A stretch of DNA of 64,000 bases from Methanobrevibacter sp. (GTDB lineage Archaea; Methanobacteriota; Methanobacteria; Methanobacteriales; Methanobacteriaceae), in contig NZ_JBJEIO010000009.1 in assembly GCF_051877095.1 (NCBI RefSeq), positions 47,874-111,873 on the forward strand, in the 5' to 3' direction. How positions within the stretch are numbered: the stretch's first letter is position 1; each line of letters opens with the position of its first letter. Position numbers and translations under genes: made by a program. The notes under the pieces are model-generated. The model was not told where the DNA came from and did no database searches. It saw nothing but the letters and a program-made list of their open reading frames with translations. Below are positions 1-64,000 of the stretch, piece by piece.

Positions 1-181
1 TACAATCGGGATTTTCAAGGTTTTTATAGGTGTATGGTATAAATACTCTTGCTTCATCGTATTTGTATCCTTTTGCTTTTAATGTATCATCTACTTTATA
101 GCTTGAAAGTTCTTGAATTGATTTATATCTGTCATATTCATCAGTCTTGTTTATATTTTTATCAAATTTTTCTTCTTTCAT
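1..181 (-). CDS. Hypothetical protein, N-terminal 60 aa (runs off the window edge)
   Basis: GGTGA RBS at 186-190 then ATG at 181: MKEEKFDKNINKTDEYDRYKSIQELSSYKVDDTLKAKGYKYDEARVFIPYTYKNLENPDC..., open to position 1; follows the primase stop by 12 nt. Confidence 0.7.
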   Translation of the reverse strand, partial: MKEEKFDKNINKTDEYDRYKSIQELSSYKVDDTLKAKGYKYDEARVFIPYTYKNLENPDC

Positions 182-193
182 AATATCACCTTT

Positions 194-1365
194 TCATTGG
201 AGATGGAATATCTCCTTTAAATTCATTAACATTTCGTTTTTAGTCTTTGAGCCAGTTACTTGCATGATAAAATCGTATTTGTTAAGATTTACGCCGCAAG
301 CGCTGCAATAAAAACGATTTTTAAATACAACTGCGCTAGGATGGTTATCATCATGAAATGGGCAGCAGTAAGTATTTCTATTTTCATATTTAGCTACTGG
401 TTCGCCTAAGGTTAAAATAGCTAAATCTCTTAAGTCAACATTTTCAAATAAATCATCACTATGGTTAGTTTTACGTATTGCTATGCGTTTTTTATTTTCT
501 AGCTTTGTCTCCTTATTTAAATCATCATTTAATGATACTAATAAATCATTGAAAGAGTTAGGGGCATAATAATCATCAATATTGAATTCAATAGGTTTGT
601 TTTCATTTTTGATTATTTTATCGAGAGTATCCTCATAACTTAGGTCATTTGGTATTGGTTGACAATATAGTTTTGTTTTTGAGTTAATGCTGTAAGGGAC
701 TCGTTGAAGTCGCCTATGTGCATCACGATTTACAGCAATGTCAAGAGTATCTAAACCTAATGTTTTTTGAAAAACACTAGCTAAATGTTGGCTAATTTTA
801 CCAATTGATTTAGCTGCAACTCCCTAAAGAAAACATTAACATGAAAACCTTTGCTTCCGCTAGCAATAAGATATGCATTAATCTCTTTATTTCGTAAGTA
901 ATTGCATAGTTCGATAGCTTCTCTAAAAGGTTTTTCAAGCAGATCTTCATCAAAAATTAAAGATCTATATTCACTTTGCAGTGTCTTGATTTTTTCGCTT
1001 CTAGTTTTACCAACTAAATTTGATTGTACCTCAATAATTTCTTTTTTAATTGCTGAAGCTCTTTTATCTGTTACATCAAAGTCAAAGAATAATCTATCGG
1101 AGTACCTTTTACTGTTATCGTTCTTTTCGTATTCTGGTAAAGTTTTATAATAGCTAATCTCTGCTGCAAGAAGACCATGTACTCCAGAACGATATTTCAA
1201 ATTTAAAAAGTTGAAAAATGTCTCTGATGGGTCAACATTATCTTTATAATGTTTGCAATTTAAAAAAAGAGGTTGTGATATCTCATGAAGGTATCTAACA
1301 TCCCTATAATAATTACCATTGTAATAATCTCGATGGTAATCTCTTAAGGTATACATTTTAACCAT
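194..1365 (-). pseudogene. Archaeo-eukaryotic primase-polymerase (AEP) with C-terminal CHC2-type zinc finger, frameshifted at ~823-825
   Basis: Frame 1 (1365-826): motif I LFFDFD and motif II SGSKGFH. Shifted frame (823-194, 209 aa, no start codon): motif III region DIAVNRDAHRRLQRVPYSINSKT and CPFHDDNHPS...FYCSACG. One extra base in the AGGG run would join them into ~390 aa. Confidence 0.85.
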
Positions 1366-3742
1366 CTCCTAATAGCTTTTTAAAATCATCACTAGCTCTG
1401 TAGTAAGTTTCATCATCTACTTTGTTTTCTAACACTAATTGTGAATTTAATAAATCATTTATACATTTGCCTACAGCAATAGATAGAAAATCAATAGATG
1501 TATCATCAGTGTTGTAATTTTCATGTATTTCATCTGTCAGTTGCTTTGCGGTTAAATTTCCTTTAATCAAGCATAAACCAATGTTGCGCGCAAGTTCAGG
1601 ATTTTTCATCGTGCCTGTATTGGTTGTTATATCTAAGTTAGCACCCTTCTTTGAGCTTTGTTTTTCAAAAACAGTATTTTTAGAAGCTTTTGTGGGGGTG
1701 TGAAATTCACTCGAAGTTGGGTTAATATTCAATATTTTTGAATTTTTCAATTCTGAACCAATATCTTTTACATAAGATAAATCATTATATTTTGCTTTAT
1801 CCAGGTTAACGGAATATTTGTCATAATTGAAATTGCTAACTGCAACATTTATAAAATTATAATAAGAATTGTAGTCATTAATGTCGAGTTCATTTGAATA
1901 ATTTTCACAATAAAAATTAAGGTATGCCCACCCCTCTTCATTTAAAGTAATATTACACAACATAAATAAAGAGTATAAAACGGTTTGTTTAAAATTTAAG
2001 CTATTAATTTGGTTGCTATTTTTAATTTCGCAACCTACACAACTCCTTTTTTTATCACCCTCTTTTATTTTGTAGTATATCCAAGGTGATGATGATGAGC
2101 TATCTTTATCAAATAGTATCTTCCCTATCAAACCCATGTCTTCTAATGACTTAGCTGTACCCTGAGGATAATCTAAATAATTTCGTAGAGTACTTGATGC
2201 AATGCCTGTAGCTTTAGAAATGTTGCTTCTAGTGTATTCTTTTTCAAGGATTTCATTTTTCTCTTCTTTTGATTCCGCATCATTATACTTAGTTAATGCT
2301 TTTTTATGCTGGTCATGAGCTTCTTCATGGGTCTTTTCGGGTAAATATTCGAGTATTCTAATATGTTTATCGTTTAGTTTAAACTCTTGTATTTTTGCAG
2401 TTTTTTTCCATAATTCATTTACAAAGCTATAATCTTCATAAGAACCAATATAAATGTCTTTTTCACCGATTTTAACACTTTTTCTATTTAATGCATGAAA
2501 AAAAGTTTTAGATTTCACTAATGTAATAAATCCTTTTATATTTCTGTTGTTTAGTTCACTAGGGTCAAACAATAGTGTAAATGGGTTAAAAACATTAATG
2601 TCCATTTCAACTAGGTATTGGATAGCTGATTGGATTATTAACCTGCTTCTTTTGATAATTTCATTATTCTCAGAGTCTATGATGGTGTTAGTTTTGACTT
2701 TTCCTTTGATATTTTTCTTACTATCTTTTCCTGTGACAATGATGTTTAACTTATACAATCGGTTTAGAAGTTCTTCATCAATATTGTTCTTGGCATAAGT
2801 TAGTATAATTAGAAATTTGCCTTCTAAAGTAAAAGTTCGGGCTTTACCATCAATTACTGTCCTTAACTCTTTCACTGGTTTTTTATTATCTGCTAATTCT
2901 TTTATAACTTCAATCATTGATTCACTAAGGACAACATCGTCAAAAATCAAAATGTTGTATTTCCCATATGAATCGCGGTCATAATACACGTTTCTAGGAG
3001 AGATGTTCCGTACAATATTTATGTAGCATGGAGGGTAATTTTCTGATGTTTCGATAACTATATCAGTTTTTCCCACACCTGTGTCCGCATTAACTTCAGT
3101 ATGAACCGGCTGATCAATAAAGACAGATGAAAGTATTAATGCGAGTTGATTTGTAGCGTCCTTATTGCCTTCGTGAGTCCAAGAGATGTTGTCTATTGTA
3201 TTATCAAATAGTTTATCCTCTTCTAACATCTTAATAGCTTCTTCTTGAATTACTTTGTCATAATCTGTAAAGCTTATGGTATCTGGGCTTTGCTCTTCCA
3301 CTTCTTCGGCTTCTACTTTTTTTGGAAATTCAAAGTCGACTTCCTTTAAAACACTTAAACAATTGGCCTGGATAATAGATCTCTTAAAATTACTAACAAA
3401 TGAAATCAGTTCATCTTCATTAAATTCAAGGCCAGCGCTCTCGCTTGCTTTGAGTAGATTAGTAATTAGTTTCTTATCTTCTTCGTTAATTAATTTATCA
3501 CTTCTATAAATTGTTAAAGTCTGAAAACTATTGCCATTATATTTGGTCCATATATAGATAAGTTCTAACTTTTTACTTTCGTTTCTACTGAGTTTTAAAT
3601 AATTGTCTTGATTAAAAGGGATATACACTCCACTTTCATCAAATTTATAATTGATTAACTCGTCTGTTACTTTATAAATAGATTGATCATCTGCTATTTC
3701 TTTTTTAATAGCAACTTTAAGATCATCAAATTCTTCACGCAT
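1358..3742 (-). CDS. AAA+ (MCM-related/PS-II-like) ATPase, putative replicative helicase/initiator with winged-helix domains
   Basis: Walker A ADTGVGKT, Walker B ILIFDD, sensor/arginine-finger segment ILTYAKNNIDEELLNR; HTH-like SNISKATGIASSTLRNYL and a C-terminal wHTH; stop overlaps the primase start. Confidence 0.7.
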   Translation of the reverse strand: MREEFDDLKVAIKKEIADDQSIYKVTDELINYKFDESGVYIPFNQDNYLKLSRNESKKLELIYIWTKYNGNSFQTLTIYRSDKLINEEDKKLITNLLKASESAGLEFNEDELISFVSNFKRSIIQANCLSVLKEVDFEFPKKVEAEEVEEQSPDTISFTDYDKVIQEEAIKMLEEDKLFDNTIDNISWTHEGNKDATNQLALILSSVFIDQPVHTEVNADTGVGKTDIVIETSENYPPCYINIVRNISPRNVYYDRDSYGKYNILIFDDVVLSESMIEVIKELADNKKPVKELRTVIDGKARTFTLEGKFLIILTYAKNNIDEELLNRLYKLNIIVTGKDSKKNIKGKVKTNTIIDSENNEIIKRSRLIIQSAIQYLVEMDINVFNPFTLLFDPSELNNRNIKGFITLVKSKTFFHALNRKSVKIGEKDIYIGSYEDYSFVNELWKKTAKIQEFKLNDKHIRILEYLPEKTHEEAHDQHKKALTKYNDAESKEEKNEILEKEYTRSNISKATGIASSTLRNYLDYPQGTAKSLEDMGLIGKILFDKDSSSSSPWIYYKIKEGDKKRSCVGCEIKNSNQINSLNFKQTVLYSLFMLCNITLNEEGWAYLNFYCENYSNELDINDYNSYYNFINVAVSNFNYDKYSVNLDKAKYNDLSYVKDIGSELKNSKILNINPTSSEFHTPTKASKNTVFEKQSSKKGANLDITTNTGTMKNPELARNIGLCLIKGNLTAKQLTDEIHENYNTDDTSIDFLSIAVGKCINDLLNSQLVLENKVDDETYYRASDDFKKLLGDG

Positions 3743-3770
3743 TTTTTCCTCCTAAAAAAAATAATAAGCA

Positions 3771-3854
3771 TCCAAGGAGAAAAAGTATTTTAAATATTAG
3801 ACACATACATAGTTTTGCCGTTATGTGATGTGTTCATGTACTTTTCTACTTGAA
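3771..3854 (-). promoter_or_regulatory. Long imperfect hairpin in the leader of the helicase-primase genes
   Basis: Outer arms tccaaggagaaaaagta / tacttttctacttgaa and inner arms acacatacata / tatgtgatgtgt; ends ~30 nt upstream of the ATG at 3742. Confidence 0.45.
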
Positions 3855-3870
3855 TACATTACGTTTCTTT

Positions 3871-4041
3871 TTACATCAAATCTGATTCTCTTTCAGACTC
3901 GTAAAGAGCTTGTTCTATTAATTCGTCTTCAGATGGTTCATCTAGATCAAAATCTATAAAACCATACTTTTCACAATATCCGCAGTAATCGCATTTTTCA
4001 TACGGATACAACATACAGGGGTCACCTTTTTTATTCATCAT
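3871..4041 (-). CDS. Small acidic Cys-motif protein (47-56 aa), below the ORF-track cut-off
   Basis: (MMNKKGDPC)MLYPYEKCDYCGYCEKYGFIDFDLDEPSEDELIEQALYESERESDLM; GGTGA RBS before the ATG at 4014; CxxCxxC motif; fills the gap in the leftward operon. Confidence 0.55.
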   Translation of the reverse strand: MMNKKGDPCMLYPYEKCDYCGYCEKYGFIDFDLDEPSEDELIEQALYESERESDLM

Positions 4042-4453
4042 AAAAATCACCTCTAATAAAGAAATTTTCTTCTATTTCATCATAACTTGCGTCAAAAAAA
4101 CGCATATGATTATCTTCTAATAATCTGATTAATATTGAATCAAGATTTGCCATGCTGTTGTTAAGATGATTTATATTCAAATTTAAGAGACCTTGTTCAG
4201 CTTCGCCAGATTTCATATTGTCAATTATTTCTTCCAGTTCCTTTGCTGTAAATTCATCTTTTATTCCAGTATCGTGGTAGTATAGGATAGTATCAATTAA
4301 ATGTGTTGCTCTTATACTAATGCTAGTTCCATAATAAACAGCATTGTCAATGACTTTTCTAAGGTATACTAATTCAGTTATCATTTCTTGTACAGTTTCT
4401 TTTTTCATGTAATCGTTTTCAAAATCATTCTTCATTATCATCACCATTATCAA
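4031..4453 (-). CDS. Hypothetical acidic protein (likely start 4435)
   Basis: 140-aa ORF; GGTGA RBS before the ATG at 4435; overlaps both neighbours. Confidence 0.7.
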   Translation of the reverse strand: MIMVMIMKNDFENDYMKKETVQEMITELVYLRKVIDNAVYYGTSISIRATHLIDTILYYHDTGIKDEFTAKELEEIIDNMKSGEAEQGLLNLNINHLNNSMANLDSILIRLLEDNHMRFFDASYDEIEENFFIRGDFYDE

Positions 4454-4730
4454 ATATTGGTTCGATTTTTTCAGTTAACCATTCACTTTTATTACAAATT
4501 TTACAGTTTTTTTCTTCTATTTCACTTAATTCAATAATTAAACAATTTAAGACGACATGAAATCCTAGCAGGCAGTTGATAGCTTTTAAACCATCATCCC
4601 TTTCCATATCTATTGTTCTTGAATCAAATTGAGGCAATGAATCTAAATACTCGTTAAATGATATTAACAAGATATATAAATGATTCATCTCACCTTGTAG
4701 TTCATCTGTTTTTTCAACTAAATTTCTCAT
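4425..4730 (-). CDS. Hypothetical protein
   Basis: 101-aa ORF, first gene of the leftward operon; frame stays open ~14 codons upstream to a GAGGA motif followed by ATA. Confidence 0.65.
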   Translation of the reverse strand: MRNLVEKTDELQGEMNHLYILLISFNEYLDSLPQFDSRTIDMERDDGLKAINCLLGFHVVLNCLIIELSEIEEKNCKICNKSEWLTEKIEPIFDNGDDNEE

Positions 4731-4955
4731 ACTTTCCAGTTCTTCGTTTTTGATATTTTCGCTGTATATTATATCGTCCTCTTATATAGTGTAAATTTAA
4801 ATAATTTTTTTACAGAAGGCATTGATTTAAAAAACCTTCTTTCCACTACTTATATAGTCAACACATGATTATTTTTACTAATAATCTTCTATACTTGTGT
4901 GATGATTATTAGTTTATCGTTTAGCTTATTTATATGGCTTAGTTTTTCATAAAAT

Positions 4956-5024
4956 TGCGAATTATTCGGCGTAAGTGCGAATGCAGTATATTTAAATAAG
5001 TCATTTTTTTCGCATTTTTGCGAA
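4956..5024. promoter_or_regulatory. Putative operator: four TGCGAA hexamers around a TATA-like box in the divergent promoter region
   Basis: TGCGAA at 4956 and 4976 (20-bp spacing), palindrome TTCGCA-TTTT-TGCGAA at 5009-5024, TATATTTAAATA between them. Confidence 0.55.
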
Positions 5025-5090
5025 TTTTTTTGATACTTTAATAATTAATCTGGAATAGTATATTTACAGGAATTATCAAAATATAGTATT

Positions 5091-6284
5091 ATGAGACAGA
5101 TATTATCTAATGAAATTATCTATGAAGTGATTAAGTCATCAAACGTGTTACATAAGTCCATGATTAGTTTTATGTTTACTACTGGATTGAAACATGATAA
5201 ACTTAGAACTTTTAAAATTAAAGATTTATTACGTGCATGTAGTGCTTTTATGGATAATGGAGAATCTATTGATGATTTATTAAAGAAAAATTCATTAGAG
5301 ATTATTCCCTGTTGGAGAATATCTGATAGTTCTAATGTAGGAATTTGTTTTAACACTCCTGAAACCACCCAATATTTATTTGATTATTTAAAAGACAGAC
5401 AAAGATATGCTAATTTTAATGAAGAAAGTTATTTATTCAAAAATTATAATAAGGGTAATCCTGCTCTTAATGATGAAGAGCAATTAGAAAAAGATTTTAT
5501 TACAAAAGAATTAAGCCGTAAGAAAAAAGATTTAAACAAATTACATAATGGTGATGAAATACAGTTCAATCCAGGAAATATTACCTACACATTTATTAAA
5601 ATATGTAATGATCATTTAAAATTGGATGATTCAGATAAAAAAGAACTAATTGCTTTATTTCAAGCTAACACAACAAAAGAAAATAAATTTTATGATGACC
5701 CGAATATCAAAGAGTATTACACGGAATTAGTACAATATCTAACAATAGACCCTATATATGAATCTTATCATTATCCAGATGGTGACGATGGTGGCAGTGT
5801 TGAAGATGATGAAGAGAACAATGTTTATTCTGATTGGGATATTAAGCAAAAAATTGGTTCATATTACATGAACAATATTAAAACAGTGCATAAACTTGAT
5901 TATAATGAATATGATAGGTTATGTGGTATTGTATATGATTTAGCTATATATGATAGAGATTCTAAACACCACACGTTTATACTTAATGATGAATCATTGG
6001 ATAATTATTTTAAAAAAGCTAAAGTCCAAGTTCTAATTGAAGACTATACAGAAGAAATACATGTTCTAGTTAACGAAGGCAATATCGATGTTAAAATTAA
6101 TGAGATTATTCATTTAATGGATAAGATAGGTGTTCTTTATCTAATTCAAGATCATAATCATTTGATAAAGGTAATAAAAGAATACTTGACTTTCCCAATA
6201 CATGATTATGGGGAATTTGTAATCACTTCATCAGCCATAAATGATATCATAAATCTTTGTATTGATGGTTTTTTCATGAATTGA
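5091..6284 (+). CDS. Degenerate tyrosine-recombinase catalytic-domain homolog fused to an acidic C-terminal domain of unknown function
   Basis: SMISFMFTTGLKHDKLRTFKIKDLL resembles box I (R replaced by K); CFNTPETTQYLFDYLKDR and KEYYTELVQYLTI resemble methanogen integrases; the HxxR box is replaced by FNPGNITY; no N-terminal core-binding domain. Confidence 0.65.
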   Translation: MRQILSNEIIYEVIKSSNVLHKSMISFMFTTGLKHDKLRTFKIKDLLRACSAFMDNGESIDDLLKKNSLEIIPCWRISDSSNVGICFNTPETTQYLFDYLKDRQRYANFNEESYLFKNYNKGNPALNDEEQLEKDFITKELSRKKKDLNKLHNGDEIQFNPGNITYTFIKICNDHLKLDDSDKKELIALFQANTTKENKFYDDPNIKEYYTELVQYLTIDPIYESYHYPDGDDGGSVEDDEENNVYSDWDIKQKIGSYYMNNIKTVHKLDYNEYDRLCGIVYDLAIYDRDSKHHTFILNDESLDNYFKKAKVQVLIEDYTEEIHVLVNEGNIDVKINEIIHLMDKIGVLYLIQDHNHLIKVIKEYLTFPIHDYGEFVITSSAINDIINLCIDGFFMN

Positions 6285-6640
6285 TTTATGCTCTATTACA
6301 TGTTTAAAATAGCTATGTAAGACACGGAATGGATTTACTATGGTATGTATGTAAGACAGTAATTAGACTTGATTTCATTGAATATAGCTGATCATAAGGC
6401 TCTTGAATCGAATTTTCCGAGTGCTTATTTTTGTGATTTTGCTCCGCTTTTCTGCTGTTGTGTCAGCTGATTTTCCAGTTGCTCTGTTCTAATGGCTGTC
6501 GATTTCGTACTTTAGTACTTACTTATACAATTTCTTAATGGTGTTGTTGGTGTAGGTTCAGCAGTTTTTGTAGTGGTTGCTGATGTAGGTTCTGTTATTA
6601 TGGGCAGTTATATCATGTAACATATTAAAAATGCTCTTAC

Positions 6641-6867
6641 TTTTACACTTGAAATGATACCTCGAAAAAAAATTTAACTGTTTAAAATTCTTTGATTCAT
6701 CTATTCTATTTAGATAGCTACTTTTTTTCTAAATACTCTAATTTTAAATGTACTTCAAGTGTAAATAATAACTCTTCGTAAAATAGCTTGATTAGGTAAT
6801 TAGTAAATTTATGAACGAATTAAGTTAATCAGGGTAAGTATATTTGTTTAATTTTTACACTTGAAAT
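6641..6867. repeat. Three copies of TTTACACTTGAA (two direct 15-mers, one inverted 12-mer)
   Basis: ttttacacttgaaat at 6641-6655 and 6853-6867; ttcaagtgtaaa (reverse complement) at 6754-6765. Confidence 0.85.
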
Positions 6868-7169
6868 AACACTTCTCCGTTGAGTTTGAGGGCTTAATTC
6901 TAAATTTTTGGTGGGTCATCTATATGTTGTGGGAGAGATACTTAATTTTTACAATACTCTATAAAATAAAGAAAGAAAGAGGTAATCATTTGCATGGTTA
7001 AGCAACTAAGTATCATGAATACTTGAATGTATATTGAATATGGTGGGGGTAAAATCAACTATGAATTTTGGTTGGTTGCTCCGATTGGAAAATAAAGCTC
7101 AAATTCGGCTCTGATTCATATTGATAAAAACCCCAAAATCGAGCTTATTTTTTGGACCAAAAAATTGTG

Positions 7170-7199
7170 TTTTTGCAAGTGTATAAACACTTACAAAAA
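7170..7199. repeat. Near-perfect palindrome (13-bp arms, 1 mismatch; also parses as 11-8-11)
   Basis: tttttgcaagtgt-ataa-acacttacaaaaa; the arms resemble the ACACTTGAA repeat upstream. Confidence 0.85.
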
Positions 7200-7204
7200 T
7201 TAAT

Positions 7205-7356
7205 TTAGAAACATTTTATTTTGTATGCATAGCTAAGTGTTGGTAGAGTAAGAACTCTTTTAATGTTGTTTCATACTTTCTGATTAATATTGTTTGTTTT
7301 CCTTGTCCTAAAGCTTCAATTTTTCCATTTCATTCGTTTATACGTTTTATTTTCAT
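7205..7356 (-). pseudogene. DUF1802-like (ASCH/PUA-like) gene remnant, N-terminus only
   Basis: MKIKRINE*NGKIEALGQGKQTILIRKYETTLKEFLLY then frameshift to (P)TLSYA; resembles the DUF1802 N-terminal signature xEWxxxxEALxxGxQxILxRK...FLLYPT; TGA at 7330-7332 at the Trp position. Confidence 0.7.
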
Positions 7357-7365
7357 TATGTTTGT

Positions 7366-10300
7366 TCATCCAGTTATAGGAGTATTATATTTCCCATAAT
7401 TTTCTGCTTGTTCAAAAACATCATTAATCACTTCATCTTCTGGAACTGGAGGATATCCATTGTCATCTAGAAGTATGATTAATTCTGCTTCAAGTTCGGC
7501 TTTCCTTGCAGTATTTTTCCAATCTCCAAATTTGGTTTTTTCTTCTACTAATTCTTTTACTTTTGCCGAAAGTGGCAATAATTTTTCATGCGGATATTCG
7601 AAATCATATTTTTCAGCACAGTATTTTAATATATCATAAAATGCTTTTTGTTCAATTGTAATATTCATTTCTTCAAACGATTTTCTATCTTTTTCAATAT
7701 CTTCAAATAGTTCAGATATTTTTTTAGTAATCTCTTCGTAAGCTTCTAAAGCACGTGGATGCTTTCTACGCATTTCATTATAGTCATCCACAATTTTGTT
7801 TAAACGTTCAGTAAATTCTACAGATTTAATCCTATTTACTTTTTTATAATCAGTAATCACACGTTTTAATAATCTTTCAAGAAGTTTGATTCTTGTATTT
7901 GGTAACTGAATTTTATTGATAATATCTTGATATTGTTTTGAAAAAATTTCAAGGGCATCTGGACTTTGATCTATTTTAAATACTTCTTCAACTCCCTCAG
8001 ATTGTATTGCAGCTTCAAGCATTTTGCCCACTTTACGATTCATCTGACTCACATCAGGAGCATCACCTTTATTATATTTATATATTATTGATCTAACTCC
8101 TTGATAGAAATAAATATAATCACGTTCTTCTTTAGAAATCTCTTCACTAGATGTACAAAGTTTATAAGCAGATGACAAATCTCTAACATGGCCCATAAAC
8201 CTATTTTCTATATCTTCACTTACTTGAGCAAATTCTGCTGCTTCTTTTAAGCATTGTAATTTTTCTGAAGGAGTGCCATTGAAATAATCACTATCATCAA
8301 ATTCATAGAACATGTTATGTAAAATACTTAATTTGTCTTTAACTATTTTTATTGCTTTATCAATGTCTTCAAATTGGTCATCGGCATTGTCATTATATTT
8401 TCGTAATGCTAAATCAAGTTCATCTTTAATTCCAATATAATCAATGATAATTCCAAATTCTTTTCCTTCATAAGCTCGATTTACTCTTGAAACTGTTTGA
8501 ATTAAAGTGTGTTGTTGTATTGCTTTATCAATATAAATTAAATCTAAACAAGGAACATCAAATCCAGTTAACCACATATCTCTAACAATAGCAATTTTGA
8601 AATTGGAGTTTTCATTCTTAAATTCTTTACTTGCTTCAGCACGGTCTTTATCACTACCTAAAATTTCATAAAATTCAGGATCATCATCTTTTTCACGAGT
8701 CATAACCATTTTAATTTTAGGCATCTTTTTCAGCTCATCGAGATTAACCTTATCAAAATCTATATCGTCAGCATATCCTTCAATAGCCCATTCTGGACGT
8801 TTATTAATAACAATCTTATAAAATTCATAACCAATTTCTCGTTTTGAACAAACAAAAATTGCTTTGCCTTTCACAGTAGTTCTATCTTCAACACGCTGTT
8901 CATAATCAGCAATAAAATCATTGGCTACTTTTTCTAATCTATTAGGATTTCCAAGGATAACGTACATTCTAGTCATTTGTTTTATGCTTTCTTGAATTTG
9001 GTGTTGATTGGTTCCTTTCGATTCACAAAATTTATAATATTGTTCAATGAGCTTAATTAATTCCTCATCAACAGTGACTTTAGCATAACGGCCATCATAT
9101 TTTAAATTAACAATAATACCATCATCAACAGCTTCATACATAGTGTATTGACTTACAATTTCTCCAAATACATCAATAGTTGCATCTATAGGTGTTCCAG
9201 TAAAACCAACATAAGTTGCATTCGGTAAAGATTCGTGCAAACATTTAGCAAAACCAATAGTCTTATATACTCCTGTTTCATCAACAGTTTGTTTCTCATC
9301 TAAGTTTAATTGAGACCTATGGGCCTCATCAGAAATACAAATAACATTAGAACGTTCAGTTAAAAGTTCAACAGATTCATTGAACTTTTGAATAGTAGTT
9401 AGATATACTCCTCCACTTTTTCTATCTTTTAAATACTCTTTTAGAGTTTTCCTTGAATCAAAACGAATTACATCATTATCCCCAATGAAATTCTTAGCAT
9501 TAAGAAATTCTTCAGCTAACTGAATATCCAAATCATAACGATCAGTAATTAACAAAATAGTCGGATTTTTCAATCGTTTATCTCTCATAAGCATTCTTGT
9601 TAAATAAAGCATTGCATAACTTTTACCTGAACCTGTCGCACCAAAGACAGTCCCCCCTTTTCCATCACCTTCTGGTTTAATATGTTTTATAACATTTTCA
9701 TGGACTTTGGTAGCTGAGAAATATTGAGGATATCTACAAATGATTTTAACTTCATGATTACTTACATCTGGGAAATAAATAAAATCTTTAATTATATCTA
9801 AGAGAATCTCTTTATTGAATAAACCATACATCATAGTATACAATGAATTTATACCCTCTTTTTCAATATCTTCTTCTTTTAGTTTTTTCCAAGCATAAAA
9901 ATATTCATAATCTGTAAATAAAGTACCATATTTATTATTTACACCATCACTAATCACGACAAATGCATTATACTTAAACAATTCAGGAATATCTCTTTGA
10001 TATCTAATAGTTAACTGTTCATAAGCATCATAAATTGTAGCCTCTTCTCCTCGAACAGCACTTTTAAATTCTAATACTACAATTGGAAGTCCATTAATGA
10101 AAACAATGCCATCGGGAATACGTTTAACAGAACCTTCAATCTCAACTTGATTTACAAATTTAAATATATTATTAGTCCTGTCTTCAAAATCTATTAAATG
10201 AATAAATATGTCTTTGTCATCAATATTTTCACGTTTAAATAAAAACCCATTTGTTAATAATGAAAAAAATTCTTTGTTTGCATCGTAAACAGAAGATACA

Positions 10301-10503
10301 GAAATGTTTTTCAAACGTTGAATAATATTTTTTATTTCAGAATCAGTAATATCGTACATTCTTTTTAAATATGTAATTAAGTCATCTTCAATAAGGACAT
10401 TATTTTTATTTCTATTAATTTCATCACCATGATAACAATCATAGCCGTTTTTACCAAATAAATCTTTAAATGATTGTTCTAATTCATATTCATCAAATGA
10501 CAT
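7366..10503 (-). CDS. hsdR: Type I restriction enzyme R subunit
   Basis: PD-(D/E)xK site IPDGIVFINGLPIVVLEFK, Walker A GATGSGKS, DEAH box, GFTGTP, MWLTGFDVP, QTVSRVNR. Confidence 0.95.
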   Translation of the reverse strand: MSFDEYELEQSFKDLFGKNGYDCYHGDEINRNKNNVLIEDDLITYLKRMYDITDSEIKNIIQRLKNISVSSVYDANKEFFSLLTNGFLFKRENIDDKDIFIHLIDFEDRTNNIFKFVNQVEIEGSVKRIPDGIVFINGLPIVVLEFKSAVRGEEATIYDAYEQLTIRYQRDIPELFKYNAFVVISDGVNNKYGTLFTDYEYFYAWKKLKEEDIEKEGINSLYTMMYGLFNKEILLDIIKDFIYFPDVSNHEVKIICRYPQYFSATKVHENVIKHIKPEGDGKGGTVFGATGSGKSYAMLYLTRMLMRDKRLKNPTILLITDRYDLDIQLAEEFLNAKNFIGDNDVIRFDSRKTLKEYLKDRKSGGVYLTTIQKFNESVELLTERSNVICISDEAHRSQLNLDEKQTVDETGVYKTIGFAKCLHESLPNATYVGFTGTPIDATIDVFGEIVSQYTMYEAVDDGIIVNLKYDGRYAKVTVDEELIKLIEQYYKFCESKGTNQHQIQESIKQMTRMYVILGNPNRLEKVANDFIADYEQRVEDRTTVKGKAIFVCSKREIGYEFYKIVINKRPEWAIEGYADDIDFDKVNLDELKKMPKIKMVMTREKDDDPEFYEILGSDKDRAEASKEFKNENSNFKIAIVRDMWLTGFDVPCLDLIYIDKAIQQHTLIQTVSRVNRAYEGKEFGIIIDYIGIKDELDLALRKYNDNADDQFEDIDKAIKIVKDKLSILHNMFYEFDDSDYFNGTPSEKLQCLKEAAEFAQVSEDIENRFMGHVRDLSSAYKLCTSSEEISKEERDYIYFYQGVRSIIYKYNKGDAPDVSQMNRKVGKMLEAAIQSEGVEEVFKIDQSPDALEIFSKQYQDIINKIQLPNTRIKLLERLLKRVITDYKKVNRIKSVEFTERLNKIVDDYNEMRRKHPRALEAYEEITKKISELFEDIEKDRKSFEEMNITIEQKAFYDILKYCAEKYDFEYPHEKLLPLSAKVKELVEEKTKFGDWKNTARKAELEAELIILLDDNGYPPVPEDEVINDVFEQAENYGKYNTPITG

Positions 10504-10526
10504 CCATACCCCTCCTGATTAAACCT

Positions 10527-11729
10527 CTAACTCACATTTATCTTAGAGACATCAATTTCACCAGTCATTAGTTTAGCTATTAATGTGTCTCTTAATTTTT
10601 GTAATTTTTCTATTTCAAAACAATTTGCAGATATCTGAGAATATAAAGGATGTACAATATTTTTATATTCTGAAATAATGTCTTCTGGAGGGCATATAAT
10701 ATTAAATGATTCTAAATTCTCTTTATTAATATGTTGTTGGGCCCCGCCTGTTTGATGTTTTAATAATTCAAAAAGAATGCTTGAAATTAATGGATATATA
10801 AATTCATATGGGTACTTTTTATTGGGAACAACACCAATCACTGATTGATTCGCACATGAATCTATTTCCAATAAACTAATTTGACCTAAAGTAGCACCAG
10901 TAATAGCTATAACTGTAGTTTTGGCAGGCAATAATTTTGTAGCAGATTTTTTTAAACCTTCTTCAGTAATATATTCGGAAGGTTCAATTATCCTAAATTC
11001 ATTAACTTTCCCAGAATTTATCCATGCAATATTTCCTCCCCAATATGATTCATTAGACCTACTTGGGGTTCCACCTAATTTACAATCTAAAATATCTCCC
11101 ACGGAGGTAATATTCCATCCTTTTGGTATTTTTCCAATTTTAGAATCGATAAATTTCTCATTAATGAAAGGAGTGAAATCAATGAAATAATACTTAAATA
11201 TAGTATGACATGTTTCATCTAAATTCTTACTTAAATTTTTGAGTATTGTTATTCTATCATCGATAAGGTTTTTAATTTCAACTACTTTGTTTTGATGTTC
11301 TAATGGTGGAACAAAGAGTTCTGTGTTTTCCATATCTTCCCATGAAAATATTTCACGTACTGATCCATGTGAGTGATATCTTGCATATCTATCAAATTCT
11401 GGACGTTCAAACCATAACATAAGATAATCTGGATTTAATAAATCTGCATCAACATCAAATACTGTATATGATGATGAGATTATACCTCCTTTTTCTTTGA
11501 ATAAAGCTACAGATATCTTATCCCCATTTCTTGATGTTGTAGGCATGTAAACAAATTGATTGTATGCAATTAATTTATATTTACTTAAATCAGCACCAAT
11601 AATATTTGCTTTTGAGTCTGTGAATTGTTTTTCATTACTTAAACCTACTAAATTAGTTTCAGAAGAATCTTTGTTCTTAAGTTTAGACTCAGTAATATAG
11701 TTACCTAATTTACTATAATTTGATTTCAT
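10527..11729 (-). CDS. hsdS: Type I restriction-modification specificity subunit (two TRDs)
   Basis: PPLEHQNKVV conserved helix, KIPKGW, GGTPSR, GAQQHIN; lies between hsdM and hsdR. Confidence 0.93.
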   Translation of the reverse strand: MKSNYSKLGNYITESKLKNKDSSETNLVGLSNEKQFTDSKANIIGADLSKYKLIAYNQFVYMPTTSRNGDKISVALFKEKGGIISSSYTVFDVDADLLNPDYLMLWFERPEFDRYARYHSHGSVREIFSWEDMENTELFVPPLEHQNKVVEIKNLIDDRITILKNLSKNLDETCHTIFKYYFIDFTPFINEKFIDSKIGKIPKGWNITSVGDILDCKLGGTPSRSNESYWGGNIAWINSGKVNEFRIIEPSEYITEEGLKKSATKLLPAKTTVIAITGATLGQISLLEIDSCANQSVIGVVPNKKYPYEFIYPLISSILFELLKHQTGGAQQHINKENLESFNIICPPEDIISEYKNIVHPLYSQISANCFEIEKLQKLRDTLIAKLMTGEIDVSKINVS

Positions 11730-13248
11730 GCCCTAACTCCTCAAATAGTTTCAGTATCTTATCTTTAGAGTCTTGCTCTTCTTTATACAATTCTACAAAT
11801 TCATTTTTCAATTCGGACATTTTCTCATCAAAATTTAATGTTTCAACAGCATCAACAAATTCAATATATCTACTTGGAACTAAAACATAATCTTTCTCTT
11901 TAATCTCATCTAATTCAGCAGAATAACAAAATTCAGAAATGTCTTCATAATTATATATATTTGAACGCCATGTATTAATTGTAGAAACTACTTTATCCCT
12001 ATCTTCTTGTGTTAATTGAACATATTTTTTATCAAATGGAGCGCCCATTTGTCTTAAATCTAAGAATAAGATTTCATTTGTTCTATCTCTAAAGTTATTT
12101 TTTTCTTTTTTGTTTTTATTAATAATCCAAAGGGATACAGAAATGTCAGTTGTATAAAATAATTTTCTAGGTAATATTAATATAGCTTCTACAAGATCAT
12201 TTTCTATTAATTGTTTTCTAATTTTGTATTCGGCACCTTTATCACTTAAAGATCCATTTGATAATAAAAATCCTGCAATACCCTCTACTGATAGTTTAGA
12301 TACCATATGAAGAATCCATCCATAGTTTGCATTACTTGTTGGGGGTACTTCATATCCATCCCATCGAGGGTCTTTTGTTAATTCTTCACTTGCCCTCCAT
12401 TTTTTCTGGTTGAATGGTGGATTCGCCATGATATAATCCGCTTTTAAATCAGGATGTTGATCATTGAAAAATGTATTCGCCGCTTTATCTCCTAAGTTTC
12501 CTTTAATACCCCTTATTGCTAAATTCATTTTTGCTAATTTTAGTGTTGTTGAAGTGTATTCTTGACCATATATTGAAAGTTCATTTGTATCTCCATGATG
12601 ACTTTCCAAAAGCTTATATGATTGTACAAACATACCTCCAGATCCACAACAGGGGTCATATAATATTCCATCGTGAGGTTCTAATATTTCAGCAATTAGA
12701 TTTACAATAGATTTTGGAGTATAGAACTCTCCTTTACTTGATGCTTCTTTAATAGCAAATTTACTTAAAAAATATTCATATATTCTACCAAAGAAATCGT
12801 TATCATCTTCAGGAATTCTAATATTATTTATTTCATCTAATAAACTTGCTATATTATTGCTTTCTAATTCTAAACTTGTGAAATAGTTGTTAGGTAGCGC
12901 TCCTTTTAAATCATCATTTAGTTTTTCAATATTGCTTAATGCAGTATCTATCTTTAAAGCAATATCTGGTTGTTTTGCATTTTCAATTAAATATTCCCAA
13001 CGAGACTCTTCATCCAAATAAAATACATTATCTTTATTATAAAATACGGGTTTATCAATGTATTTTTTTCTACCTTCATCAATTAACTTTTGTCTTTGTT
13101 TTTTAAATTTATCACTTATATTTTTTAAAAATATTAAACTGAGTACTACGTGTTTATATTGTGATGTTTCTACTGACCCCCTCAGTTTATCTGCAGCATT
13201 CCACAATGATTCTTCAATTGAGATTTGTTTTTTTGCCAAACATATCAC
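11713..13248 (-). CDS. hsdM: Type I N6-adenine methyltransferase (likely start TTG at 13239)
   Basis: LWNAADKLRG N-terminus, GEFYTP, DPCCGSGGMF (SAM binding), NPPF (motif IV). Confidence 0.96.
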   Translation of the reverse strand: MICLAKKQISIEESLWNAADKLRGSVETSQYKHVVLSLIFLKNISDKFKKQRQKLIDEGRKKYIDKPVFYNKDNVFYLDEESRWEYLIENAKQPDIALKIDTALSNIEKLNDDLKGALPNNYFTSLELESNNIASLLDEINNIRIPEDDNDFFGRIYEYFLSKFAIKEASSKGEFYTPKSIVNLIAEILEPHDGILYDPCCGSGGMFVQSYKLLESHHGDTNELSIYGQEYTSTTLKLAKMNLAIRGIKGNLGDKAANTFFNDQHPDLKADYIMANPPFNQKKWRASEELTKDPRWDGYEVPPTSNANYGWILHMVSKLSVEGIAGFLLSNGSLSDKGAEYKIRKQLIENDLVEAILILPRKLFYTTDISVSLWIINKNKKEKNNFRDRTNEILFLDLRQMGAPFDKKYVQLTQEDRDKVVSTINTWRSNIYNYEDISEFCYSAELDEIKEKDYVLVPSRYIEFVDAVETLNFDEKMSELKNEFVELYKEEQDSKDKILKLFEELGHEIKL

Positions 13249-13329
13249 CCTTATAAAAAAATTATTTTAATTTGTATCATATTTTTATTAGACACATTTT
13301 ATAATGGTTATTATTTGTGGTTATTTATT

Positions 13330-13611
13330 ATTGAATTAGGAGATTAAAAATATAAATTAATATGTGGTTTAATTTAAACTTTGGAGGGTATTTATTATTT
13401 TCATCAATAATTTTTTTTACTTTATTTTTGTCAGTAATTTTCCATTCCAAACCATTTAAAATGATTTTTTCTTTGAGTTTGTTTATATCAACACTTGTTA
13501 TAGCAATCTGTTTTCCATTTTTATATTGTAACCTTTATGATGGTTCGTAGAATCAAAATAATTAATCCAAAATAATTCTTTTTCATCTAATTCATTATTA
13601 TCAAAATATTT
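13330..13611 (-). pseudogene. Remnant of a GIY-YIG-type endonuclease with a small C-terminal DNA-binding-like repeat domain
   Basis: KYFDNNELDEKELFWINYFDSTNHHKGYN (end of a GIY-YIG domain, ExxWI...GYN), then in another frame QYKNGKQIAITSVDINKLKEKIILNGLEW; no start codon or GIY/YIG motifs remain. Confidence 0.6.
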
Positions 13612-13640
13612 TTATAAAAATTTAATAAAATTATTAACTA

Positions 13641-15695
13641 GTGATAATTATGGTGCATTACGAACTAAATGAGCAGCAAAATGGTATTGAATTATATTTT
13701 GATGGGTTTCCAGGTTATCCATTAATAAATGAAATGAAAAGTCATAAACTACGTTGGAACCCCAGCAAAAAGTGTTGGTGGACTTATCAATCAAATGTTG
13801 AAGGAGTCAAATTCATTAAAGATTATTGTGCCAAAAGTACTGAAGACAATGCTGATAAAACAATAACCTTCGATAAAATGATAAAAGGCCGTTGCTGTTA
13901 TGTAGATACAATATTTAATTTTAATAAGGAAAATGAGAATGATTTTATCAACAAAATCAAATCAACATTTTTAGAAGAACATTTAGTTGATTTAAGTGAT
14001 TCTCAAATTAATGCTTGGGTTGATTCATTTAGAGTAATGCAAAATCTTAATTTGAACCCTAATCTCAATATTATTTTTGAATATGTTTTACCTTACGAAT
14101 CTGGTAGGCGTCCAGATATAATTTTAATTTCAAATGATCATGTAGTAATTTTAGAATTTAAAATGAAACATGAGGTTAAATATGAAGATATTGACCAAGT
14201 AAAAGCCTATGCTAGGGATATAAGAGAATATCATTATGAATCACGTGATAAAGAAGTTGTTCCTTTGCTGGTTTTAACAAGAACTAGTGGACTAAATGAA
14301 GAAATAAATAATATAACCTGTGTTTCTGGAGACATGCTTCAAGGAGTTTTAGATAATATTTTCACTTATGAAATTACCGATTGTGATGCTAATTATTGGA
14401 TTGCATCTAAATATGAACCATTACCTACCATTGTAGAGGCTGCAAGAACTTTTATGAAAAATGAACCTTTACCAAATATAAGGCGAGTAAATAGTGCTGG
14501 AATTCCTCAAGCAATTGAAAATCTTGAAAATTTAACAGAATATGCAAGAGACAATCAAAAACATATTATTGCATTGGTCACTGGTGTTCCAGGTGCTGGA
14601 AAAACTTATCTTGGATTGCAATATGTTTATGATATTGAAAAAGTTGGTTCAGTTTATTTATCCGGTAATGGGCCGTTAGTTGAAGTTTTAACTGACGCTT
14701 TGAAAAGTAAAAACTTTGTAAGAAATTTGCATACTGTTATTAATGAATATAGACGTACTGGCGCTCCTGATTTTGATAAAAATATTATTGTTTTTGATGA
14801 AGGGCAGCGTGCTTGGGATTCCGAGCAAATGGCTGCTAAACGTAATGATGATCGTTCCGAACCAGATATAATGATTGAACTTTGTGAAAACCGTTTAGAT
14901 TGGTGTGTTCTTTTAATATTGGTGGGCGAAGGTCAAGAAATATATAATGGTGAAAATTCTGGTATGGCATTATGGGATATTGCTCTTAAAAATAGTAAAT
15001 TTGATTGGGAAATTGCTTGTCCAGCTAAATTAGATTCATATTTTGAAGACCATTTACTTCTTGACAACATAGAAAAAGACTCCTTTGATTTAACTGTTTC
15101 TCTACGTTCACACTTATCAGGCACTGTTAGTGAATTTGTTAATTATCTTATGGCGGGTGAAATTGAAAAAGCATCTCAACTTACTGATGAAATTTATGCT
15201 GAAGATTATGATATGTATTGCACTCGAAACTTAGATAAAGCTAAGGATTATTGTAAAAGATATTCTGAAGAACCAAATAAACAATATGGTTTGATTGCGT
15301 CTTCAAAAAGTTCTGTTCTTAAAAATTATGGTATGTATAATGATTTCAAATCAACAAGAAAAGTTAATGTTGCTAAATGGTTTAATGCACCATCTAATGA
15401 CCCTCAATCTTGTTGTGCTTTAAAAGATGTAGTAACTGAATTTGCTATACAAGGATTAGAATTAGATATGCCTATAATTGGTTGGGAAACTGATATGATT
15501 TGGAATGGCTCTGAATGGGAAAAATTTAGAAAAAATGAAGATGAAAATAGTGATGCCAATACATATAGAAGAAATAGTTATAGAGTATTATTAACTAGGG
15601 GACGTGATGGATTTATTGTATTTGTCCCTCCTGTTGATAAGTTGGATTCTGTTTATGAGTTATTATTGTCTGTTGGAATAAAAGAATTAAATTAA
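13641..15695 (+). CDS. Nuclease-helicase: small N-terminal domain + PD-(D/E)xK (NERD-like) nuclease + DUF2075 (Schlafen group 3-like) SF1 helicase; likely start 13650
   Basis: EYVLPYESGRRPDIILISNDHVVILEFK; GVPGAGKT; DEGQRAW; LRS; IQGLELD; YRVLLTRGRDG. Confidence 0.85.
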   Translation: MIIMVHYELNEQQNGIELYFDGFPGYPLINEMKSHKLRWNPSKKCWWTYQSNVEGVKFIKDYCAKSTEDNADKTITFDKMIKGRCCYVDTIFNFNKENENDFINKIKSTFLEEHLVDLSDSQINAWVDSFRVMQNLNLNPNLNIIFEYVLPYESGRRPDIILISNDHVVILEFKMKHEVKYEDIDQVKAYARDIREYHYESRDKEVVPLLVLTRTSGLNEEINNITCVSGDMLQGVLDNIFTYEITDCDANYWIASKYEPLPTIVEAARTFMKNEPLPNIRRVNSAGIPQAIENLENLTEYARDNQKHIIALVTGVPGAGKTYLGLQYVYDIEKVGSVYLSGNGPLVEVLTDALKSKNFVRNLHTVINEYRRTGAPDFDKNIIVFDEGQRAWDSEQMAAKRNDDRSEPDIMIELCENRLDWCVLLILVGEGQEIYNGENSGMALWDIALKNSKFDWEIACPAKLDSYFEDHLLLDNIEKDSFDLTVSLRSHLSGTVSEFVNYLMAGEIEKASQLTDEIYAEDYDMYCTRNLDKAKDYCKRYSEEPNKQYGLIASSKSSVLKNYGMYNDFKSTRKVNVAKWFNAPSNDPQSCCALKDVVTEFAIQGLELDMPIIGWETDMIWNGSEWEKFRKNEDENSDANTYRRNSYRVLLTRGRDGFIVFVPPVDKLDSVYELLLSVGIKELN

Positions 15696-15729
15696 AAAAA
15701 GGATTTAAAAAAATAAAATTATATCCATT

Positions 15730-16134
15730 TTATTTTCTTCTTAAAGGGAACATCCAAACGTTTCTATTGTCTCCCTCAGCGTCTGGTTGAATTTCTTGAT
15801 ATGGTTCACCAGCTAATTCTACAAGGCCATGATAAGTATACCTTCCTTCTTCGAAAACTTCGAATAAATGAAGGTCAACACCATTAGTTGCGGATTCATT
15901 TAATGTTTTGTTTTGCATGTAATTAATGTCTTGGTCTCCAATTCTACCCATTCCAGTATAATGAAGAATATCTCCTTTCCATGCATCATCATACATTTTA
16001 TTATGGTCAAAAACTATTACGAGAGTGTTTGTTGTTTTTGAACGGCGCATGCCTCCAGATTTACCGCATTTAAAAGCGTCCATAAGTTCGTCGTTGCTGT
16101 AACCTTCTCCAATTATTAAATCACTTATATTCAT
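15730..16134 (-). CDS. Stand-alone SRA-like (PUA-superfamily) domain of the type usually fused to an HNH nuclease in McrA-like enzymes
   Basis: YSNDELMDAFKC..SGGMRRS..TNTLVIV..H..MYDDAW.GDILHYTGMG..GDQ....QNKTL.ES......HLFE......Y.Y.G...L...PYQE.QPD..G..R.VW.FPL; stop 35 bp from the convergent gene. Confidence 0.8.
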   Translation of the reverse strand: MNISDLIIGEGYSNDELMDAFKCGKSGGMRRSKTTNTLVIVFDHNKMYDDAWKGDILHYTGMGRIGDQDINYMQNKTLNESATNGVDLHLFEVFEEGRYTYHGLVELAGEPYQEIQPDAEGDNRNVWMFPLRRK

Positions 16135-16232
16135 GATGGTTGTCCTCCGATTTTTGTTGGTATTACTAATATTATAATCAGGTTATTAATAAAGTTTCTG
16201 TTTTTAAATATTTTAAAAAAATTTTATAAGGA

Positions 16233-17180
16233 TTATTCTTTTTTTACTTCTTCTAAGACATCTTGGAATATTTCCTTTAAACCAAGTAATGCATTCCAAA
16301 CTGTGTCTATTTCGTCATGCATAACTTTACTTGAATGAACAACATTATTTCTTAAAGTATAATAATAAAGAGCTGAACAAGTAGAATTTTTGGGGTTTAG
16401 TTTATAACTTTCTAAATCCTCTGCTGAAAAAATTTCATCTTGCCATACTTTTTGATGGCTTAAATAGAATCCGTTATCTCCAATAGCATTGTAATTTTTT
16501 TGTAATGATTTTTTAAATGAAGGTTCTATTGAAAATTTTTTAACATTCATAGTTTTTGTGTGTCCGTATCTGAATGTTAAAAATCGATCGATTGCAGACC
16601 ACAATGTTATATACAATGATTGGACATATACAAATGGTTTTAAATCATCCCACTGATAATTAAAAGGATGTTGTTTTATTCCTTTAATATTAAAATCCAC
16701 GTAATCTAATATATTTTTAAAAACGGGGTCTACTCGCCAATCATAACCATTTGGGCCAAAACCATGTGATCTTTCTGGAAAAGGTTTATTTTCAGGGTAC
16801 ATTAAAACATTTACTTTCTGGCCGTCCACTGTGATTACTTTCCAACAATAAAGATGCATGTTTTTACTGTATCCAATGGTTTTATAAGCTTCTCTTTCAG
16901 GATATTTAAATTTAATAATATTTGCTTTAATAGGGCTATGTGAAGATTTATTTAGTAAAACAGGTACTCCATTTACATTACCTAATTCATAATTTATTTC
17001 AATATCTTCAGGGGTTCCTTTAACATACTCTTCAATTTGTGAATATGCTAATTGGTGTGGTTTAAAAAAACCGTAAGATAGAAACGGCAATTTTAAATTT
17101 TCTTTTTTGGGAATTCCAGCACTTTCTATAATTCTTCTACGGTTATAACAATCATCCAAATTTTTGCCCATTATTCTCAC
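16233..17180 (-). CDS. Gamma-glutamylcyclotransferase (GGCT/AIG2)-fold domain fused to a HEPN domain; likely start 17171
   Basis: N-terminal PFLSYGFFKPHQLAY (GGCT YG loop); C-terminal LWSAIDRF...YYYTLRNNVVHSSK with the HEPN RxxxxH motif. Confidence 0.7.
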   Translation of the reverse strand: MRIMGKNLDDCYNRRRIIESAGIPKKENLKLPFLSYGFFKPHQLAYSQIEEYVKGTPEDIEINYELGNVNGVPVLLNKSSHSPIKANIIKFKYPEREAYKTIGYSKNMHLYCWKVITVDGQKVNVLMYPENKPFPERSHGFGPNGYDWRVDPVFKNILDYVDFNIKGIKQHPFNYQWDDLKPFVYVQSLYITLWSAIDRFLTFRYGHTKTMNVKKFSIEPSFKKSLQKNYNAIGDNGFYLSHQKVWQDEIFSAEDLESYKLNPKNSTCSALYYYTLRNNVVHSSKVMHDEIDTVWNALLGLKEIFQDVLEEVKKE

Positions 17181-17342
17181 CCTTAATTATAATGTTGTTT
17201 TTCATAAGAAATATATTTTCATGTTGTATTAATATTGTTTTAAGCTTATAAAATTACAAACAAAAAGCAATAATCACTTGGATTCATATGTAAAGACTTA
17301 AATAATTAATTAATCAATTAATTACATAAGTAGGTGTTTGTT

Positions 17343-17492
17343 ATGGCAATTTTAACTATTGATGTCTTGAAGAACCTAATAGAGAACATACCTGATGATT
17401 ATACTGTTGAATATAATAAAGAAGTAACTATTGCTCCAATCGATGACACAGTAGAGATTGATATTAGTGGTAAAAGACTTATATTCAAATAA
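17343..17492 (+). CDS. Small hypothetical protein (49 aa)
   Basis: AGGTG RBS; MAILTIDVLKNLIENIPDDYTVEYNKEVTIAPIDDTVEIDISGKRLIFK. Confidence 0.6.
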   Translation: MAILTIDVLKNLIENIPDDYTVEYNKEVTIAPIDDTVEIDISGKRLIFK

Positions 17493-17649
17493 AAATCTGT
17501 TTATAGTATTGTAATAGCATAGTCATGCAATAGCAATAGCTAAACCTCTATTAAACTGAAATGATTTACTACTTTTAATTTTATTTTTGTAATACTTTTA
17601 TGGTACATTATTATTATTTATCGTAAAAATAGTGTATAGTTTATTATAG

Positions 17650-18234
17650 AGCTTTGAAAATTCAATGGAGGACATGTCTCAGTATAGTGAAGGACCATTA
17701 TATGATGAAGTGAGAAGATCAATTGTTGAAATTAGAATGGGTCGTAATTTTGATGAAGCATGGAGGGCAATGAGTAAACGTTTAAAATCAAAAGAATTAG
17801 AGAGGATATTTGGAATTATTCTTGATGGTAGGAGAAGTGGATCTAGTATTTCTACTGTTTTGTTTGATGTTTCCAATGATTTAAGAGATTTGATGGCTCT
17901 TAAGCGTGAGAGAAAGTCTTCGGTTATGATGTCAGTTATGTTTTTGTTAATTTCATCTATTGTAGCAACACCTTTTGCAATGGGTATGGTTAGTGTTTAT
18001 TCTAGTTTTATGCAAAGCTATGGAATGGAATCTGAAATTATTTTGTCAGCTCCAATTGTAGGTGAAATATATTTAATAATTCACTCTCTTTTGGTAGGTT
18101 TTATTATTAGTATTATAATGTATGGGGAGGTTAAAAAGGGAATCAAGTTTTCTATACCTCTTGTAGGAGTATCTTTTGGAATATTTTATTTAATGTCTAC
18201 ATTTGGTGCAACATTATTAACTGGGGGATTTTAA
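17650..18234 (+). pseudogene. tadC: 5'-truncated type II secretion system F / TadC pilus assembly membrane protein
   Basis: SFENSMEDMSQYSEGPLYDEVRRSIVEIRMGRNFDEAW... is mid-T2SSF-domain sequence; in-frame TAG directly before SFEN; N-terminal TM region absent; stop overlaps the pilin start. Confidence 0.8.
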
Positions 18235-18416
18235 TGGATAATCAGGCTCAAACATCTGCAGAATTTATTTTATTGTTTGGAGGAATATTTGTTGTGGTTT
18301 TATTGGTTATTTATATGTATAATAATTATTTAAATGATTTGGGTGGTCAAGTCCAATCAAAAGAGGTTGTTGAATTTAATAATCAATTAAAAACACTTAA
18401 TGAATATTTTAAATAG
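18234..18416 (+). CDS. Class III signal peptide pilin-like protein
   Basis: MDNQAQ-TSAEFILLFGGIFVVVLLVI: [G/A]QxSxE pattern plus hydrophobic helix, coupled to tadC. Confidence 0.85.
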   Translation: MDNQAQTSAEFILLFGGIFVVVLLVIYMYNNYLNDLGGQVQSKEVVEFNNQLKTLNEYFK

Positions 18417-18459
18417 TTAAGATAAATTTATTTAATCTAAACAGGAATATAAATAATAT

Positions 18460-19407
18460 ATGGAAGGGATTTTTAGATTTATAGAAAAATATTATTGTAT
18501 TATTATTTTACTTTTTGTTTGTATTGCATTAATTTATCCAAGTTCATTTACTTGGGTTTTAAGTAATTATGCCAATATTGATATTTTAAATTTACTTTTA
18601 AGTATTGTTCTTTTTACTATGGGAACTACTCTTAAAGTAGATGATTTTATAAGTATATTTAAAAATCCTAAGGAAATTGTTCTTGGAATTTCAGCACAGT
18701 ATATTATAATGCCTATTTTAGCATTTGCTCTTGCAAGTCTATTCTCATTGGATATGGCATTAATGGTGGGTGTCATTTTAGTTGGTACTGTTCCTGGAGG
18801 TACTGCATCTGATCTTATGGCGTTCCTTGCAAATGGGGATGTAGCATTATCAGTATCTTTAACTGCAGTTTCTACTCTGCTTTCACCAATTTTAACTCCT
18901 ATATTGACTTTAATTTTGGTTGGAAATCAAATTTCTTTTAGTCCTATTGACATGTTCTTATCAATTCTTCAAATTGTAATTATCCCAATATTAATAGGTT
19001 TAATGCTTAATTATAAATTTCCTGCATTTTGTACAAGATTAAAAGAGTATTTACCAGCTATTTCTGCAATTGTTGTTTGTGTAATTGTTGCAGGAGTAAT
19101 TAGTGTAAATAAACAAGCTATTTTAACATCATCTTTTACTATAATGATGGTAATTATTATCCAATATTTCTTAGCGATGGCTTCAGGTTTTATTATTGGT
19201 TATTTATCAGGTATGAATCGTAAAACTATTATTACTATAGCTATTGAACTTTCTTTTCAAAATTCTGGTTTATCAACTGGGCTTGCTAAAACTCATTTTC
19301 CAAATTTGGTATCTGCAACAGTCCCAGGAGCATTATATTCCATATGGCAAAACTTTGCTGGGTCAATTATGACTTATGTATTGAATAGATATTATAATTC
19401 TGAGTAG
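18460..19407 (+). CDS. Bile acid:sodium symporter (BASS) family transporter
   Basis: LFTMGTTL, GISAQYIIMP, VPGGTASD, SFQNSGL motifs. Confidence 0.92.
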   Translation: MEGIFRFIEKYYCIIILLFVCIALIYPSSFTWVLSNYANIDILNLLLSIVLFTMGTTLKVDDFISIFKNPKEIVLGISAQYIIMPILAFALASLFSLDMALMVGVILVGTVPGGTASDLMAFLANGDVALSVSLTAVSTLLSPILTPILTLILVGNQISFSPIDMFLSILQIVIIPILIGLMLNYKFPAFCTRLKEYLPAISAIVVCVIVAGVISVNKQAILTSSFTIMMVIIIQYFLAMASGFIIGYLSGMNRKTIITIAIELSFQNSGLSTGLAKTHFPNLVSATVPGALYSIWQNFAGSIMTYVLNRYYNSE

Positions 19408-19818
19408 GTTCAATGTTTTAAGTAAATAATGTTATTTCTATTTAAGAGGAGTTATATTAAATTAGTTTTTTAAAATAATGTGGTAAAAGTTTATTTTTAA
19501 TTTTTAACCAATTATGGATTTTTTCTAGAATAAAATTTTTTTCTAATAATAATTATGTTACCTGTTAATTTTATTTTAAAGTTCATTTAAATAACTGTAT
19601 AAGTTATATTAAATCTATTTTTGTGTGGAAATTGGATTTAAAGTCTTGTTTGTTAGTTATTGTAAAAGATGTGATGGATAGTAAATCTATATTTTTATTT
19701 ATTTTTTACATTCAAGGATTTTATTCAATTGTTTAGTGATTTTATTAGAGAATAATTCTAAAATAAAAAAATAAGGAAATAATATTTAAAGAAAGTAAAC
19801 AAGTCATGTTTAGTATTA

Positions 19819-20391
19819 TTATTTCAAATGGTATTGAATTTTTGGTATAATCCAAACTCCAAAAAGTGAAATAAAACAGCATACTGTAATAGCAGGAGGA
19901 TAAATAAAGTATCCAATAAATATACCAATTAAAATTAAAGGTATAGTTCCATATAGTGAGTATTGTTTATTTAATATGATATATAATGCAATATTTGCGG
20001 GATCGGTTTTTTTTAAGAGTTTACTATTTATAATCAACAGAATTACAATTGTAATGAAATATAATCCATATACAAATTGTGGGAAGAATAAGAAGAAATG
20101 CTCACCGACAAATAATGTAATGTAAGGGAGGAATGAAAATACAAATAATGTTATTCCCATGCTCCAAACTACCTTTGAATCTATTTTATTCACTATACTA
20201 AATAAATTGTTGTTATAGTTCCAAAAATCAAAACAAACAATGAAACTCATAGCATAAAGTAAGAAGTCGTATCTTAATTCATAAAGAGCATCCCAAGTTC
20301 CTGTACTTGCAAATGGTAATTCTAAGACAAGAATTGTAATAATTATAGCTAAAATAGCATCAATCAATGCTTCGAACCTATCAGTTTCCAT
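19819..20391 (-). CDS. TMEM175 family potassium channel
   Basis: RFEALIDAILAIIITILVLEL signature; multiple TM helices. Confidence 0.9.
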   Translation of the reverse strand: METDRFEALIDAILAIIITILVLELPFASTGTWDALYELRYDFLLYAMSFIVCFDFWNYNNNLFSIVNKIDSKVVWSMGITLFVFSFLPYITLFVGEHFFLFFPQFVYGLYFITIVILLIINSKLLKKTDPANIALYIILNKQYSLYGTIPLILIGIFIGYFIYPPAITVCCFISLFGVWIIPKIQYHLK

Positions 20392-20986
20392 TATAATCCC
20401 TCTTTATCAATATATCAATGAGAATCCATAAAATAACTGTTATTAAACAACATAAATAAATTCCTGGAGTATATACTGTGTAAGTTAATATGAATCCAAT
20501 AATTAAAATGATTATTGGAAAATGTTCATATTTGGATTGATTATTCAATTCAAGCAATTTAGGGTTATATGGATTACTTTTATAAATATTTCTTGTAGCT
20601 AATGAAATTAAAACATGTGTGATTATAAATATTAATCCGAACATTGTTTGAGAAGGTATGGAATAAATGTTAGATGCAATCCATTTTGTAAAGTAAGGTA
20701 ATAATGTAATAACAAAAATCATAGTTCCATAAATCCAAAGTGTCATATTGTCGATTATATCTATCTCATGTAATAATTTATGATTTGAATGCCAAATGTT
20801 AAATAATGTTAAAAAACTAATTAGATAAGCAATATAATTAGTTTTTAATGAAAATAACGCTTCTGGAGTAGGTGATGATGGCTGTGGAATTTTTAAAACT
20901 AATATTGTTATAATAATTGCTAAAATTGCATCAAAAAATGTTTCAAATCTAGTAGTTTCCATAGGAGGATATTTAATATTTCTCAT
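20381..20986 (-). CDS. TMEM175 family potassium channel (paralog)
   Basis: RFETFFDAILAIIITILVLKI; YLISF..LFNIWHSNH; TLLPY. Confidence 0.9.
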   Translation of the reverse strand: MRNIKYPPMETTRFETFFDAILAIIITILVLKIPQPSSPTPEALFSLKTNYIAYLISFLTLFNIWHSNHKLLHEIDIIDNMTLWIYGTMIFVITLLPYFTKWIASNIYSIPSQTMFGLIFIITHVLISLATRNIYKSNPYNPKLLELNNQSKYEHFPIIILIIGFILTYTVYTPGIYLCCLITVILWILIDILIKRDYNGN

Positions 20987-21008
20987 ATAAAATATTAATT
21001 AAGGTGAT

Positions 21009-22424
21009 ATGATGGATATGTTAATTGGTGGTAAACACATTTCAAGTGATGATTTAGAAGATGTAATCAACCCATATAATGGTGAAGTAATTGATACTAT
21101 TCCAATTGCTCATATACAAACTGTAAAACTAGCAATTGCTGAAGCAAATAATGCTAAAGATGAATTATCTGAAATGTCTGCATTTAAAATATCAAATAAA
21201 TTATTTAATGTTGTTAATAAATTAAAAGAAAAACGTGAGGAATTTGCAAAAATATTATCTTTAGAGATTGGAAAACCGATTAATGAGTCTTTAGTGGAAG
21301 TTGATAGATCTATTGAAACATTAAAACTAGCAGCTGAAGAAGCAAAAAGAATTTATGGTGAAAGTGTACCTCTTGATGCAGGTCTTAATGGTAAAGGTTT
21401 TTTTGCATTTACCCAACGTTTACCATTGGGTGTTGTTGCAGCAATAACTCCTTTCAATTATCCGCTTAATTTAACAATCCATAAAATAGCACCAGCTATT
21501 GCTTGCAAAAATACAACAATAATAAAACCACCAACTGAAGCTCCATTAGCAGTAATGAAATTTGCTGAATTATTAAATGAGGAGTTTCCGGATGGTGTTG
21601 TAAATACAGTCACTGGATATGGTTCTGAGGTTGGAGATTACTTAGTTACCTCTCAGGATGTTAATAAAATTTCATTTACTGGAAGTGTTACAACAGGATT
21701 GATGATTTCCCAAAAAGCAGGTATGAAAAGAGTTACTTTGGAACTCGGTGGAAATGATCCTATGATTGTTTTAAATGATGCAGATATTGATAAAGCTGTA
21801 AAAGGTGTTATTAATGGTGCATTTTTAAATGCAGGTCAAGTTTGTATGGGTGTAAAAAGAATAATAATTGAAGATAGTATTGCTTGTGAATTTTGTGAAA
21901 AATTGGTTAGTGAAACTGAAAAATTAGTAATGGGTAATCCACTAGATCCTAAAACTACATTAGGAACTTTAATATCTAAAAAAGCAGCAATACAAGTGGA
22001 AGAAGCAGTTAATAATGCTGTGGATATGGGTGCTAAAGTATTGACTGGAGGTACTCGAGATGGATCATTTTATGAGGCTACTGTGATTGATAATGTTACG
22101 CCAGAGATGGATTTAGTTTCAAACGAAACATTTGGTCCAATAGCGCCTATTATTCGTGTTAAAAATTTAGATGAAGCTATTGAGGTTGCTAATGATACGG
22201 ATTATGGTCTTCAAGCAGGTGTGTTTACTAGTGATTATGCATCTGCAATGAGATGTGCAAATGAAATTGAAGCTGGAACAGTTTTTGTTAATAAACAATC
22301 AACATTTAGAACAGATAATATGCCATTTGGGGGATTTAAAAATAGTGGTGTTGGAAAAGAAGGTATTAAATATGCTGTTGAAGAAATGACAAAAATAAAA
22401 TTAATTGGATTAAATTTAAGATAA
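21009..22424 (+). CDS. cofA: Lactaldehyde dehydrogenase / NAD-dependent aldehyde dehydrogenase
   Basis: ITPFNYP, FTGSVTTG, LELGGNDP, NAGQVC, ETFGP, MPFGGFKNSG. Confidence 0.85.
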   Translation: MMDMLIGGKHISSDDLEDVINPYNGEVIDTIPIAHIQTVKLAIAEANNAKDELSEMSAFKISNKLFNVVNKLKEKREEFAKILSLEIGKPINESLVEVDRSIETLKLAAEEAKRIYGESVPLDAGLNGKGFFAFTQRLPLGVVAAITPFNYPLNLTIHKIAPAIACKNTTIIKPPTEAPLAVMKFAELLNEEFPDGVVNTVTGYGSEVGDYLVTSQDVNKISFTGSVTTGLMISQKAGMKRVTLELGGNDPMIVLNDADIDKAVKGVINGAFLNAGQVCMGVKRIIIEDSIACEFCEKLVSETEKLVMGNPLDPKTTLGTLISKKAAIQVEEAVNNAVDMGAKVLTGGTRDGSFYEATVIDNVTPEMDLVSNETFGPIAPIIRVKNLDEAIEVANDTDYGLQAGVFTSDYASAMRCANEIEAGTVFVNKQSTFRTDNMPFGGFKNSGVGKEGIKYAVEEMTKIKLIGLNLR

Positions 22425-22441
22425 AAAATAAGTAATTAAAC

Positions 22442-23164
22442 TTATTTTAAATAGTTTTCAATAAGGTTACGTGTTTCATTAAGGGATTCCATTGGGATTC
22501 CTTTTGGCATTTGACCAAGTTCTCCTTCAACATCTTTAAGGATATTTCCGTTCATTCCAAGAAACATTCCTTCACTTACGATATCACTAAATGACTGTGG
22601 TGGGAGTAATGAGACACCAACTCGGTTATTATCTTTAACATTCAAATCATTAGTAAGGACAGTAATTGCACGTTTACCAAGATTTACATTACAAATTAAT
22701 AATTTATCATTTTTAGGATGCTTTGTAACACTCATTACTTCTCCAACTTTAATATCAACTCCGATAATTGGATCATTAATTGGGCCAAGAGCTAATCTAT
22801 CTTTTAGACCAATAACAGTATCTAAGAAAAATCTCACTTTTGCAATATTTTCTTGGGTTTTTTCTCTATCTTCTTTAGGAGCATTGCTTAAGAACTTTTT
22901 ATTCCATTCTGGTCCTCCTAAATATTCAATAATTTTTTCTCCTTTTTCTTTTAATGATGTAACGTCTGGAGAGTTTACTAATTCATCTCCTTCTAAGTAA
23001 GAATAAATTAATGATTGGAAGTCACTATTCATTTCTTTTCCAAGGTCAATAGCTTGTTTTTTATTCCAACTTCCTCTAAAAGATGCTGTTGGAATGAGAT
23101 TTAGATAATTTTCCCTTGCTTTACTTGCTACTAAAATTCTATAATCTTTTGTTGTATCCCACAT
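22442..23164 (-). CDS. tRNA-binding (EMAP/Trbp111-like OB-fold) domain protein
   Basis: VDIKVGEVMSVTKHPKNDKLLIC...SEGMF C-terminal domain; MWDTTKDYR N-terminus of the methanogen family. Confidence 0.85.
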   Translation of the reverse strand: MWDTTKDYRILVASKARENYLNLIPTASFRGSWNKKQAIDLGKEMNSDFQSLIYSYLEGDELVNSPDVTSLKEKGEKIIEYLGGPEWNKKFLSNAPKEDREKTQENIAKVRFFLDTVIGLKDRLALGPINDPIIGVDIKVGEVMSVTKHPKNDKLLICNVNLGKRAITVLTNDLNVKDNNRVGVSLLPPQSFSDIVSEGMFLGMNGNILKDVEGELGQMPKGIPMESLNETRNLIENYLK

Positions 23165-23323
23165 TTCAAGTCTCCTTTTTATCTAGATTATACTTTAAAT
23201 TTATAATTTAATAAATTTTTTTGTAAAATAAGACTTATTTAACTTATTTAAAAATAAAAAACTATTTATATTAACAATAAAATAAATTTATACATATTTA
23301 TTCAAAATTATTGTGGTGTAAAA

Positions 23324-23725
23324 ATGGTAGAAGTTTCAAAATTACGCAGTTTAGATATTTATACTAACACAGGACATTATGTTGGTCGTGTTGAAGATGT
23401 TGTTCTTAATATTAGGTTAGGAACTATTTCAAAATTACAAGTTAGAGCTATTGAACATGAAAGAAAACCTGCTGGAGTTCTTAATTCATTTTTAGGTACT
23501 ATTCGTGGAGAAATTCCAGAGGAAAATGACATGAAATCTTTCCAAAATGATTTATTAACAGTTGATTTTGATAAAGTCCAAGCTATTGGGGATATTATGT
23601 TAATTAACCCAAGAGACATTAAAAAAGTTAATAATGATCCACAAGTTCCTGATGCTGTAGTTCCAAAACAAGCTGAAACTCAACCACAAGAAACACAAAT
23701 CCAATTTAACAATGAAAGACCATAA
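23324..23725 (+). CDS. PRC-barrel domain protein
   Basis: LRSLDIYTNTGHYVGRVEDVVLN...VQAIGDIMLI. Confidence 0.9.
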   Translation: MVEVSKLRSLDIYTNTGHYVGRVEDVVLNIRLGTISKLQVRAIEHERKPAGVLNSFLGTIRGEIPEENDMKSFQNDLLTVDFDKVQAIGDIMLINPRDIKKVNNDPQVPDAVVPKQAETQPQETQIQFNNERP

Positions 23726-23771
23726 TGTCTTTTATCTATTTTTTTAATTTTTTTTTTTAATGGTGTTGTTC

Positions 23772-24536
23772 ATGAAAGTTGGCATTATAGGTTGTGGAGC
23801 TATTGCTAATATTATTACAAGTAGTATTGCTCCTGAAAATAATGGAATTGAAATTGCGTACTTTTTTGATAAAGATGTTGAAAGAGCAGAAAATTTAGCA
23901 AGTTTAGCTGGTGGTGTAGCAGTACTTGATTTCAATGACATGTTAAACAATGTGGATTTAGTTTTAGAATGTGCTTCACCTGATTCAGTTAAAGAATATG
24001 CTCCAATAGTTCTTAAAAAAGGAATTGACATGATTATTATGAGTATTGGTGCGTTCATGGATTTAGATTTCCATAATAATGTTTCAAAAATAGCTAGGGA
24101 GAACAATGCTAAAGTACATTTGCCTTCAGGGGCTGTTGTTGGTTTAGATGGAATTAAAGCAGTAGCTAAATTTGGTCTTAAAGAGATTAGTCTTGTAACT
24201 CGTAAGTCTCCAAGATCACTTGGGAAGGATATTGATTCTGAGGAAGTGTTATTTGAAGGAAAAGCTTCTGAAGCGGTTAAGCAATTCCCATTAAACATTA
24301 ATGTTGCAGCAACAATTAGTATGGCATGTAATAAAGATATTGATGTAAAAATCATTGTTGATCCTAAAGTGGATAGAAATGTTCATGAAATCACTGCTAA
24401 AGGGGACTTTGGAGAATTTAAAACAACCACTATGAACTTCCCTTGTGAAACTAATCCTAAAACAAGTATGCTTGCTGCACTTTCAGCAATTAGATTACTT
24501 AAAAGTTTCAATGAAACCATTAGTGTGGGTATGTAA
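23772..24536 (+). CDS. nadX: L-aspartate dehydrogenase
   Basis: GIIGCGAIA, LVLECAS, IMSIGA, LPSGAVVGLD, FPLNINVAA, NPKTSMLAA. Confidence 0.95.
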   Translation: MKVGIIGCGAIANIITSSIAPENNGIEIAYFFDKDVERAENLASLAGGVAVLDFNDMLNNVDLVLECASPDSVKEYAPIVLKKGIDMIIMSIGAFMDLDFHNNVSKIARENNAKVHLPSGAVVGLDGIKAVAKFGLKEISLVTRKSPRSLGKDIDSEEVLFEGKASEAVKQFPLNINVAATISMACNKDIDVKIIVDPKVDRNVHEITAKGDFGEFKTTTMNFPCETNPKTSMLAALSAIRLLKSFNETISVGM

Positions 24537-25258
24537 TGAAAGAATACGAAGTTTATTCTTCACTAAAAGTTCCAAAAAACTCTAAAATTATTGTTCGTTT
24601 AGATGGTAGGAATTTTCATCAATTAGCTCGTGATTTAGATTTAATTAAACCATATGATGATAATTTCTATAATGTTTTTTCTTGTGTTTGTGAAGATTTA
24701 TTTAAAGAGTTTTCACCTATTTTTGTTTATGCTTTTTCAGATGAAATAAGTATGCTTTTTGACAATGTCCCATTTAATGGTAGAATTGAAAAAATTGATT
24801 CTGTGATGGCTAGTTTTGCAGCTAGTTCTTTTGCTATTAACTATAATACAAAATTTAGAAAACCTCCTGCTTTTGACTCACGAGTTATCCCAATTTTAGA
24901 TGATAACATTTTAGAATATTTCAAATGGAGACAAGATGAATCTTGGAGAAATTGTGTTAATTCTCATGGTATATGTTACTTAAAGTCTAAGTATCCAAAT
25001 AATGTATCAAACGATAAAATAAATGGTATGAGTTTGAGTGATATACATGAATTATTGTTTAAAAATGGAATCAATTTAAACAATATTGATACTTATAAAA
25101 AAAGAGGAATAGCAGTATATAGGAAGAATAAAAAAATAGTGGGATTTAATAAAAAAGAAAATAAAGAACAGGTATCATATAGAAGTTATGTATGCACTGA
25201 TTGGAATCTTGAAAAGTTTAGCAGAGATTTCTTTAGTAAAATAGGTGTTTTAAAGTGA
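24536..25258 (+). CDS. thg1: tRNA(His) guanylyltransferase-like protein (Thg1/TLP)
   Basis: IIVRLDGRNFH, FSDEIS, FDSRV, WRQDESWRN. Confidence 0.93.
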   Translation: MKEYEVYSSLKVPKNSKIIVRLDGRNFHQLARDLDLIKPYDDNFYNVFSCVCEDLFKEFSPIFVYAFSDEISMLFDNVPFNGRIEKIDSVMASFAASSFAINYNTKFRKPPAFDSRVIPILDDNILEYFKWRQDESWRNCVNSHGICYLKSKYPNNVSNDKINGMSLSDIHELLFKNGINLNNIDTYKKRGIAVYRKNKKIVGFNKKENKEQVSYRSYVCTDWNLEKFSRDFFSKIGVLK

Positions 25259-25935
25259 GTTTTATTTCAAGATTATTTGGCAATAATGATGATGAATTCC
25301 AAGAAGTTAGAGTTGATAAGGAAGTTTTAGATTCTGTAATCTATTATTCAAAACAGGCTTATCCCAATGAATTTCTAGCATTTTTTGATGGTAAAATTAG
25401 AAATAAAATATTGTACATTACTAGTTTGATATTTATCCCAGGTGAAACTTGCGAAACTGGAGCAGTAGTTCATACTGAAATTCTTCCAATGAACACAAAA
25501 TACTTTGGATCAGTTCATTCTCATCCCGGACCAAGTGCGAGTCCATCCAGTGCTGATTTAATGACTTTTTCTAAAAATGGATATTTTCATATGATTGTAT
25601 GTTTACCTTATTCTTATGAAACATTCAGAGCATATGATGGGCATGGAAACCCTATTGAATACAGTGTTGGTGATTATAGTTATTTAATTAATGAGGATAT
25701 TGAGGGATTCTTTGATGAAGAGGATGTATTAACTGATAATGATGAGTTTCATCCTGGATTCTTTGATGAAGATGATGATGAATTTTTCCAAAATATTGAT
25801 GAAGAAAAAGTTAATCAGTATGATGAATTTGAGAAAAGAAATCAAACAAATGATAATCTGCAAAATAATATAATAAGAATAGAATTATATGAAGATGGTA
25901 GTGTCAAAAAAATTTCAAGAGAACCCAAAGACTAA
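25255..25935 (+). CDS. JAB/MPN (JAMM) metalloprotease with acidic C-terminal tail
   Basis: YPNEF...GSVHSHPGPSASPSSAD intact JAMM motif. Confidence 0.92.
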   Translation: MSFISRLFGNNDDEFQEVRVDKEVLDSVIYYSKQAYPNEFLAFFDGKIRNKILYITSLIFIPGETCETGAVVHTEILPMNTKYFGSVHSHPGPSASPSSADLMTFSKNGYFHMIVCLPYSYETFRAYDGHGNPIEYSVGDYSYLINEDIEGFFDEEDVLTDNDEFHPGFFDEDDDEFFQNIDEEKVNQYDEFEKRNQTNDNLQNNIIRIELYEDGSVKKISREPKD

Positions 25936-26014
25936 TTTTTTTTTTTAAATGGCAGGTTATTTTTTAGAAAATTTTAATAAAAAAATAAAAAACAATTATG
26001 GTGAAAATTGTTTT

Positions 26015-27589
26015 TTATAATTCAATTCCAGTAGCTTCATATATGTTATCTAAAGCTTGGAGTTCACTAATTACTTCTTTTGGAACTTCTTTATCTAAAG
26101 TTAAAACCATGATGGCTTTTCCACCTTTTTCATCTCTTCCAACTTGCATAATTCCAATATTTATATTATGTTCACCTAATTTGGTGCCAATTTTACCAAT
26201 ACTTCCAGGAACATCTTCATATTTAGCAATGAACATATGTCCTTTAGGAATAACGTCAACCCAATAATCATTTACTTTTAAAATTCTGGATTCATGTAAT
26301 TGAGTTCCTTCGACGGTGAAAGTTTCAGTTCCGTTTTTAGCAATAACTTTAATTAAGGAGTCATATCCTTTGGAGTTATTATTTCTACCTTCAGTGATGC
26401 TAATTCCTCTGTCTTTAGCAACTAATGCAGCATTAACTGTATTTACTGGGGAGCTTAAGAATGGGTTTACAACACCTTGAATAACAGTTCTGGATAATAT
26501 TTCGAGGTTATCAATTTCAGAAAGTTCTCCACTATAAATAATTTCGATTTCTTTAACTTTTCCGTTAATTCCTTGAGATACGAAACTACCTAATTTTTCA
26601 CATAATTCCATGTATTGAGCTAATTCATTGTAAGTATTTTTATCGATACGAGGAAGGTTTAATACATTTTTAGGAGTGTTTCCTTTTGCTAAATCAATAA
26701 TTTCATCAGCTACAATAATAGCTGCATCTCTTTGAGCTTCTTTAGTTGAAGCAGCAATGTGAGGAGTTAAAACAATGTTGTCAAGTTCAAATAATTTTGA
26801 ATCTTCAGCAGGTGGTTCTTCTTCATATACATCAAGAGCTGCACCACCGATTTTATCATTAATTAATGCATCGTATAAAGCGTCTTCATCAATGATTCCA
26901 CCACGAGCACAATTTACGATAAACGCAGTATCTTTCATTATTTCAAATTGTTCTGTGGAAATTGAGTGTTTGGTTTCAGGGGTGAGTGGTACATGAATTG
27001 TGATAAAGTCTGCATTTTTAAGAACAGTTTCTAAATCAGTTAATTTTACACACATTTGTTTTGCAACTTCTTCTGGTAAATATGGATCGTATGCCATTGC
27101 ATCCATTCCAAATGCTTTGCATCTGTTTACTACTTGAGATCCAATTCTTCCCATTCCGATTACACCGAGGGTTTTGTTTCTAAGTTCTACACCCATGAAT
27201 TTTTTCTTTTCCCATTTTCCTTCTTTAACAGATTTATCAGCAATGGAGATTTTACGTGCCATACTTAAAATTAATCCCATAGTATGTTCAGCTACAGTAA
27301 CTGAAGTTGATTCTGGGGAATTTACAACCATAATACCTTTTTCAGTTGCAGCATTGAGGTCTATGTTGTCTACTCCAACACCTGCTCTTGCGATAATTTG
27401 TAAATTGTCTGCTTTTTCGATAATATCTGCAGTTAATTTTGTACGACTTCTTACTACAATTCCATTGTATTCATGAATGGTATTTGCTAATTCTTCAGGA
27501 GTAATGCTAGTGTCAACGACAACATCAGCAACTTCTTTCAAATTTTCAATACCCTTTTCGTTAATAGCATCAGCGATAAGTACTTTCAT
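26015..27589 (-). CDS. serA: D-3-phosphoglycerate dehydrogenase
   Basis: [37 protein letters not shown]-terminal ACT domain [10 protein letters not shown]. Confidence 0.97.
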
Positions 27590-27758
27590 TTTTTTCACCA
27601 TAATTTAATAAATATTCATTAATAAATTATGTATTTTATATTATTTAAAAGGTTTCAATTTTCCAATTGATAGTCTATTATTTTTTAAAATAAACATTTT
27701 TTGTTTATAAAAAATTATATATGTATTTGACGAGTAACATAGTTATAATGGTGATATT

Positions 27759-28097
27759 ATGGTAAAAATTGAAGATTTCCCAATGTCAAGTGCAAATTAT
27801 ATTTCAGGTTATAAGGTTGTTGAATGTAAAGGGTTTGTGTATGGATTAACAGTACGTGCAAGAGGTCTCGGTGGAGATATAGGTGCTAGTCTCAAAGGAC
27901 TTCTTGGTGGGGAAGTTAAACAGTATGTTAAAATGATGGAAGAGTCAAGAGAGGAATCAATTGATAGATGCATTGAACATGCAAAAGAATTAGGAGCAAA
28001 TGCTATTATTTCTGTTAGAATGGATTCTGATAGTATTTCTGAAAATATGCAAGAAGTTTTAACATATGGAACTGCAGTTGTAATTGAAAAAGAATAG
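27759..28097 (+). CDS. YbjQ/UPF0145 family protein
   Basis: GLTVRARGLGGDIGASLKGLLGGE...LGANAII...YGTAV. Confidence 0.93.
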   Translation: MVKIEDFPMSSANYISGYKVVECKGFVYGLTVRARGLGGDIGASLKGLLGGEVKQYVKMMEESREESIDRCIEHAKELGANAIISVRMDSDSISENMQEVLTYGTAVVIEKE

Positions 28098-28900
28098 TGT
28101 TTTTAATGTTTTTTGATGAATTACTTCATAAAGATAAAATAATCCCAAAAACAATTCTTGGATATTCTCCATTTGTGGCTGAACCATTTTTGGGGCATAG
28201 ATCAATGTTATATAAAAGGGATTTGTATGATAATCCCCAAGCTATTGCTGAGGTTATTGTAGAATCTTATAATCAAGGGGTTAGAGCCATTAATCTTTTC
28301 AATGATGCTCAATTGTTAAAAGCTTATGATATTGCATGTGAGCAAGGTTGTGAGATGAAAGTAATAGCAACTATAGGTAAAAGTGATGTTGATTATTTAA
28401 ATCCAAATTATGAAATTGCAAAGGAGGCAGATTGGGAAGGAGACATTGATTTATTCAGTAATTATGATTGTCCATTGATGTTAGTTGATGAATTTATTGT
28501 TGATGCATATGACTGGAGATTAACCTCAAAGATCTTGTCAAGTATTAATGACACAGATTCTATTTCAGGATTGATTACTTCATTTCCACTTAGAACAACA
28601 GAGTTAATTCCTGAAAATTTGGAGATGGATTTATTTGACTTTTATATGGTTCCCTTTAATGCTATTTCTTATATGATGGATATAACTGCATTTAATGTAG
28701 CTCAAAGGGAAGAATTTAAGCAAAAATTAATTAGTTTAAATAAAAAAGTAATTGCTTCTAGGATTTTAGCATGTGGTGTTTTAAAACCTAAAGAAGCATT
28801 TGAATTCTATAAAAAAATAGATTATATTGATTTAATTTCAATTGGTGTGGCTAAGGTTGAAGAAGCTCGTGAAGATTTTACTCTTTTAAAAGAATACTAA
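28097..28900 (+). CDS. Conserved hypothetical protein, possible TIM-barrel (aldo/keto-reductase-like); likely start 28106
   Basis: ILGYSPF, GVRAI, YMVPFN, KVIASRILACG resemble AKR-like segments; function not assignable. Confidence 0.7.
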   Translation: MFLMFFDELLHKDKIIPKTILGYSPFVAEPFLGHRSMLYKRDLYDNPQAIAEVIVESYNQGVRAINLFNDAQLLKAYDIACEQGCEMKVIATIGKSDVDYLNPNYEIAKEADWEGDIDLFSNYDCPLMLVDEFIVDAYDWRLTSKILSSINDTDSISGLITSFPLRTTELIPENLEMDLFDFYMVPFNAISYMMDITAFNVAQREEFKQKLISLNKKVIASRILACGVLKPKEAFEFYKKIDYIDLISIGVAKVEEAREDFTLLKEY

Positions 28901-29283
28901 AATTTAACAATTTCGTATTCTTCAAAAGGAACGAGGTTTTCTTCTTCAAGTGATTTATTTAAATCAGCTAAACCATTGATTAAATCTTTTATATTTTTGT
29001 TAGATGGTTTTTTACCTGTGATTTGTAAATATTGTCTTGGTGAAATTTCGCAATGTTCACATTCAAAATTACAGCACCTATCTTTTTCTTCACAGCCATA
29101 ACCTTCTTGTGCTTCATCAGTTCCAATTACAATATCATCTAGTATTTTTGAAACTCTATCATCTGATGCAAACATGGCTATTTTTTGGGTTTTACCACAA
29201 ATTCCAATAGCTGTTTGTCCTTTAAAGTTGCATACCCATTTTATTGGATGATTTTCCATATCAGTAATTTGTAAATTTTCCAT
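28897..29283 (-). CDS. Hypothetical Cys-rich protein
   Basis: 128-aa ORF with GCEEKDRCCNFECEHC; 10 bp downstream of the regulator. Confidence 0.7.
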   Translation of the reverse strand: MENLQITDMENHPIKWVCNFKGQTAIGICGKTQKIAMFASDDRVSKILDDIVIGTDEAQEGYGCEEKDRCCNFECEHCEISPRQYLQITGKKPSNKNIKDLINGLADLNKSLEEENLVPFEEYEIVKF

Positions 29284-29292
29284 ATAATCACG

Positions 29293-30225
29293 CTAACTGT
29301 CTTTTCTTTCTCTAATCATTTTTAATAACTCTTTTGGGTTTTCAAATTCTTTTAACTCCCAGGATTTAATAACTGGGATTGTACCAATAGATTCTTTAAT
29401 TTTATCGTTATTTATTATAAAAACAGGTTCTGATGTTGTAACTAATGATAAATCTTTTAGAGGAATTGCCATTCTTTTCAATGTTTTTTCACTTCTATTT
29501 TTTTCAACATTTGCCATTAATGGTGAATGTTTATCTGAAGTTTTCATTTTTGCAACGGCATCAAATGGACTTTTATTAGTTGATAAAACACCATAACCTA
29601 ACTTTGATAAGTCATTAACATCATCACTATATTCAATATTGTCTTTTTTAGGTTGCTTTAATAAATCAATATCTAGAGTAACTTTTGTATTCAATATTTC
29701 TTCTAAAATCATTGCAGTTTCAGTATTTGCACGAACAATACCATTTTCGTATTTGTACATTGTTGCTCGAGATACATGTGCAAGACTTGCTAAATCTTTA
29801 AGGGACATTGAATATTCTTCACGATATTGTTTTATAACATTACCATCAATTTTAACAAAATAACCACCACGATCTGCTAAAATTTCAGGAAATTCATTGT
29901 ATAAAATCATGTTTTTAAAAGTATCAAATCCTATTGTTGGAATATCATATCTCTCATAAATTACTCCTTCTTCAAGAATACCATTTCTTGATTTTTCTCC
30001 AATAATTATTGGAGAAGCAAAGAATATATTTGCTAATTGCTTCATTTCATGAGCGTTCTGTTCGTTAATACTATCAATATTTAAAAATGTTTTTAAAAGC
30101 AAAATTAACAAGTTTTTTCTTGCTACAAGATCAAATGACCCTTGTTCATATATATCTGAAGTTTTAAAACCCTGTGATTTTAATAATTTTTCAGTTTGTT
30201 GTAACAAGTTTCCTCTAGTTAACAT
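29293..30225 (-). CDS. Archaeal HTH transcriptional regulator (COG1395-type)
   Basis: SFDLVARK N-terminus; central cro-like HTH SLKDLASLAHVSRATMYKYENG; PFDAVAK. Confidence 0.88.
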   Translation of the reverse strand: MLTRGNLLQQTEKLLKSQGFKTSDIYEQGSFDLVARKNLLILLLKTFLNIDSINEQNAHEMKQLANIFFASPIIIGEKSRNGILEEGVIYERYDIPTIGFDTFKNMILYNEFPEILADRGGYFVKIDGNVIKQYREEYSMSLKDLASLAHVSRATMYKYENGIVRANTETAMILEEILNTKVTLDIDLLKQPKKDNIEYSDDVNDLSKLGYGVLSTNKSPFDAVAKMKTSDKHSPLMANVEKNRSEKTLKRMAIPLKDLSLVTTSEPVFIINNDKIKESIGTIPVIKSWELKEFENPKELLKMIRERKDS

Positions 30226-30284
30226 AGTGATTCCTCTGTTTAAACTATATATTGTTTTAACTCTAATATATTTGTATATTTAAG

Positions 30285-31553
30285 GTGATTATAATTAATA
30301 TTTTACATATTGGAATAGATGATACAGACTCCCCTGATGGGATGTGTACTACATATTTAGCAAGTCAAATTATTAATAAATTTGAGGAAAATGGAATTAA
30401 ACTAGTTGATTATCCACGTTTGATAAGGTTAAATCCTTTTGCTCGTTTTAAAACTCGTGGAAATGGTGGAGTTAGTTTAAGGATTCCAAATGACAATAAT
30501 GTGAATTTAGCCAAAAAAATTGTTTTAGATGAAGTTGAAAAATTATCCATGTTTGATTGTGATAATACAAATCCTGGAGTAATTTTCTATGATGGGGAAA
30601 TTACAAAGGAAATGGAAGATTATGCATTTAAGGCAATTTATGAATTTATTACAATTGAGGAAGCTGAGGAGTTTGGTCGCTCTATTGAATGTGAAATTCA
30701 TAAATTTAAAAAAGGAAGAGGAATTATTGGCTCCATTGCAGCTATTAGTCTACCTTTAAAAGATTATACTTTTGAATTATTAGCTTATCGTGCATCTGAG
30801 AATTATGGAACCAAAAGGCAAATTGATTATGAATCTGTTTATGAAATGGATAAGCAAACATTTCCAGATACTTTTGAAAACATTGACTATTCAGAAGATT
30901 ATATTGCAATTGAACCTAAAACACCTTGCCCTGTATTATATGGGATTAGATCAAACACTGTTGAGTCACTCATAAAGGCGAAAAATATAGTTAAAGTTTC
31001 AGAACCTATTGTGGATTGGTGTATTTTTAAAACAAATCAACATACTGATATGCATATCCAAAAAGCAGATAATATTTCATCTATGAAACAATTTGGATGT
31101 TATGAAGTCATAGGGGAAGTTAAAAATAAACCAACAATAATCGATGGGGGTCATATGTTCTTTTATATCTTTGATGAAACTGGTGAGATTGAATGTGGTG
31201 CTTATGAACCAACTAAAAATTTTAGAAAAGTAGTTTCTAATCTACGTCCCGGTGATATCATAAAAGTTTATGGGGGAATTGGAAAACAGAATACATTTAA
31301 TATTGAGAAGTTTCAAGTTATCAAATTAAATGATATCGAATATAAAAATCCAATCTGTGAATGTGGAAAAAGAATGACTTCTGCTGGTAAAAATAAGGGA
31401 TTTAAATGCAAAAAATGTGGTAATAAAATTCAGTCAAATAAAAAAGTTCCTATTAATATACCTCGTTTTTTAAAAAATGCTCAATTTTATGAAACACCCG
31501 TTTCAGCAAGAAGACATCTTTCAAAACCTCTTTGTAGAATGGATTTTAATTAA
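30285..31553 (+). CDS. tiaS: tRNA(Ile2) 2-agmatinylcytidine synthetase
   Basis: IGIDDTDS..GMCTT, RLIRLNP, KTRGNG, GRGIIG, TNQHTD, OB fold, Zn ribbon CECGKRM...CKKC. Confidence 0.96.
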   Translation: MIIINILHIGIDDTDSPDGMCTTYLASQIINKFEENGIKLVDYPRLIRLNPFARFKTRGNGGVSLRIPNDNNVNLAKKIVLDEVEKLSMFDCDNTNPGVIFYDGEITKEMEDYAFKAIYEFITIEEAEEFGRSIECEIHKFKKGRGIIGSIAAISLPLKDYTFELLAYRASENYGTKRQIDYESVYEMDKQTFPDTFENIDYSEDYIAIEPKTPCPVLYGIRSNTVESLIKAKNIVKVSEPIVDWCIFKTNQHTDMHIQKADNISSMKQFGCYEVIGEVKNKPTIIDGGHMFFYIFDETGEIECGAYEPTKNFRKVVSNLRPGDIIKVYGGIGKQNTFNIEKFQVIKLNDIEYKNPICECGKRMTSAGKNKGFKCKKCGNKIQSNKKVPINIPRFLKNAQFYETPVSARRHLSKPLCRMDFN

Positions 31554-31752
31554 ATAATGGTGGTGCTTTCTTATAAATGGTATTAATGGATTATAATATT
31601 TTTTATTTAATTCACTTTTAGTGAAATAATTAAGTGTTTTCCATTAGTTTTATTCTATTTTTTAGAACTCTTGAAAAATATTTCCTATTAATTTATATAT
31701 GATAATTTTAAGAGTATAATTTAAGTTTAAAAGTATACTTTGTTTTTAGGGG

Positions 31753-32649
31753 TTGGCAATAATATCAGAGAAAGATAATAACGTGGAAGATATTAAGCAT
31801 ATCTATCGTGATAAGACAGATAGGCGTATTTTAAAGAAGAATCCATGGAAGGATTATGGGTTGCACTTTAGTGTGTTATTTTTAGTTATCATTGCTGAAT
31901 TTATTGGGCCACAGAAAATTACTATATCTGATGGGGTATCCGTTTCAATAATGCCTTTATTATATACAATGATTTTAGGTTTGGTATTTTATTTAGCAAA
32001 GCCTATTTTTTGGATTCAAAGAAAACAATCTAGAGTTGCTGAAGGAGCAATGATGCTATTTATTGGAGTTTTAATTGCAAAATTAGCAGTTTCCAGTGGT
32101 CAATCCATTCATTTAATTTTTGAAATGGGTCCAGCTTTAATATTACAAGAATTAGGACATTTGGCTACAATTTTAATTGCACTTCCGGTTGCATTATTAC
32201 TTGGATTTAAAAGAGAATCTATTGGTATGACTTCATCTATTGGTCGTGAACCGGAAGTTGCAGTCATTGTTGATAAATATGGATTTAATTCACCTGAATC
32301 AAGAGGTATTTTTGCACTTTTTATTGTTGGAACAATTATTGGAACAGTATTCATTAGTTTTTTAACTAGTATTTGTGTTTCAATCATACCATTACATCCA
32401 TATGCATTTGCTATGGCTTGTGGTGTGGGTAGTGCAAGTATGAATGCTGCTTCACTAGCTCCAACTATTGCAGCATTTCCACAATTAGCAACACAAATTG
32501 AAGCATTTGCAGGATTTAGTAATTTGCTTTCTTTCTCTATTGGTATTTATATTATAATGTTTATTGCGATTCCTTTAACAGAAAAATTATATGCTATTTT
32601 AGAGCCTAGAATCGGAAGAGAACATGTTGTAGAAAAGGAGGAGGAATAA
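31753..32649 (+). CDS. DUF3100 family membrane transporter subunit
   Basis: IAEFIG, LQELGHLATI, ESIGMTSSIGREP, MACGVGSASM; TTG start. Confidence 0.85.
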   Translation: MAIISEKDNNVEDIKHIYRDKTDRRILKKNPWKDYGLHFSVLFLVIIAEFIGPQKITISDGVSVSIMPLLYTMILGLVFYLAKPIFWIQRKQSRVAEGAMMLFIGVLIAKLAVSSGQSIHLIFEMGPALILQELGHLATILIALPVALLLGFKRESIGMTSSIGREPEVAVIVDKYGFNSPESRGIFALFIVGTIIGTVFISFLTSICVSIIPLHPYAFAMACGVGSASMNAASLAPTIAAFPQLATQIEAFAGFSNLLSFSIGIYIIMFIAIPLTEKLYAILEPRIGREHVVEKEEE

Positions 32650-33138
32650 ATGGTTGATATTATTGATGAATCAGAAAACATATCTGTTCATGGTATTTTG
32701 AACTGGGTTTTACTTTTAACTATATTTTCAATTATTACTGTCATTGGAAATTATATTGGATATCATCATCCTATTGGTGATTCATTAATTGGTATGTTTA
32801 TATTATCATTAATTACTCTCATTGGTGTTTGGATGGAGAGATATTTACCATTAGATATTTCCTCAATTATCTATATCAGTATAATAGGTATTGTTCTTGC
32901 ATTTCCTGGAATGCCTACATCTGAAATTTTGCTTTACTATGTTTCTAAAGTTGAATTAATATCTATCGTTACTGTATTTTTAGCATATGTAGGTATTGGT
33001 ATGGGTAAAAGTTGGGATGAATTTAAAGCATTAGGTTCAAGAGCAGTTATTATTACAATTCTTGTTATTGCATCTACATATTTAGGTTCAGCATTTGTAG
33101 CACATATTATATTAGTGTTAACAGGTGTTCCAATTTAA
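32650..33138 (+). CDS. Small membrane partner of DUF3100
   Basis: About 5 TM helices; VFLAYVGIGMG...ASTYLGSA; abuts the DUF3100 gene. Confidence 0.8.
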   Translation: MVDIIDESENISVHGILNWVLLLTIFSIITVIGNYIGYHHPIGDSLIGMFILSLITLIGVWMERYLPLDISSIIYISIIGIVLAFPGMPTSEILLYYVSKVELISIVTVFLAYVGIGMGKSWDEFKALGSRAVIITILVIASTYLGSAFVAHIILVLTGVPI

Positions 33139-33286
33139 ACTTTTTTTATATTAACATTCTATTGTTAAATGGATTAAATGTATAAATCTGATGTTTTTAT
33201 TATATGTGGAAGCTATTTTTTCATGTTAAAATCATAACTTATCTATTTTAATACTACTTTTTACATATATTTATGATAGGTGTTTT

Positions 33287-34696
33287 ATGTTTTTACGAAA
33301 TATTTCTAAATTTATATCAAACTATCGCTATGAGCAAGCAACTGTGGAGTCACTAACTACTGTAAAAGCTGCTTTTTTAGATTTTTTTGGAGTAACATAT
33401 AGAGGGATGAGTGAAGAAGCACCAATTATTGCTTTAAATACTATTGGGGAGATATTTCAAGCAAAATTTGATTCAAATTTAACTGCATCTATCATTGGTC
33501 AGGACTTTAAAACAGATATTTTAAGCGTTGCTTTTGTGAATGGTATTGCTGCACATGTATTGGAGTTGGATGATGGTCATAGAGGTGCTCAGCTTCATTT
33601 AGGTGCTATAATATTTCCAACTGCTCTTGCAATTTCAGAAGCTTATGATTTGACTGGTAAGGAATTTTTAGAAGGGGTTATTGTAGGTTATGAAGTTGGA
33701 ATTTTACTTGGTCAACTTGTAAATCCTAAACATAGAAATAGGGGATTTCATACAACAGGGACAATTGGAACATTTATTTCTGGTGTGGTTGCTTCTAAAC
33801 TATTAAAACTTGATGAAGAACAAACTCTAAATGCATTAGGTTTATGTGGAACTCAAGCAGCAGGTCTCCTAGAATCTGATCATGGTGGATCTATGGGTAA
33901 GGTTCTTCATGTTGGTAAAGCAGCATATAATGGTATTTTATCAGCATATCTTGCAAGAAATGGTTTTACTGGTAGTGGAACTATTTTTGAAGGAGATGAA
34001 GGTTTTTTAAAAACAATGGTTTTAGATGATGATAATCAGGATATGGGGGAATTTTCATTCGAAAATGCATTAAAAAACATTGGGAAAGTGAGAGTTAGAG
34101 ATATTTACTTTAAAAAATATCCCTTCTGTAGACATTTGCATTCATCAATAGATACTGCACTGAAGCTTAAAGCAAGTATTGGTGATGAATATAATCACAT
34201 TCAAAATGTTGCGGTTAAAACATATGAAATCGCAGCTGAGCACAATAATTATCATCCTAAAAATATTGAGGAACTAAAACAGAGTCTTCCATATGCAATT
34301 GCTATTTCTCTTGTTGTTGGCGAGGTTAGTATTGATAAAATTAATCAGCTAATAGAATTTGGGCTTTTAGAGAATTATTCTACTGTTGATGATGTAAATG
34401 CTATTAAGAATATAGTAAATGGAATGGTCATTATATCAGATGATAAATTAAATGAGTTATATCCTGCTAAAAGGCCTTCAAATGTTATTATTAAGTTGGA
34501 TGATGTTTTCAGAAATGGAATTTTTCAAAATATCACATTCCTTCCAAAAGGAGATTTTGAAAATCCTCTACAATTAAGAGAGCTAATTGACAAATTTAAA
34601 GGGTTAAATCCTCATTATGACATTAAAAAGTTAACTATTATTGATTCTCTTGAAGATTATAATATGAGATATGTTGTTCGTAAGTTGAATGGGTAG
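33287..34696 (+). CDS. MmgE/PrpD family protein
   Basis: NGIAAHVLELDDGH, GFHTTGT, GKVLHVG, KKYPFCRHLH. Confidence 0.93.
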   Translation: MFLRNISKFISNYRYEQATVESLTTVKAAFLDFFGVTYRGMSEEAPIIALNTIGEIFQAKFDSNLTASIIGQDFKTDILSVAFVNGIAAHVLELDDGHRGAQLHLGAIIFPTALAISEAYDLTGKEFLEGVIVGYEVGILLGQLVNPKHRNRGFHTTGTIGTFISGVVASKLLKLDEEQTLNALGLCGTQAAGLLESDHGGSMGKVLHVGKAAYNGILSAYLARNGFTGSGTIFEGDEGFLKTMVLDDDNQDMGEFSFENALKNIGKVRVRDIYFKKYPFCRHLHSSIDTALKLKASIGDEYNHIQNVAVKTYEIAAEHNNYHPKNIEELKQSLPYAIAISLVVGEVSIDKINQLIEFGLLENYSTVDDVNAIKNIVNGMVIISDDKLNELYPAKRPSNVIIKLDDVFRNGIFQNITFLPKGDFENPLQLRELIDKFKGLNPHYDIKKLTIIDSLEDYNMRYVVRKLNG

Positions 34697-34701
34697 GTAA
34701 T

Positions 34702-35604
34702 ATGGAAAAGACAAAAGAATTCCTTAAAAAAATTGGTATAAATGAAGTTTTTGATGATTTTAAATCAGATAATCGTTTTGGTGATGGTGGACAGTATCGC
34801 TTTGAAGTTCCAGGAATCCAATCTCCAAAGACAATGGAAGCTCTACTAAAGGAATCAGTCAAACAGGACATTTTTATTCATAGGATAACTCAAACAAAAG
34901 GAATAATGATGTTGACTAATGAAGAGATTAAAGAAATGGTTGATTTAGCTATTGATTATGGATGTGAATTATTTTTGTCAGTAGGTCCAAGAGCAACCTA
35001 TGATACTTCTGCAACGGTTCACACTAAGGAAGGAAGTAGAATTGGGTATCGTCTTAGAGGTTATGATAATTTAGTTTATGCAATTGAAGATGTTAAAAGA
35101 GCTTGTAACTTGGGTGTTCGTGGGATATTATTATATGATGAAGGATTACTATGGGTATTAAATCAGATGAGAAATAATGGTGAACTCCCAGAGAATGTTC
35201 ATTTCAAATTATCTGCTCATGCAGGTCACTCTAATCCTGCTTCTGCAAAACTACTTGAAGCTCAAGGACTTAATTCACTTAATCCTGTAAGAGATTTACA
35301 AATTCCAATGATTGCAGCTATTAGAGATGCATGTGATATGGCAATTGATTTACATACTGAAAATCCTAAATCTACAGGTGGATTTATTAGACATTATGAA
35401 GTTCCGAAATTTATTAAGGTTGCATCTCCTGTTTATTTAAAAACTGGTGGTTCAGTTGCTACAACTCATAATTGGGATACAACAGAAAAAGAAGCAATAG
35501 CACGTATTAAACAAGTGGCATTAGTAAAAAGAATAATTAATGAATATTGTCCAGATGCAATTGCATCTCCGGTTAAATCTGAGGATTTATCTATTCCAGA
35601 GTGA
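34702..35604 (+). CDS. U32-peptidase-like TIM-barrel protein of unknown function
   Basis: YRFEVPGIQ, RITQTKG, GVRGILLYDEG, FKLSAHAGHSNP, SPVYLKTG. Confidence 0.65.
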   Translation: MEKTKEFLKKIGINEVFDDFKSDNRFGDGGQYRFEVPGIQSPKTMEALLKESVKQDIFIHRITQTKGIMMLTNEEIKEMVDLAIDYGCELFLSVGPRATYDTSATVHTKEGSRIGYRLRGYDNLVYAIEDVKRACNLGVRGILLYDEGLLWVLNQMRNNGELPENVHFKLSAHAGHSNPASAKLLEAQGLNSLNPVRDLQIPMIAAIRDACDMAIDLHTENPKSTGGFIRHYEVPKFIKVASPVYLKTGGSVATTHNWDTTEKEAIARIKQVALVKRIINEYCPDAIASPVKSEDLSIPE

Positions 35605-35608
35605 TTAT

Positions 35609-36481
35609 ATGGGTATTTTAGAAGATATTTCAAAAACAATAATTGATGCATCTACTACTCTTTCTCAGGATAAATTTCATGCATTAAAAAGAGCTATTTG
35701 TATGGAAGATAATGAGAATGCTGAATGGGTATTGAAGCAAATTTTAAAAAACTACGAGGTGGCTCAAGATATTAAGTTCCCATTATGTGATGATACAGGT
35801 ATTCCTCATGTAATTATTGAAATTGGTGAAGATAGAGAGATTTCAGGAAAATTAATAAATCAGATTCATAAGGGTATAGAATTAGGATTAAATAATCTTC
35901 CAGCAAGACCAATGGCAGTTATTGGGAATGAAATTCAAAGAATTGAGCAAAGTGAAGGTTTATTTGAAAGACCTGGAATGCTTCGCCCAGCATCTATATT
36001 AATAGATAATGTAAATGATGAATCCACATATAAAAGGGACATTTCTCCTGATACATTAAATGTTCATTTTTTGCTTGAGGGGGGAGGTCCAGAAATCAGA
36101 GCAAAAACACTTAGAGTTTATCATAAAAGATCTTTTGATAATGTAATTAACACAGCATGTGAATGGCTTGAAGAATCCCTAAAAATGTTAGGTTGTACTC
36201 CATCAATTCCATCAATTGGTATAGGTAGAACACATTATGAAGCAACTTCTCTTCTATTAAAATCAATTGCTTATGGAAATTTAGATAATCAAAATGAGTA
36301 TGAACAAAAGATAACTCAAAGATTGAATGAAACAGGTATTGGACCTATGGGATTTGGTGGAAAAACCACAGTTTTAGGTACTTACTTGAATATTGGAAAT
36401 CAAAGAGCAAGTGGAGTTAGAATAGTTTCAATCAGACCATCTTGTTTTGTTGAGCCAAGAGTGGCGACATTAAAATTGTGA
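35609..36481 (+). CDS. Fe-S hydro-lyase alpha subunit (fumarate hydratase/tartrate dehydratase family)
   Basis: PLCDDTG, GGGPE, LGCTP, IGPMGFGGKTT, PSCF: three candidate cluster Cys; ATG 35609 after the U32-like stop (ORF track starts earlier at 35540). Confidence 0.88.
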   Translation: MGILEDISKTIIDASTTLSQDKFHALKRAICMEDNENAEWVLKQILKNYEVAQDIKFPLCDDTGIPHVIIEIGEDREISGKLINQIHKGIELGLNNLPARPMAVIGNEIQRIEQSEGLFERPGMLRPASILIDNVNDESTYKRDISPDTLNVHFLLEGGGPEIRAKTLRVYHKRSFDNVINTACEWLEESLKMLGCTPSIPSIGIGRTHYEATSLLLKSIAYGNLDNQNEYEQKITQRLNETGIGPMGFGGKTTVLGTYLNIGNQRASGVRIVSIRPSCFVEPRVATLKL

Positions 36482-36539
36482 ATATTTATATATAATTTAA
36501 TATTACTTTTAATATAATTGATAAAATAGGTAACGTAAA

Positions 36540-37343
36540 ATGCAAGAAAATAATTTTAAGATTGATAGACATTCTTTGAAAACAGCAATTTCACGTGTTG
36601 AAACAGATAAAATTGTAACAAGAGGGTATAATCAAAGAGATTTAATTGAAAAAATAAGATATAGTGATATGATTTTCTTACTTTTAAAAGGACGATTACC
36701 TTCTATTATAGAAGGAAAAATTTTTAATCATGTCCTTGTTTCATTTTGTGATCATGGTGTAACTCCACCAAGTACTCAGACAGCACGTATTGTTACTTCT
36801 TCAGGTTCACCAGTTAATTCAGCAGTAGCTGGAGCATTACTGTCGTTTGGACATAAGCATGCTGGAGCTATTGAAAAGACAATGGAATTATATCAATCAA
36901 AAATAAGTTCTCTATATTTAACTGAGGATAGTGAAATTGATAATAAACAAATTGCTAGTTTAGCTATTGAAATTTATCAGGAATATATCCTTAAAGACAA
37001 AAAGGTACCAGGTTTTGGTCACAGGTATCATAATGTCGATCCAAGAGCAGACAAACTAATGGAAATAGTTATTAAAGAAGGGTTCATTGGTCCTCATATA
37101 AAATTAGCATTAGCTCTTGAAGATTTAATATACCAAAAAAAACAAATTAGGCTTAATGTAGATGGTGCAAATGCAGCTATTTTATCAGATTTAGGTTTTA
37201 CTCCAGATTTAGGATTAGGTATATTTATAATTGGTAGAATTCCAGGTATTATTGCACATATTCATGAAGAAAAAATGGATGAAGATGAATTTAGAAGATT
37301 TTGTGATCTTGATGATGTAATATATCAACAAGGAGAAAGATAA
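36540..37343 (+). CDS. Citryl-CoA lyase / short citrate-synthase-family protein
   Basis: DHG..PPST, GHKHAGA, PGFGH..H..DPRA, LNVDG catalytic His/His/Asp motifs. Confidence 0.9.
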   Translation: MQENNFKIDRHSLKTAISRVETDKIVTRGYNQRDLIEKIRYSDMIFLLLKGRLPSIIEGKIFNHVLVSFCDHGVTPPSTQTARIVTSSGSPVNSAVAGALLSFGHKHAGAIEKTMELYQSKISSLYLTEDSEIDNKQIASLAIEIYQEYILKDKKVPGFGHRYHNVDPRADKLMEIVIKEGFIGPHIKLALALEDLIYQKKQIRLNVDGANAAILSDLGFTPDLGLGIFIIGRIPGIIAHIHEEKMDEDEFRRFCDLDDVIYQQGER

Positions 37344-37344
37344 T

Positions 37345-37854
37345 ATGGAATTTATAGATGTGATTAATGAGAGATATAGTGTAAGAGGATATTTAGATAA
37401 AGAAGTAGAGCAAGAAAAACTTGATTATGTTTTAAAAGCAGCAACTATAGCTCCAACAGGAGTTAATAGCCAACCTTTTAAAGTTTATGTAATTGATGCT
37501 AAAAAATATAAAGATGAATTGTCTAAAATTTATGGTGCAAAATGGTTTGTAGAAGCACCATATGTATTAGCTGTTGTTGCATTAAGAAATGAGGCATGGG
37601 TAAGACCATGGGATTCTAAAAACATTGCAGATATTGATGCTACTATTGTAATGGATTATATGATTCTTGCAGCTACTGATGTAGGGCTTGGAACTTGTTA
37701 TATTGGTGCATTTAAGAAATATGAAGCACATAAATTTTTAGAGTTAGATGAAACTGAAGAAGTAGTGTTATTCACTCCTCTTGGATATGGTAATGCTGAA
37801 CCTCGTGAAACTCCAAGAAAAGAGTTAAATGAGTTTGTAGTATATAAGGATTAA
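37345..37854 (+). CDS. Nitroreductase family protein
   Basis: RYSVRGY, APTGVNSQP, GLGTCYIG, LGY. Confidence 0.93.
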   Translation: MEFIDVINERYSVRGYLDKEVEQEKLDYVLKAATIAPTGVNSQPFKVYVIDAKKYKDELSKIYGAKWFVEAPYVLAVVALRNEAWVRPWDSKNIADIDATIVMDYMILAATDVGLGTCYIGAFKKYEAHKFLELDETEEVVLFTPLGYGNAEPRETPRKELNEFVVYKD

Positions 37855-37855
37855 A

Positions 37856-38194
37856 ATGAATTTGTTTATATTACCTGCAGATGATTCAAAGGATATGGAA
37901 AAAATATCACAAGAATTATCTTTGAAAAAATTTAAAGTAGCTCAAACTGATAATAATTTTATTTTAATGCATAAAAGAAGATATGGTAATGTTTTAATTC
38001 ATGCAATTTGTTTAATAATTGCTCTTTTTTATGTTTGGCCAGTTTTAATAATAAATGTTGTATATTTTACTTATTCATATTTATGGGCTTCGCCAAATGT
38101 GTTAATTACTATTGAGAAGGTAGATGCTGAAGGTAATCCATTGGAATTTAGTAATGAAGATGAAATATTAAAAAAAGCTACAGCTATTCTATAA
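37856..38194 (+). CDS. Hypothetical membrane protein
   Basis: 112-aa ORF with a hydrophobic hairpin, 2 bp after the nitroreductase. Confidence 0.7.
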   Translation: MNLFILPADDSKDMEKISQELSLKKFKVAQTDNNFILMHKRRYGNVLIHAICLIIALFYVWPVLIINVVYFTYSYLWASPNVLITIEKVDAEGNPLEFSNEDEILKKATAIL

Positions 38195-38513
38195 TTTCAT
38201 CCACACTATATTCTTCTATTTTCCTTATAACTAAAGGTTCTTTAGAATTAATATATTCAGATTCTTCACCTAATTTTGCATCAATAAATACTTTATCAAC
38301 ACTTGGTTCAGTGAATAATGTCATAATATCAGAGATGAAAGTATCATAATCTTTTTGGATATGATTATCCTCAAAACTCAATTGTGGAAGTTCTGATGTC
38401 CATAAATCACTCCCAGGTGAGAATTTTTTATCTACTATTTTTCCATTTTTTATTTCACTGTCTAATGTTAGTGAAAAATTATTGTTTAATATTATCCAAA
38501 CTGCTCGTTCCAT
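38184..38513 (-). CDS. Hypothetical protein
   Basis: 109-aa acidic ORF, convergent with the previous gene. Confidence 0.6.
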   Translation of the reverse strand: MERAVWIILNNNFSLTLDSEIKNGKIVDKKFSPGSDLWTSELPQLSFEDNHIQKDYDTFISDIMTLFTEPSVDKVFIDAKLGEESEYINSKEPLVIRKIEEYSVDEIIE

Positions 38514-38574
38514 GTATTAATATTATATGGCATGATATAAATATTATGAAATTAAAATAAAAATTAGTGTTATT

Positions 38575-38925
38575 ATGGCAAATATTAAAATGTTTAAACT
38601 ACTTGGAGTGTTAGTGGCTATATTGTTAATCCTATGGGGAATTTTACCATTCTTGAGACATCAGCCAATAACAAATGATGTCATTGCTACTGCGATTATA
38701 TTGATTATGATTGCTTTTGCTTATATGATTATTATGTTCAACCCTAGTTGGACAAAGGCTGTTTTCTTTTTTGAAGGTATTATTATTGCTGTTGCAGGAT
38801 ACATGTTACTTGAATTCCCATATAATTTAGAATTCGCTATAGTAGGTGTAATTATAATTATAATTGCTATCCTTGCTTATACACAGAAACTACCTCCTAA
38901 AATGTTAAGATGGTTTTATAGATAA
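38575..38925 (+). CDS. Hypothetical 4-TM membrane protein
   Basis: 116-aa ORF with four hydrophobic segments. Confidence 0.75.
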   Translation: MANIKMFKLLGVLVAILLILWGILPFLRHQPITNDVIATAIILIMIAFAYMIIMFNPSWTKAVFFFEGIIIAVAGYMLLEFPYNLEFAIVGVIIIIIAILAYTQKLPPKMLRWFYR

Positions 38926-39088
38926 TTAATTTATCTTTTATTCTTTTTTTATCAATTTTTTACATATTAAATTATCACTTCGATTATTTTTTTTTAATTA
39001 TTTTCAATTTTAATTATTTTTTTTAATTTTAGATAGTAAAAGATATATATATTACACAACAAAAATAATTACACCATGGTGATTAATT

Positions 39089-39403
39089 ATGGCAGAGATA
39101 TCAGACGCAATCGCAATGATAAAAAAAGCAGAATCTGATGCTGAACAACTTATTGCGGATTCAAAAGACCAATCAAAAGATATGATTGCTGATGCTAAAT
39201 TAAAAGCTGAAGAATCCATTTCAGAAGTTAAAATTGCAGCAGAAGAGGAAGCTCAAAAAACTGTTTTTGATGCAGAAGATAAGGCTAAAAAAGAAGCACA
39301 GTCTATCGCTGAACAGTCCAAAGATGAAGTTAAATCTTTAAAAGAAAAAGCTATGGGCAATGTTGACGAGGCTGCTGCTATTATTGTCAAAAATATATTG
39401 TAG
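39089..39403 (+). CDS. atpH: A1A0 ATP synthase subunit H
   Basis: Charged coiled coil IKKAESDAEQLI; first gene of the operon. Confidence 0.9.
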   Translation: MAEISDAIAMIKKAESDAEQLIADSKDQSKDMIADAKLKAEESISEVKIAAEEEAQKTVFDAEDKAKKEAQSIAEQSKDEVKSLKEKAMGNVDEAAAIIVKNIL

Positions 39404-39412
39404 TGTGAGTTT

Positions 39413-41413
39413 ATGTTCAAGACAGCTAGAATGCGTAAAATTAGAATTGTTACACTTGATAAGTATGTAGTACCTACAGTGGATGTTCTCCACGAATCTG
39501 GGCTTATACAAGTCAGTGATATTTCTGAAAGCATTCAGCAAGATCCTGAATTAGCAGAATTAGTAACTCCTTCAAAAGCTACACCATATACTGGTAAGTT
39601 ATCTTCACTTCTCATGAAAACAAATGGTATATCTGAACTGTTAGGAAATTCTATATCAGAAGGCCATGGGTTAAAAGACACTTTGATGTCTTTTATTAGT
39701 CCTGATATACCAGTTCAAAAAGAAGTAGAAAGATTAGATACTGAGGCTTTTATTGAAAAAGCTGAAGAAACTTTAGCCAAGGTGGAAAGTAAAACAAGCG
39801 TTATTGAAGGCAAACTTGCTGCACTTGACTCAGAAACAAGTGAACTAAAGTCTAATAAAAGTTTAGCTAAACGTTTATCTAATTTTGACATGGATTTAGC
39901 GCTTTTAAAAGATTCAAAGTACACTTCTACTACTGTTGGAAGGATTAATGCTGAATCTACTTCAGAAATCAAAAATGAATTAAGTAAATTGACTGATGAA
40001 TTAGAATTATTTACTGTTCCTATGGACGATGATGATGGTGAAATCATTGCTGTAGTAACATTAAAAGAATTTAGTGATGATGTTTATTCAACACTTCGTA
40101 AATTCGACTTTGAGAAAATTGAAATAGGTAATGTTGAAGGTACTCCTCAGCATGTTATTTCAAGTGCTGATGCTCGTTTATTAACTATTGAATCAGAACG
40201 TGCTGCTGTTAAAACTGAATTAAGAGCAGTCGCTGAGCAATGGGATGATGAAATTTTAGCTCTCAAAGAACAATTAGAAAATGAAAAAGATAAGAACGAA
40301 ATTCTTTCATCTTTTGTTCAAACTAAAGATGCTTATGTTCTTGAAGCATGGGTGCCTGTAAAAGACACTGAAGAAGTTGAACAATTAGTTGAAAAAAGTT
40401 CTGAGGGACATTGTGCCTTTGAAACTATTGAAATTGAAGGTACTGACGATGAAGATGTTCCTGTTTTACAACAAAATGGATGGTATTCAAAACCTTTCGA
40501 ATTCCTTGTAGATATGTACTCTCCAGTACGTTACAATGAAATCGACCCAACAATCTTTGTTGCAATCACATTTCCATTATTCTTCGGTTTTTGTTTGACC
40601 GATGCAGTTTATGGATTAGTTGTATCTTTAATTGGTGTTGTATTAATTAAAGGTTTAGGTAAAGTTAAAGAATCTATGCGCTCATTTGGTTGGATTTTGG
40701 TATGGTCTGGTCTGTGGGCAGTTGTTTTAGGTTTGATAACTAATGGTTTTATTGGGGATTTCCCAGAAAGGATTTTAGGATTCCGTTTACCAACCGTATT
40801 TGCTCCTGTTGAAGCATTCAAACACCCTGATACTATTTTAATAATAGCTATTGGACTTGGTCTTCTTTACACCAACATTGGTTTCATTATTGGTGCTATC
40901 GACAACTTAAGATACGGTAAAGTGAAAGAGGCTATCGGATCTCAAATTTGTTGGTTTGTTTTCGAAGCTGGTATTGTTCTCCTCGCTTTAGGTTTCATGA
41001 TGCCTGCAGTAGGTATGATTGGAATGGTTTTAGGAGGAATTTTAATTATTGCAACTATTGGAATGTTAATATGGGCTAATGGTGCATATGGTGTAATGGA
41101 TATTTTTGGTTACATGGGGGATGTTTTATCCTACGCACGTCTTTTAGCATTATGTTTAGCTACTGGTGGTATTGCTATGACAGTAAACATTTTAGCAGTA
41201 ATGTTAAATAATATGGTTCCAGTTGTAGGTATTGTAATTGCGATACTAATCTTTATATTCGGACATATTGCAAACTTCGCTTTCCAAGTATTAGGTGCAT
41301 TTATTAACGCTTTACGTCTTAACTATGTAGAGTTCTTTTCACAATTCTTCATGAGTGGTAAAGGAAAATTCGAAGCTTTCAAAGCAAATAGAATATTTAC
41401 AAAACTTAAATAA
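39413..41413 (+). CDS. atpI: A1A0 ATP synthase subunit I (a)
   Basis: EAWVP, IDPT, FFGFCLTDAVYG, SYARLLAL, LRLNYVEFF. Confidence 0.97.
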   Translation: MFKTARMRKIRIVTLDKYVVPTVDVLHESGLIQVSDISESIQQDPELAELVTPSKATPYTGKLSSLLMKTNGISELLGNSISEGHGLKDTLMSFISPDIPVQKEVERLDTEAFIEKAEETLAKVESKTSVIEGKLAALDSETSELKSNKSLAKRLSNFDMDLALLKDSKYTSTTVGRINAESTSEIKNELSKLTDELELFTVPMDDDDGEIIAVVTLKEFSDDVYSTLRKFDFEKIEIGNVEGTPQHVISSADARLLTIESERAAVKTELRAVAEQWDDEILALKEQLENEKDKNEILSSFVQTKDAYVLEAWVPVKDTEEVEQLVEKSSEGHCAFETIEIEGTDDEDVPVLQQNGWYSKPFEFLVDMYSPVRYNEIDPTIFVAITFPLFFGFCLTDAVYGLVVSLIGVVLIKGLGKVKESMRSFGWILVWSGLWAVVLGLITNGFIGDFPERILGFRLPTVFAPVEAFKHPDTILIIAIGLGLLYTNIGFIIGAIDNLRYGKVKEAIGSQICWFVFEAGIVLLALGFMMPAVGMIGMVLGGILIIATIGMLIWANGAYGVMDIFGYMGDVLSYARLLALCLATGGIAMTVNILAVMLNNMVPVVGIVIAILIFIFGHIANFAFQVLGAFINALRLNYVEFFSQFFMSGKGKFEAFKANRIFTKLK

Positions 41414-41481
41414 ATTAAAAATTTTTCATTTATATTTAAATTAAATTATAAAATCAATATTATTTCAAAGGTGAATTAAAT

Positions 41482-41967
41482 ATGGTAGAAATTGCTTTAG
41501 GTACTGCTTTAGCAGCTATTGGTGCTGGAGTAGCAATTGGATTTGCCGGTTTAGGTTCCGGTTTAGGGCAAGGTATGGCAGCTGCTGGTTCTGTAGGAGC
41601 AGTAGCAGAAGACAATGACATGTTTGCAAGAGGTATTATTTTCTCTGCATTACCAGAAACTCAGGCTATTTACGGTTTCTTGGTTGCAATCTTATTATTA
41701 GTATTTTCAGGATTATTAGGTGGAGGTCAAGGATTACCTACTGAAGCTGGTATTGTAGCTATCGGTGTAGGTGCATCTATTGGTTTCGCTGGTTTAGGTT
41801 CCGGTATGGGACAAGGTATGGCAGCAGCATCATCTGTTGGAGCTATTGTAGAAGACAATGATATGTTTGCTCGTGGTATTATTTTCTCTGCATTACCAGA
41901 GACACAAGCTATTTACGGTTTCTTGATTGCTATTTTACTTATGGTATTCGGTGGAATCTTAGGTTAA
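41482..41967 (+). CDS. atpK: A1A0 ATP synthase subunit K (c), internally duplicated two-hairpin proteolipid
   Basis: Two copies of GQGMAAA...LPETQAIYG. Confidence 0.97.
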   Translation: MVEIALGTALAAIGAGVAIGFAGLGSGLGQGMAAAGSVGAVAEDNDMFARGIIFSALPETQAIYGFLVAILLLVFSGLLGGGQGLPTEAGIVAIGVGASIGFAGLGSGMGQGMAAASSVGAIVEDNDMFARGIIFSALPETQAIYGFLIAILLMVFGGILG

Positions 41968-41980
41968 GGAGGCATTTTAT

Positions 41981-42592
41981 ATGAGCTCAGGCACAGATAA
42001 AATTGTTTTAAGCATTATGTCTGAAGCCCAAGAGAAAGCTGATGTAATCATTCAAGAGGTTACTGCAGAAGTTTCAGCTATTCAATCAAAAGCTGATAAA
42101 ACTGCTGAAGTTGAAAAAACAAGAATCTTAGAAAATGGTAAAAAACAATCTGATATGAGATATCAGCAAATTATCTCTGAAGCTAAGATGAATGCTCGTA
42201 GAGCAAAATTAGGCGCTAAAGAAGAAGTAATTGAAGCAGCTTTCAGTCAAGCTGTTGGTGAATTAAAAGAAAAAGCTTCCTCAAAAAGTGCAGATTATGA
42301 AGATTCATTAGTTAAAATGATTAAAGAAGCTGCTGATGAAATCGGTACTAATGATTTAATTATTCAATTAAATGAAGCTGACACAAATCAATTTAAAAGT
42401 GAATTATCTTCAGGTAATGTTTTCGAAATTGAAGGAATCAAATTCGAATTAGGTGAACCTATCGATGTTATTGGTGGAGCAATCTTAAAAACCAGTAATG
42501 GAGATATTGAAGTAAATAACACTATTGAAGCAAGATTAGAAAGATTTAAAAGTATCTTACGTAGTGAAGTTGCTAATGTATTATTTAAATAA
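41981..42592 (+). CDS. atpE: A1A0 ATP synthase subunit E
   Basis: N-terminal coiled coil, IGGAIL, NNTIEARL. Confidence 0.95.
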   Translation: MSSGTDKIVLSIMSEAQEKADVIIQEVTAEVSAIQSKADKTAEVEKTRILENGKKQSDMRYQQIISEAKMNARRAKLGAKEEVIEAAFSQAVGELKEKASSKSADYEDSLVKMIKEAADEIGTNDLIIQLNEADTNQFKSELSSGNVFEIEGIKFELGEPIDVIGGAILKTSNGDIEVNNTIEARLERFKSILRSEVANVLFK

Positions 42593-42608
42593 ATTAGGAG
42601 GATAAATT

Positions 42609-43763
42609 ATGGCAGATCAAATTGCTACTTTAATAAGTTCTGCAGGACTTACACAGGAAACATTTTTAGTATTTTGTGTAATCTCATTACTTGTTGTTGG
42701 TGCAGTAGTAGTAATCATTACATCTAGACCAATTTTGGACATTTATCCTTATCTTAATCCAAGTGCAAGAGTAAGAGCTAGAAAAGGAAGATTATTTGAC
42801 GAAAAGCAAATTTCTGAGATTGTTGAATCTAATGACGTTGAAGAAGTTGAAAATTATCTCAAAGGTGTTCCTGAATATGCTGATGTTCTAGATGAATATC
42901 CACTTGATAAAGCATTAGATGTTGAACGTGCTAATACTTACGAATTTATTGCAAGGTTAGCTCCTAAAGATATTAAAGCTCCTTTTGTGATCATGTCTAA
43001 AAAAGCAGACATTGATAATATCAAAAGTATTTTAACTGCAAAAGAAGTTGGCTATGATGCTGATGAAACCAAAGAATTATTAATTCCTTGCGGTGCTTTA
43101 TACAAAGACTTAGTATCTTTAGCTGATACTGATAATGTAACTGATGTCATTACAAGTTTGGATAATACTGAATATGCAACAGTTTTAGAAGATGCTCTTC
43201 CACAATATGAAAATACTAACATGATTCTTCCATTAGAATCTGCTTTAGATAAATATTACTTGGGCAAATTATTACGTTCTACTGATGTTCCTTCTGATGA
43301 AAACAAACAAATTTTATACTCATATGTTGGAACTAAAGTGGATGTAGCTAATCTTAAACTAATTATAAGGGCTAAAGAAGATGGCCTTGATTATGATGCA
43401 ATCTCTCCTTATATATTAGATGAAGGATACCAATTACGTGAATGGAAACTTAAAGATTTAATGGAATCTCCTGATGTTACAAATGTAGTATCTGGATTAG
43501 AAGGTACCAAATATGCTAGTGCATTAACCGATGTAATGCCAGTTTATAATGAAACTGGATCAGTTGCAGTATTTGAGAAAGCATTAGATGTTTACGCTTC
43601 TGAATATTCAAAATCTTTATCAGTTAAAAAACCATTAGGTATTGGTCCAATTATTGGTTATTTAAGTCAAAAAGAAAGTGAAATTAAAAATTTAAAAATT
43701 ATTGCAAGAGCAAAAAGAGAAGCAGACTTCCCTAATGATAAAATCATGGAGATGTTAATATGA
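42609..43763 (+). CDS. atpC: A1A0 ATP synthase subunit C
   Basis: YPYLNPSARVRARKGRL, DIDNIK, NLKIIARAK. Confidence 0.95.
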   Translation: MADQIATLISSAGLTQETFLVFCVISLLVVGAVVVIITSRPILDIYPYLNPSARVRARKGRLFDEKQISEIVESNDVEEVENYLKGVPEYADVLDEYPLDKALDVERANTYEFIARLAPKDIKAPFVIMSKKADIDNIKSILTAKEVGYDADETKELLIPCGALYKDLVSLADTDNVTDVITSLDNTEYATVLEDALPQYENTNMILPLESALDKYYLGKLLRSTDVPSDENKQILYSYVGTKVDVANLKLIIRAKEDGLDYDAISPYILDEGYQLREWKLKDLMESPDVTNVVSGLEGTKYASALTDVMPVYNETGSVAVFEKALDVYASEYSKSLSVKKPLGIGPIIGYLSQKESEIKNLKIIARAKREADFPNDKIMEMLI

Positions 43764-44077
43764 GTTCAGTAGCAGTTATTGGTGATATTGACACTGTTTC
43801 TGGTTTTAGACTTGGTGGTGTCAAACAATCAGTTGTTGTAAAAACTTCTGAAGAAGCTATTGCAGCTTTTGATAAATTTTTAGAAGACGAAATTTCAATT
43901 ATTATCATTACTCAATTAATGGCAAATGAAATAAGAGAACATATTAATAGGAAAATTGGTTCAAGTGTTTTACCAATGATAATTGAAATACCTGATAAAG
44001 ATGGGTCCTCTGAAGGATCATCTGATCAAATAAATGACCTTATTAAAAGAGTTATCGGGGTAGAGATGGTTAAATGA
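43760..44077 (+). CDS. atpF: A1A0 ATP synthase subunit F
   Basis: [28 protein letters not shown]. Confidence 0.95.
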
Positions 44078-45816
44078 TTATTGAAGGAAATATTATTAAG
44101 ATTGCTGGGCCTGTTATTGTAGCAGATGGTATGAGAGGGGCTCAGATGCTTGAGATGGTTAGGGTCGGTAACGAAAAGCTTATTGGAGAGATTATCGAGC
44201 TTGAAGGTGACACCGCAACTATCCAAGTATATGAAGAAACAGCAGGTATCCAACCTGGTGAAGTAGTTGAATGTACTGGTGGAGCATTATCCGTAGAACT
44301 TGGTCCTGGTGTAATGAGTTCTATTTTTGATGGTATTCAAAGACCTTTAAGAATTATCAGAGAAGCTTCTGGTGATTTCATTGCTAGAGGTATTGATGTA
44401 GATTCCATTGATAAAGAGAAAAAATGGGAATTCAAACCTGTTGCTAAAGTTGGAGATGTTTTAAAAGCTGGAGATGTACTTGGTGAAGTACAAGAAACCT
44501 CTGCAGTATTACACAAAATTATGGTTCCTCCTGCACTTGAAGGTGAAGTTACTGAAATTGTAGCTGAAGGAGAATACACAATTTTAGAAGATATTGCTGA
44601 AGTTGGTGGACAAAAAGTACAAATGCTCCAAAAATGGCCTGTTAAAAAAAGTCGTCCTTACGTAAGGAAATTAGATCCAGATGTACCTTTAGTAACTGGT
44701 CAAAGAGCACAAGATACTTTCTTCTCTGTAGCTAAAGGTGGGGCAGCAGCTATTCCTGGTCCTTTTGGATCTGGTAAAACTGTTACACAACAACAATTAG
44801 CTAAATGGGCAGATGCAGATATCGTTGTATACATTGGATGTGGAGAACGTGGTAACGAAATGACTGAAGTACTTACTGAATTCCCATTCCTTGACGACCC
44901 TAAAACTGGTAACCCATTAATGGACAGAACTGTTCTTATTGCAAACACTTCTAACATGCCGGTAGCAGCTCGTGAAGCATGTGTATATACTGGTATTACT
45001 ATTGCTGAATATTACCGTGACCAAGGTTACGATGTAGCACTTATGGCTGATTCAACATCTAGATGGGCTGAAGCTATGAGGGAGATTTCTGGAAGATTAG
45101 AAGAAATGCCTGGGGAAGAAGGTTACCCTGCATATTTAGCATCCAGATTAGCTCAATTCTACGAAAGAGCAGGAAGAGTAGAAACTATCGGTTCAGAACC
45201 TCATGTAGCATCTATTTCCGTAGTTGGTGCAGTATCTCCTCCTGGTGGGGACTTATCCGAACCTGTTACTCAAAACACATTACGTATCTGTAAAGTGTTC
45301 TGGGCATTAGACGCATCTCTTGCAGATAAACGTCACTTCCCTTCAATTGACTGGTTACAAAGTTATTCATTATATGTAGACAGTATTGAAGGTTGGTGGG
45401 CTGAAAACGTAGCTGCAGATTGGAGAGCAACTCGTGACCAAGCTATGGGTTTATTACAAAAAGAATCCGAGTTACAAGAAATTGTACAATTAGTTGGTCC
45501 TGATGCTTTACCTGAAGCTGACCAAGCTACTTTAGAAACTACCCGTATGTTAAGAGAAGATTTCTTACAACAAAATGCATTTGATGATGTAGACACTTAC
45601 TGTGCTCCTTCCAAACAATATCAAATGTTAAAAACCATTCTCTTATTCTACAAAGAATCTCTTGCAGCTGTGAACAGAGGAGCTCCAATTGCAACTATTG
45701 CAGCTTTACCTGTTAAAGAAGAAATTGGTAAAATGAAATACATACCACAAGATGAATTTGATGCAAAAATTGCAGATATTCAAGCTGCAGTTGTAAAACA
45801 ATGCAGTGAGGCTTAA
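44074..45816 (+). CDS. atpA: A1A0 ATP synthase subunit A
   Basis: [25 protein letters not shown]; no intein. Confidence 0.98.
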
Positions 45817-45818
45817 AC

Positions 45819-47210
45819 ATGAATACAAATATTAAAACTAGAGAATATACTACTGTATCCGAAGTCTCAGGTCCTTTAATGGTTGTTGAAGGAGTAGAAG
45901 GCGTTGGTTACAATGAAATTGTAGATATTGAAACACCTACTGGTGAAAAAAGAAGTGGACAAGTTCTTGAAGTAACTAAAGATGTTGCAGTTATTCAAGT
46001 ATTTGAAGGAACCAATGACTTAAACACTAAAGATACTAAAACTAGATTCACTGGTCAAACCGCAAAAATCGGTGTATCCAGAGACATGATGGGACGTATC
46101 TTTAATGGTATTGGTAAACCTATCGACGGCGGACCAGAAATTATTCCTGATGAAGAATTAGATATTAACGGGGCTCCTATGAACCCTGCTTCTCGTGAAT
46201 TCCCTGAAGAATTTATTCAAACTGGTATCTCTACCATTGATGGAATGAACACATTAGTAAGAGGACAAAAACTTCCTATTTTCTCAGGATCTGGTTTACC
46301 TCACAATGATTTAGCTGTACAAATTGCTAGACAAGCTAAAGTATTAGGAGCAGATGATGAATTTGCAGTAATCTTTGCTGCTATGGGTATTACTAACGAA
46401 GAAGCAAACTTCTTTATGAGAGACTTCGAACGTACTGGAGCTTTAGAAAAATTAACAGTATTCATGAACTTAGCAGACGACCCAGCTATTGAAAGAATTT
46501 TAACTCCTAAAATGGCTTTAACTACTGCTGAATATTATGCATTTACCTTAGGTATGCAAGTATTAGTTATCTTAACTGATATGACTAACTACTGTGAAGC
46601 TTTAAGGGAAATTTCTGCAGCAAGAGAAGAAGTACCTGGAAGAAGAGGTTATCCTGGTTACATGTACACTGACCTCGCAGGTATTTATGAAAGAGCAGGA
46701 CGTATTGATGGTAAAGAAGGTTCTATTACTCAAATGCCTATCTTAGTTATGCCTCAAGACGATATTACTCACCCAATCCCTGATTTAACTGGTTATATTA
46801 CTGAAGGACAAATTGTATTAAGTAGGGAACTCTCAAGGAAAGGTATTTACCCTCCTGTAGATGTACTTCCTTCACTTTCTCGTTTGATGAGTGGTGGTAT
46901 TGGTGGAGAAAAAACTAGGGATGATCACAGTGGTGTATCTGACCAACTCTATTCTGCATATGCAGAAGGTCGTGAATTAAGAGACTTAGTTGCGGTTGTA
47001 GGGGAAGAAGCACTTACTGAAAGAGATCAAAAATTCTTAGAATTTGCTGAAGCATTTGAAAACCAATTCATTACTCAAAGTAAAGATGAAGATAGATCTA
47101 TCTTTGAATCTTTAGATCTTGGTTGGAGTTTACTTAAAATCTTACCTAAATCCGAACTCAAAAGGGTTAAAGAAGAATTTATTGAACAATACCTTCCTAA
47201 AGATGAATAA
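45819..47210 (+). CDS. atpB: A1A0 ATP synthase subunit B
   Basis: [42 protein letters not shown]. Confidence 0.98.
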
Positions 47211-47237
47211 TCTCATTACAGTAATGTAGGTGATTAA

Positions 47238-47921
47238 ATGGCACAAGATATTATAGATGGAATTAATCCAACTCGTATGGAATTATTATCTCTTAAAAAT
47301 AGAACTAAACTTGCTGTTAAAGGGCATGGTTTACTCAAGGAAAAAAGAGATGCTTTAATTAAAGAGTTTTTTGATATCTTGGATCGTGTCAAAGGTATTC
47401 GTGAAAACGCAGAAAAAAGTCTTAAAGAAGCAAATGATGCTTTACTTGAAGCTCAAATTGCTATGGGTGATTTATCTGTTAGAAAAGCAGCATTATCTGT
47501 TAAAGAATCTATTGATGTAGAAATTACATCAAGAAGTGTTATGGGTGTTGCTGTACCTGTAACCAATGTTAAAATGGAAGAAAGATCTATTATTGACAGA
47601 GGTTATGGATTTTCTGATACTACTATCCAATTAGATGAAGCTGCTAAGAAATTCGAGGAATCATTAAAATTTTTAATTGAACTTGGTGAAGTGGAAAAAA
47701 CTATTTTCTTACTTGCTGAGGAAATTGAAGCTACTAAACGTAGGGTTAATGCTTTAGAACACATTATGATTCCTAGATTCCAAAATACTGAAAAGTATAT
47801 TGATATGAGACTCCAAGAAATGGAAAGGGAAAACTTCGTAAGATTGAAAATGATTAGATCTACTATTGAAAAAAATGAAAAAGCTGCTGCTGAAGCAGCT
47901 GCTGCAGAAAATGCAGAATAA
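47238..47921 (+). CDS. atpD: A1A0 ATP synthase subunit D
   Basis: [25 protein letters not shown]. Confidence 0.97.
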
Positions 47922-47975
47922 TTTTTCTTATTCTTTTCATTTTCTTCTATTTTTTATTATTTTTTTAATTAAAGT
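47922..47975 (+). terminator. Oligo-T tract after the ATP synthase operon
   Basis: Successive T runs (tttttcttattcttttcatttcttctattttttattatttttttt) directly after the atpD stop, typical of archaeal intrinsic termination. Confidence 0.5.
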
Positions 47976-48314
47976 TTAAAATATTATTTATTTTTAAAAT
48001 AAACTATTATAATTTAGTTACTGTAATAATTTTTTTTACTAGAAATTTATTTTTTTATAATTATAATTCAAATAAAGTTGTTTTTACTAATTAAAAAGGA
48101 TTTTAGATTAGTAATATTCATTAAAAAGAGTATATTTATTTGTTTTAACTTGTTTGGAAGTTAATATGGCTGTTTATTATTTTTCACTTTTAAGATATTG
48201 ATTATGTTTATAATAATATAATTCATAGTTTTAATGTTGCTATTATACTTTAAAAAAGTATATAATATGTATATATAATATAAAAAGATATATGTATATA
48301 AAAGGTGAAATAAT

Positions 48315-48848
48315 ATGAATAAAAAATATGTAATCATTGGAGTAATCATAATAATTGTTATGACATCTATTGCTGCAGTCATTTTAACTGATGGTTTTGA
48401 AGAGAAAGAAACATTCAGAATATATGGTCAAAATGGAGTTACAGTAATCACATTGAACAATATGTTAACAAGTTATGTATCTCTACTTAATAATTCGGTT
48501 GATACATCTTTAGTTAATAATTCAGCTAATTATACTTCAATTACATCATTTACATCTAATTTAGCACAAAACTATCATGATTATATAATATTCGGGGATG
48601 ATAGGTATGAATTTATTATAATGAGTCCTGATGATGCAGAAAAATTACCATTGGATAATGCACCACAATATACTGATTTCTCTACTTCTAGAGATTTATT
48701 AAAAATAACTGCTCATGTAATTGAGAATTCTACAATAATAGATACTAATGGACAAATGTTTAATTATTATGTTGTGGATCATGTAAATTATGAAGCTAAT
48801 GTAACTAGTTCAAAAGAGGTAAGTTCTACAAGTATGAATGGTTGGTAA
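48315..48848 (+). CDS. Hypothetical exported/membrane-anchored protein
   Basis: GGTGA RBS; MNKK + hydrophobic N-terminal helix; Asn/Ser/Thr-rich body. Confidence 0.7.
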   Translation: MNKKYVIIGVIIIIVMTSIAAVILTDGFEEKETFRIYGQNGVTVITLNNMLTSYVSLLNNSVDTSLVNNSANYTSITSFTSNLAQNYHDYIIFGDDRYEFIIMSPDDAEKLPLDNAPQYTDFSTSRDLLKITAHVIENSTIIDTNGQMFNYYVVDHVNYEANVTSSKEVSSTSMNGW

Positions 48849-48859
48849 TAGAGTGGAGC

Positions 48860-49020
48860 ATGAATAAAAAAGATAATTATGAGAATATTTATATTATTAA
48901 TTATTAATTATTTTAATGATGATTGTTCATACAACAGTGGATATTTTAGATGAACATGGAAATTGTCTCTATTTCAGAGTACAATTGATATTAAAGTTTA
49001 GTAAAGTGAGAATAAATTAA
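48860..49020 (+). pseudogene. Possible decayed exported-protein gene
   Basis: GGAG RBS + MNKK, hydrophobic stretch in a shifted frame (KIIMRIFILLII), then TVDILDEHGN in a third frame. Confidence 0.3.
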
Positions 49021-49349
49021 TATTATGATTATTTTTTCTCATTGTTTTTTTTATTATTTTTTTGTTTTGAGTTTATAATTAGATTCTAATCTTATTATTA
49101 ATATTTTAATTATTAATAGTATAAATTAGCTATATGTAGTGAAAAATTCTTCAAAAATCGTTAAGTTTATATTGGTTATATGCTAAAACTATAATTTAGA
49201 GCTTTTATTTTTATTTTAGACATATAAGTATATTATATTCACGGATTATATTAATTTATACTCTTTAATTTAAAAATAAAATAATAAAAGTAAAAATTAA
49301 AGTTCCATAATTTTTAACAAAGCCAATTTTTTTTTAAAACGGTGTAACC

Positions 49350-49499
49350 ATGAAAAGAAATCCAATTGACCAATTTATGAAAGATCCAGACAATAAAGCT
49401 AAGTTATTTATTTGGATGACACGTGCAATGATTATAACCACTTTTATGATTACAATTGGAGTTATATTATTTATTATACATCTAGTCGGTGTATTTTAG
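49350..49499 (+). CDS. Small membrane protein (49 aa)
   Basis: GGTG RBS; MKRNPIDQFMKDPDNKAKLFIWMTRAMIITTFMITIGVILFIIHLVGVF. Confidence 0.7.
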   Translation: MKRNPIDQFMKDPDNKAKLFIWMTRAMIITTFMITIGVILFIIHLVGVF

Positions 49500-50655
49500 C
49501 TTTTTTATTTATTATTTCACTAGCTAATTCTACTTTTTCAAATAATTTTTCACAATCTTTGTCACTGTCGATTATGGTGAGTAAAGGTTCTGATTTTTCA
49601 GTTATAGATCCAATGTGAGGCAAGTCATAAATGTTGTTTAAATCTATTTTTTGATATTGCATCCTTGTTGGTGAGTAGATAATTTTTTTATAGGAATAAC
49701 ATTTTGGCTTTGGAATATCAACGATTTCACCTTTGCATGATTTAATATGGGCATCAAGCATATTTATTCCAAGAGTTTTTTCTACACATTCAAAAGTACC
49801 TTGGAGTCTTGGGTTAATTTCAATAACATATAATCCATTTTCATTAAGGATATAATCAACACCGTTTGAACCAAGGAGATTGAACTTAACTGCTAAATTC
49901 TCTGAAGTTTCATTCATATTTTTAACTATATTATCTATTCCTTTGATATCTGACATTATTGACTTATCTGTTAATGGTAAGATATTTCCAACATATATGA
50001 AATTGTCTTTTTTTCCAAAATCATTCATAGTAAGTAATCTTGAGTTTATTATTGTTTTTGCAGCATTTCCTGTGGATAATAATGATGAACTCACATTAAT
50101 CCCAGTAACATATTCTTGCATCATGAACTCTCCCCTATTAAATTGCAAATCACTTGCATTATCTAATAGAGTTATGTTATATCCTCCACTTCCTTTAACA
50201 GGTTTTAAAATAAATTGATTATTAGGATAATTTTTATTAATTTCAATAGCTTCATCTATATCAGATAATCTAAAAGTCATAGGAGTTAAGAATTCATTTT
50301 TTATTTTTTTAAAGAATTTAAATTTGTCTTCAATATCTGAAACATCTGTGGTTCCTAAGATTTTCTTTTGATATTTTTTAGGAAAATCATTTGGTGATAC
50401 ACCAGAAATAGGAATGATATAATCAACTTCATCAATATAATCTTTTGAGAATTCTAAAATATTCATTTCATTGAATTGATCTTCAAAAACACCACAACTC
50501 TCTCCAGACTGTTCATTTAAAATAATCTTTTGATTTTTAATGGTTGGAGTATCTGATGTTGAAAAATAACTAGTGGAAAATAGTTCAAAATTAAGTTGGA
50601 GTGCACTATTAATCATACTTCTTGTATCAATTCCAATAAGTAATAATTTTTCCAT
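49474..50655 (-). CDS. ATP-grasp domain protein
   Basis: ILKPVKGSGG, MQEYVTG, NGVDYIL, VIEINPRLQGT. Confidence 0.9.
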   Translation of the reverse strand: MEKLLLIGIDTRSMINSALQLNFELFSTSYFSTSDTPTIKNQKIILNEQSGESCGVFEDQFNEMNILEFSKDYIDEVDYIIPISGVSPNDFPKKYQKKILGTTDVSDIEDKFKFFKKIKNEFLTPMTFRLSDIDEAIEINKNYPNNQFILKPVKGSGGYNITLLDNASDLQFNRGEFMMQEYVTGINVSSSLLSTGNAAKTIINSRLLTMNDFGKKDNFIYVGNILPLTDKSIMSDIKGIDNIVKNMNETSENLAVKFNLLGSNGVDYILNENGLYVIEINPRLQGTFECVEKTLGINMLDAHIKSCKGEIVDIPKPKCYSYKKIIYSPTRMQYQKIDLNNIYDLPHIGSITEKSEPLLTIIDSDKDCEKLFEKVELASEIINKKAKIHRLDV

Positions 50656-50690
50656 AAAATATCAAGTAAAAAAAAGTTTTTTAAGAGTAA

Positions 50691-50762
50691 TAGTCCCGAG
50701 CGGAGTCGAACCGCCGTCTCCGGGTCCAAAGCCTAGAAGGATTACCACTACCCTACGGGACT
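50691..50762 (-). tRNA. tRNA-Gln (anticodon TTG), intron-less, CCA not encoded
   Basis: AGTCCCG/CGGGACT acceptor stem with A1-U72, loop CTTTGGA, T-arm GGCGG-TTCGACT-CCGCT. Confidence 0.95.
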
Positions 50763-50901
50763 ATATTGTAGTATATACAACATTTAATATATTTTTATTA
50801 AGTAATATTTATATCTTTTGGTTACTTTTACCTTTTTTAAAATTTATCATTTTCTTCATGCCGATAAAATGAAAACTAAAATTAAAAAATTAATAACTTG
50901 A

Positions 50902-51303
50902 TTATTTATTTGTTAATTTTTGATAAAATAAACATTTTTCATGCCACATACATTTAAAACAAATTTCAGAAATAGATTCTTTTGTATTGAAAATAGTATT
51001 AATTTCTTCAAACAATTCAACAGAATTATATTCTTTTTTATCTAAATGTTTTAATACCTCATTGTCCATGAAAACAATTCTTTCATTTTGTATTTTATCT
51101 ATACACACATTGTTTTTTAAATTTGGACAATCTTTACAAATATCATCAGGGGTGTTTGTTAATTGGATAATTGTATCTGGGGATTTTCTTTTTAAATTAA
51201 CATTTGTTAGATTTTTTGTAAATTTTTCATCATACCCATAGCCCTGAAAACCTTTAAGGCATAACAGGTGATGTCCTCTTAAAATAAGTTTCATTATAAT
51301 CAA
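50902..51303 (-). CDS. DUF1284 family protein
   Basis: LRGHHLLCLKGFQGYGY, PDDICKDCP, CFKCMW. Confidence 0.9.
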   Translation of the reverse strand: MIIMKLILRGHHLLCLKGFQGYGYDEKFTKNLTNVNLKRKSPDTIIQLTNTPDDICKDCPNLKNNVCIDKIQNERIVFMDNEVLKHLDKKEYNSVELFEEINTIFNTKESISEICFKCMWHEKCLFYQKLTNK

Positions 51304-51335
51304 TAAAAATGAAAAAAGAAAGGTTTAATAACCTT

Positions 51336-51947
51336 TTATTCTTTTGGTAAAAATACTTTGGAAACAGATGCTGCACCTAGGATTTTTACAATATCTCCAA
51401 GGATAAATGGTACAAGACCCATCATTAAAAGCTCAAAAATACCAACGGTTGCACCTTGAGTTAAATTTAACCATAATGCAAGACCTAATAATCCTGGAAT
51501 GTAAATTAATGTGAAGTTTATAACACCAATTACAGTTGCCATTTTTTTGAAACTACGAGCTTCAACATATTTTTCAGTTATTGCTCCAATAACATAAGAT
51601 GCAATAACAAATCCAATAAAGAATCCCCCGGTTGATCCAAGTAGTATGTCTAATCCTCCGGTCATTCCTCCAAACCATGGAATAAATGCTGCACCTAAAA
51701 CAATATATAAAATCTGACTTAAGCATCCATATTTTTTACCTAAAAACAGACCAGAACATAATACTGCAAATGTTTGAGCAGTAACTGGGACAGGAGTCCA
51801 TGGTAAAGGAATAATAATTTGTGCCATTATGCCTGTGAAACATGCCATTAATAATGATAAGAGTAATTTAGTTGCTGTATTAGCATCCTGAATTCTTTCA
51901 AAAACATTTTTTCTAATATTATAATAGTTTTGCATTTCAATATTCAT
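51336..51947 (-). CDS. bioY: Biotin transporter BioY
   Basis: PVPVTAQTFAV, LGKKYG, GSTGGFFIGF, PFILGDIVK. Confidence 0.95.
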   Translation of the reverse strand: MNIEMQNYYNIRKNVFERIQDANTATKLLLSLLMACFTGIMAQIIIPLPWTPVPVTAQTFAVLCSGLFLGKKYGCLSQILYIVLGAAFIPWFGGMTGGLDILLGSTGGFFIGFVIASYVIGAITEKYVEARSFKKMATVIGVINFTLIYIPGLLGLALWLNLTQGATVGIFELLMMGLVPFILGDIVKILGAASVSKVFLPKE

Positions 51948-51992
51948 TTTATCCCTCCAAATTCAAAAAAAGAGAATTATTTAATTCTCAAT

Positions 51993-53255
51993 TTAGTTAA
52001 TAGTTATAATTTTAACGTTATGTGGTTTTTTAACTATATTTACTGATTTAAATGCGACTAATTTTTCAATGCCTTTTTCTGAAGCTGCATCAACTAATCT
52101 TTGGCTGATAACACCATCAAATATTACAGCATTAGCAGTTCCTTCTATGTTTTTAATTTCTTCATAGATATTTTCCACTTCAACTTCTTTAGTCATATTT
52201 AATGCTTCATCTAAGATAGCTCCAACGCCAGTTCCTTCAAATTCTCTAAGCATGTCTTTCATTAAACTTACTTCATCATCTTCAATAACTGGTTCTTCTT
52301 CAATGCGTGGTTCTTCATTACGACGGTTATTGTTGTATTTTTGTTTTTTATCATGCTTATTATTGTTTCTATTATTGTTACGATTCTTACCACTTTCTTT
52401 TTTAGGATTGTCGTTTAGAATATTAGTAGTAGCAAGGAATTGTGCAGTAGGGACTTTGTCTCTGAGTGCAATTAAAACTTCATCTTTTTCTAAATCTTCA
52501 ACTTCTTTTCCTTTAGGAGCACGAGTAATAAAGTCGACTTCACCAATTTGTAAAAGTTCTTTTAAGATGAGTTCTCCACCTCTATCACCATCAACAAATG
52601 CAGTGGTAGTTCTTTTTTTACTTAATTCTCCAATGGACTGAGGTACACTTACACCTTCAACAGCAACTGTGTTTTTAATACCATATTTAAGTAAGTTTAA
52701 AACATCGCTACGTCCTTCCACTACAATAATTGCATCGGATGAATGGATTGCAGGTCCAGCAGGTAAACGATCTTCACCATATTCAGAGATTTCATGAACT
52801 CTCATTGCTTCTCTGACTTCTTCAATCATTTTAATACTTGTAGGGCCAACGCTTTCAACCATGTTTTTGTAAATTTCTTTTGCACGGTTAACAACTTGTT
52901 CTCTTTTAACTGCTCTTACATCTTCAACTTTAATAGTTTGAATTTCAGCTTCACAAGGACCTACACGATTAATTGTTTCGAGAGATGCTGCAAGGATGGC
53001 AGTTTCAACTCTATCTAAACTGGATGGGATTACAATTTCTCCTTTTGCTCTTCCACTGTTAGAACGAATGTTAACTTGAATTCTTCCAATTCTTCCAGTT
53101 CTTTGTAATTCTCTTAAATCTAAATCATTACTGAGTAATCCTTCAGTTTGCCCAAATACAGCACCAACAACATCAGGTTTTTCAACAATACCATTAGCAG
53201 TAATTTGAGCGTGAATTAAATATTTTGTTGTAGTTAATTCTTCACCTTTTCCCAT
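51993..53255 (-). CDS. dnaG: Archaeal DnaG (TOPRIM; exosome-associated)
   Basis: GIVEKPDVVGAVFGQTEG, IIVVEGRSDV, DGDRGG, KEVE. Confidence 0.97.
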   Translation of the reverse strand: MGKGEELTTTKYLIHAQITANGIVEKPDVVGAVFGQTEGLLSNDLDLRELQRTGRIGRIQVNIRSNSGRAKGEIVIPSSLDRVETAILAASLETINRVGPCEAEIQTIKVEDVRAVKREQVVNRAKEIYKNMVESVGPTSIKMIEEVREAMRVHEISEYGEDRLPAGPAIHSSDAIIVVEGRSDVLNLLKYGIKNTVAVEGVSVPQSIGELSKKRTTTAFVDGDRGGELILKELLQIGEVDFITRAPKGKEVEDLEKDEVLIALRDKVPTAQFLATTNILNDNPKKESGKNRNNNRNNNKHDKKQKYNNNRRNEEPRIEEEPVIEDDEVSLMKDMLREFEGTGVGAILDEALNMTKEVEVENIYEEIKNIEGTANAVIFDGVISQRLVDAASEKGIEKLVAFKSVNIVKKPHNVKIITIN

Positions 53256-53652
53256 TCTTAAGCCTCCTGAGCTTATTATTCGGGATAATTTATGTAATTC
53301 TAAGTTATTCGATAAATTTGCATAAATTATACGATAATTATATTCATCAGTCTTAAAGACCTATTATACACTAAAAAAGAGTTTATATACGTAGTGGAGT
53401 CATTATTAAGGTTTTACTATCTAAAATAATTAATAATCTTTGATTGTTTTTTTATATAATATTATATTTCCTTAATAATCTTGTTTCTCCTGTTTTTTTG
53501 TAATAAATTAATAATGAATTTAATAATAATGATATGTAAATTAACTCTATTGAGTATATAATAATATAAGTATTTCTTAAAAATACTACATTATTATTTA
53601 TTAGTAAAACTAATATATAAAGTGTATTATATCGAAGGGAATTGGTGAAGTT

Positions 53653-54396
53653 ATGTCAATTAGTCCAAATGATTTATTAAATAAAAATAAAAATTTGAAC
53701 AAACGTATAGAAATTAGTAAAATTTGTTTAGATAATGTCACAATTAATGATTTAAAATTTACTGGAGACAACTATGAAGAATATATTAATTTATATTCTC
53801 TTTTAGAGAATGTATCTGCATGTCAAGTTTCAGATGCTTATAATGGAATTTCAAGAAGATCTGGAGTTATTCAAAAAATAAAACCAATTAATAATCAGAA
53901 AGTATTTGGTAGAATCTTTACAGCAGAAACTACTAGTGATGATTGGGGAACTTCTGCAATGGCAATTGACGCTGCTAATGATGGAGATATATTATTCTTT
54001 AAAGTTGATAGTGAAGATAAAGCTATTTGGGGAGAACTTGCTTCAACTTGCGCTCGTGACAATGGGATTAAAGCAACAGTAATTTATGGGTCTGTACGTG
54101 ATTTAGATGCTTTATTATATATGGATTATCCAGTATTCGCATCAAATTATTGTCCTAATGCGGGATCTGCTTTAGGTTTAGGTAGCTTAAATGAACAATT
54201 GGACATTGATGGATTTAAAATTAACTCTGGGGATTTTTTCATTGGAGATGAATCCGGTATTGTTGTAATTCCACAGGAAATGTTTGCAAAAACAATGGTA
54301 GCTTCATTAGGTGTTAAAATTAAAGAGTCTATGATTATTGATGAAATTACAAGTGGTAGTACTTTATCTCAAATCGTTGGTCTTGGAAAAAAATAG
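53653..54396 (+). CDS. RraA-like / HMG-CHA aldolase family protein
   Basis: CQVSDA, DWGTS, AIWGELA, IYGSVRD, GDFFIGDESGIVVIP. Confidence 0.88.
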   Translation: MSISPNDLLNKNKNLNKRIEISKICLDNVTINDLKFTGDNYEEYINLYSLLENVSACQVSDAYNGISRRSGVIQKIKPINNQKVFGRIFTAETTSDDWGTSAMAIDAANDGDILFFKVDSEDKAIWGELASTCARDNGIKATVIYGSVRDLDALLYMDYPVFASNYCPNAGSALGLGSLNEQLDIDGFKINSGDFFIGDESGIVVIPQEMFAKTMVASLGVKIKESMIIDEITSGSTLSQIVGLGKK

Positions 54397-54493
54397 TTAA
54401 ACATTTAAATAAAATTCAATATTTATATATAAATATATCGATAACTTTATATACTACCTCTTTATTATATATAACTGAAACAGATTTGATTTT

Positions 54494-54796
54494 ATGAAAT
54501 TATTAGGTAAAAGTTTGCATATTGCAAATTCAGGAAAATTAATAGCTAGAACAACTAAGACACCGTCACCTGGAGCTATAGTATTTGATAGTAATAAAAA
54601 GAAAATTGGTAAAGTAGGTTATGTTTTTGGACCTACTGCGAACCCTTATGTTTCAATTAGATTATTTAAACAGGCAAATAGGGGAGAAATTGAGAAAAAC
54701 TGTGGCGAAAAATTATTTGTATCAAAGCCAAAATCCAAAAAGAATAGAAAAAGGAGGATGAAATCACGCCAAAAGAAACCACAACACAAAAAGTAG
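54494..54796 (+). CDS. gar1: H/ACA RNP complex component Gar1
   Basis: [26 protein letters not shown]; upstream of tfb. Confidence 0.9.
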
Positions 54797-54837
54797 ATGA
54801 AATTCCAAGAAGAGGAAGACGTGGAAGAAGAGCTCAA

Positions 54838-55773
54838 ATGGCTAAAGCACAAGAAGATGGACCTAAAGAACCAACAGTATGTCCTGAATGCGGATCAACA
54901 GAATTAATTGGTGATTATGAAAGGGCTGAAGTTGTATGTTCTCATTGTGGATTAGTTATTGATGAAAATCTTGTGGATATGGGTCCTGAATGGAGAGCAT
55001 TTGACCATGAACAAAGGGACAAACGTACAAGAGTTGGTGCTCCAATTACTTACACTATTCACGATAAAGGTCTAAGTACCATGATTGATTGGAGAAACAA
55101 AGACATCTATGGACGTGACATTCCTGCAAGGAACAGAGCACAATGGTACAGATTAAGAAAATGGCAAAGGAAAATTAGAATTTCTGGAGCTACTGAGAGA
55201 AACTTAGCATTTGCATTAAGTGAACTTGATCGTGATTCTTCAAGATTAGGACTTCCAAGAAGTGTAAGAGAAGCTGCAAGTGTAGTATACAGAAGCGCAG
55301 TAGATAATAAATTGATTAGGGGAAGAAGTATTGAAGGAGTAGTGGCTGCATCATTATATGCTGCATGTAGACGTTGTAATGTTCCACGTACTTTAGATGA
55401 AATTGCTGAAGTATCTAGAGTAACTAAAAAAGAAGTAGGTCGTACATACAGGTTCTTAACTCGTGAGTTAAATATTAAATTACCACCAACTTCTCCAGTA
55501 GATTATGTTCCTAGATTTGCATCAGAACTTGGACTTTCTGGTGAAGCACAATCTAAAGCTATTGAAATTATTGAAAAAGCAATGGAAAAAGGATTGACTT
55601 CAGGAAGAGGACCAACTGGTGTAGCAGCTGCAGCATTATATATTGCATCAGTTTTACTTGGAGATAGAAAAACTCAAAGAGATGTAGCTGAAATTGCTGG
55701 TGTTACTGAAGTAACTATCAGAAATAGGTATAAAGAGCTTACAGAACAATTAGAAATGGGTGTTACTTTATAG
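54838..55773 (+). CDS. tfb: Transcription initiation factor IIB
   Basis: Zn ribbon CPECG...CSHCG, GPEWRAF, cyclin repeats, [14 protein letters not shown]. Confidence 0.98.
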
Positions 55774-56128
55774 TTACCTTACTAATTTATTTAGGTTAAT
55801 TTGAGCGTTATATTCAATGCTCTATTAATCTTGCTTTTTTTTATTGAATTTTAATATCTTTGTTAGTTATATTAAAAAAGAGAAGAGTTTATAATAAAAT
55901 ATATTTTTCTTATTTTCGTATATTTTTATTAAAGTAGGATTTTTTAGTTAATCCTAGTGTATTTGACTTATTTATGATTAAATGATAGGGTATTTATTTT
56001 CAATGGTTAGATTATTTAATCTATATCTATGACATATATTATTTCAAAGTCATTAGAACAAACCGTCTAATTAATGCATTCAAAGTGTATTTATTATAAA
56101 ACTTTACATTAGACTTAATATCACAGTA

Positions 56129-56389
56129 TTAATCTAATTTATCAACTATTTCTTCTCCAATACTTGTAAGTCGATATAAACGCCCTTTTCTTGCTTTTTC
56201 ATTAATGCATTCAGCCATTCCAGTTTCTTTTAATTCGCGAAGGACTTTGGAAATATGATTTGGAAGTATTTCAGCTTCTTTCGCAATTTGAGTTGGTGTT
56301 TTAACATCATCTTTAAGAACTTTCATTGTTCTAGAACGATATGAGCTAATATTCGCATATGCAAATTTTTTCAATGTTTCATCATCCAT
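56129..56389 (-). CDS. Small winged-helix DNA-binding protein
   Basis: KTPTQIAKEAEILPNHISKVLRELKETG...GRLYRLT. Confidence 0.88.
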   Translation of the reverse strand: MDDETLKKFAYANISSYRSRTMKVLKDDVKTPTQIAKEAEILPNHISKVLRELKETGMAECINEKARKGRLYRLTSIGEEIVDKLD

Positions 56390-56524
56390 AATTATTCCTC
56401 CTTTAAAAGTTTTCTACATAGTTTAATAACTTGTTTTTAATATATAAAATTAATTTAATATTTAGGTTATATCTGTATTGATGGGTTAGTAGAATTATTT
56501 CTTTTACTATTAGTATTGGGATGA

Positions 56525-58411
56525 TTATTTTGAATATTTTTCAATTCTATATTTTAATTCACGTATAATTCCATCATTGTTTGTCTTTTTGACATTTTTT
56601 AGTTTTTCTTGATATTTTGGAAGTCTTGATAAGAATTTTTGAACTTTTGGAGCATTCATGATTTCATGATATTCTCCATAGCCTAATTTTTGAACGTAAA
56701 ATCCATTTAATGTTTGTTCAAAGTTTCCAATTGCTGGAACTGAATAAATTGGTTTTTTGAGATATATTGCTTCTGAAATAAATGTAAATCCACCATTACA
56801 AATAACTGCTTTAGATGATGCTAAATCATCGTAGAAAACATCTTCATTAAACTCTTTATATGTTAAGTTACCTTCTGTCTCATTTTTATTAAATCCATAA
56901 ACAATAAATTTTTCATTATTAAGAGATTTTAATTTACGAACGAGTTTTCCACTTTCTTTACTTGTTTGATAAACGATTACATGATCTCCTTGGGTAGGAG
57001 TTAATTTTAAAATATCTTCACGTATAATTGGAGGATAAATTATAGCATTCTTTTTAGGTCTTATTTTAGGATAAAAGAAGCTTGTAAGAATATGTACTTT
57101 TGGTTTCACAACATATGTTTTAATTACTCCTTTTGCTTTAACCATTTCAACATATTTGTCTTTTGGGTAATCAATTTTAGTTTGAGTAATCATGTGAATG
57201 TTGTCTAAACTAATTAAAGGAATATTAAGGAGTTTAGAAACCATTGTTGCATATATTTCAAAATCAGTTACAATAATATCTGGCTTAAGTTCTCTTGCTT
57301 TTTTATATAAATTGTCATACCCTGTTTTTATATTACTTGGATTTCTTTTTAAAGCATTTGCAAGGGTTTTCATATTATTTACTTTATTGTTAATGTAGAC
57401 TGTGTTAAAACCACCGATTTTATAAACATTGTCAAATTTAGATTTTAAGTATTCGTAAGCTCGGTCACTTGAGAATAAATAAACATCATATTCATCTTTA
57501 ATCCTATCAACGATTACTCCAGTTCTTATTGCATGACCCATTCCTTCACCGCAAACACAATAAAATACTCTTTTTTTATTTCTTTTAGGTTTTAACTGGG
57601 ATTTAATTTTATTAACTTTTTCTTTTGATTCTTCATAAGTTTCTTTAATGTCGTTAATAGTTTCTATTCTTTTTTCAAGATTTGGCATTTTAGATTCACT
57701 AATTTTAGCATGGCCATGATCGAATGTATAATTTAGCTCATTAATATCAGTTCTTTTACCTAAAAAATCATTAACAGTACTTCTACCATATTGTTTAATT
57801 AATGTAGTAATTCCTTCTTCTTCAAGTCTTCTTGTTGAAACGCCAATTTTTGCTTTTCTTAAAACTTTGAATTTTTCTTTTTTAGCTAATCTTTCAATAT
57901 AATCAGTATCTTCACCAAATGTTAGTGATTCATCAAATCCATTGCATTCTTCGTGTAATTTTTTTTTTGCAATGATTCCGTAACATCCAGCACCGTGGGG
58001 TTTGATGTTTTCAACACTAATCATAAAGAAATTTGCAAAATCATGGTACAATTTATCTTCAACTTTATTTGAAAGGGGTTCCATACGGGTTATAGCTATT
58101 CCAAGTCTTTCCATTTTAAATTCATAAATAACATCTCTTAGATAATCATCTGTTAATTTTAAGTCTGAATCGAGAAAGAGTAGAATATCTCCTTTTGCAA
58201 CATTAGCACCACTATTTCTTCCCACACCTGGCATTCCTCCATCTACTATTGTACAACCATATTCTTCAGCTATTTCTCTTGTTCTATCAGTTGAATTTGC
58301 ATCAGCTACAATAATCTCATAATCATCAAAATTTTGTTTTTTTATACTGTCTAAGAGAATTGGGAGGTACTCTTCTTCATTGTAAGTGGGTATAATAATG
58401 CTTAAAATCAT
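56525..58411 (-). CDS. Two-domain glycosyltransferase: GT2 (GT-A) + MJ1255/VC2487-like (GT-B)
   Basis: SIIIPTYNEE, FLDSD, GEDTD; second domain CGEGMGHAIR, ITDFE, CNGGFTFISEA, FEQ. Confidence 0.9.
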   Translation of the reverse strand: MILSIIIPTYNEEEYLPILLDSIKKQNFDDYEIIVADANSTDRTREIAEEYGCTIVDGGMPGVGRNSGANVAKGDILLFLDSDLKLTDDYLRDVIYEFKMERLGIAITRMEPLSNKVEDKLYHDFANFFMISVENIKPHGAGCYGIIAKKKLHEECNGFDESLTFGEDTDYIERLAKKEKFKVLRKAKIGVSTRRLEEEGITTLIKQYGRSTVNDFLGKRTDINELNYTFDHGHAKISESKMPNLEKRIETINDIKETYEESKEKVNKIKSQLKPKRNKKRVFYCVCGEGMGHAIRTGVIVDRIKDEYDVYLFSSDRAYEYLKSKFDNVYKIGGFNTVYINNKVNNMKTLANALKRNPSNIKTGYDNLYKKARELKPDIIVTDFEIYATMVSKLLNIPLISLDNIHMITQTKIDYPKDKYVEMVKAKGVIKTYVVKPKVHILTSFFYPKIRPKKNAIIYPPIIREDILKLTPTQGDHVIVYQTSKESGKLVRKLKSLNNEKFIVYGFNKNETEGNLTYKEFNEDVFYDDLASSKAVICNGGFTFISEAIYLKKPIYSVPAIGNFEQTLNGFYVQKLGYGEYHEIMNAPKVQKFLSRLPKYQEKLKNVKKTNNDGIIRELKYRIEKYSK

Positions 58412-58615
58412 ATGTTAAGGTTTATTTTTTAAATTAATAAAGTTTTATTAAAAAATAAGATTTTAACTTTTAGTAAATAAATTTCATTCATTGAATGTTT
58501 GTTTCTTTTAAAGATTTTAAAAGTTATTTAATGCTTTTAAAAAGGATTACTTCACTATTTTTGAGTTTTCAATATATTAATAGGATTACAATGGGAATTA
58601 TTATATTGATGAGCT

Positions 58616-59503
58616 TTATTCATTCTCTTCTTTTCTACTTAACATCATCATTGAAATGATGTTTAATATGAATCCACAAGACATTAAAAGTGTTGGAATT
58701 TCAGAGTAAAATATTAATCCGAATATTAGTGCGGCAATTGGTTCTACTCCAGATAACAATATTGAGACTATTCCTGAATCCACATAATCTAAACTTAGAG
58801 TTGAGAAAATGTAAGGAAGAGCAAATGGTAATGTTGAGTGCATTATTAAGAATATTATAACTAAAATTGGATTTATTGAAATGAAATTTGTAATTTGTTC
58901 AAAATTTGTAAATGGGAGCAATCCTATTGAAATAAATGTAATTGAGTAAAGGAGAATTGTAAAAGTATGATTTCCTTTTTTCATTGATTTTTTGGAAGCT
59001 ATTAAGTAAATTGCCCAAAAGATTCCTGAACCAATACCTGCGATGATTCCATAAACTGGAAGATTATTTAAATTTATTTCTAAAACTCCAGTCATTAATA
59101 TACATCCAAAAATAGCTAATGTCATACAAATTAATTTTTTACTTGTTATTTTTTCTTTAAATGCAAAATATGCTATTATAATGACATAAATTGGAGCAAG
59201 TGATAATAATACTGCGGCTAATGAAAGTGGAATATTTCCCATAGATTCATTATAACATAAATTAAGTCCTACAATGGATATTCCACAAACTAAAAATAGT
59301 GGGATGTCCCTTAAATCTATTTTAAATAAATTCTTATCGGTTAATAAAATGGCTATAATTATTGGAATGATTGCTATTGAAAATCTTAAAAAAAGAAGTG
59401 TTGTTGAATTAATTCCATTTGCCATTAATGTTCGAACAAATACTCCACCGGATCCAAACATTACTCCGGCAAGAATTGGTAAAATAAAATAGATTTTTTT
59501 CAT
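58616..59503 (-). CDS. DMT/EamA family transporter
   Basis: About 10 TM helices, two EamA repeats, SLAPIYV, GVEPIAA. Confidence 0.9.
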   Translation of the reverse strand: MKKIYFILPILAGVMFGSGGVFVRTLMANGINSTTLLFLRFSIAIIPIIIAILLTDKNLFKIDLRDIPLFLVCGISIVGLNLCYNESMGNIPLSLAAVLLSLAPIYVIIIAYFAFKEKITSKKLICMTLAIFGCILMTGVLEINLNNLPVYGIIAGIGSGIFWAIYLIASKKSMKKGNHTFTILLYSITFISIGLLPFTNFEQITNFISINPILVIIFLIMHSTLPFALPYIFSTLSLDYVDSGIVSILLSGVEPIAALIFGLIFYSEIPTLLMSCGFILNIISMMMLSRKEENE

Positions 59504-59614
59504 AAATTTTAATTGAATTTAGATATATAAAACTTTATCTAAAAACTAAAATTTTTTATAATACAATTTAAATATATATTAATTTAGATATAATTAATTT
59601 TATTCGGTGTATTC

Positions 59615-60646
59615 ATGTTTGATTCAATTTCTAAATATTCTTCGGGTATAATAGTTTGTTTGATTATCGCTATTCCCTCCTTATTTTTGGGGAATTTATT
59701 CCCAGTTATTGGAGGTCCAATTATTGCAATTGTATTAGGAATGCTGATTGCACTTGTATGGCATAATAAAGAGAAATGTGATGAAGGAATAAGTTTCACA
59801 TCTAAATATGTCTTGCAGGCTGCTGTTGTTCTTTTAGGATTTGGGTTGAACTTAAATGTAATTTTATTAACTGGAATCCAATCCCTTCCAATTATCATTG
59901 CAACAATTTCTGTTGCTTTGGTCGTTGCTTTCATTATGCAAAAAATCTTGAATATTGAAGAGAAATCTGCAATATTGATTGGTGTTGGTTCATCAATTTG
60001 TGGAGGATCAGCAATCGCTGCAACTGCACCTGTAATCAATGCAGATGAAGAGCAAGTTGCACAGTCAATTTCAGTAATCTTTTTCTTCAATGTTATTGCA
60101 GCAATTGTTTTCCCTTTTTTAGGAAAGATTATTGGATTTTCAACAGTCAATGCAGAACCTTTTGCACTGTTTGCAGGGACCGCAATTAATGATACCTCAT
60201 CTGTAACTGCAGCTGCTGCTACTTGGGATAATATGTGGGGACTTGGAAGTGAGACTCTTGATAAAGCAAGTACAGTTAAATTAACACGTACATTAGCAAT
60301 TATTCCAATTACTTTAGCATTATCTATTTTTACTTCAAAAAAAGAGGAGTATAAAGGTGGAGAGTTTTCATTAAGAAGAGCATTTCCAATGTTTATTTTA
60401 TATTTTGTAATAGCTTCAATTATTACAACAGTTGCTATAAGTTTTGGTGTAGATGCAAATGTATTTTTACCATTTAAAGAGTTAAGTAAATTCTTTATTA
60501 TATTAGCTATGGCAGCTATTGGTTTACATACTGATATTGTTAAATTAGTTAAATCTGGAACAAAACCAATAATTCTCGGAGCTACCTGTTGGATTGCAAT
60601 TATTATTGTAAGTATTGTACTTCAATTTGCTTTAGGAATAATTTAA
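59615..60646 (+). CDS. YeiH/UPF0324 putative sulfate exporter family
   Basis: GSSICGGSAIAAT, GTAINDTSSV, VKLTRTLAIIP, AMAAIGL. Confidence 0.93.
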   Translation: MFDSISKYSSGIIVCLIIAIPSLFLGNLFPVIGGPIIAIVLGMLIALVWHNKEKCDEGISFTSKYVLQAAVVLLGFGLNLNVILLTGIQSLPIIIATISVALVVAFIMQKILNIEEKSAILIGVGSSICGGSAIAATAPVINADEEQVAQSISVIFFFNVIAAIVFPFLGKIIGFSTVNAEPFALFAGTAINDTSSVTAAAATWDNMWGLGSETLDKASTVKLTRTLAIIPITLALSIFTSKKEEYKGGEFSLRRAFPMFILYFVIASIITTVAISFGVDANVFLPFKELSKFFIILAMAAIGLHTDIVKLVKSGTKPIILGATCWIAIIIVSIVLQFALGII

Positions 60647-60648
60647 AG

Positions 60649-61713
60649 TTATAAATAGGAATATATGTTCCATGAAACTGTATAATACTCACAGGAATTA
60701 TTTAATGGTATTTTTAAATCATTGAGTAATTCCATTTCATTATAACTGGAATCTACGTGGTAGGTTTCATTGTTTATTTTTTTAATTGGAATATCTCCAA
60801 AATCAACATTATCTGATATGCCCTCTATTTCTACAGTATAATAATCTGGTTCTGCACCTGCAAAAGCAACACTAAATCTTAAAGCTACTACAATAAGGAT
60901 TACTAAGATGGGTAATATTCTATTAAATATGTATCTTGCTTCACTTAATCCAATATTTCGATAGGGAGGTTGGATTGCTTCATTATCTTTTAATAATTTT
61001 TTATTTTTCATGATGGTTCCTACATGTAAGTTTAAGTAATAACCATTTCTATAAATAAGCCATAATCCTAGAATTCCAACAAGGGATGGTGTTGCCCAAA
61101 GCCCACCATCAAATAATCCAATAAGTAGACTACTTGAAAATAGTGCAACTAAAAAATTTGTAACCCAGGGTCTTTTTTGATTTGCTAAAACAAGGGTAAT
61201 GAATAATATTGGAATTATTAGAATTATCAAAAAACTAATACTTGGAATATATGAATATAAACCAACGGCAGTATTAATGTCACTTTGGATAAAAGGTCCA
61301 ATAATTTTAGTTAAAACTTCACCTAAAATGGATTTTAATAAGTGAGTATGTAGAATGCTTGTGGAAGTCATTGTGTTTGACATGGAGCAAAATACACTGT
61401 TAAGTTTGATTCCCATTTGTAATCTAAAAATAATTTCTAGGAGATTGCCTAAAATGAGTAAGATACATCCAAGAACTATTGATATTTTTAAATATTTTGT
61501 TACATCAACTTTTTTAGGTATTACTTGTGATAAAATTAAAAATAATCCTAAAAGACAAAATAACATAATGTCTTTTCCTTTTGAGGATCCCATTAAAATG
61601 ATATAGGTTATTGGTCGTATGATTGGATTTAATATGTCGGATACAAATATGAATCCTCCAAGTAATATGAATAGGAATCCAACTATGATAGTTTTATTAA
61701 GTTTCATTACCAA
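60649..61713 (-). CDS. Conserved hypothetical membrane protein
   Basis: 354-aa multi-TM ORF (GSSKGKD, HTHLLK, FDGGLW); function not recognised. Confidence 0.75.
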   Translation of the reverse strand: MVMKLNKTIIVGFLFILLGGFIFVSDILNPIIRPITYIILMGSSKGKDIMLFCLLGLFLILSQVIPKKVDVTKYLKISIVLGCILLILGNLLEIIFRLQMGIKLNSVFCSMSNTMTSTSILHTHLLKSILGEVLTKIIGPFIQSDINTAVGLYSYIPSISFLIILIIPILFITLVLANQKRPWVTNFLVALFSSSLLIGLFDGGLWATPSLVGILGLWLIYRNGYYLNLHVGTIMKNKKLLKDNEAIQPPYRNIGLSEARYIFNRILPILVILIVVALRFSVAFAGAEPDYYTVEIEGISDNVDFGDIPIKKINNETYHVDSSYNEMELLNDLKIPLNNSCEYYTVSWNIYSYL

Positions 61714-61747
61714 TAATTTAATATTAATACTTTAAATAAGTGATGTT

Positions 61748-62557
61748 ATGTTTACGGTTGGATATTTCATAGGTTTAATTTTAATCGGGATATGTGCGGG
61801 TTTTGCATCAGGACTTTTGGGAGTTGGTGGTGGTTTCTTAATAACTCCACTTCAATATTTCCTATTAAAATATATTGGTGTTGCACCTGATCTTGCTATT
61901 CTTATTTCTTTTGGGACAAGCCTTGCAATTATTATTCCAACATCAATTAGTGGTGCATATAGGCATACACAATCAATGGATAATATTTTAAAACCAGGGA
62001 TTCAATTGGGTGTTTTTGGAATAGTTGGTGGTTTTATAGGAGGATTGGTTGCAGTTGCACTTCCTGTAAAAGTATTAGAGATAATATTCGGTATTTTATT
62101 GTTGTTCATTACTTTCAATAATATTGTCAATATTAATAAAGAAAGGCAAAATGCTAAATTTTCATTCAACTGGGTGAATATAGGTATTATTGGATTGCTT
62201 GTTGGATTTTCATCTGGACTTTTAGGAGTTGGAGGAGGAGTATTTTTAATAGCTATTTTAACAGCATTTTTAGGATTTTCAATGATTGAAGCAATAGGAA
62301 CTTCTTCAATATTTATTAGCTTAACTGCAATTGGAGGATTTTTATCTTACATGATTTCTGGTTGGGGAGTAAGTACATTTCCATATTCAATAGGTTATAT
62401 AAGTATTATTAACTTAGTTTTGATTGGATGTTTTTCAGTACCTATGGCATCAATTGGTGCTAAAATGGCACATAAAGTTCCTCAAAAAAAGTTAAAAATA
62501 ATCTTTTCAATAGTAATTTTATACATGGCATTAAAGATGTTAGGAATATTACCTTAA
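61748..62557 (+). CDS. TauE/SafE sulfite exporter family
   Basis: Two repeats of GLLGVGGG; GTSLAIII. Confidence 0.93.
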   Translation: MFTVGYFIGLILIGICAGFASGLLGVGGGFLITPLQYFLLKYIGVAPDLAILISFGTSLAIIIPTSISGAYRHTQSMDNILKPGIQLGVFGIVGGFIGGLVAVALPVKVLEIIFGILLLFITFNNIVNINKERQNAKFSFNWVNIGIIGLLVGFSSGLLGVGGGVFLIAILTAFLGFSMIEAIGTSSIFISLTAIGGFLSYMISGWGVSTFPYSIGYISIINLVLIGCFSVPMASIGAKMAHKVPQKKLKIIFSIVILYMALKMLGILP

Positions 62558-62848
62558 GGTGATTTTATGTCTGATAATAGAAAAATTGGAGAAAATTTTG
62601 ATGCAGGTAAAGCAGAAGATATTTTTGATAAACTTAAAAACATAAAAGGCAAGGCAAAACCTAAAAAGGATAGTAAATTTAAGAATATTTCTTACGATAG
62701 AGAAATAAATAATTAATCTTCCTTGTTTTCGATATGTTGGGTTGTCTTTTTTAAAGTAAAACAAAAATGCTCCGAATACTAAACCTGCTATCGGAATCAT
62801 TAATGCTACGAGGTATCCAATAATTGATACAATCATTTCTTTATCCAT
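62549..62848 (-). CDS. Small membrane protein whose C-terminal ~47 aa look like read-through into antisense DNA
   Basis: First ~52 aa resemble a normal small membrane protein (MDKEMIVSIIGYLVAL...GRLIIYFSIV); the rest is the reverse complement of the plus-strand ORF at 62567. Confidence 0.55.
   Translation of the reverse strand: MDKEMIVSIIGYLVALMIPIAGLVFGAFLFYFKKDNPTYRKQGRLIIYFSIVRNILKFTILFRFCLAFYVFKFIKNIFCFTCIKIFSNFSIIRHKITLR
62567..62716 (+). pseudogene. Short ORF (49 aa), probably a 3'-truncated gene
   Basis: GGTGA RBS 62558-62562, ATG 62567: MSDNRKIGENFDAGKAEDIFDKLKNIKGKAKPKKDSKFKNISYDREINN; fully antisense to the 3' half of ORF 62549-62848. Confidence 0.5.
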
Positions 62849-62859
62849 ATGCTCACCTT

Positions 62860-63720
62860 TTATTTAATATACACTCCCATTCCCATTGCACTTATTTGGT
62901 AGCTGTCACCACCAAGTCCAATTAAGTTGTACTGAATATCTAAATTAATAACGCCATTTCCACCAGCAGCTTTTATTTTATTAGTTAATTCAATTAGACA
63001 TTCATCTTTTCCAGTTTTCAATATTCTTAATTTGTGGGTTTCTCGCTCTTTTAGATTTAAATCCAATAGTTCAGGTTCTTTTTCCAAAATTACGGTTGAT
63101 TGAAATTGACCTAAATTAATAATTTGCTTATCAGGAACATCGGTACTAGTTATAAAAATAAAATTTAAGCTATTAATTAATTGATTATTTCCAAGTTCAT
63201 CATAAGATCCAATAATTCTAGGTTTTTCTTCAACAAATGGTTTTTTGAGAATGTATTTGTATACTATACGTTTTATTTTGATATATATATTTGTTATTAC
63301 ATTTTTAACAAATCTTAAAATGTAAAAAACTGCTCCAATTAAGATAACAAGTAATATATAATTGATTAGTGTAGGAAAAGCAGCCTGTAATATTATAGTG
63401 CTTATTCCTAATGTGAGAAAATTTGGACCGAATGTAGGATTTACTAAAATAAAGCTGTAAAAGGTGGTAATTGCAAAAATAATAAATGCACTTATAGCAC
63501 CAGTGTCTGTATTAATCATTTTTCGTGCAAGCATTGTTTCAGCATATCCTGCAAGCAACGGTCCAAAGACTAATCCGAAATTCCAGCCAAAAACTTCTAT
63601 ATGTAAGTATAAGAATACTATATAAACTATGATACCTATTAAAGTACCAAAAGTTATGCATATGATTCTCTCTCGTAAGTTTTCAGGTTTTTTTGGTACT
63701 TTAAATTTCATTTTATTCAC
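62860..63720 (-). CDS. Membrane protein with C-terminal YbjQ-like domain (likely start 63711)
   Basis: About 4 TM helices then FITSTDVP...[15 protein letters not shown]...ISAMGMGV. Confidence 0.8.
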
Positions 63721-64000
63721 ATTTTACAGCAGTGCCATAAGCGGTTACAAGAATTGTATTTCCCATTGTACCACCGAGATTATCGTAAGATATTTTAAGT
63801 CCAATTATGGCATTTGCACCTAAATTTTCAGCTTTTTCTTCCATACTTTTAAGAGCAATATCCCTTGCTTTTTTTAATTCTTCTTCATATTTTGAAGTTC
63901 TTCCACCTACAACGTCACGAACACCTGAAAATAAGTCTTTATAAATATTTGCTCCAATGAGAGATTCGCCAGTAACTAATCCTTTATATTCGACTACTTT
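63713..64000 (-). CDS. YbjQ/UPF0145 family protein (5' end outside the window)
   Basis: ...[50 protein letters not shown]...LGANAIIG...YGTAVKCE*. Confidence 0.92.

Follow-up and report, generated by a model that had tools for sequence, protein, structure and literature searches.

Why does a gene for a pilus platform protein begin in the middle of its own conserved domain? The question is raised by a 64,000-nucleotide stretch of DNA (the window) on contig C9 of a pig-gut Methanobrevibacter sp. genome (G000), whose contig C4 is also considered below. The part that aligns with intact TadC orthologues begins at window position 17650, corresponding to codon ~116/117, just after a TAG at 17647-17649. 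The region from 17650 to 18234 (+ strand) was identified by Pfam and orthologue alignment as the 3′ fragment, codons ~117-310, of a tadC/EpdJ-K-like platform gene. Its open frame is 194 aa long, or 189 aa from the first ATG at 17665, and it matches PF00482 (T2SSF) with 43.2 bits (cut-off 25.2), covering only profile positions 21-122 of 125. Because the T2SSF match opens at profile position 21, or at 14 in another search, the fragment starts within the domain, as had been noticed in a first-pass annotation. The fragment lacks the two N-terminal membrane helices as well as the first ~14-20 T2SSF positions. A pilin-like gene (18234-18416, + strand; PF04021, 26.3 bits) follows directly, its start overlapping the tadC stop codon.

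A gene that is naturally short could explain this arrangement, as could an assembly artefact or a transposon with target-site duplication. Two-gene platform systems exist, and short TadC-like proteins are therefore plausible in principle. However, the orthologues in relatives, most of them intact, are ~310 aa long (open frames ~307-330 aa); the closest, from G005 (94% identity), has a frame of 313 aa versus 194 aa here. Moreover, the missing 121 codons lie on the far side of the insert. The first-pass annotation had proposed a search for this 5′ half to the left of the window, and it is present there at C9:43198-43563 (aa 1-121), 4.3 kb outside the window and 21,977 bp upstream of the 3′ piece (C9:65523-66107, aa 117-311). 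It is located 3′ of an M24 peptidase gene, the same position as in relatives, and adjoins a gene for a 557-aa integrase. Joining the flanks in silico yields an unbroken 310-aa tadC ORF and defines an insert of 21,977 bp; the reading frame is restored exactly when the insert and one of the two core copies are taken out. The gene is cut at ~38% of its length, within a core that spans codons ~117-120. What remains is 121 codons and codons ~117-310 separated by 21,977 bp, not a full-length functional tadC, and the element carries nothing that restores it.

Element-free relatives, the other comparison that had been proposed, exist within the species. In five conspecific contigs, whose M24 peptidase gene is identical, an intact, contiguous 310-aa tadC is followed by the pilin and SBF genes, and these empty sites align without gaps to the joined flanks at 99.9-100% identity over 2.6-3.4 kb (3,433 bp). 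With 0-3 mismatches per 3.4 kb relative to the intact alleles, the tadC pieces are undecayed. Both junctions were found again in independent assemblies, which argues against an artefact. Thus, none of the three arrangements that would contradict an insertion (an intact contiguous tadC, a naturally short tadC or a missing 5′ half) applies to the configuration of this genome. These data confirm that tadC is a platform gene of ~310 codons that has been split by a site-specific integrative element.

The short direct repeat expected across the two junctions is the 8 bp TTTGAAAA, which forms the attR core at 17653-17660 and the attL copy at C9:43549-43556; in most variants of the element the core is the 11 bp AGTTTTGAAAA. 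A repeat of 8 bp is a typical size for a target-site duplication, as a transposon would leave. However, the same base is used repeatedly: every variant and species examined has the identical junction point. Past the core, too, the sequence on the element side is similar to attB (AG[C/T]TTTGAAAA). In addition, the element end bears an integrase rather than a transposase or Cas1. A naturally short gene, an artefact and a transposon are refuted by the recovered 5′ half, the joined ORF, the empty sites, the variants at the same position and the multiple alleles, and we consider this set of readings exceedingly improbable. An att repeat at both junctions together with an integrase beside one end is the arrangement of a site-specific element.

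The right terminus of the element (17625-17652) is the sequence AAATAGTGTATAGTTTATTATAGAGC, an imperfect inverted repeat of the left end ACTTGAGTATAAGCTGTACACTTTAT, with ~18 of 26 positions complementary as judged by eye. This repeat is likely to be an integrase-binding region. It contains the TTTATTATA box, which the first-pass annotation had thought might still drive the truncated tadC; two other variants that share this junction point have a different sequence here.

The integrase is encoded at C9:43610-45283 (+ strand), beginning 50 bp inside attL, and its ORF is whole. Members of its family are present in 91 of the 103 genomes of the genus. A single-sequence Pfam search with the 557-aa protein gave no match to PF00589, and the integrase on C4 reached only E 0.021. 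A profile built from 11 family members, in contrast to these single sequences, matched XerA (5hxy) at E 2.2e-5 over the C-terminal HxxR...Y catalytic region, and more weakly (E 0.003-0.006) the 'Probable integrase' chains 3vcf, 4dks and 3uxu, which we take to be the SSV1 integrase catalytic domain. In our alignment (A1, register set by eye), R217, K219, H285, R288 and Y317 are invariant (HRLRKRH ... ETYY), and the box I arginine position, likewise registered by eye, is apparently Lys in the 557-aa integrase and many relatives (SGTAKME) and Arg in others (SGCARRE). This putative, divergent tyrosine recombinase would have catalysed the crossover at TTTGAAAA.

What has been inserted? The first-pass annotation regarded everything to the left of tadC as replication, recombinase-like and defence cargo of a mobile element starting at position 1. 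All of window positions 1-17652, the right-hand 17.65 kb of the element, is indeed insert and carries replication, integrase-like and restriction-modification (RM) or defence genes, but position 1 is merely the edge of the window. The true start is C9:43557, and the full 21,977-bp element occupies about C9:43557-65525. Its left 4.3 kb, outside the window, holds the attL core, the integrase and a 314-aa Zn-ribbon membrane protein. The window opens within a 263-aa ORF (5′ part at 2-181, − strand; whole at C9:47263-48054) with a C-terminal zinc-finger region and a weak match to phrog_360 DNA primase (E 2.8e-4). Next are a 194-aa primase-polymerase-like protein (781-1365, −), which has a weak PrimPol match and 27% identity to the N-terminal part of a 1051-aa DUF5906 primase-helicase of the element on C4, and a 794-aa replication helicase/Rep-like protein with a Walker A motif (1358-3742, −). 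The assignment of the latter to PF27228 (MTBMA_p00010_2nd) is a precomputed match on the identical gene of L085/L086; a direct Pfam search gave none. A degenerate integrase-like protein of 397 aa (5091-6284, +) belongs to the element backbone, weakly resembles the starts of integrase catalytic domains, and has a 393-aa counterpart in variant L114 and a relative with 65% identity at C4:33918-35099.

The defence cargo comprises a type I RM operon (7366-13248, −; hsdR 7366-10503, hsdS 10527-11729, hsdM 11713-13248) and a DUF2075/Schlafen-type helicase (13641-15695, +; PF09848, 2.6e-59) that is the candidate defence gene PDC-S41 (2.6e-136). An SRA-like domain protein of 134 aa (15730-16134, −; SAD_SRA below cut-off, phrog_15103 at 1.5e-40) follows, and then a 315-aa cargo protein (16233-17180, −) without an assigned family, which has no match in Pfam, NCBIfam, PADLOC or PHROGs. 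A small conserved ORF of 52 aa (17334-17492, +), which has 53 aa in the other variants, was found ahead of the junction on 14 contigs. Across the family, a conserved backbone (integrase, Zn-ribbon protein, primase-helicase and 397-aa protein) is accompanied by a variable restriction/defence block beside attR. Other variants at the same site carry an Eco57I-like IIG enzyme with GmrSD, or Mrr/AspBHI with a C5 methylase; recognised systems that differ between related elements are typical of a defence-cargo island. No capsid, terminase, portal or tail genes were found among the element proteins with PHROGs and Pfam, a search that covered all but some small ORFs. Judging from its gene content, the element appears to be plasmid-like, with a primase-helicase and without virion genes, rather than a provirus.

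The attB site lies inside a protein-coding gene, as the first-pass annotation had supposed, and it has been used repeatedly and independently. Within the species, one tadC codon is occupied by no fewer than three variants of the integrase (100%, 87% and ~64% identity), with differing defence cargo. Three right-end types are all joined at the same base, and a single right end recurs at this codon in at least five different alleles of tadC. The same right end also occurs at the same tadC codon in another species, with different cargo (L081/L082). With several integrase variants and at least five alleles at a single codon, tadC is therefore the attB that this element family prefers, in different strains and in different species, and integration there disrupts the gene. 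The 100%-identical integrase also has secondary sites, one where an FmdE-domain gene ends and another next to a gene for an acetyltransferase, and an element with the same right end lies inside an aldehyde-dehydrogenase gene; TTTGAAAA itself occurs 467 times in the genome. The secondary sites and the short core therefore indicate that targeting is preferential, not exclusive.

The same genome carries a second element of 13,859 bp, which splits the pilus ATPase gene at C4:30138 and 43997 (codon ~170) and has a 9-bp core, AACGCCACA, and a 593-aa integrase. Joining its flanks gives a 472-aa ATPase 99.93-99.98% identical to conspecific intact loci. The C9 and C4 elements are related: they have one protein in common (65% identity), and their backbone genes are of the same types. 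This second insertion, the reuse of the site across strains and species, and disruption of competence pili as the closest functional analogy go beyond the first-pass annotation. The split gene is the only type-IV-filament ATPase gene of the genome (a single strong T2SSE match, against two T2SSF genes), and a TctA-like gene is located 1 kb upstream.

[quoted passage not shown] Filaments of the system 1/Epd type have two platform genes and one ATPase, and M. maripaludis makes no pili when any one of the 11 genes in the Epd cluster is deleted (PMC13705601, PMC4858521). Because the platform genes and the ATPase are each required in that organism, we infer that pilus assembly is lost here and that the host cell would be unable to make its Epd-like pilus. 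Transposon mutants of M. maripaludis in epdJ, epdK and epdL are transformation-defective, and the TctA family is likewise required for transformation (PMC10133366).

Could loss of the pilus be reversible, with precise excision restoring tadC and toggling piliation? The 'active lysogeny' of the comK phage in Listeria and the skin and SPbeta elements of Bacillus behave in this way. The exact restoration of the reading frame on removal of the insert, the undecayed tadC pieces, the intact integrase ORF and the coexistence of empty and occupied alleles in the species are all consistent with such a switch. However, the attP pattern is absent from public metagenome and viral contig collections, which yielded no excised circle, and in no public contig is the right-end ORF connected to the integrase. 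Empty-site and occupied-site contigs occur together in none of the samples listed, no excisionase was recognised in the element, and the insertion in the ATPase gene would need excision too. We therefore regard a switch as unlikely.

Another possibility is that the insertions are a tolerated side effect. The integrase would simply recognise a short sequence in the conserved stretch that encodes the SFEN motif of TadC, and neither side would benefit; if the pilus is dispensable in the gut, the insertions persist. The short core and the secondary sites are compatible with this view. So is the finding that in some species pilus genes have decayed with no element inserted: both tadC and the ATPase gene of G020 contain stop codons, and frameshifts or a deletion affect G022, G086 and G087. 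Among the samples listed, five have an occupied tadC and an intact ATPase gene and none the reverse, which fits neutral insertion in the ATPase gene once the pilus is lost. In contrast, four integrase lineages with different cores have reached four positions in one machinery: tadC codons ~117 (the C9 element) and ~133 (G078), and ATPase codons ~170 (G000) and ~125 (G048). The system is also conserved: of 41 relatives from the order, 40 had a tadC match, and 100 of the 103 genus genomes had one for the ATPase. Furthermore, archaeal elements in protein-coding genes usually take the 3′-distal end and keep the gene active (PMC6563490, PMC11375127). On balance, a pure side effect is possible but not the answer we would expect, and tolerance of pilus loss could partly lie behind the insertion pattern.

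We consider the following overall account highly probable. The 21,977-bp plasmid-like element entered tadC, its preferred attB, by a crossover at TTTGAAAA and cut the platform gene in two, and the resulting loss of the pilus would be no accident but of benefit to the element. Most likely, it would stop pilus-dependent uptake of DNA that could cure the element by homologous recombination; possibly, it may also remove a virus receptor. The latter idea was that of the first-pass annotation, in which pilus disruption, beside the defence cargo, would shield a lysogen-like host from pilus-adsorbing viruses. Restriction or defence genes lie beside attR in every variant, so these elements are plainly engaged in virus defence, and some archaeal viruses (SIRV2, STIV) bind the type IV pili of Sulfolobales, which counts in its favour. 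However, the literature searched holds no pilus-dependent Methanobrevibacter virus, and the MSTV1 paper is silent on pili and receptor. As the principal reason for the insertions, receptor loss thus seems decidedly unlikely, and a block of DNA uptake is the favoured explanation for pilus targeting. By the measure of Croucher et al. (2016) for competence disruption, the gene is inactivated, and its role in DNA uptake is suggested by homology to epdJ/K/L and by the TctA-like neighbour; natural transformation in Methanobrevibacter is not reported in the literature searched.

The targeting of pilus genes in an archaeon is reminiscent of mobile elements that inactivate the pili used by bacteria for DNA uptake. 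In bacteria, comYC, comM, comK and comFA are interrupted by such elements again and again (PMC4774983); the known insertions include comYC prophages of streptococci and lactococci, comM islands such as AbaR of Acinetobacter and comK prophages of Listeria (PMC4774983, PMC11441513). As in those cases, an element with a putative tyrosine integrase lies mid-CDS in a type-IV-filament/DNA-uptake gene, related integrases reuse the orthologous position across species, insertion is polymorphic within populations, and different elements strike several genes of one machinery. Here, in contrast, an archaeon is the host, the insertions affect a platform protein and an ATPase rather than a pilin or ComM, and the element is a plasmid-like carrier of defence genes, neither prophage nor resistance island; the pilus role in DNA uptake, moreover, is here inferred only from Methanococcus.

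Among archaeal elements, M. smithii Msmi-Pro1/MSTV1, whose host belongs to the same genus, and thaumarchaeal elements share with the C9 element an archaeal integrase of the (here putative) tyrosine type, a very short att core (8-11 bp) and an attB in a protein-coding rather than a tRNA gene (PMC8371274, PMC11375127, PMC6563490). Those elements take the 3′-distal end and leave the gene essentially intact, whereas the C9 element removes essential parts; unlike MSTV1, it also appears not to be viral, with no capsid or terminase genes found. The SSV-type 'suicidal' integrases of Sulfolobales and Thermococcales are likewise archaeal tyrosine recombinases, represented by the weak profile match to the 'Probable integrase' chains, but here the att site is outside the integrase gene, the integrase ORF is whole after integration, and the targets are protein-coding rather than tRNA genes. 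The Methanothermobacter plasmids pFV1/pFZ1, pME2001 and pMTBMA4 are modular: their replication backbone is conserved, and their restriction-modification modules vary. The C9 element resembles them in its Methanobacteriales host and in combining a replication backbone with interchangeable RM/defence cassettes. Those plasmids are extrachromosomal. The C9 element, in contrast, is integrated, encodes an integrase and is bounded by defined att sites, and public contigs showed no free form of it. The one link to them recovered by search is PF27228, the family named after MTBMA_p00010.

The 189 aa ORF at window positions 17665-18234 has a Pfam T2SSF match that begins only at position 21 of the 125-position profile (position 14 in a whole-genome search), and an in-frame TAG lies upstream of this tadC 3′ ORF at 17647-17649. 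A tadC orthologue is present in 40 of 41 relatives across the order, nearly always with an open frame of 307-330 aa. The closest, from genome G005, is 94% identical and has a frame of 313 aa versus 194 aa in the genome under study (G000). Because the domain match is partial and the frames of relatives are this long, we conclude that the fragment starts mid-domain, as a first-pass annotation of the sequence had proposed, and lacks ~120 codons relative to its orthologues. When the intact G005 protein was compared by tblastn with the whole G000 genome (1.53 Mb in 14 contigs, ~29% G+C, 99.7% completeness), residues 117-311 were found at C9:65523-66107 on the contig that contains the window (which covers C9:47874-111873). 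Residues 1-121 are encoded at C9:43198-43560, immediately after the M24 peptidase gene, which places the 5′ half of tadC at the other end of the island, where that annotation had expected it. A naturally short TadC can thus be rejected, since orthologues are ~310 aa long and the missing codons are located at the far end of the insert. The order in relatives is M50-like peptidase, M24 peptidase, tadC, pilin, SBF transporter, two TMEM175-like genes and aldehyde dehydrogenase, and the right side of the window retains this order.

The left junction (attL) reads GGATTAAGTTTTGAAAA joined to AACTTGAG and the right junction (attR) reads TATAGAGCTTTGAAAA joined to TTCAATGG; at this point the intact gene reads GGATTAAGTTTTGAAAATTCAATGG. 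The core TTTGAAAA is present at C9:43549-43556 and again at window positions 17653-17660, confirming the short direct repeat predicted for both junctions. From core to core the insert measures 21,977 bp, and joining its flanks generates a 310 aa ORF without interruption. Two classes can be distinguished among public contigs that encode an M24 peptidase with the exact G000 sequence; the source of these conspecific contigs is pig-gut metagenomes. Five contigs (L091-L094 and L098) represent the empty site, with an intact 310 aa tadC followed by the pilin and SBF genes, and the joined G000 flanks match them gap-free at 99.91-100% identity over 2.6-3.4 kb. The remaining contigs are occupied and carry a 121-codon tadC fragment followed by an integrase gene. 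The junctions, the joined-flank ORF and the conspecific empty site together show that the element is integrated inside tadC and splits the gene. Each of the three findings that the first-pass annotation had named as contrary to this reading was looked for, and none holds for the configuration in G000. An assembly chimera is rejected because both junctions recur in independent assemblies (SRR30616775, SRR25936313 and SRR30616769 are examples of samples containing the two), and a transposon target-site duplication is rejected because the same base is used repeatedly and an integrase gene lies at the end of the element.

Just inside attL is the 557 aa integrase ORF (C9:43610-45283), followed by genes for a 314 aa zinc-ribbon membrane protein and a 263 aa protein with a primase-like zinc finger, whose part inside the window spans positions 2-181. 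The window also contains genes for a 194 aa primase-polymerase-like protein (781-1365), a 794 aa helicase or Rep protein and a 397 aa degenerate integrase-like protein, with two small ORFs between the last two. The primase-helicase is spread over ORFs of 263, 194 and 794 aa in the G000 variant, an arrangement on which independent assemblies agree (L081-L084); sister variants have one 1047 aa DUF5906 protein. The cargo consists of a type I RM operon, a DUF2075 helicase that scores as PDC-S41 (E 2.6e-136), an SRA-like protein, a 315 aa protein without a family match and, at the right end of the element, a small ORF. Searches of Pfam, NCBIfam, PADLOC and PHROGs returned no match for the 557 aa integrase, the 397 aa protein, the 315 aa cargo protein or the small ORFs. 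The insert contained no tRNA gene, and Pfam and PHROGs searches of its proteins revealed no virion gene; the latter result leads us to reject a provirus, and the insert is a plasmid-like integrative element without recognizable provirus character. The defence cargo beside attR varies among conspecific variants (L111-L117). At the tadC site, either an Eco57I-like type IIG enzyme with GmrSD or Mrr/AspBHI with a C5 methylase can stand in place of the type I RM, PDC-S41 and SRA genes. This variable block recalls the defence hot spots of bacterial integrative elements and the modular RM plasmids of Methanothermobacter.

Single-sequence Pfam searches miss the 557 aa integrase, whose closest homologue is from Methanobrevibacter sp. 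RUI021. Its family is represented in 91 of 103 genomes of the genus, frequently by multiple copies. Over the HxxR...Y region, an 11-member family profile hits XerA, a tyrosine recombinase of archaea (E 2.2e-5), as well as chains deposited under the name ‘Probable integrase’. Residues K219, H285, R288 and Y317 are invariant in the family alignment, whose register was judged by eye, and the box I arginine seems to be replaced by lysine in the clade of the 557 aa protein. A 100% identical 557 aa protein is encoded on 19 contigs from at least four host backgrounds, whose flanks (L081-L088) are at most 72% identical to those of G000 or cannot be aligned with them. The occurrence of the identical integrase in these backgrounds implies very recent transfer between species and suggests that the enzyme works.

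Several lines of evidence point to tadC as a preferred attachment site. Integrase variants of three kinds (100%, 87% and ~64% identity) are inserted at exactly one base within the species, and three distinct right ends are joined at one base. The conserved right-end ORF followed by a tadC fragment cut at one codon is found with at least five distinct tadC alleles, including one that is G005-like and one with a gene order like that of genome G007, and in another species the site is occupied by an element with different cargo (L081/L082). Most variants match attB over the full 11 bp of AGTTTTGAAAA, from which the G000 variant differs at one position. The identical integrase is also found at the end of an FmdE-domain gene, after …AGTATTGAAAA, and beside an acetyltransferase gene, after …AGCTTTGGAAAA. 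Furthermore, the same right end is joined at TTTGAAA to an aldehyde-dehydrogenase gene truncated to 374 of ~470 aa (L122, a contig from SRR30092113), which reflects either integration at a secondary site or loss of the tadC 3′ fragment and the pilin, SBF and TMEM175 genes by deletion. A 57% identical integrase in genome G061 is located elsewhere than tadC. The same base is reused and yet secondary sites exist, so targeting is preferential, probably driven by the short core and by flanking imperfect inverted repeats; when one element end is inverted and aligned by eye with the other, ~18 of 26 positions agree. Apparent tadC truncations in G058, G068, G070, G097, G099 and G104 were left out of the genus survey as contig ends, as was that in G077, which begins at a contig end.

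A single strong T2SSE ATPase locus and two T2SSF genes are present in G000, and a second, related element interrupts the ATPase gene on contig C4. The open frame is 307 aa versus ~480 aa in relatives, with residues 1-179 encoded at C4:29634-30170 and the remainder at C4:43997-44908. A 9 bp core, AACGCCACA, is present at both junctions of the 13,859 bp insert, and a gene for a 593 aa integrase lies just inside its attR. Joining the flanks yields a 472 aa ATPase and a sequence 99.93-99.98% identical to conspecific intact loci over 4.5 kb. The two elements share a 393/397 aa protein at 65% identity and have similar kinds of backbone genes. Five samples have an occupied tadC with an intact ATPase gene, two have both genes intact and one (SRR30616775) has both occupied; none of those shown has only the ATPase gene occupied. 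These counts fit the ATPase insertion having come second, with the proviso that metagenomes can be mixtures. Around this locus, a TctA-like transporter gene (C4:27352-28605) is found 1 kb upstream of that for the pilus ATPase, and just past the ATPase/EF-1-beta locus a run of large minus-strand ORFs (710, 934, 710 and 178 aa) at C4:48263-55877 may represent a neighbouring provirus or a cluster of adhesin genes.

Insertions in the same genes are found in other lineages. Genome G048 (L079, C3:68000-80500) carries an integrase 54% identical to the 593 aa protein within codons ~122-132 of the ATPase gene, with the core TGAAAACAAA; otherwise, nearly all of 100 genomes have an intact ATPase gene. 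In G078 (L060, C136:7183-10023), a 749 aa integrase of the same family (35% identity) abuts, in opposite orientation, a tadC 3′ fragment beginning at codon ~133. Many species also carry an extra tadC 5′ fragment (codons 1 to ~137/146, often an intact ORF) 1-7 kb upstream of full-length tadC, as at loci L067-L074 in G016, G010, G107, G046, G024, G048, G115 and G114. The intervening genes vary and include trkH, a transglutaminase-like gene, adhesin-like giants and a transposase. Most extra fragments stop at the LYDEM codons and continue into ATACTATGGTCA-like ends, the exceptions being G107 and the middle fragment of G016. Because the G078 junction (TGACCATAGTATCAT joined to TCTACGATGAG) is the inverted form of the ends beside these fragments, the sequences suggest a second att site in tadC that could be used in both orientations.

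In methanococci, methanobacteria and thermococci, clade 1/system 1 filaments are encoded with one ATPase and two TadC-like genes, and this ATPase is the sole secretion ATPase of Methanobacteria (PMC4858521). Since the ATPase gene and one of the platform genes are both cut, G000 should be non-piliated, as the first-pass annotation anticipated from tadC. That annotation also noted a TATA-like string, TTTATTATA (17640-17648), before the tadC fragment. This string is element DNA inside the terminal inverted repeat, the sequence at its position differs in two other variants, and similar strings are common in a 29% G+C genome. Even if made, the truncated product would have neither of the N-terminal membrane helices and would be missing the start of the T2SSF domain.

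Pilus genes have been hit by four integrase lineages, in two target genes and at four positions, and a functional rationale for this targeting is plausible. Transposon insertions in epdJ, epdK and epdL abolish natural transformation in Methanococcus maripaludis, which also requires a TctA-like protein (PMC10133366). Bacterial elements recurrently enter comYC, comM, comK and comFA, a pattern that has been read as protection from ‘chromosomal curing’ through transformation (PMC4774983); no archaeal example appears in a 2025 review of this conflict (PMC12378983). The first-pass annotation suggested loss of a virus receptor, for which the literature searched offered no support. Given this and the Methanococcus and com-gene data, we rank a block of DNA uptake above receptor loss. 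We tentatively propose that integrases able to cut genes of the sole Epd-like type IV filament of the cell evolved repeatedly among these elements because this pilus would mediate natural DNA uptake, and a cell without uptake could not delete the element by recombination with an empty allele. Pilus loss might instead be neutral and tolerated, a possibility to which we give limited credence. Pilus-gene decay without insertion affects both genes in G020 and one each in G022, G086 and G087. In G020, tadC and the ATPase gene both carry stop codons (C6:115347-116204 and C13:52033-53358), and the whole system is therefore decaying there; G087 (C15:29626-30493) is missing ~20 tadC codons from the stretch 113-134, which separates the two att positions. 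An insertion that serves as a reversible switch of the pilus gene is rather unlikely: joined flanks do restore each frame, but in G000 both elements would have to excise.

The mechanism itself is unremarkable: a probable tyrosine-integrase element uses a short att core within a protein-coding gene, as known in Methanobacteriales and Thaumarchaeota. The M. smithii provirus Msmi-Pro1/MSTV1 and thaumarchaeal elements use 8-11 bp cores in the 3′-distal ends of protein-coding genes (PMC8371274, PMC11375127, PMC6563490). In contrast, the G000 elements cut tadC at ~38% and the ATPase gene at ~36% of its length, with no restoration of either gene. What is new is the target and its consequences, namely that the platform gene of the sole type IV filament of a dominant gut methanogen genus is recurrently cut in its middle. 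Also new are a sister element that cuts the ATPase gene and an insertion that is polymorphic in conspecific strains and common to several species, each variant bringing its own set of restriction or defence genes. These natural knock-outs and their matched intact strains offer a handle on the uncharacterized Methanobrevibacter pilus in adhesion, DNA uptake or virus reception, and they make the hypothesis of mobile elements acting against transformation testable in archaea. Should the uptake reading be true, the conflict between transformation and mobile elements known from bacteria would have its first counterpart in archaea, and gut Methanobrevibacter would be naturally transformable.

A genus that has no genetic tool might also gain one from the integrase, which moves between Methanobrevibacter species, and its compact pair of attP and attB sites. 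Neither the reconstructed 31 nt attP (…TATAGAGCTTTGAAAAAACTTGAG…) nor the conserved 24 nt left-end sequence has an exact match in metagenome or viral contig collections, and an ORF look-up found no contig with the right-end 53 aa ORF followed by the integrase. G000 and G061 are the only ones of 103 genus representatives with the left-end sequence. A third integrase of the family (391 aa, 35% identity) is encoded elsewhere in G000, at C7:37190-38365, beside a 492 aa ORF.

Follow-up and report, generated by a model that had tools for sequence, protein, structure and literature searches.

What does a gene do that has the look of a tyrosine recombinase, an intact reading frame and almost none of the corresponding catalytic residues? 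This question is raised by P0001, a gene on mobile DNA of Methanobrevibacter sp. It was analysed within a 64,000-nucleotide stretch of contig C9 (C9:47874-111873; hereafter the window), which comes from a 1.53 Mb host genome of 14 contigs and ~29% GC. A-type ATP synthase genes are encoded in the window, and the structural clusters nearest to the P0001 model are from Methanobacteriota. Mobile-element and defence DNA occupies the first ~17.5 kb, where a frameshifted primase gene, the gene of a 794-aa replication protein, small ORFs, P0001, a type I restriction-modification (R-M) system and a Schlafen-like helicase are found (Table 1). Att-type direct repeats were searched for between both ends of the C9 island, and only 13-bp matches at chance level were seen; a 159-bp stretch common to the window and the C4 element (17333-17491), considered in the same search, was rejected as it contains a small ORF.

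The original prediction described P0001 as a catalytically dead integrase domain fused to a novel acidic domain, and proposed that it serves as a DNA-binding regulator, directionality factor or defence component. Much of the structural description was borne out, the claim of a novel fusion was not, and the functional proposals fared differently from one another.

Table 1. Features of the P0001 locus, in window coordinates
Feature	Position	Strand	Basis or remark
P0001, short-form catalytically dead tyrosine-recombinase-like gene, 397 aa	5091..6284	+	intact ORF, relatives, dN/dS
Degenerate catalytic (CAT) domain, aa 1-228	5091..5774	+	XerA structural match, column counts, PF00589-reaching profile
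Acidic disordered linker, aa 229-244, net charge -8	5775..5822	+	pLDDT, charge
Acidic all-helical C-terminal domain, aa 245-397, net charge -11	5823..6281	+	hhalign, pLDDT
Perfect palindrome TTCGCA-TTTT-TGCGAA, candidate operator	5009..5024	.	67-82 bp upstream of ATG
Two direct TGCGAA half-sites, 20 bp apart	4956-4961 and 4976-4981	+	hexamer clustering, kept in C4
TATA-like A/T box, putative promoter element	4987..4998	+	read from sequence, just upstream of palindrome
Conserved module: half-site cluster, promoter, gene	4920..6324	+	blastn vs C4 and L005
Divergent replication block: small ORFs, replication protein, frameshifted primase	194..4730	-	
Small ORFs of replication block	4425-4730, 4031-4453, 3871-4050	-	
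794-aa replication protein gene	1358-3742	-	
Primase gene, frameshifted	200-1356	-	

The short-form family, its fold and its active site

P0001 is a member of a conserved, unannotated short-form family on Methanobacteriaceae mobile elements. Its ORF is intact, as originally noted, and only 14 further open codons precede the start. Searches with the single sequence gave no match in Pfam (E up to 0.1), PHROGs or NCBIfam, and nothing usable was returned by phmmer against PDB sequences. There are 26 close relatives, 30-99% identical, in which conservation spans the entire protein. A profile built from 13 relatives found 332 proteins, many of which are 360-636 aa long; in these, profile positions ~3-240 align with residues ~120-380, where PF00589 is present, and SAM-like N-terminal domains are found as well. 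P0001 itself does not reach the Pfam gathering threshold for PF00589, and the homology is visible via the family profile only. Scanning IMG/VR viral contigs and GTDB species genomes by pattern yielded no confirmed relatives.

For structure prediction, AlphaFold was given a 90-row deep alignment, and the resulting P0001 model had a pLDDT of 91.2. An earlier model from 13 close relatives was poor in its N-terminal half (pLDDT 65) and its Foldseek matches were not significant. Residues 1-221 of the final model superimpose on the catalytic domain of XerA (4a8e_A) with Z 16.8 and an rmsd of 2.5 Å over 172 residues (VIA-align), which confirms the predicted tyrosine-recombinase-like fold. The model also matches some 20 other tyrosine recombinases and type IB topoisomerases with Z 8-15, among them Cre, XerH, Tn1549 Int, the integron integrase, SSV1 Int and lambda Int (Z 10-13). 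In Foldseek searches of PDB and BFVD and in a shape search of the ESM Atlas, top matches were exclusively recombinases or integrases.

The expected absence of an N-terminal core-binding domain was also seen: Met1 aligns to residue ~120-135 of full-length relatives, and tblastn detected no core-binding-like coding sequence upstream of the P0001 ATG. Within the catalytic domain, the box I Arg is replaced by Lys (K34, codon 5190-5192) and the HxxR motif is missing, with G162 and T165 in its place, both as first read from the gene. In addition, the beta-hairpin Lys is deleted, a Ser being found in a shortened hairpin, and the His/Trp III position is N193. The equivalent of the catalytic Tyr is kept (Y201, codon 5691-5693). 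P0001 thus retains none of the five non-tyrosine catalytic residues, and the Tyr is the sole catalytic residue left.

This pattern extends across the family. The alignment was divided into 43 long rows, which carry an N-terminal extension of 114-143 aa (except for one 285-aa row with 47 residues), and 47 short rows without an extension of this type. Among the short rows, 30 retain none of the five residues and 15 retain one, whereas 41 of the 43 long rows retain four or five. The Tyr equivalent is present in 36/47 short rows and in all 43 long rows. One short row retains all five residues; it resembles an N-terminally truncated long form. The box I Arg column is variable across the family, and no alternative conserved basic residues were found in the vacated catalytic columns of the alignment. 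Judging from these residues, P0001 is predicted to be unable to cut and rejoin DNA.

The catalytic domain is followed, as had been described, by an acidic linker and additional C-terminal residues, which form a helical domain of 153 residues (pLDDT 83-97). The only disordered stretch of the model is residues 229-241 (pLDDT <50). The C-terminal domain carries no annotation; fold matches are weak (Z 5-6: sigma-factor region 2-like, Sld7 and the N-terminal part of Stl), and a feature search of the ESM Atlas with this domain gave no usable match. A profile of short-form C-termini matches the C-termini of ~600-aa long-form integrases, which are likewise acidic (hhalign 94.6%, E 6.7e-8, 140 columns). 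This domain is therefore ancestral in intact long integrases, and the claim of a fusion to a novel domain is wrong in evolutionary terms. In front of it, long forms have a coiled-coil-like spacer and short forms have the acidic linker.

Short forms are monophyletic and separate from long forms (SH-aLRT 100 in a quick IQ-TREE analysis with midpoint root). P0001 is 82% identical to P0003 and 65% identical to its paralog on contig C4. Against the C4 paralog, dN/dS was 0.29 (Nei-Gojobori; bootstrap 0.21-0.40, dS 0.70) and was below 1 in 1000 of 1000 bootstraps; against the 82%-identical copy at L005 it was 0.50 (0.34-0.78). The values were similar for the catalytic and C-terminal domains. These ratios indicate a gene that is maintained by selection, though fast-evolving. 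A survey of 314 species-representative genomes of the family turned up few full short forms: they were found in the P0001 genome (two copies) and two others, and there was additionally one split and one truncated copy. The short-form gene moves with mobile DNA.

The upstream palindrome and the gene neighbourhood

Upstream of P0001, the hexamer TGCGAA occurs as two direct half-sites and as the arms of a perfect palindrome. Of 12 copies in the window, four fall within 69 bp upstream of the gene. TGCGAA is not enriched window-wide (12 found vs 11.8 expected); the only informative properties are that copies cluster and that they are conserved from element to element. The C4 element, the DNA of which is 75% identical, keeps the layout, with hexamers at -135/-115/-81/-72 from the ATG.

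The exact TTCGCA-N4-TGCGAA palindrome was identified in four independent lineages (window/L005, C4/L007, L035 and L039), and a version with one mismatch in three more (L012, L014 and L040). In all seven sampled lineages it lies 39-82 bp upstream of the ATG. Besides P0001, the exact form precedes the genes of P0030 (L035, 32% identical) and P0031 (L039), and the one-mismatch form those of P0022 (L012), P0033 (L014) and P0035 (L040). L039 and L040 were retrieved to test the prediction of a palindrome, and both carried it, exact in L039 and with one mismatch in L040. In 476,703 bp of fetched DNA there were nine exact copies, all upstream of short-form genes, and none away from such genes. Further copies elsewhere in the elements were not found, i.e. 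no regulon is visible. Palindrome-bearing proteins are confined to one 17-row clade (SH-aLRT 98). Loci of other clades were without TTCGCA-N4-TGCGAA, and some had AATACT-N7-AGTATT or AAACAC-N6-GTGTTT at the same place.

In every sampled lineage of the P0001 clade, the short form is transcribed divergently from small ORFs followed by a replication protein, and several lineages outside this clade share the arrangement (the loci are the window, C4/L007, L005, L012, L014, L035, L037, L038 and L039). The replication protein is either of the MTBMA_p00010 type or of the primase-polymerase/DUF5906 type. The first gene of the divergent operon varies among palindrome-bearing elements, encoding either an RHH-like protein of 56-67 aa or one of ~150 aa; the short form is thus the only gene common to all of them. 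In a distant P0027-like subclade, the neighbours are defence genes instead of a replication operon: a TIR gene (L010), an Avs4 gene directly downstream of the short form (L015; PADLOC E 9e-173) and a gene with an FRG domain (L016).

The upstream sites and the P0001 gene form a conserved module. By blastn, window 4920-6358 is 75% identical to the C4 element and window 4705-6324 is 89% identical to L005, and DNA similarity stops 40-75 bp past the P0001 stop codon. Half-site cluster, promoter and gene are kept as one block across elements that differ in replication genes and integrases. Beyond the end of this module (near 6324-6365), ACACTTGAA repeats are present at 6641-6867 and 7170-7199.

A candidate regulator and its alternatives

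The reading that we tentatively prefer, and to which we give nearly an even chance, is that P0001 is an autoregulated, sequence-specific DNA-binding regulator similar to MrpR and SroF. Short forms are derivatives of tyrosine recombinases: the catalytic-domain fold is retained, the core-binding domain is gone, and of the catalytic residues the tyrosine alone is left. The acidic C-terminal domain was inherited from ~600-aa long-form integrases. P0001 would bind immediately in front of its own gene, at TTCGCA-N4-TGCGAA and the additional TGCGAA half-sites. Archaeal repressors usually act at sites just after the TATA box. The candidate site lies between the TATA-like box and the start codon, and binding there would shut the P0001 promoter, making P0001 a putative switch beside the divergently transcribed operon of small ORFs and replication genes. 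We infer that P0001 is the binder of the palindrome, that it may bind as a dimer or oligomer, and that repression is the probable outcome. With respect to the original proposal of an exapted DNA-binding regulator, the position-conserved, clade-specific palindrome and the conserved divergent orientation to the replication operon add circumstantial support.

Several observations argue against a regulator. The main counter-evidence is the acidity of P0001 (net charge -24, pI 4.9; among the 40 large ORFs in the window, only one has a more acidic product) together with the loss of positive charge from the catalytic domain, whose median net charge is -1 in short forms vs +4 in active relatives. There is no core-binding domain to clamp DNA and no recognisable HTH. 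As several related elements encode an RHH-like protein at this place, the palindrome could be the site of the divergent small proteins; alternatively, it could be that of a host factor. Presence of the palindrome tracks phylogeny, and relatives share features anyway. The lack of a visible regulon and the position of the P0027-like subclade beside defence genes rather than a replication operon also count against this reading.

A different function would be that of an integrase partner, in which the short form joins or blocks long-form assemblies via the common catalytic and C-terminal domains. It might set directionality, serve as an architectural subunit, or inhibit in a dominant-negative manner like truncated transposase inhibitors. 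Both domains of P0001 are homologous to long-form integrase domains, and a long-form integrase is present in all three elements with enough context. On C9, a 557-aa integrase-family gene lies at C9:43610-45283, 2.6-4.3 kb left of the window; its product has a core-binding-like N-terminus, the Lys-hairpin, HxLR and Tyr, and matches the family profile (99.6%, E 6.7e-24). Its presence supports the earlier view that P0001 is not the integrase of the element. The C4 paralog is accompanied by a 593-aa long form and the L005 copy by a 616-aa long form. However, identity among the three integrases is only ~25%, against 65-82% among their short forms; the two gene types are shuffled independently. This lack of co-evolution argues against a specific partnership and weakens the directionality-factor role that had been suggested. 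Moreover, short forms are an old separate clade rather than recent duplicates, the coiled coil that precedes the C-terminal domain of long forms is missing, and the conserved palindrome is left unexplained. We consider an integrase partner unlikely.

Segregation is a further candidate role, in which P0001 would be a DNA-binding protein associated with partition or the origin and the half-site cluster a centromere-like or iteron site, as might be suggested by Ndc10. Direct and inverted half-sites are clustered beside the replication operon, and Ndc10 matches the P0001 model (Z 7.7-8.2). Against this, no ParA or other partition ATPase gene was found nearby at the loci examined, replication proteins differ among elements that share the palindrome, and in every lineage the site is at promoter distance from the ATG of the short form itself. 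The probability of such a role appears low.

The charge that weakens the regulator reading could instead point to a factor that acts not on DNA but on proteins of the host or of rival elements, for instance as a decoy, by mimicking DNA, or within a defence or counter-defence system. The linker and C-terminal domain are extremely acidic and the catalytic domain has lost basic residues; defence genes are near, including type I R-M and the Schlafen-like helicase in the window, TIR (L010) and Avs4 (L015). Yet neither P0001 nor P0027 matched any PADLOC model (E up to 0.01). The divergent replication operon is a constant neighbour in the P0001 clade, whereas defence genes adjoin the short form in some parts of the family and not in others, and here too the palindrome is without explanation. 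We judge an acidic protein-binding factor to be improbable.

A more speculative idea starts from the C-terminal domain, which is common to unrelated long integrases and the short form and may dock one shared partner. The partner may be a factor of host chromatin or replication, or it may be the integrases. As a decoy or competitor, the dead, acidic short form would then adjust integration, excision or target choice for any integrase that the element happens to carry. Although we think there is little chance that this is correct, it would imply that archaeal tyrosine integrases are controlled in trans in a way for which no counterpart has been described.

Finally, it is hardly credible that P0001 is a non-functional relic, whether of an integrase in decay or of an SSV-type integrase that was split on integration and left its Int(C) half. 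In favour of a relic, the core-binding domain and catalytic residues are lost, the primase gene shows decay elsewhere in the element, and split or truncated copies occur in two reference genomes. Against it, the start methionine and full length are kept in dozens of members only 20-80% identical, all 1000 bootstraps against the C4 paralog gave dN/dS below 1, and a complete integrase coexists; moreover, the 5′ end of P0001 points into the element and is preceded by a conserved region of its own, not by an att junction. The original view that P0001 is no pseudogene is supported by its monophyletic, diverse family with intact ORFs and by the dN/dS of 0.29, and identity with an Int(C) fragment is rejected on orientation, own start codon and dead active site.

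Comparison with known systems

The closest functional parallel is provided by MrpR (YopR of Bacillus phage SPbeta) and SroF (of phi3T), master repressors with an integrase fold and no recombinase activity that read their operators mainly via the catalytic domain (PMC10516654; 10.1101/2025.11.27.690993). Like them, P0001 has a tyrosine-recombinase fold with catalytic residues replaced and is encoded by a mobile element, and its model matches MrpR (8A0A, Z 10.8) and SroF (9RD5, Z 10.7) to a similar degree. No sequence similarity to either was detected by phmmer against PDB sequences at E up to 10. MrpR and SroF are bacterial and have retained the N-terminal core-binding domain, so that a monomer can close a clamp around DNA, at a box that is long and asymmetric. 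In contrast, P0001 is archaeal, consists of the catalytic domain and the acidic C-terminal domain only, is acidic overall, and has a short 6-4-6 palindrome as its candidate site.

Among the relatives of P0001, the long-form Methanobacteriaceae integrases (~560-640 aa; P0044, P0055, P0060, the C4 593-aa and the C9 557-aa proteins) share a homologous catalytic domain (profile E down to 1e-37) and the acidic C-terminal domain, and occur in the same elements. They own a core-binding domain of ~115-145 aa, the coiled-coil spacer and the full R-K-H-R-H-Y set, and the short form is without all three. XerA (PDB 4A8E, 5HXY) is the best structural match to residues 1-221 at a sequence identity of 11-17%. 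Unlike P0001, it is catalytically active and resolves chromosome dimers; its active site is complete, and a core-binding domain is present.

Int(C) fragments of SSV-type 'suicidal' archaeal integrases (PMC8371274) are also catalytic-domain products without the N-terminal part in integrated archaeal elements. They are made by the split at attP, abut the element border and keep the catalytic residues, whereas in P0001 the start and the region upstream of it are its own and conserved, the 5′ end is turned towards the interior, the active site is dead, and the element contains a whole integrase as well. The DNA-binding domain of yeast Ndc10 (CBF3) is a catalytically dead tyrosine-recombinase fold as well, and there it is reused for DNA binding; Ndc10 is a eukaryotic kinetochore protein with a different domain context and no sequence relationship to P0001.

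These comparisons bear on how such genes are read and used. Integrase-like genes in Methanobacteriaceae elements are not always integrases, which is a warning for annotation, and a conserved C-terminal domain of archaeal integrases is brought to attention. TTCGCA-N4-TGCGAA is a concrete candidate operator that makes function directly testable, and it may offer a handle on the control of replication and maintenance in plasmid-like and virus-like elements of methanogens from gut and rumen. To our knowledge, dead tyrosine recombinases have so far been documented as regulators in SPbeta-like Bacillus phages (MrpR and SroF) and, outside prokaryotes, in Ndc10. If P0001 is indeed a regulator, its family would bring the same principle to Archaea in a reduced version, in which the catalytic domain alone is combined with an uncharacterised domain.

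Integrase of the window's element and a second element in the genome

Pfam and NCBIfam searches returned no match for the 557-aa long-form integrase of the window's element, and hhalign gave 99.6% for this protein against the short-/long-form family. Judged from sequence, its catalytic activity is uncertain, because box I reads SGTAKME, with Lys replacing the Arg of related integrases (SGCARTE). A second, related element is present on contig C4 of the same genome, and its cargo includes the 65%-identical short-form paralog together with a long-form integrase of 593 aa; it also encodes a primase-polymerase fused to DUF5906. The two elements have in common, near the far end of each, a 159-bp stretch (window 17333-17491; 92% identity to C4, L002:6454-6612), in which a 49-aa ORF starts at 17343.

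Features in the window and in related loci
Feature	Location	Strand	Remark
Long-form integrase of the window's element, 557 aa	L001:15611-17284 = C9:43610-45283	+	Outside the window, 2.6-4.3 kb to the left of its first position
Short-form paralog (65% identical) and long-form integrase of second element	G000 C4:33921-35099 and C4:42148-43926	-, -	Loci L002, L003
Primase gene, split over two reading frames	window 200-1356	-	Match to L005 ortholog
Conserved Cys-rich protein, 56-59 aa, C-x8-C-x2-C-x2-C	window 3871-4050; L005:8932-9102; L012:9240-9410	- (window)
~1 kb without long ORFs	window 6325-7365		Between conserved module and hsdR
Short form split into 157-aa + 277-aa ORFs or truncated to 239 aa	L033 (G154:C8), L034 (G174:C8)
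Avs4-type STAND NTPase gene, start overlapped by P0027-like short form	L015:5136-9140		Another Methanobacteriaceae genome
Ribbon-helix-helix-like family, 56-67 aa	L007:8020-8190; L014:1315-1518; L035:4961-5134; L038:5487-5675

Genes and spacer flanking the conserved module

Residues 1-198 of the primase ortholog in the related element L005 match window 1356-763 and residues 171-386 match window 847-200; a frameshift is therefore located near 763-847. The divergent operon begins with a gene for a 151-aa protein, and window 4031-4730 (minus strand) holds its ortholog. Compared to L005, this copy contains ~240 bp of additional sequence (4474-4704). Its original start appears to have been lost, and the 101-aa ORF seen at 4425-4730 may be a spurious product of the extra sequence and the lost start. 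The first small ORF is separated from the replication gene by the Cys-rich gene. On the other side, no similarity to related elements was found for the stretch between the module and hsdR, inside which the ACACTTGAA repeats of the original prediction fall.

Short-form variants and divergent first genes

In the distant P0027-like subclade (loci L010, L015 and L016), an AATACT-N7-AGTATT palindrome preceded the ATG of the short form by ~45-105 bp, in place of the TTCGCA-N4-TGCGAA of the P0001 clade. The STAND NTPase gene of L015 is broken into two ORFs, one of 711 aa and the other of 615 aa or more. Among broken short-form copies, the truncated one consists of the N-terminal domain only. In several related elements, divergent transcription away from the short form begins with the gene for the ribbon-helix-helix-like protein, a possible Cro- or CopG-like counterpart.
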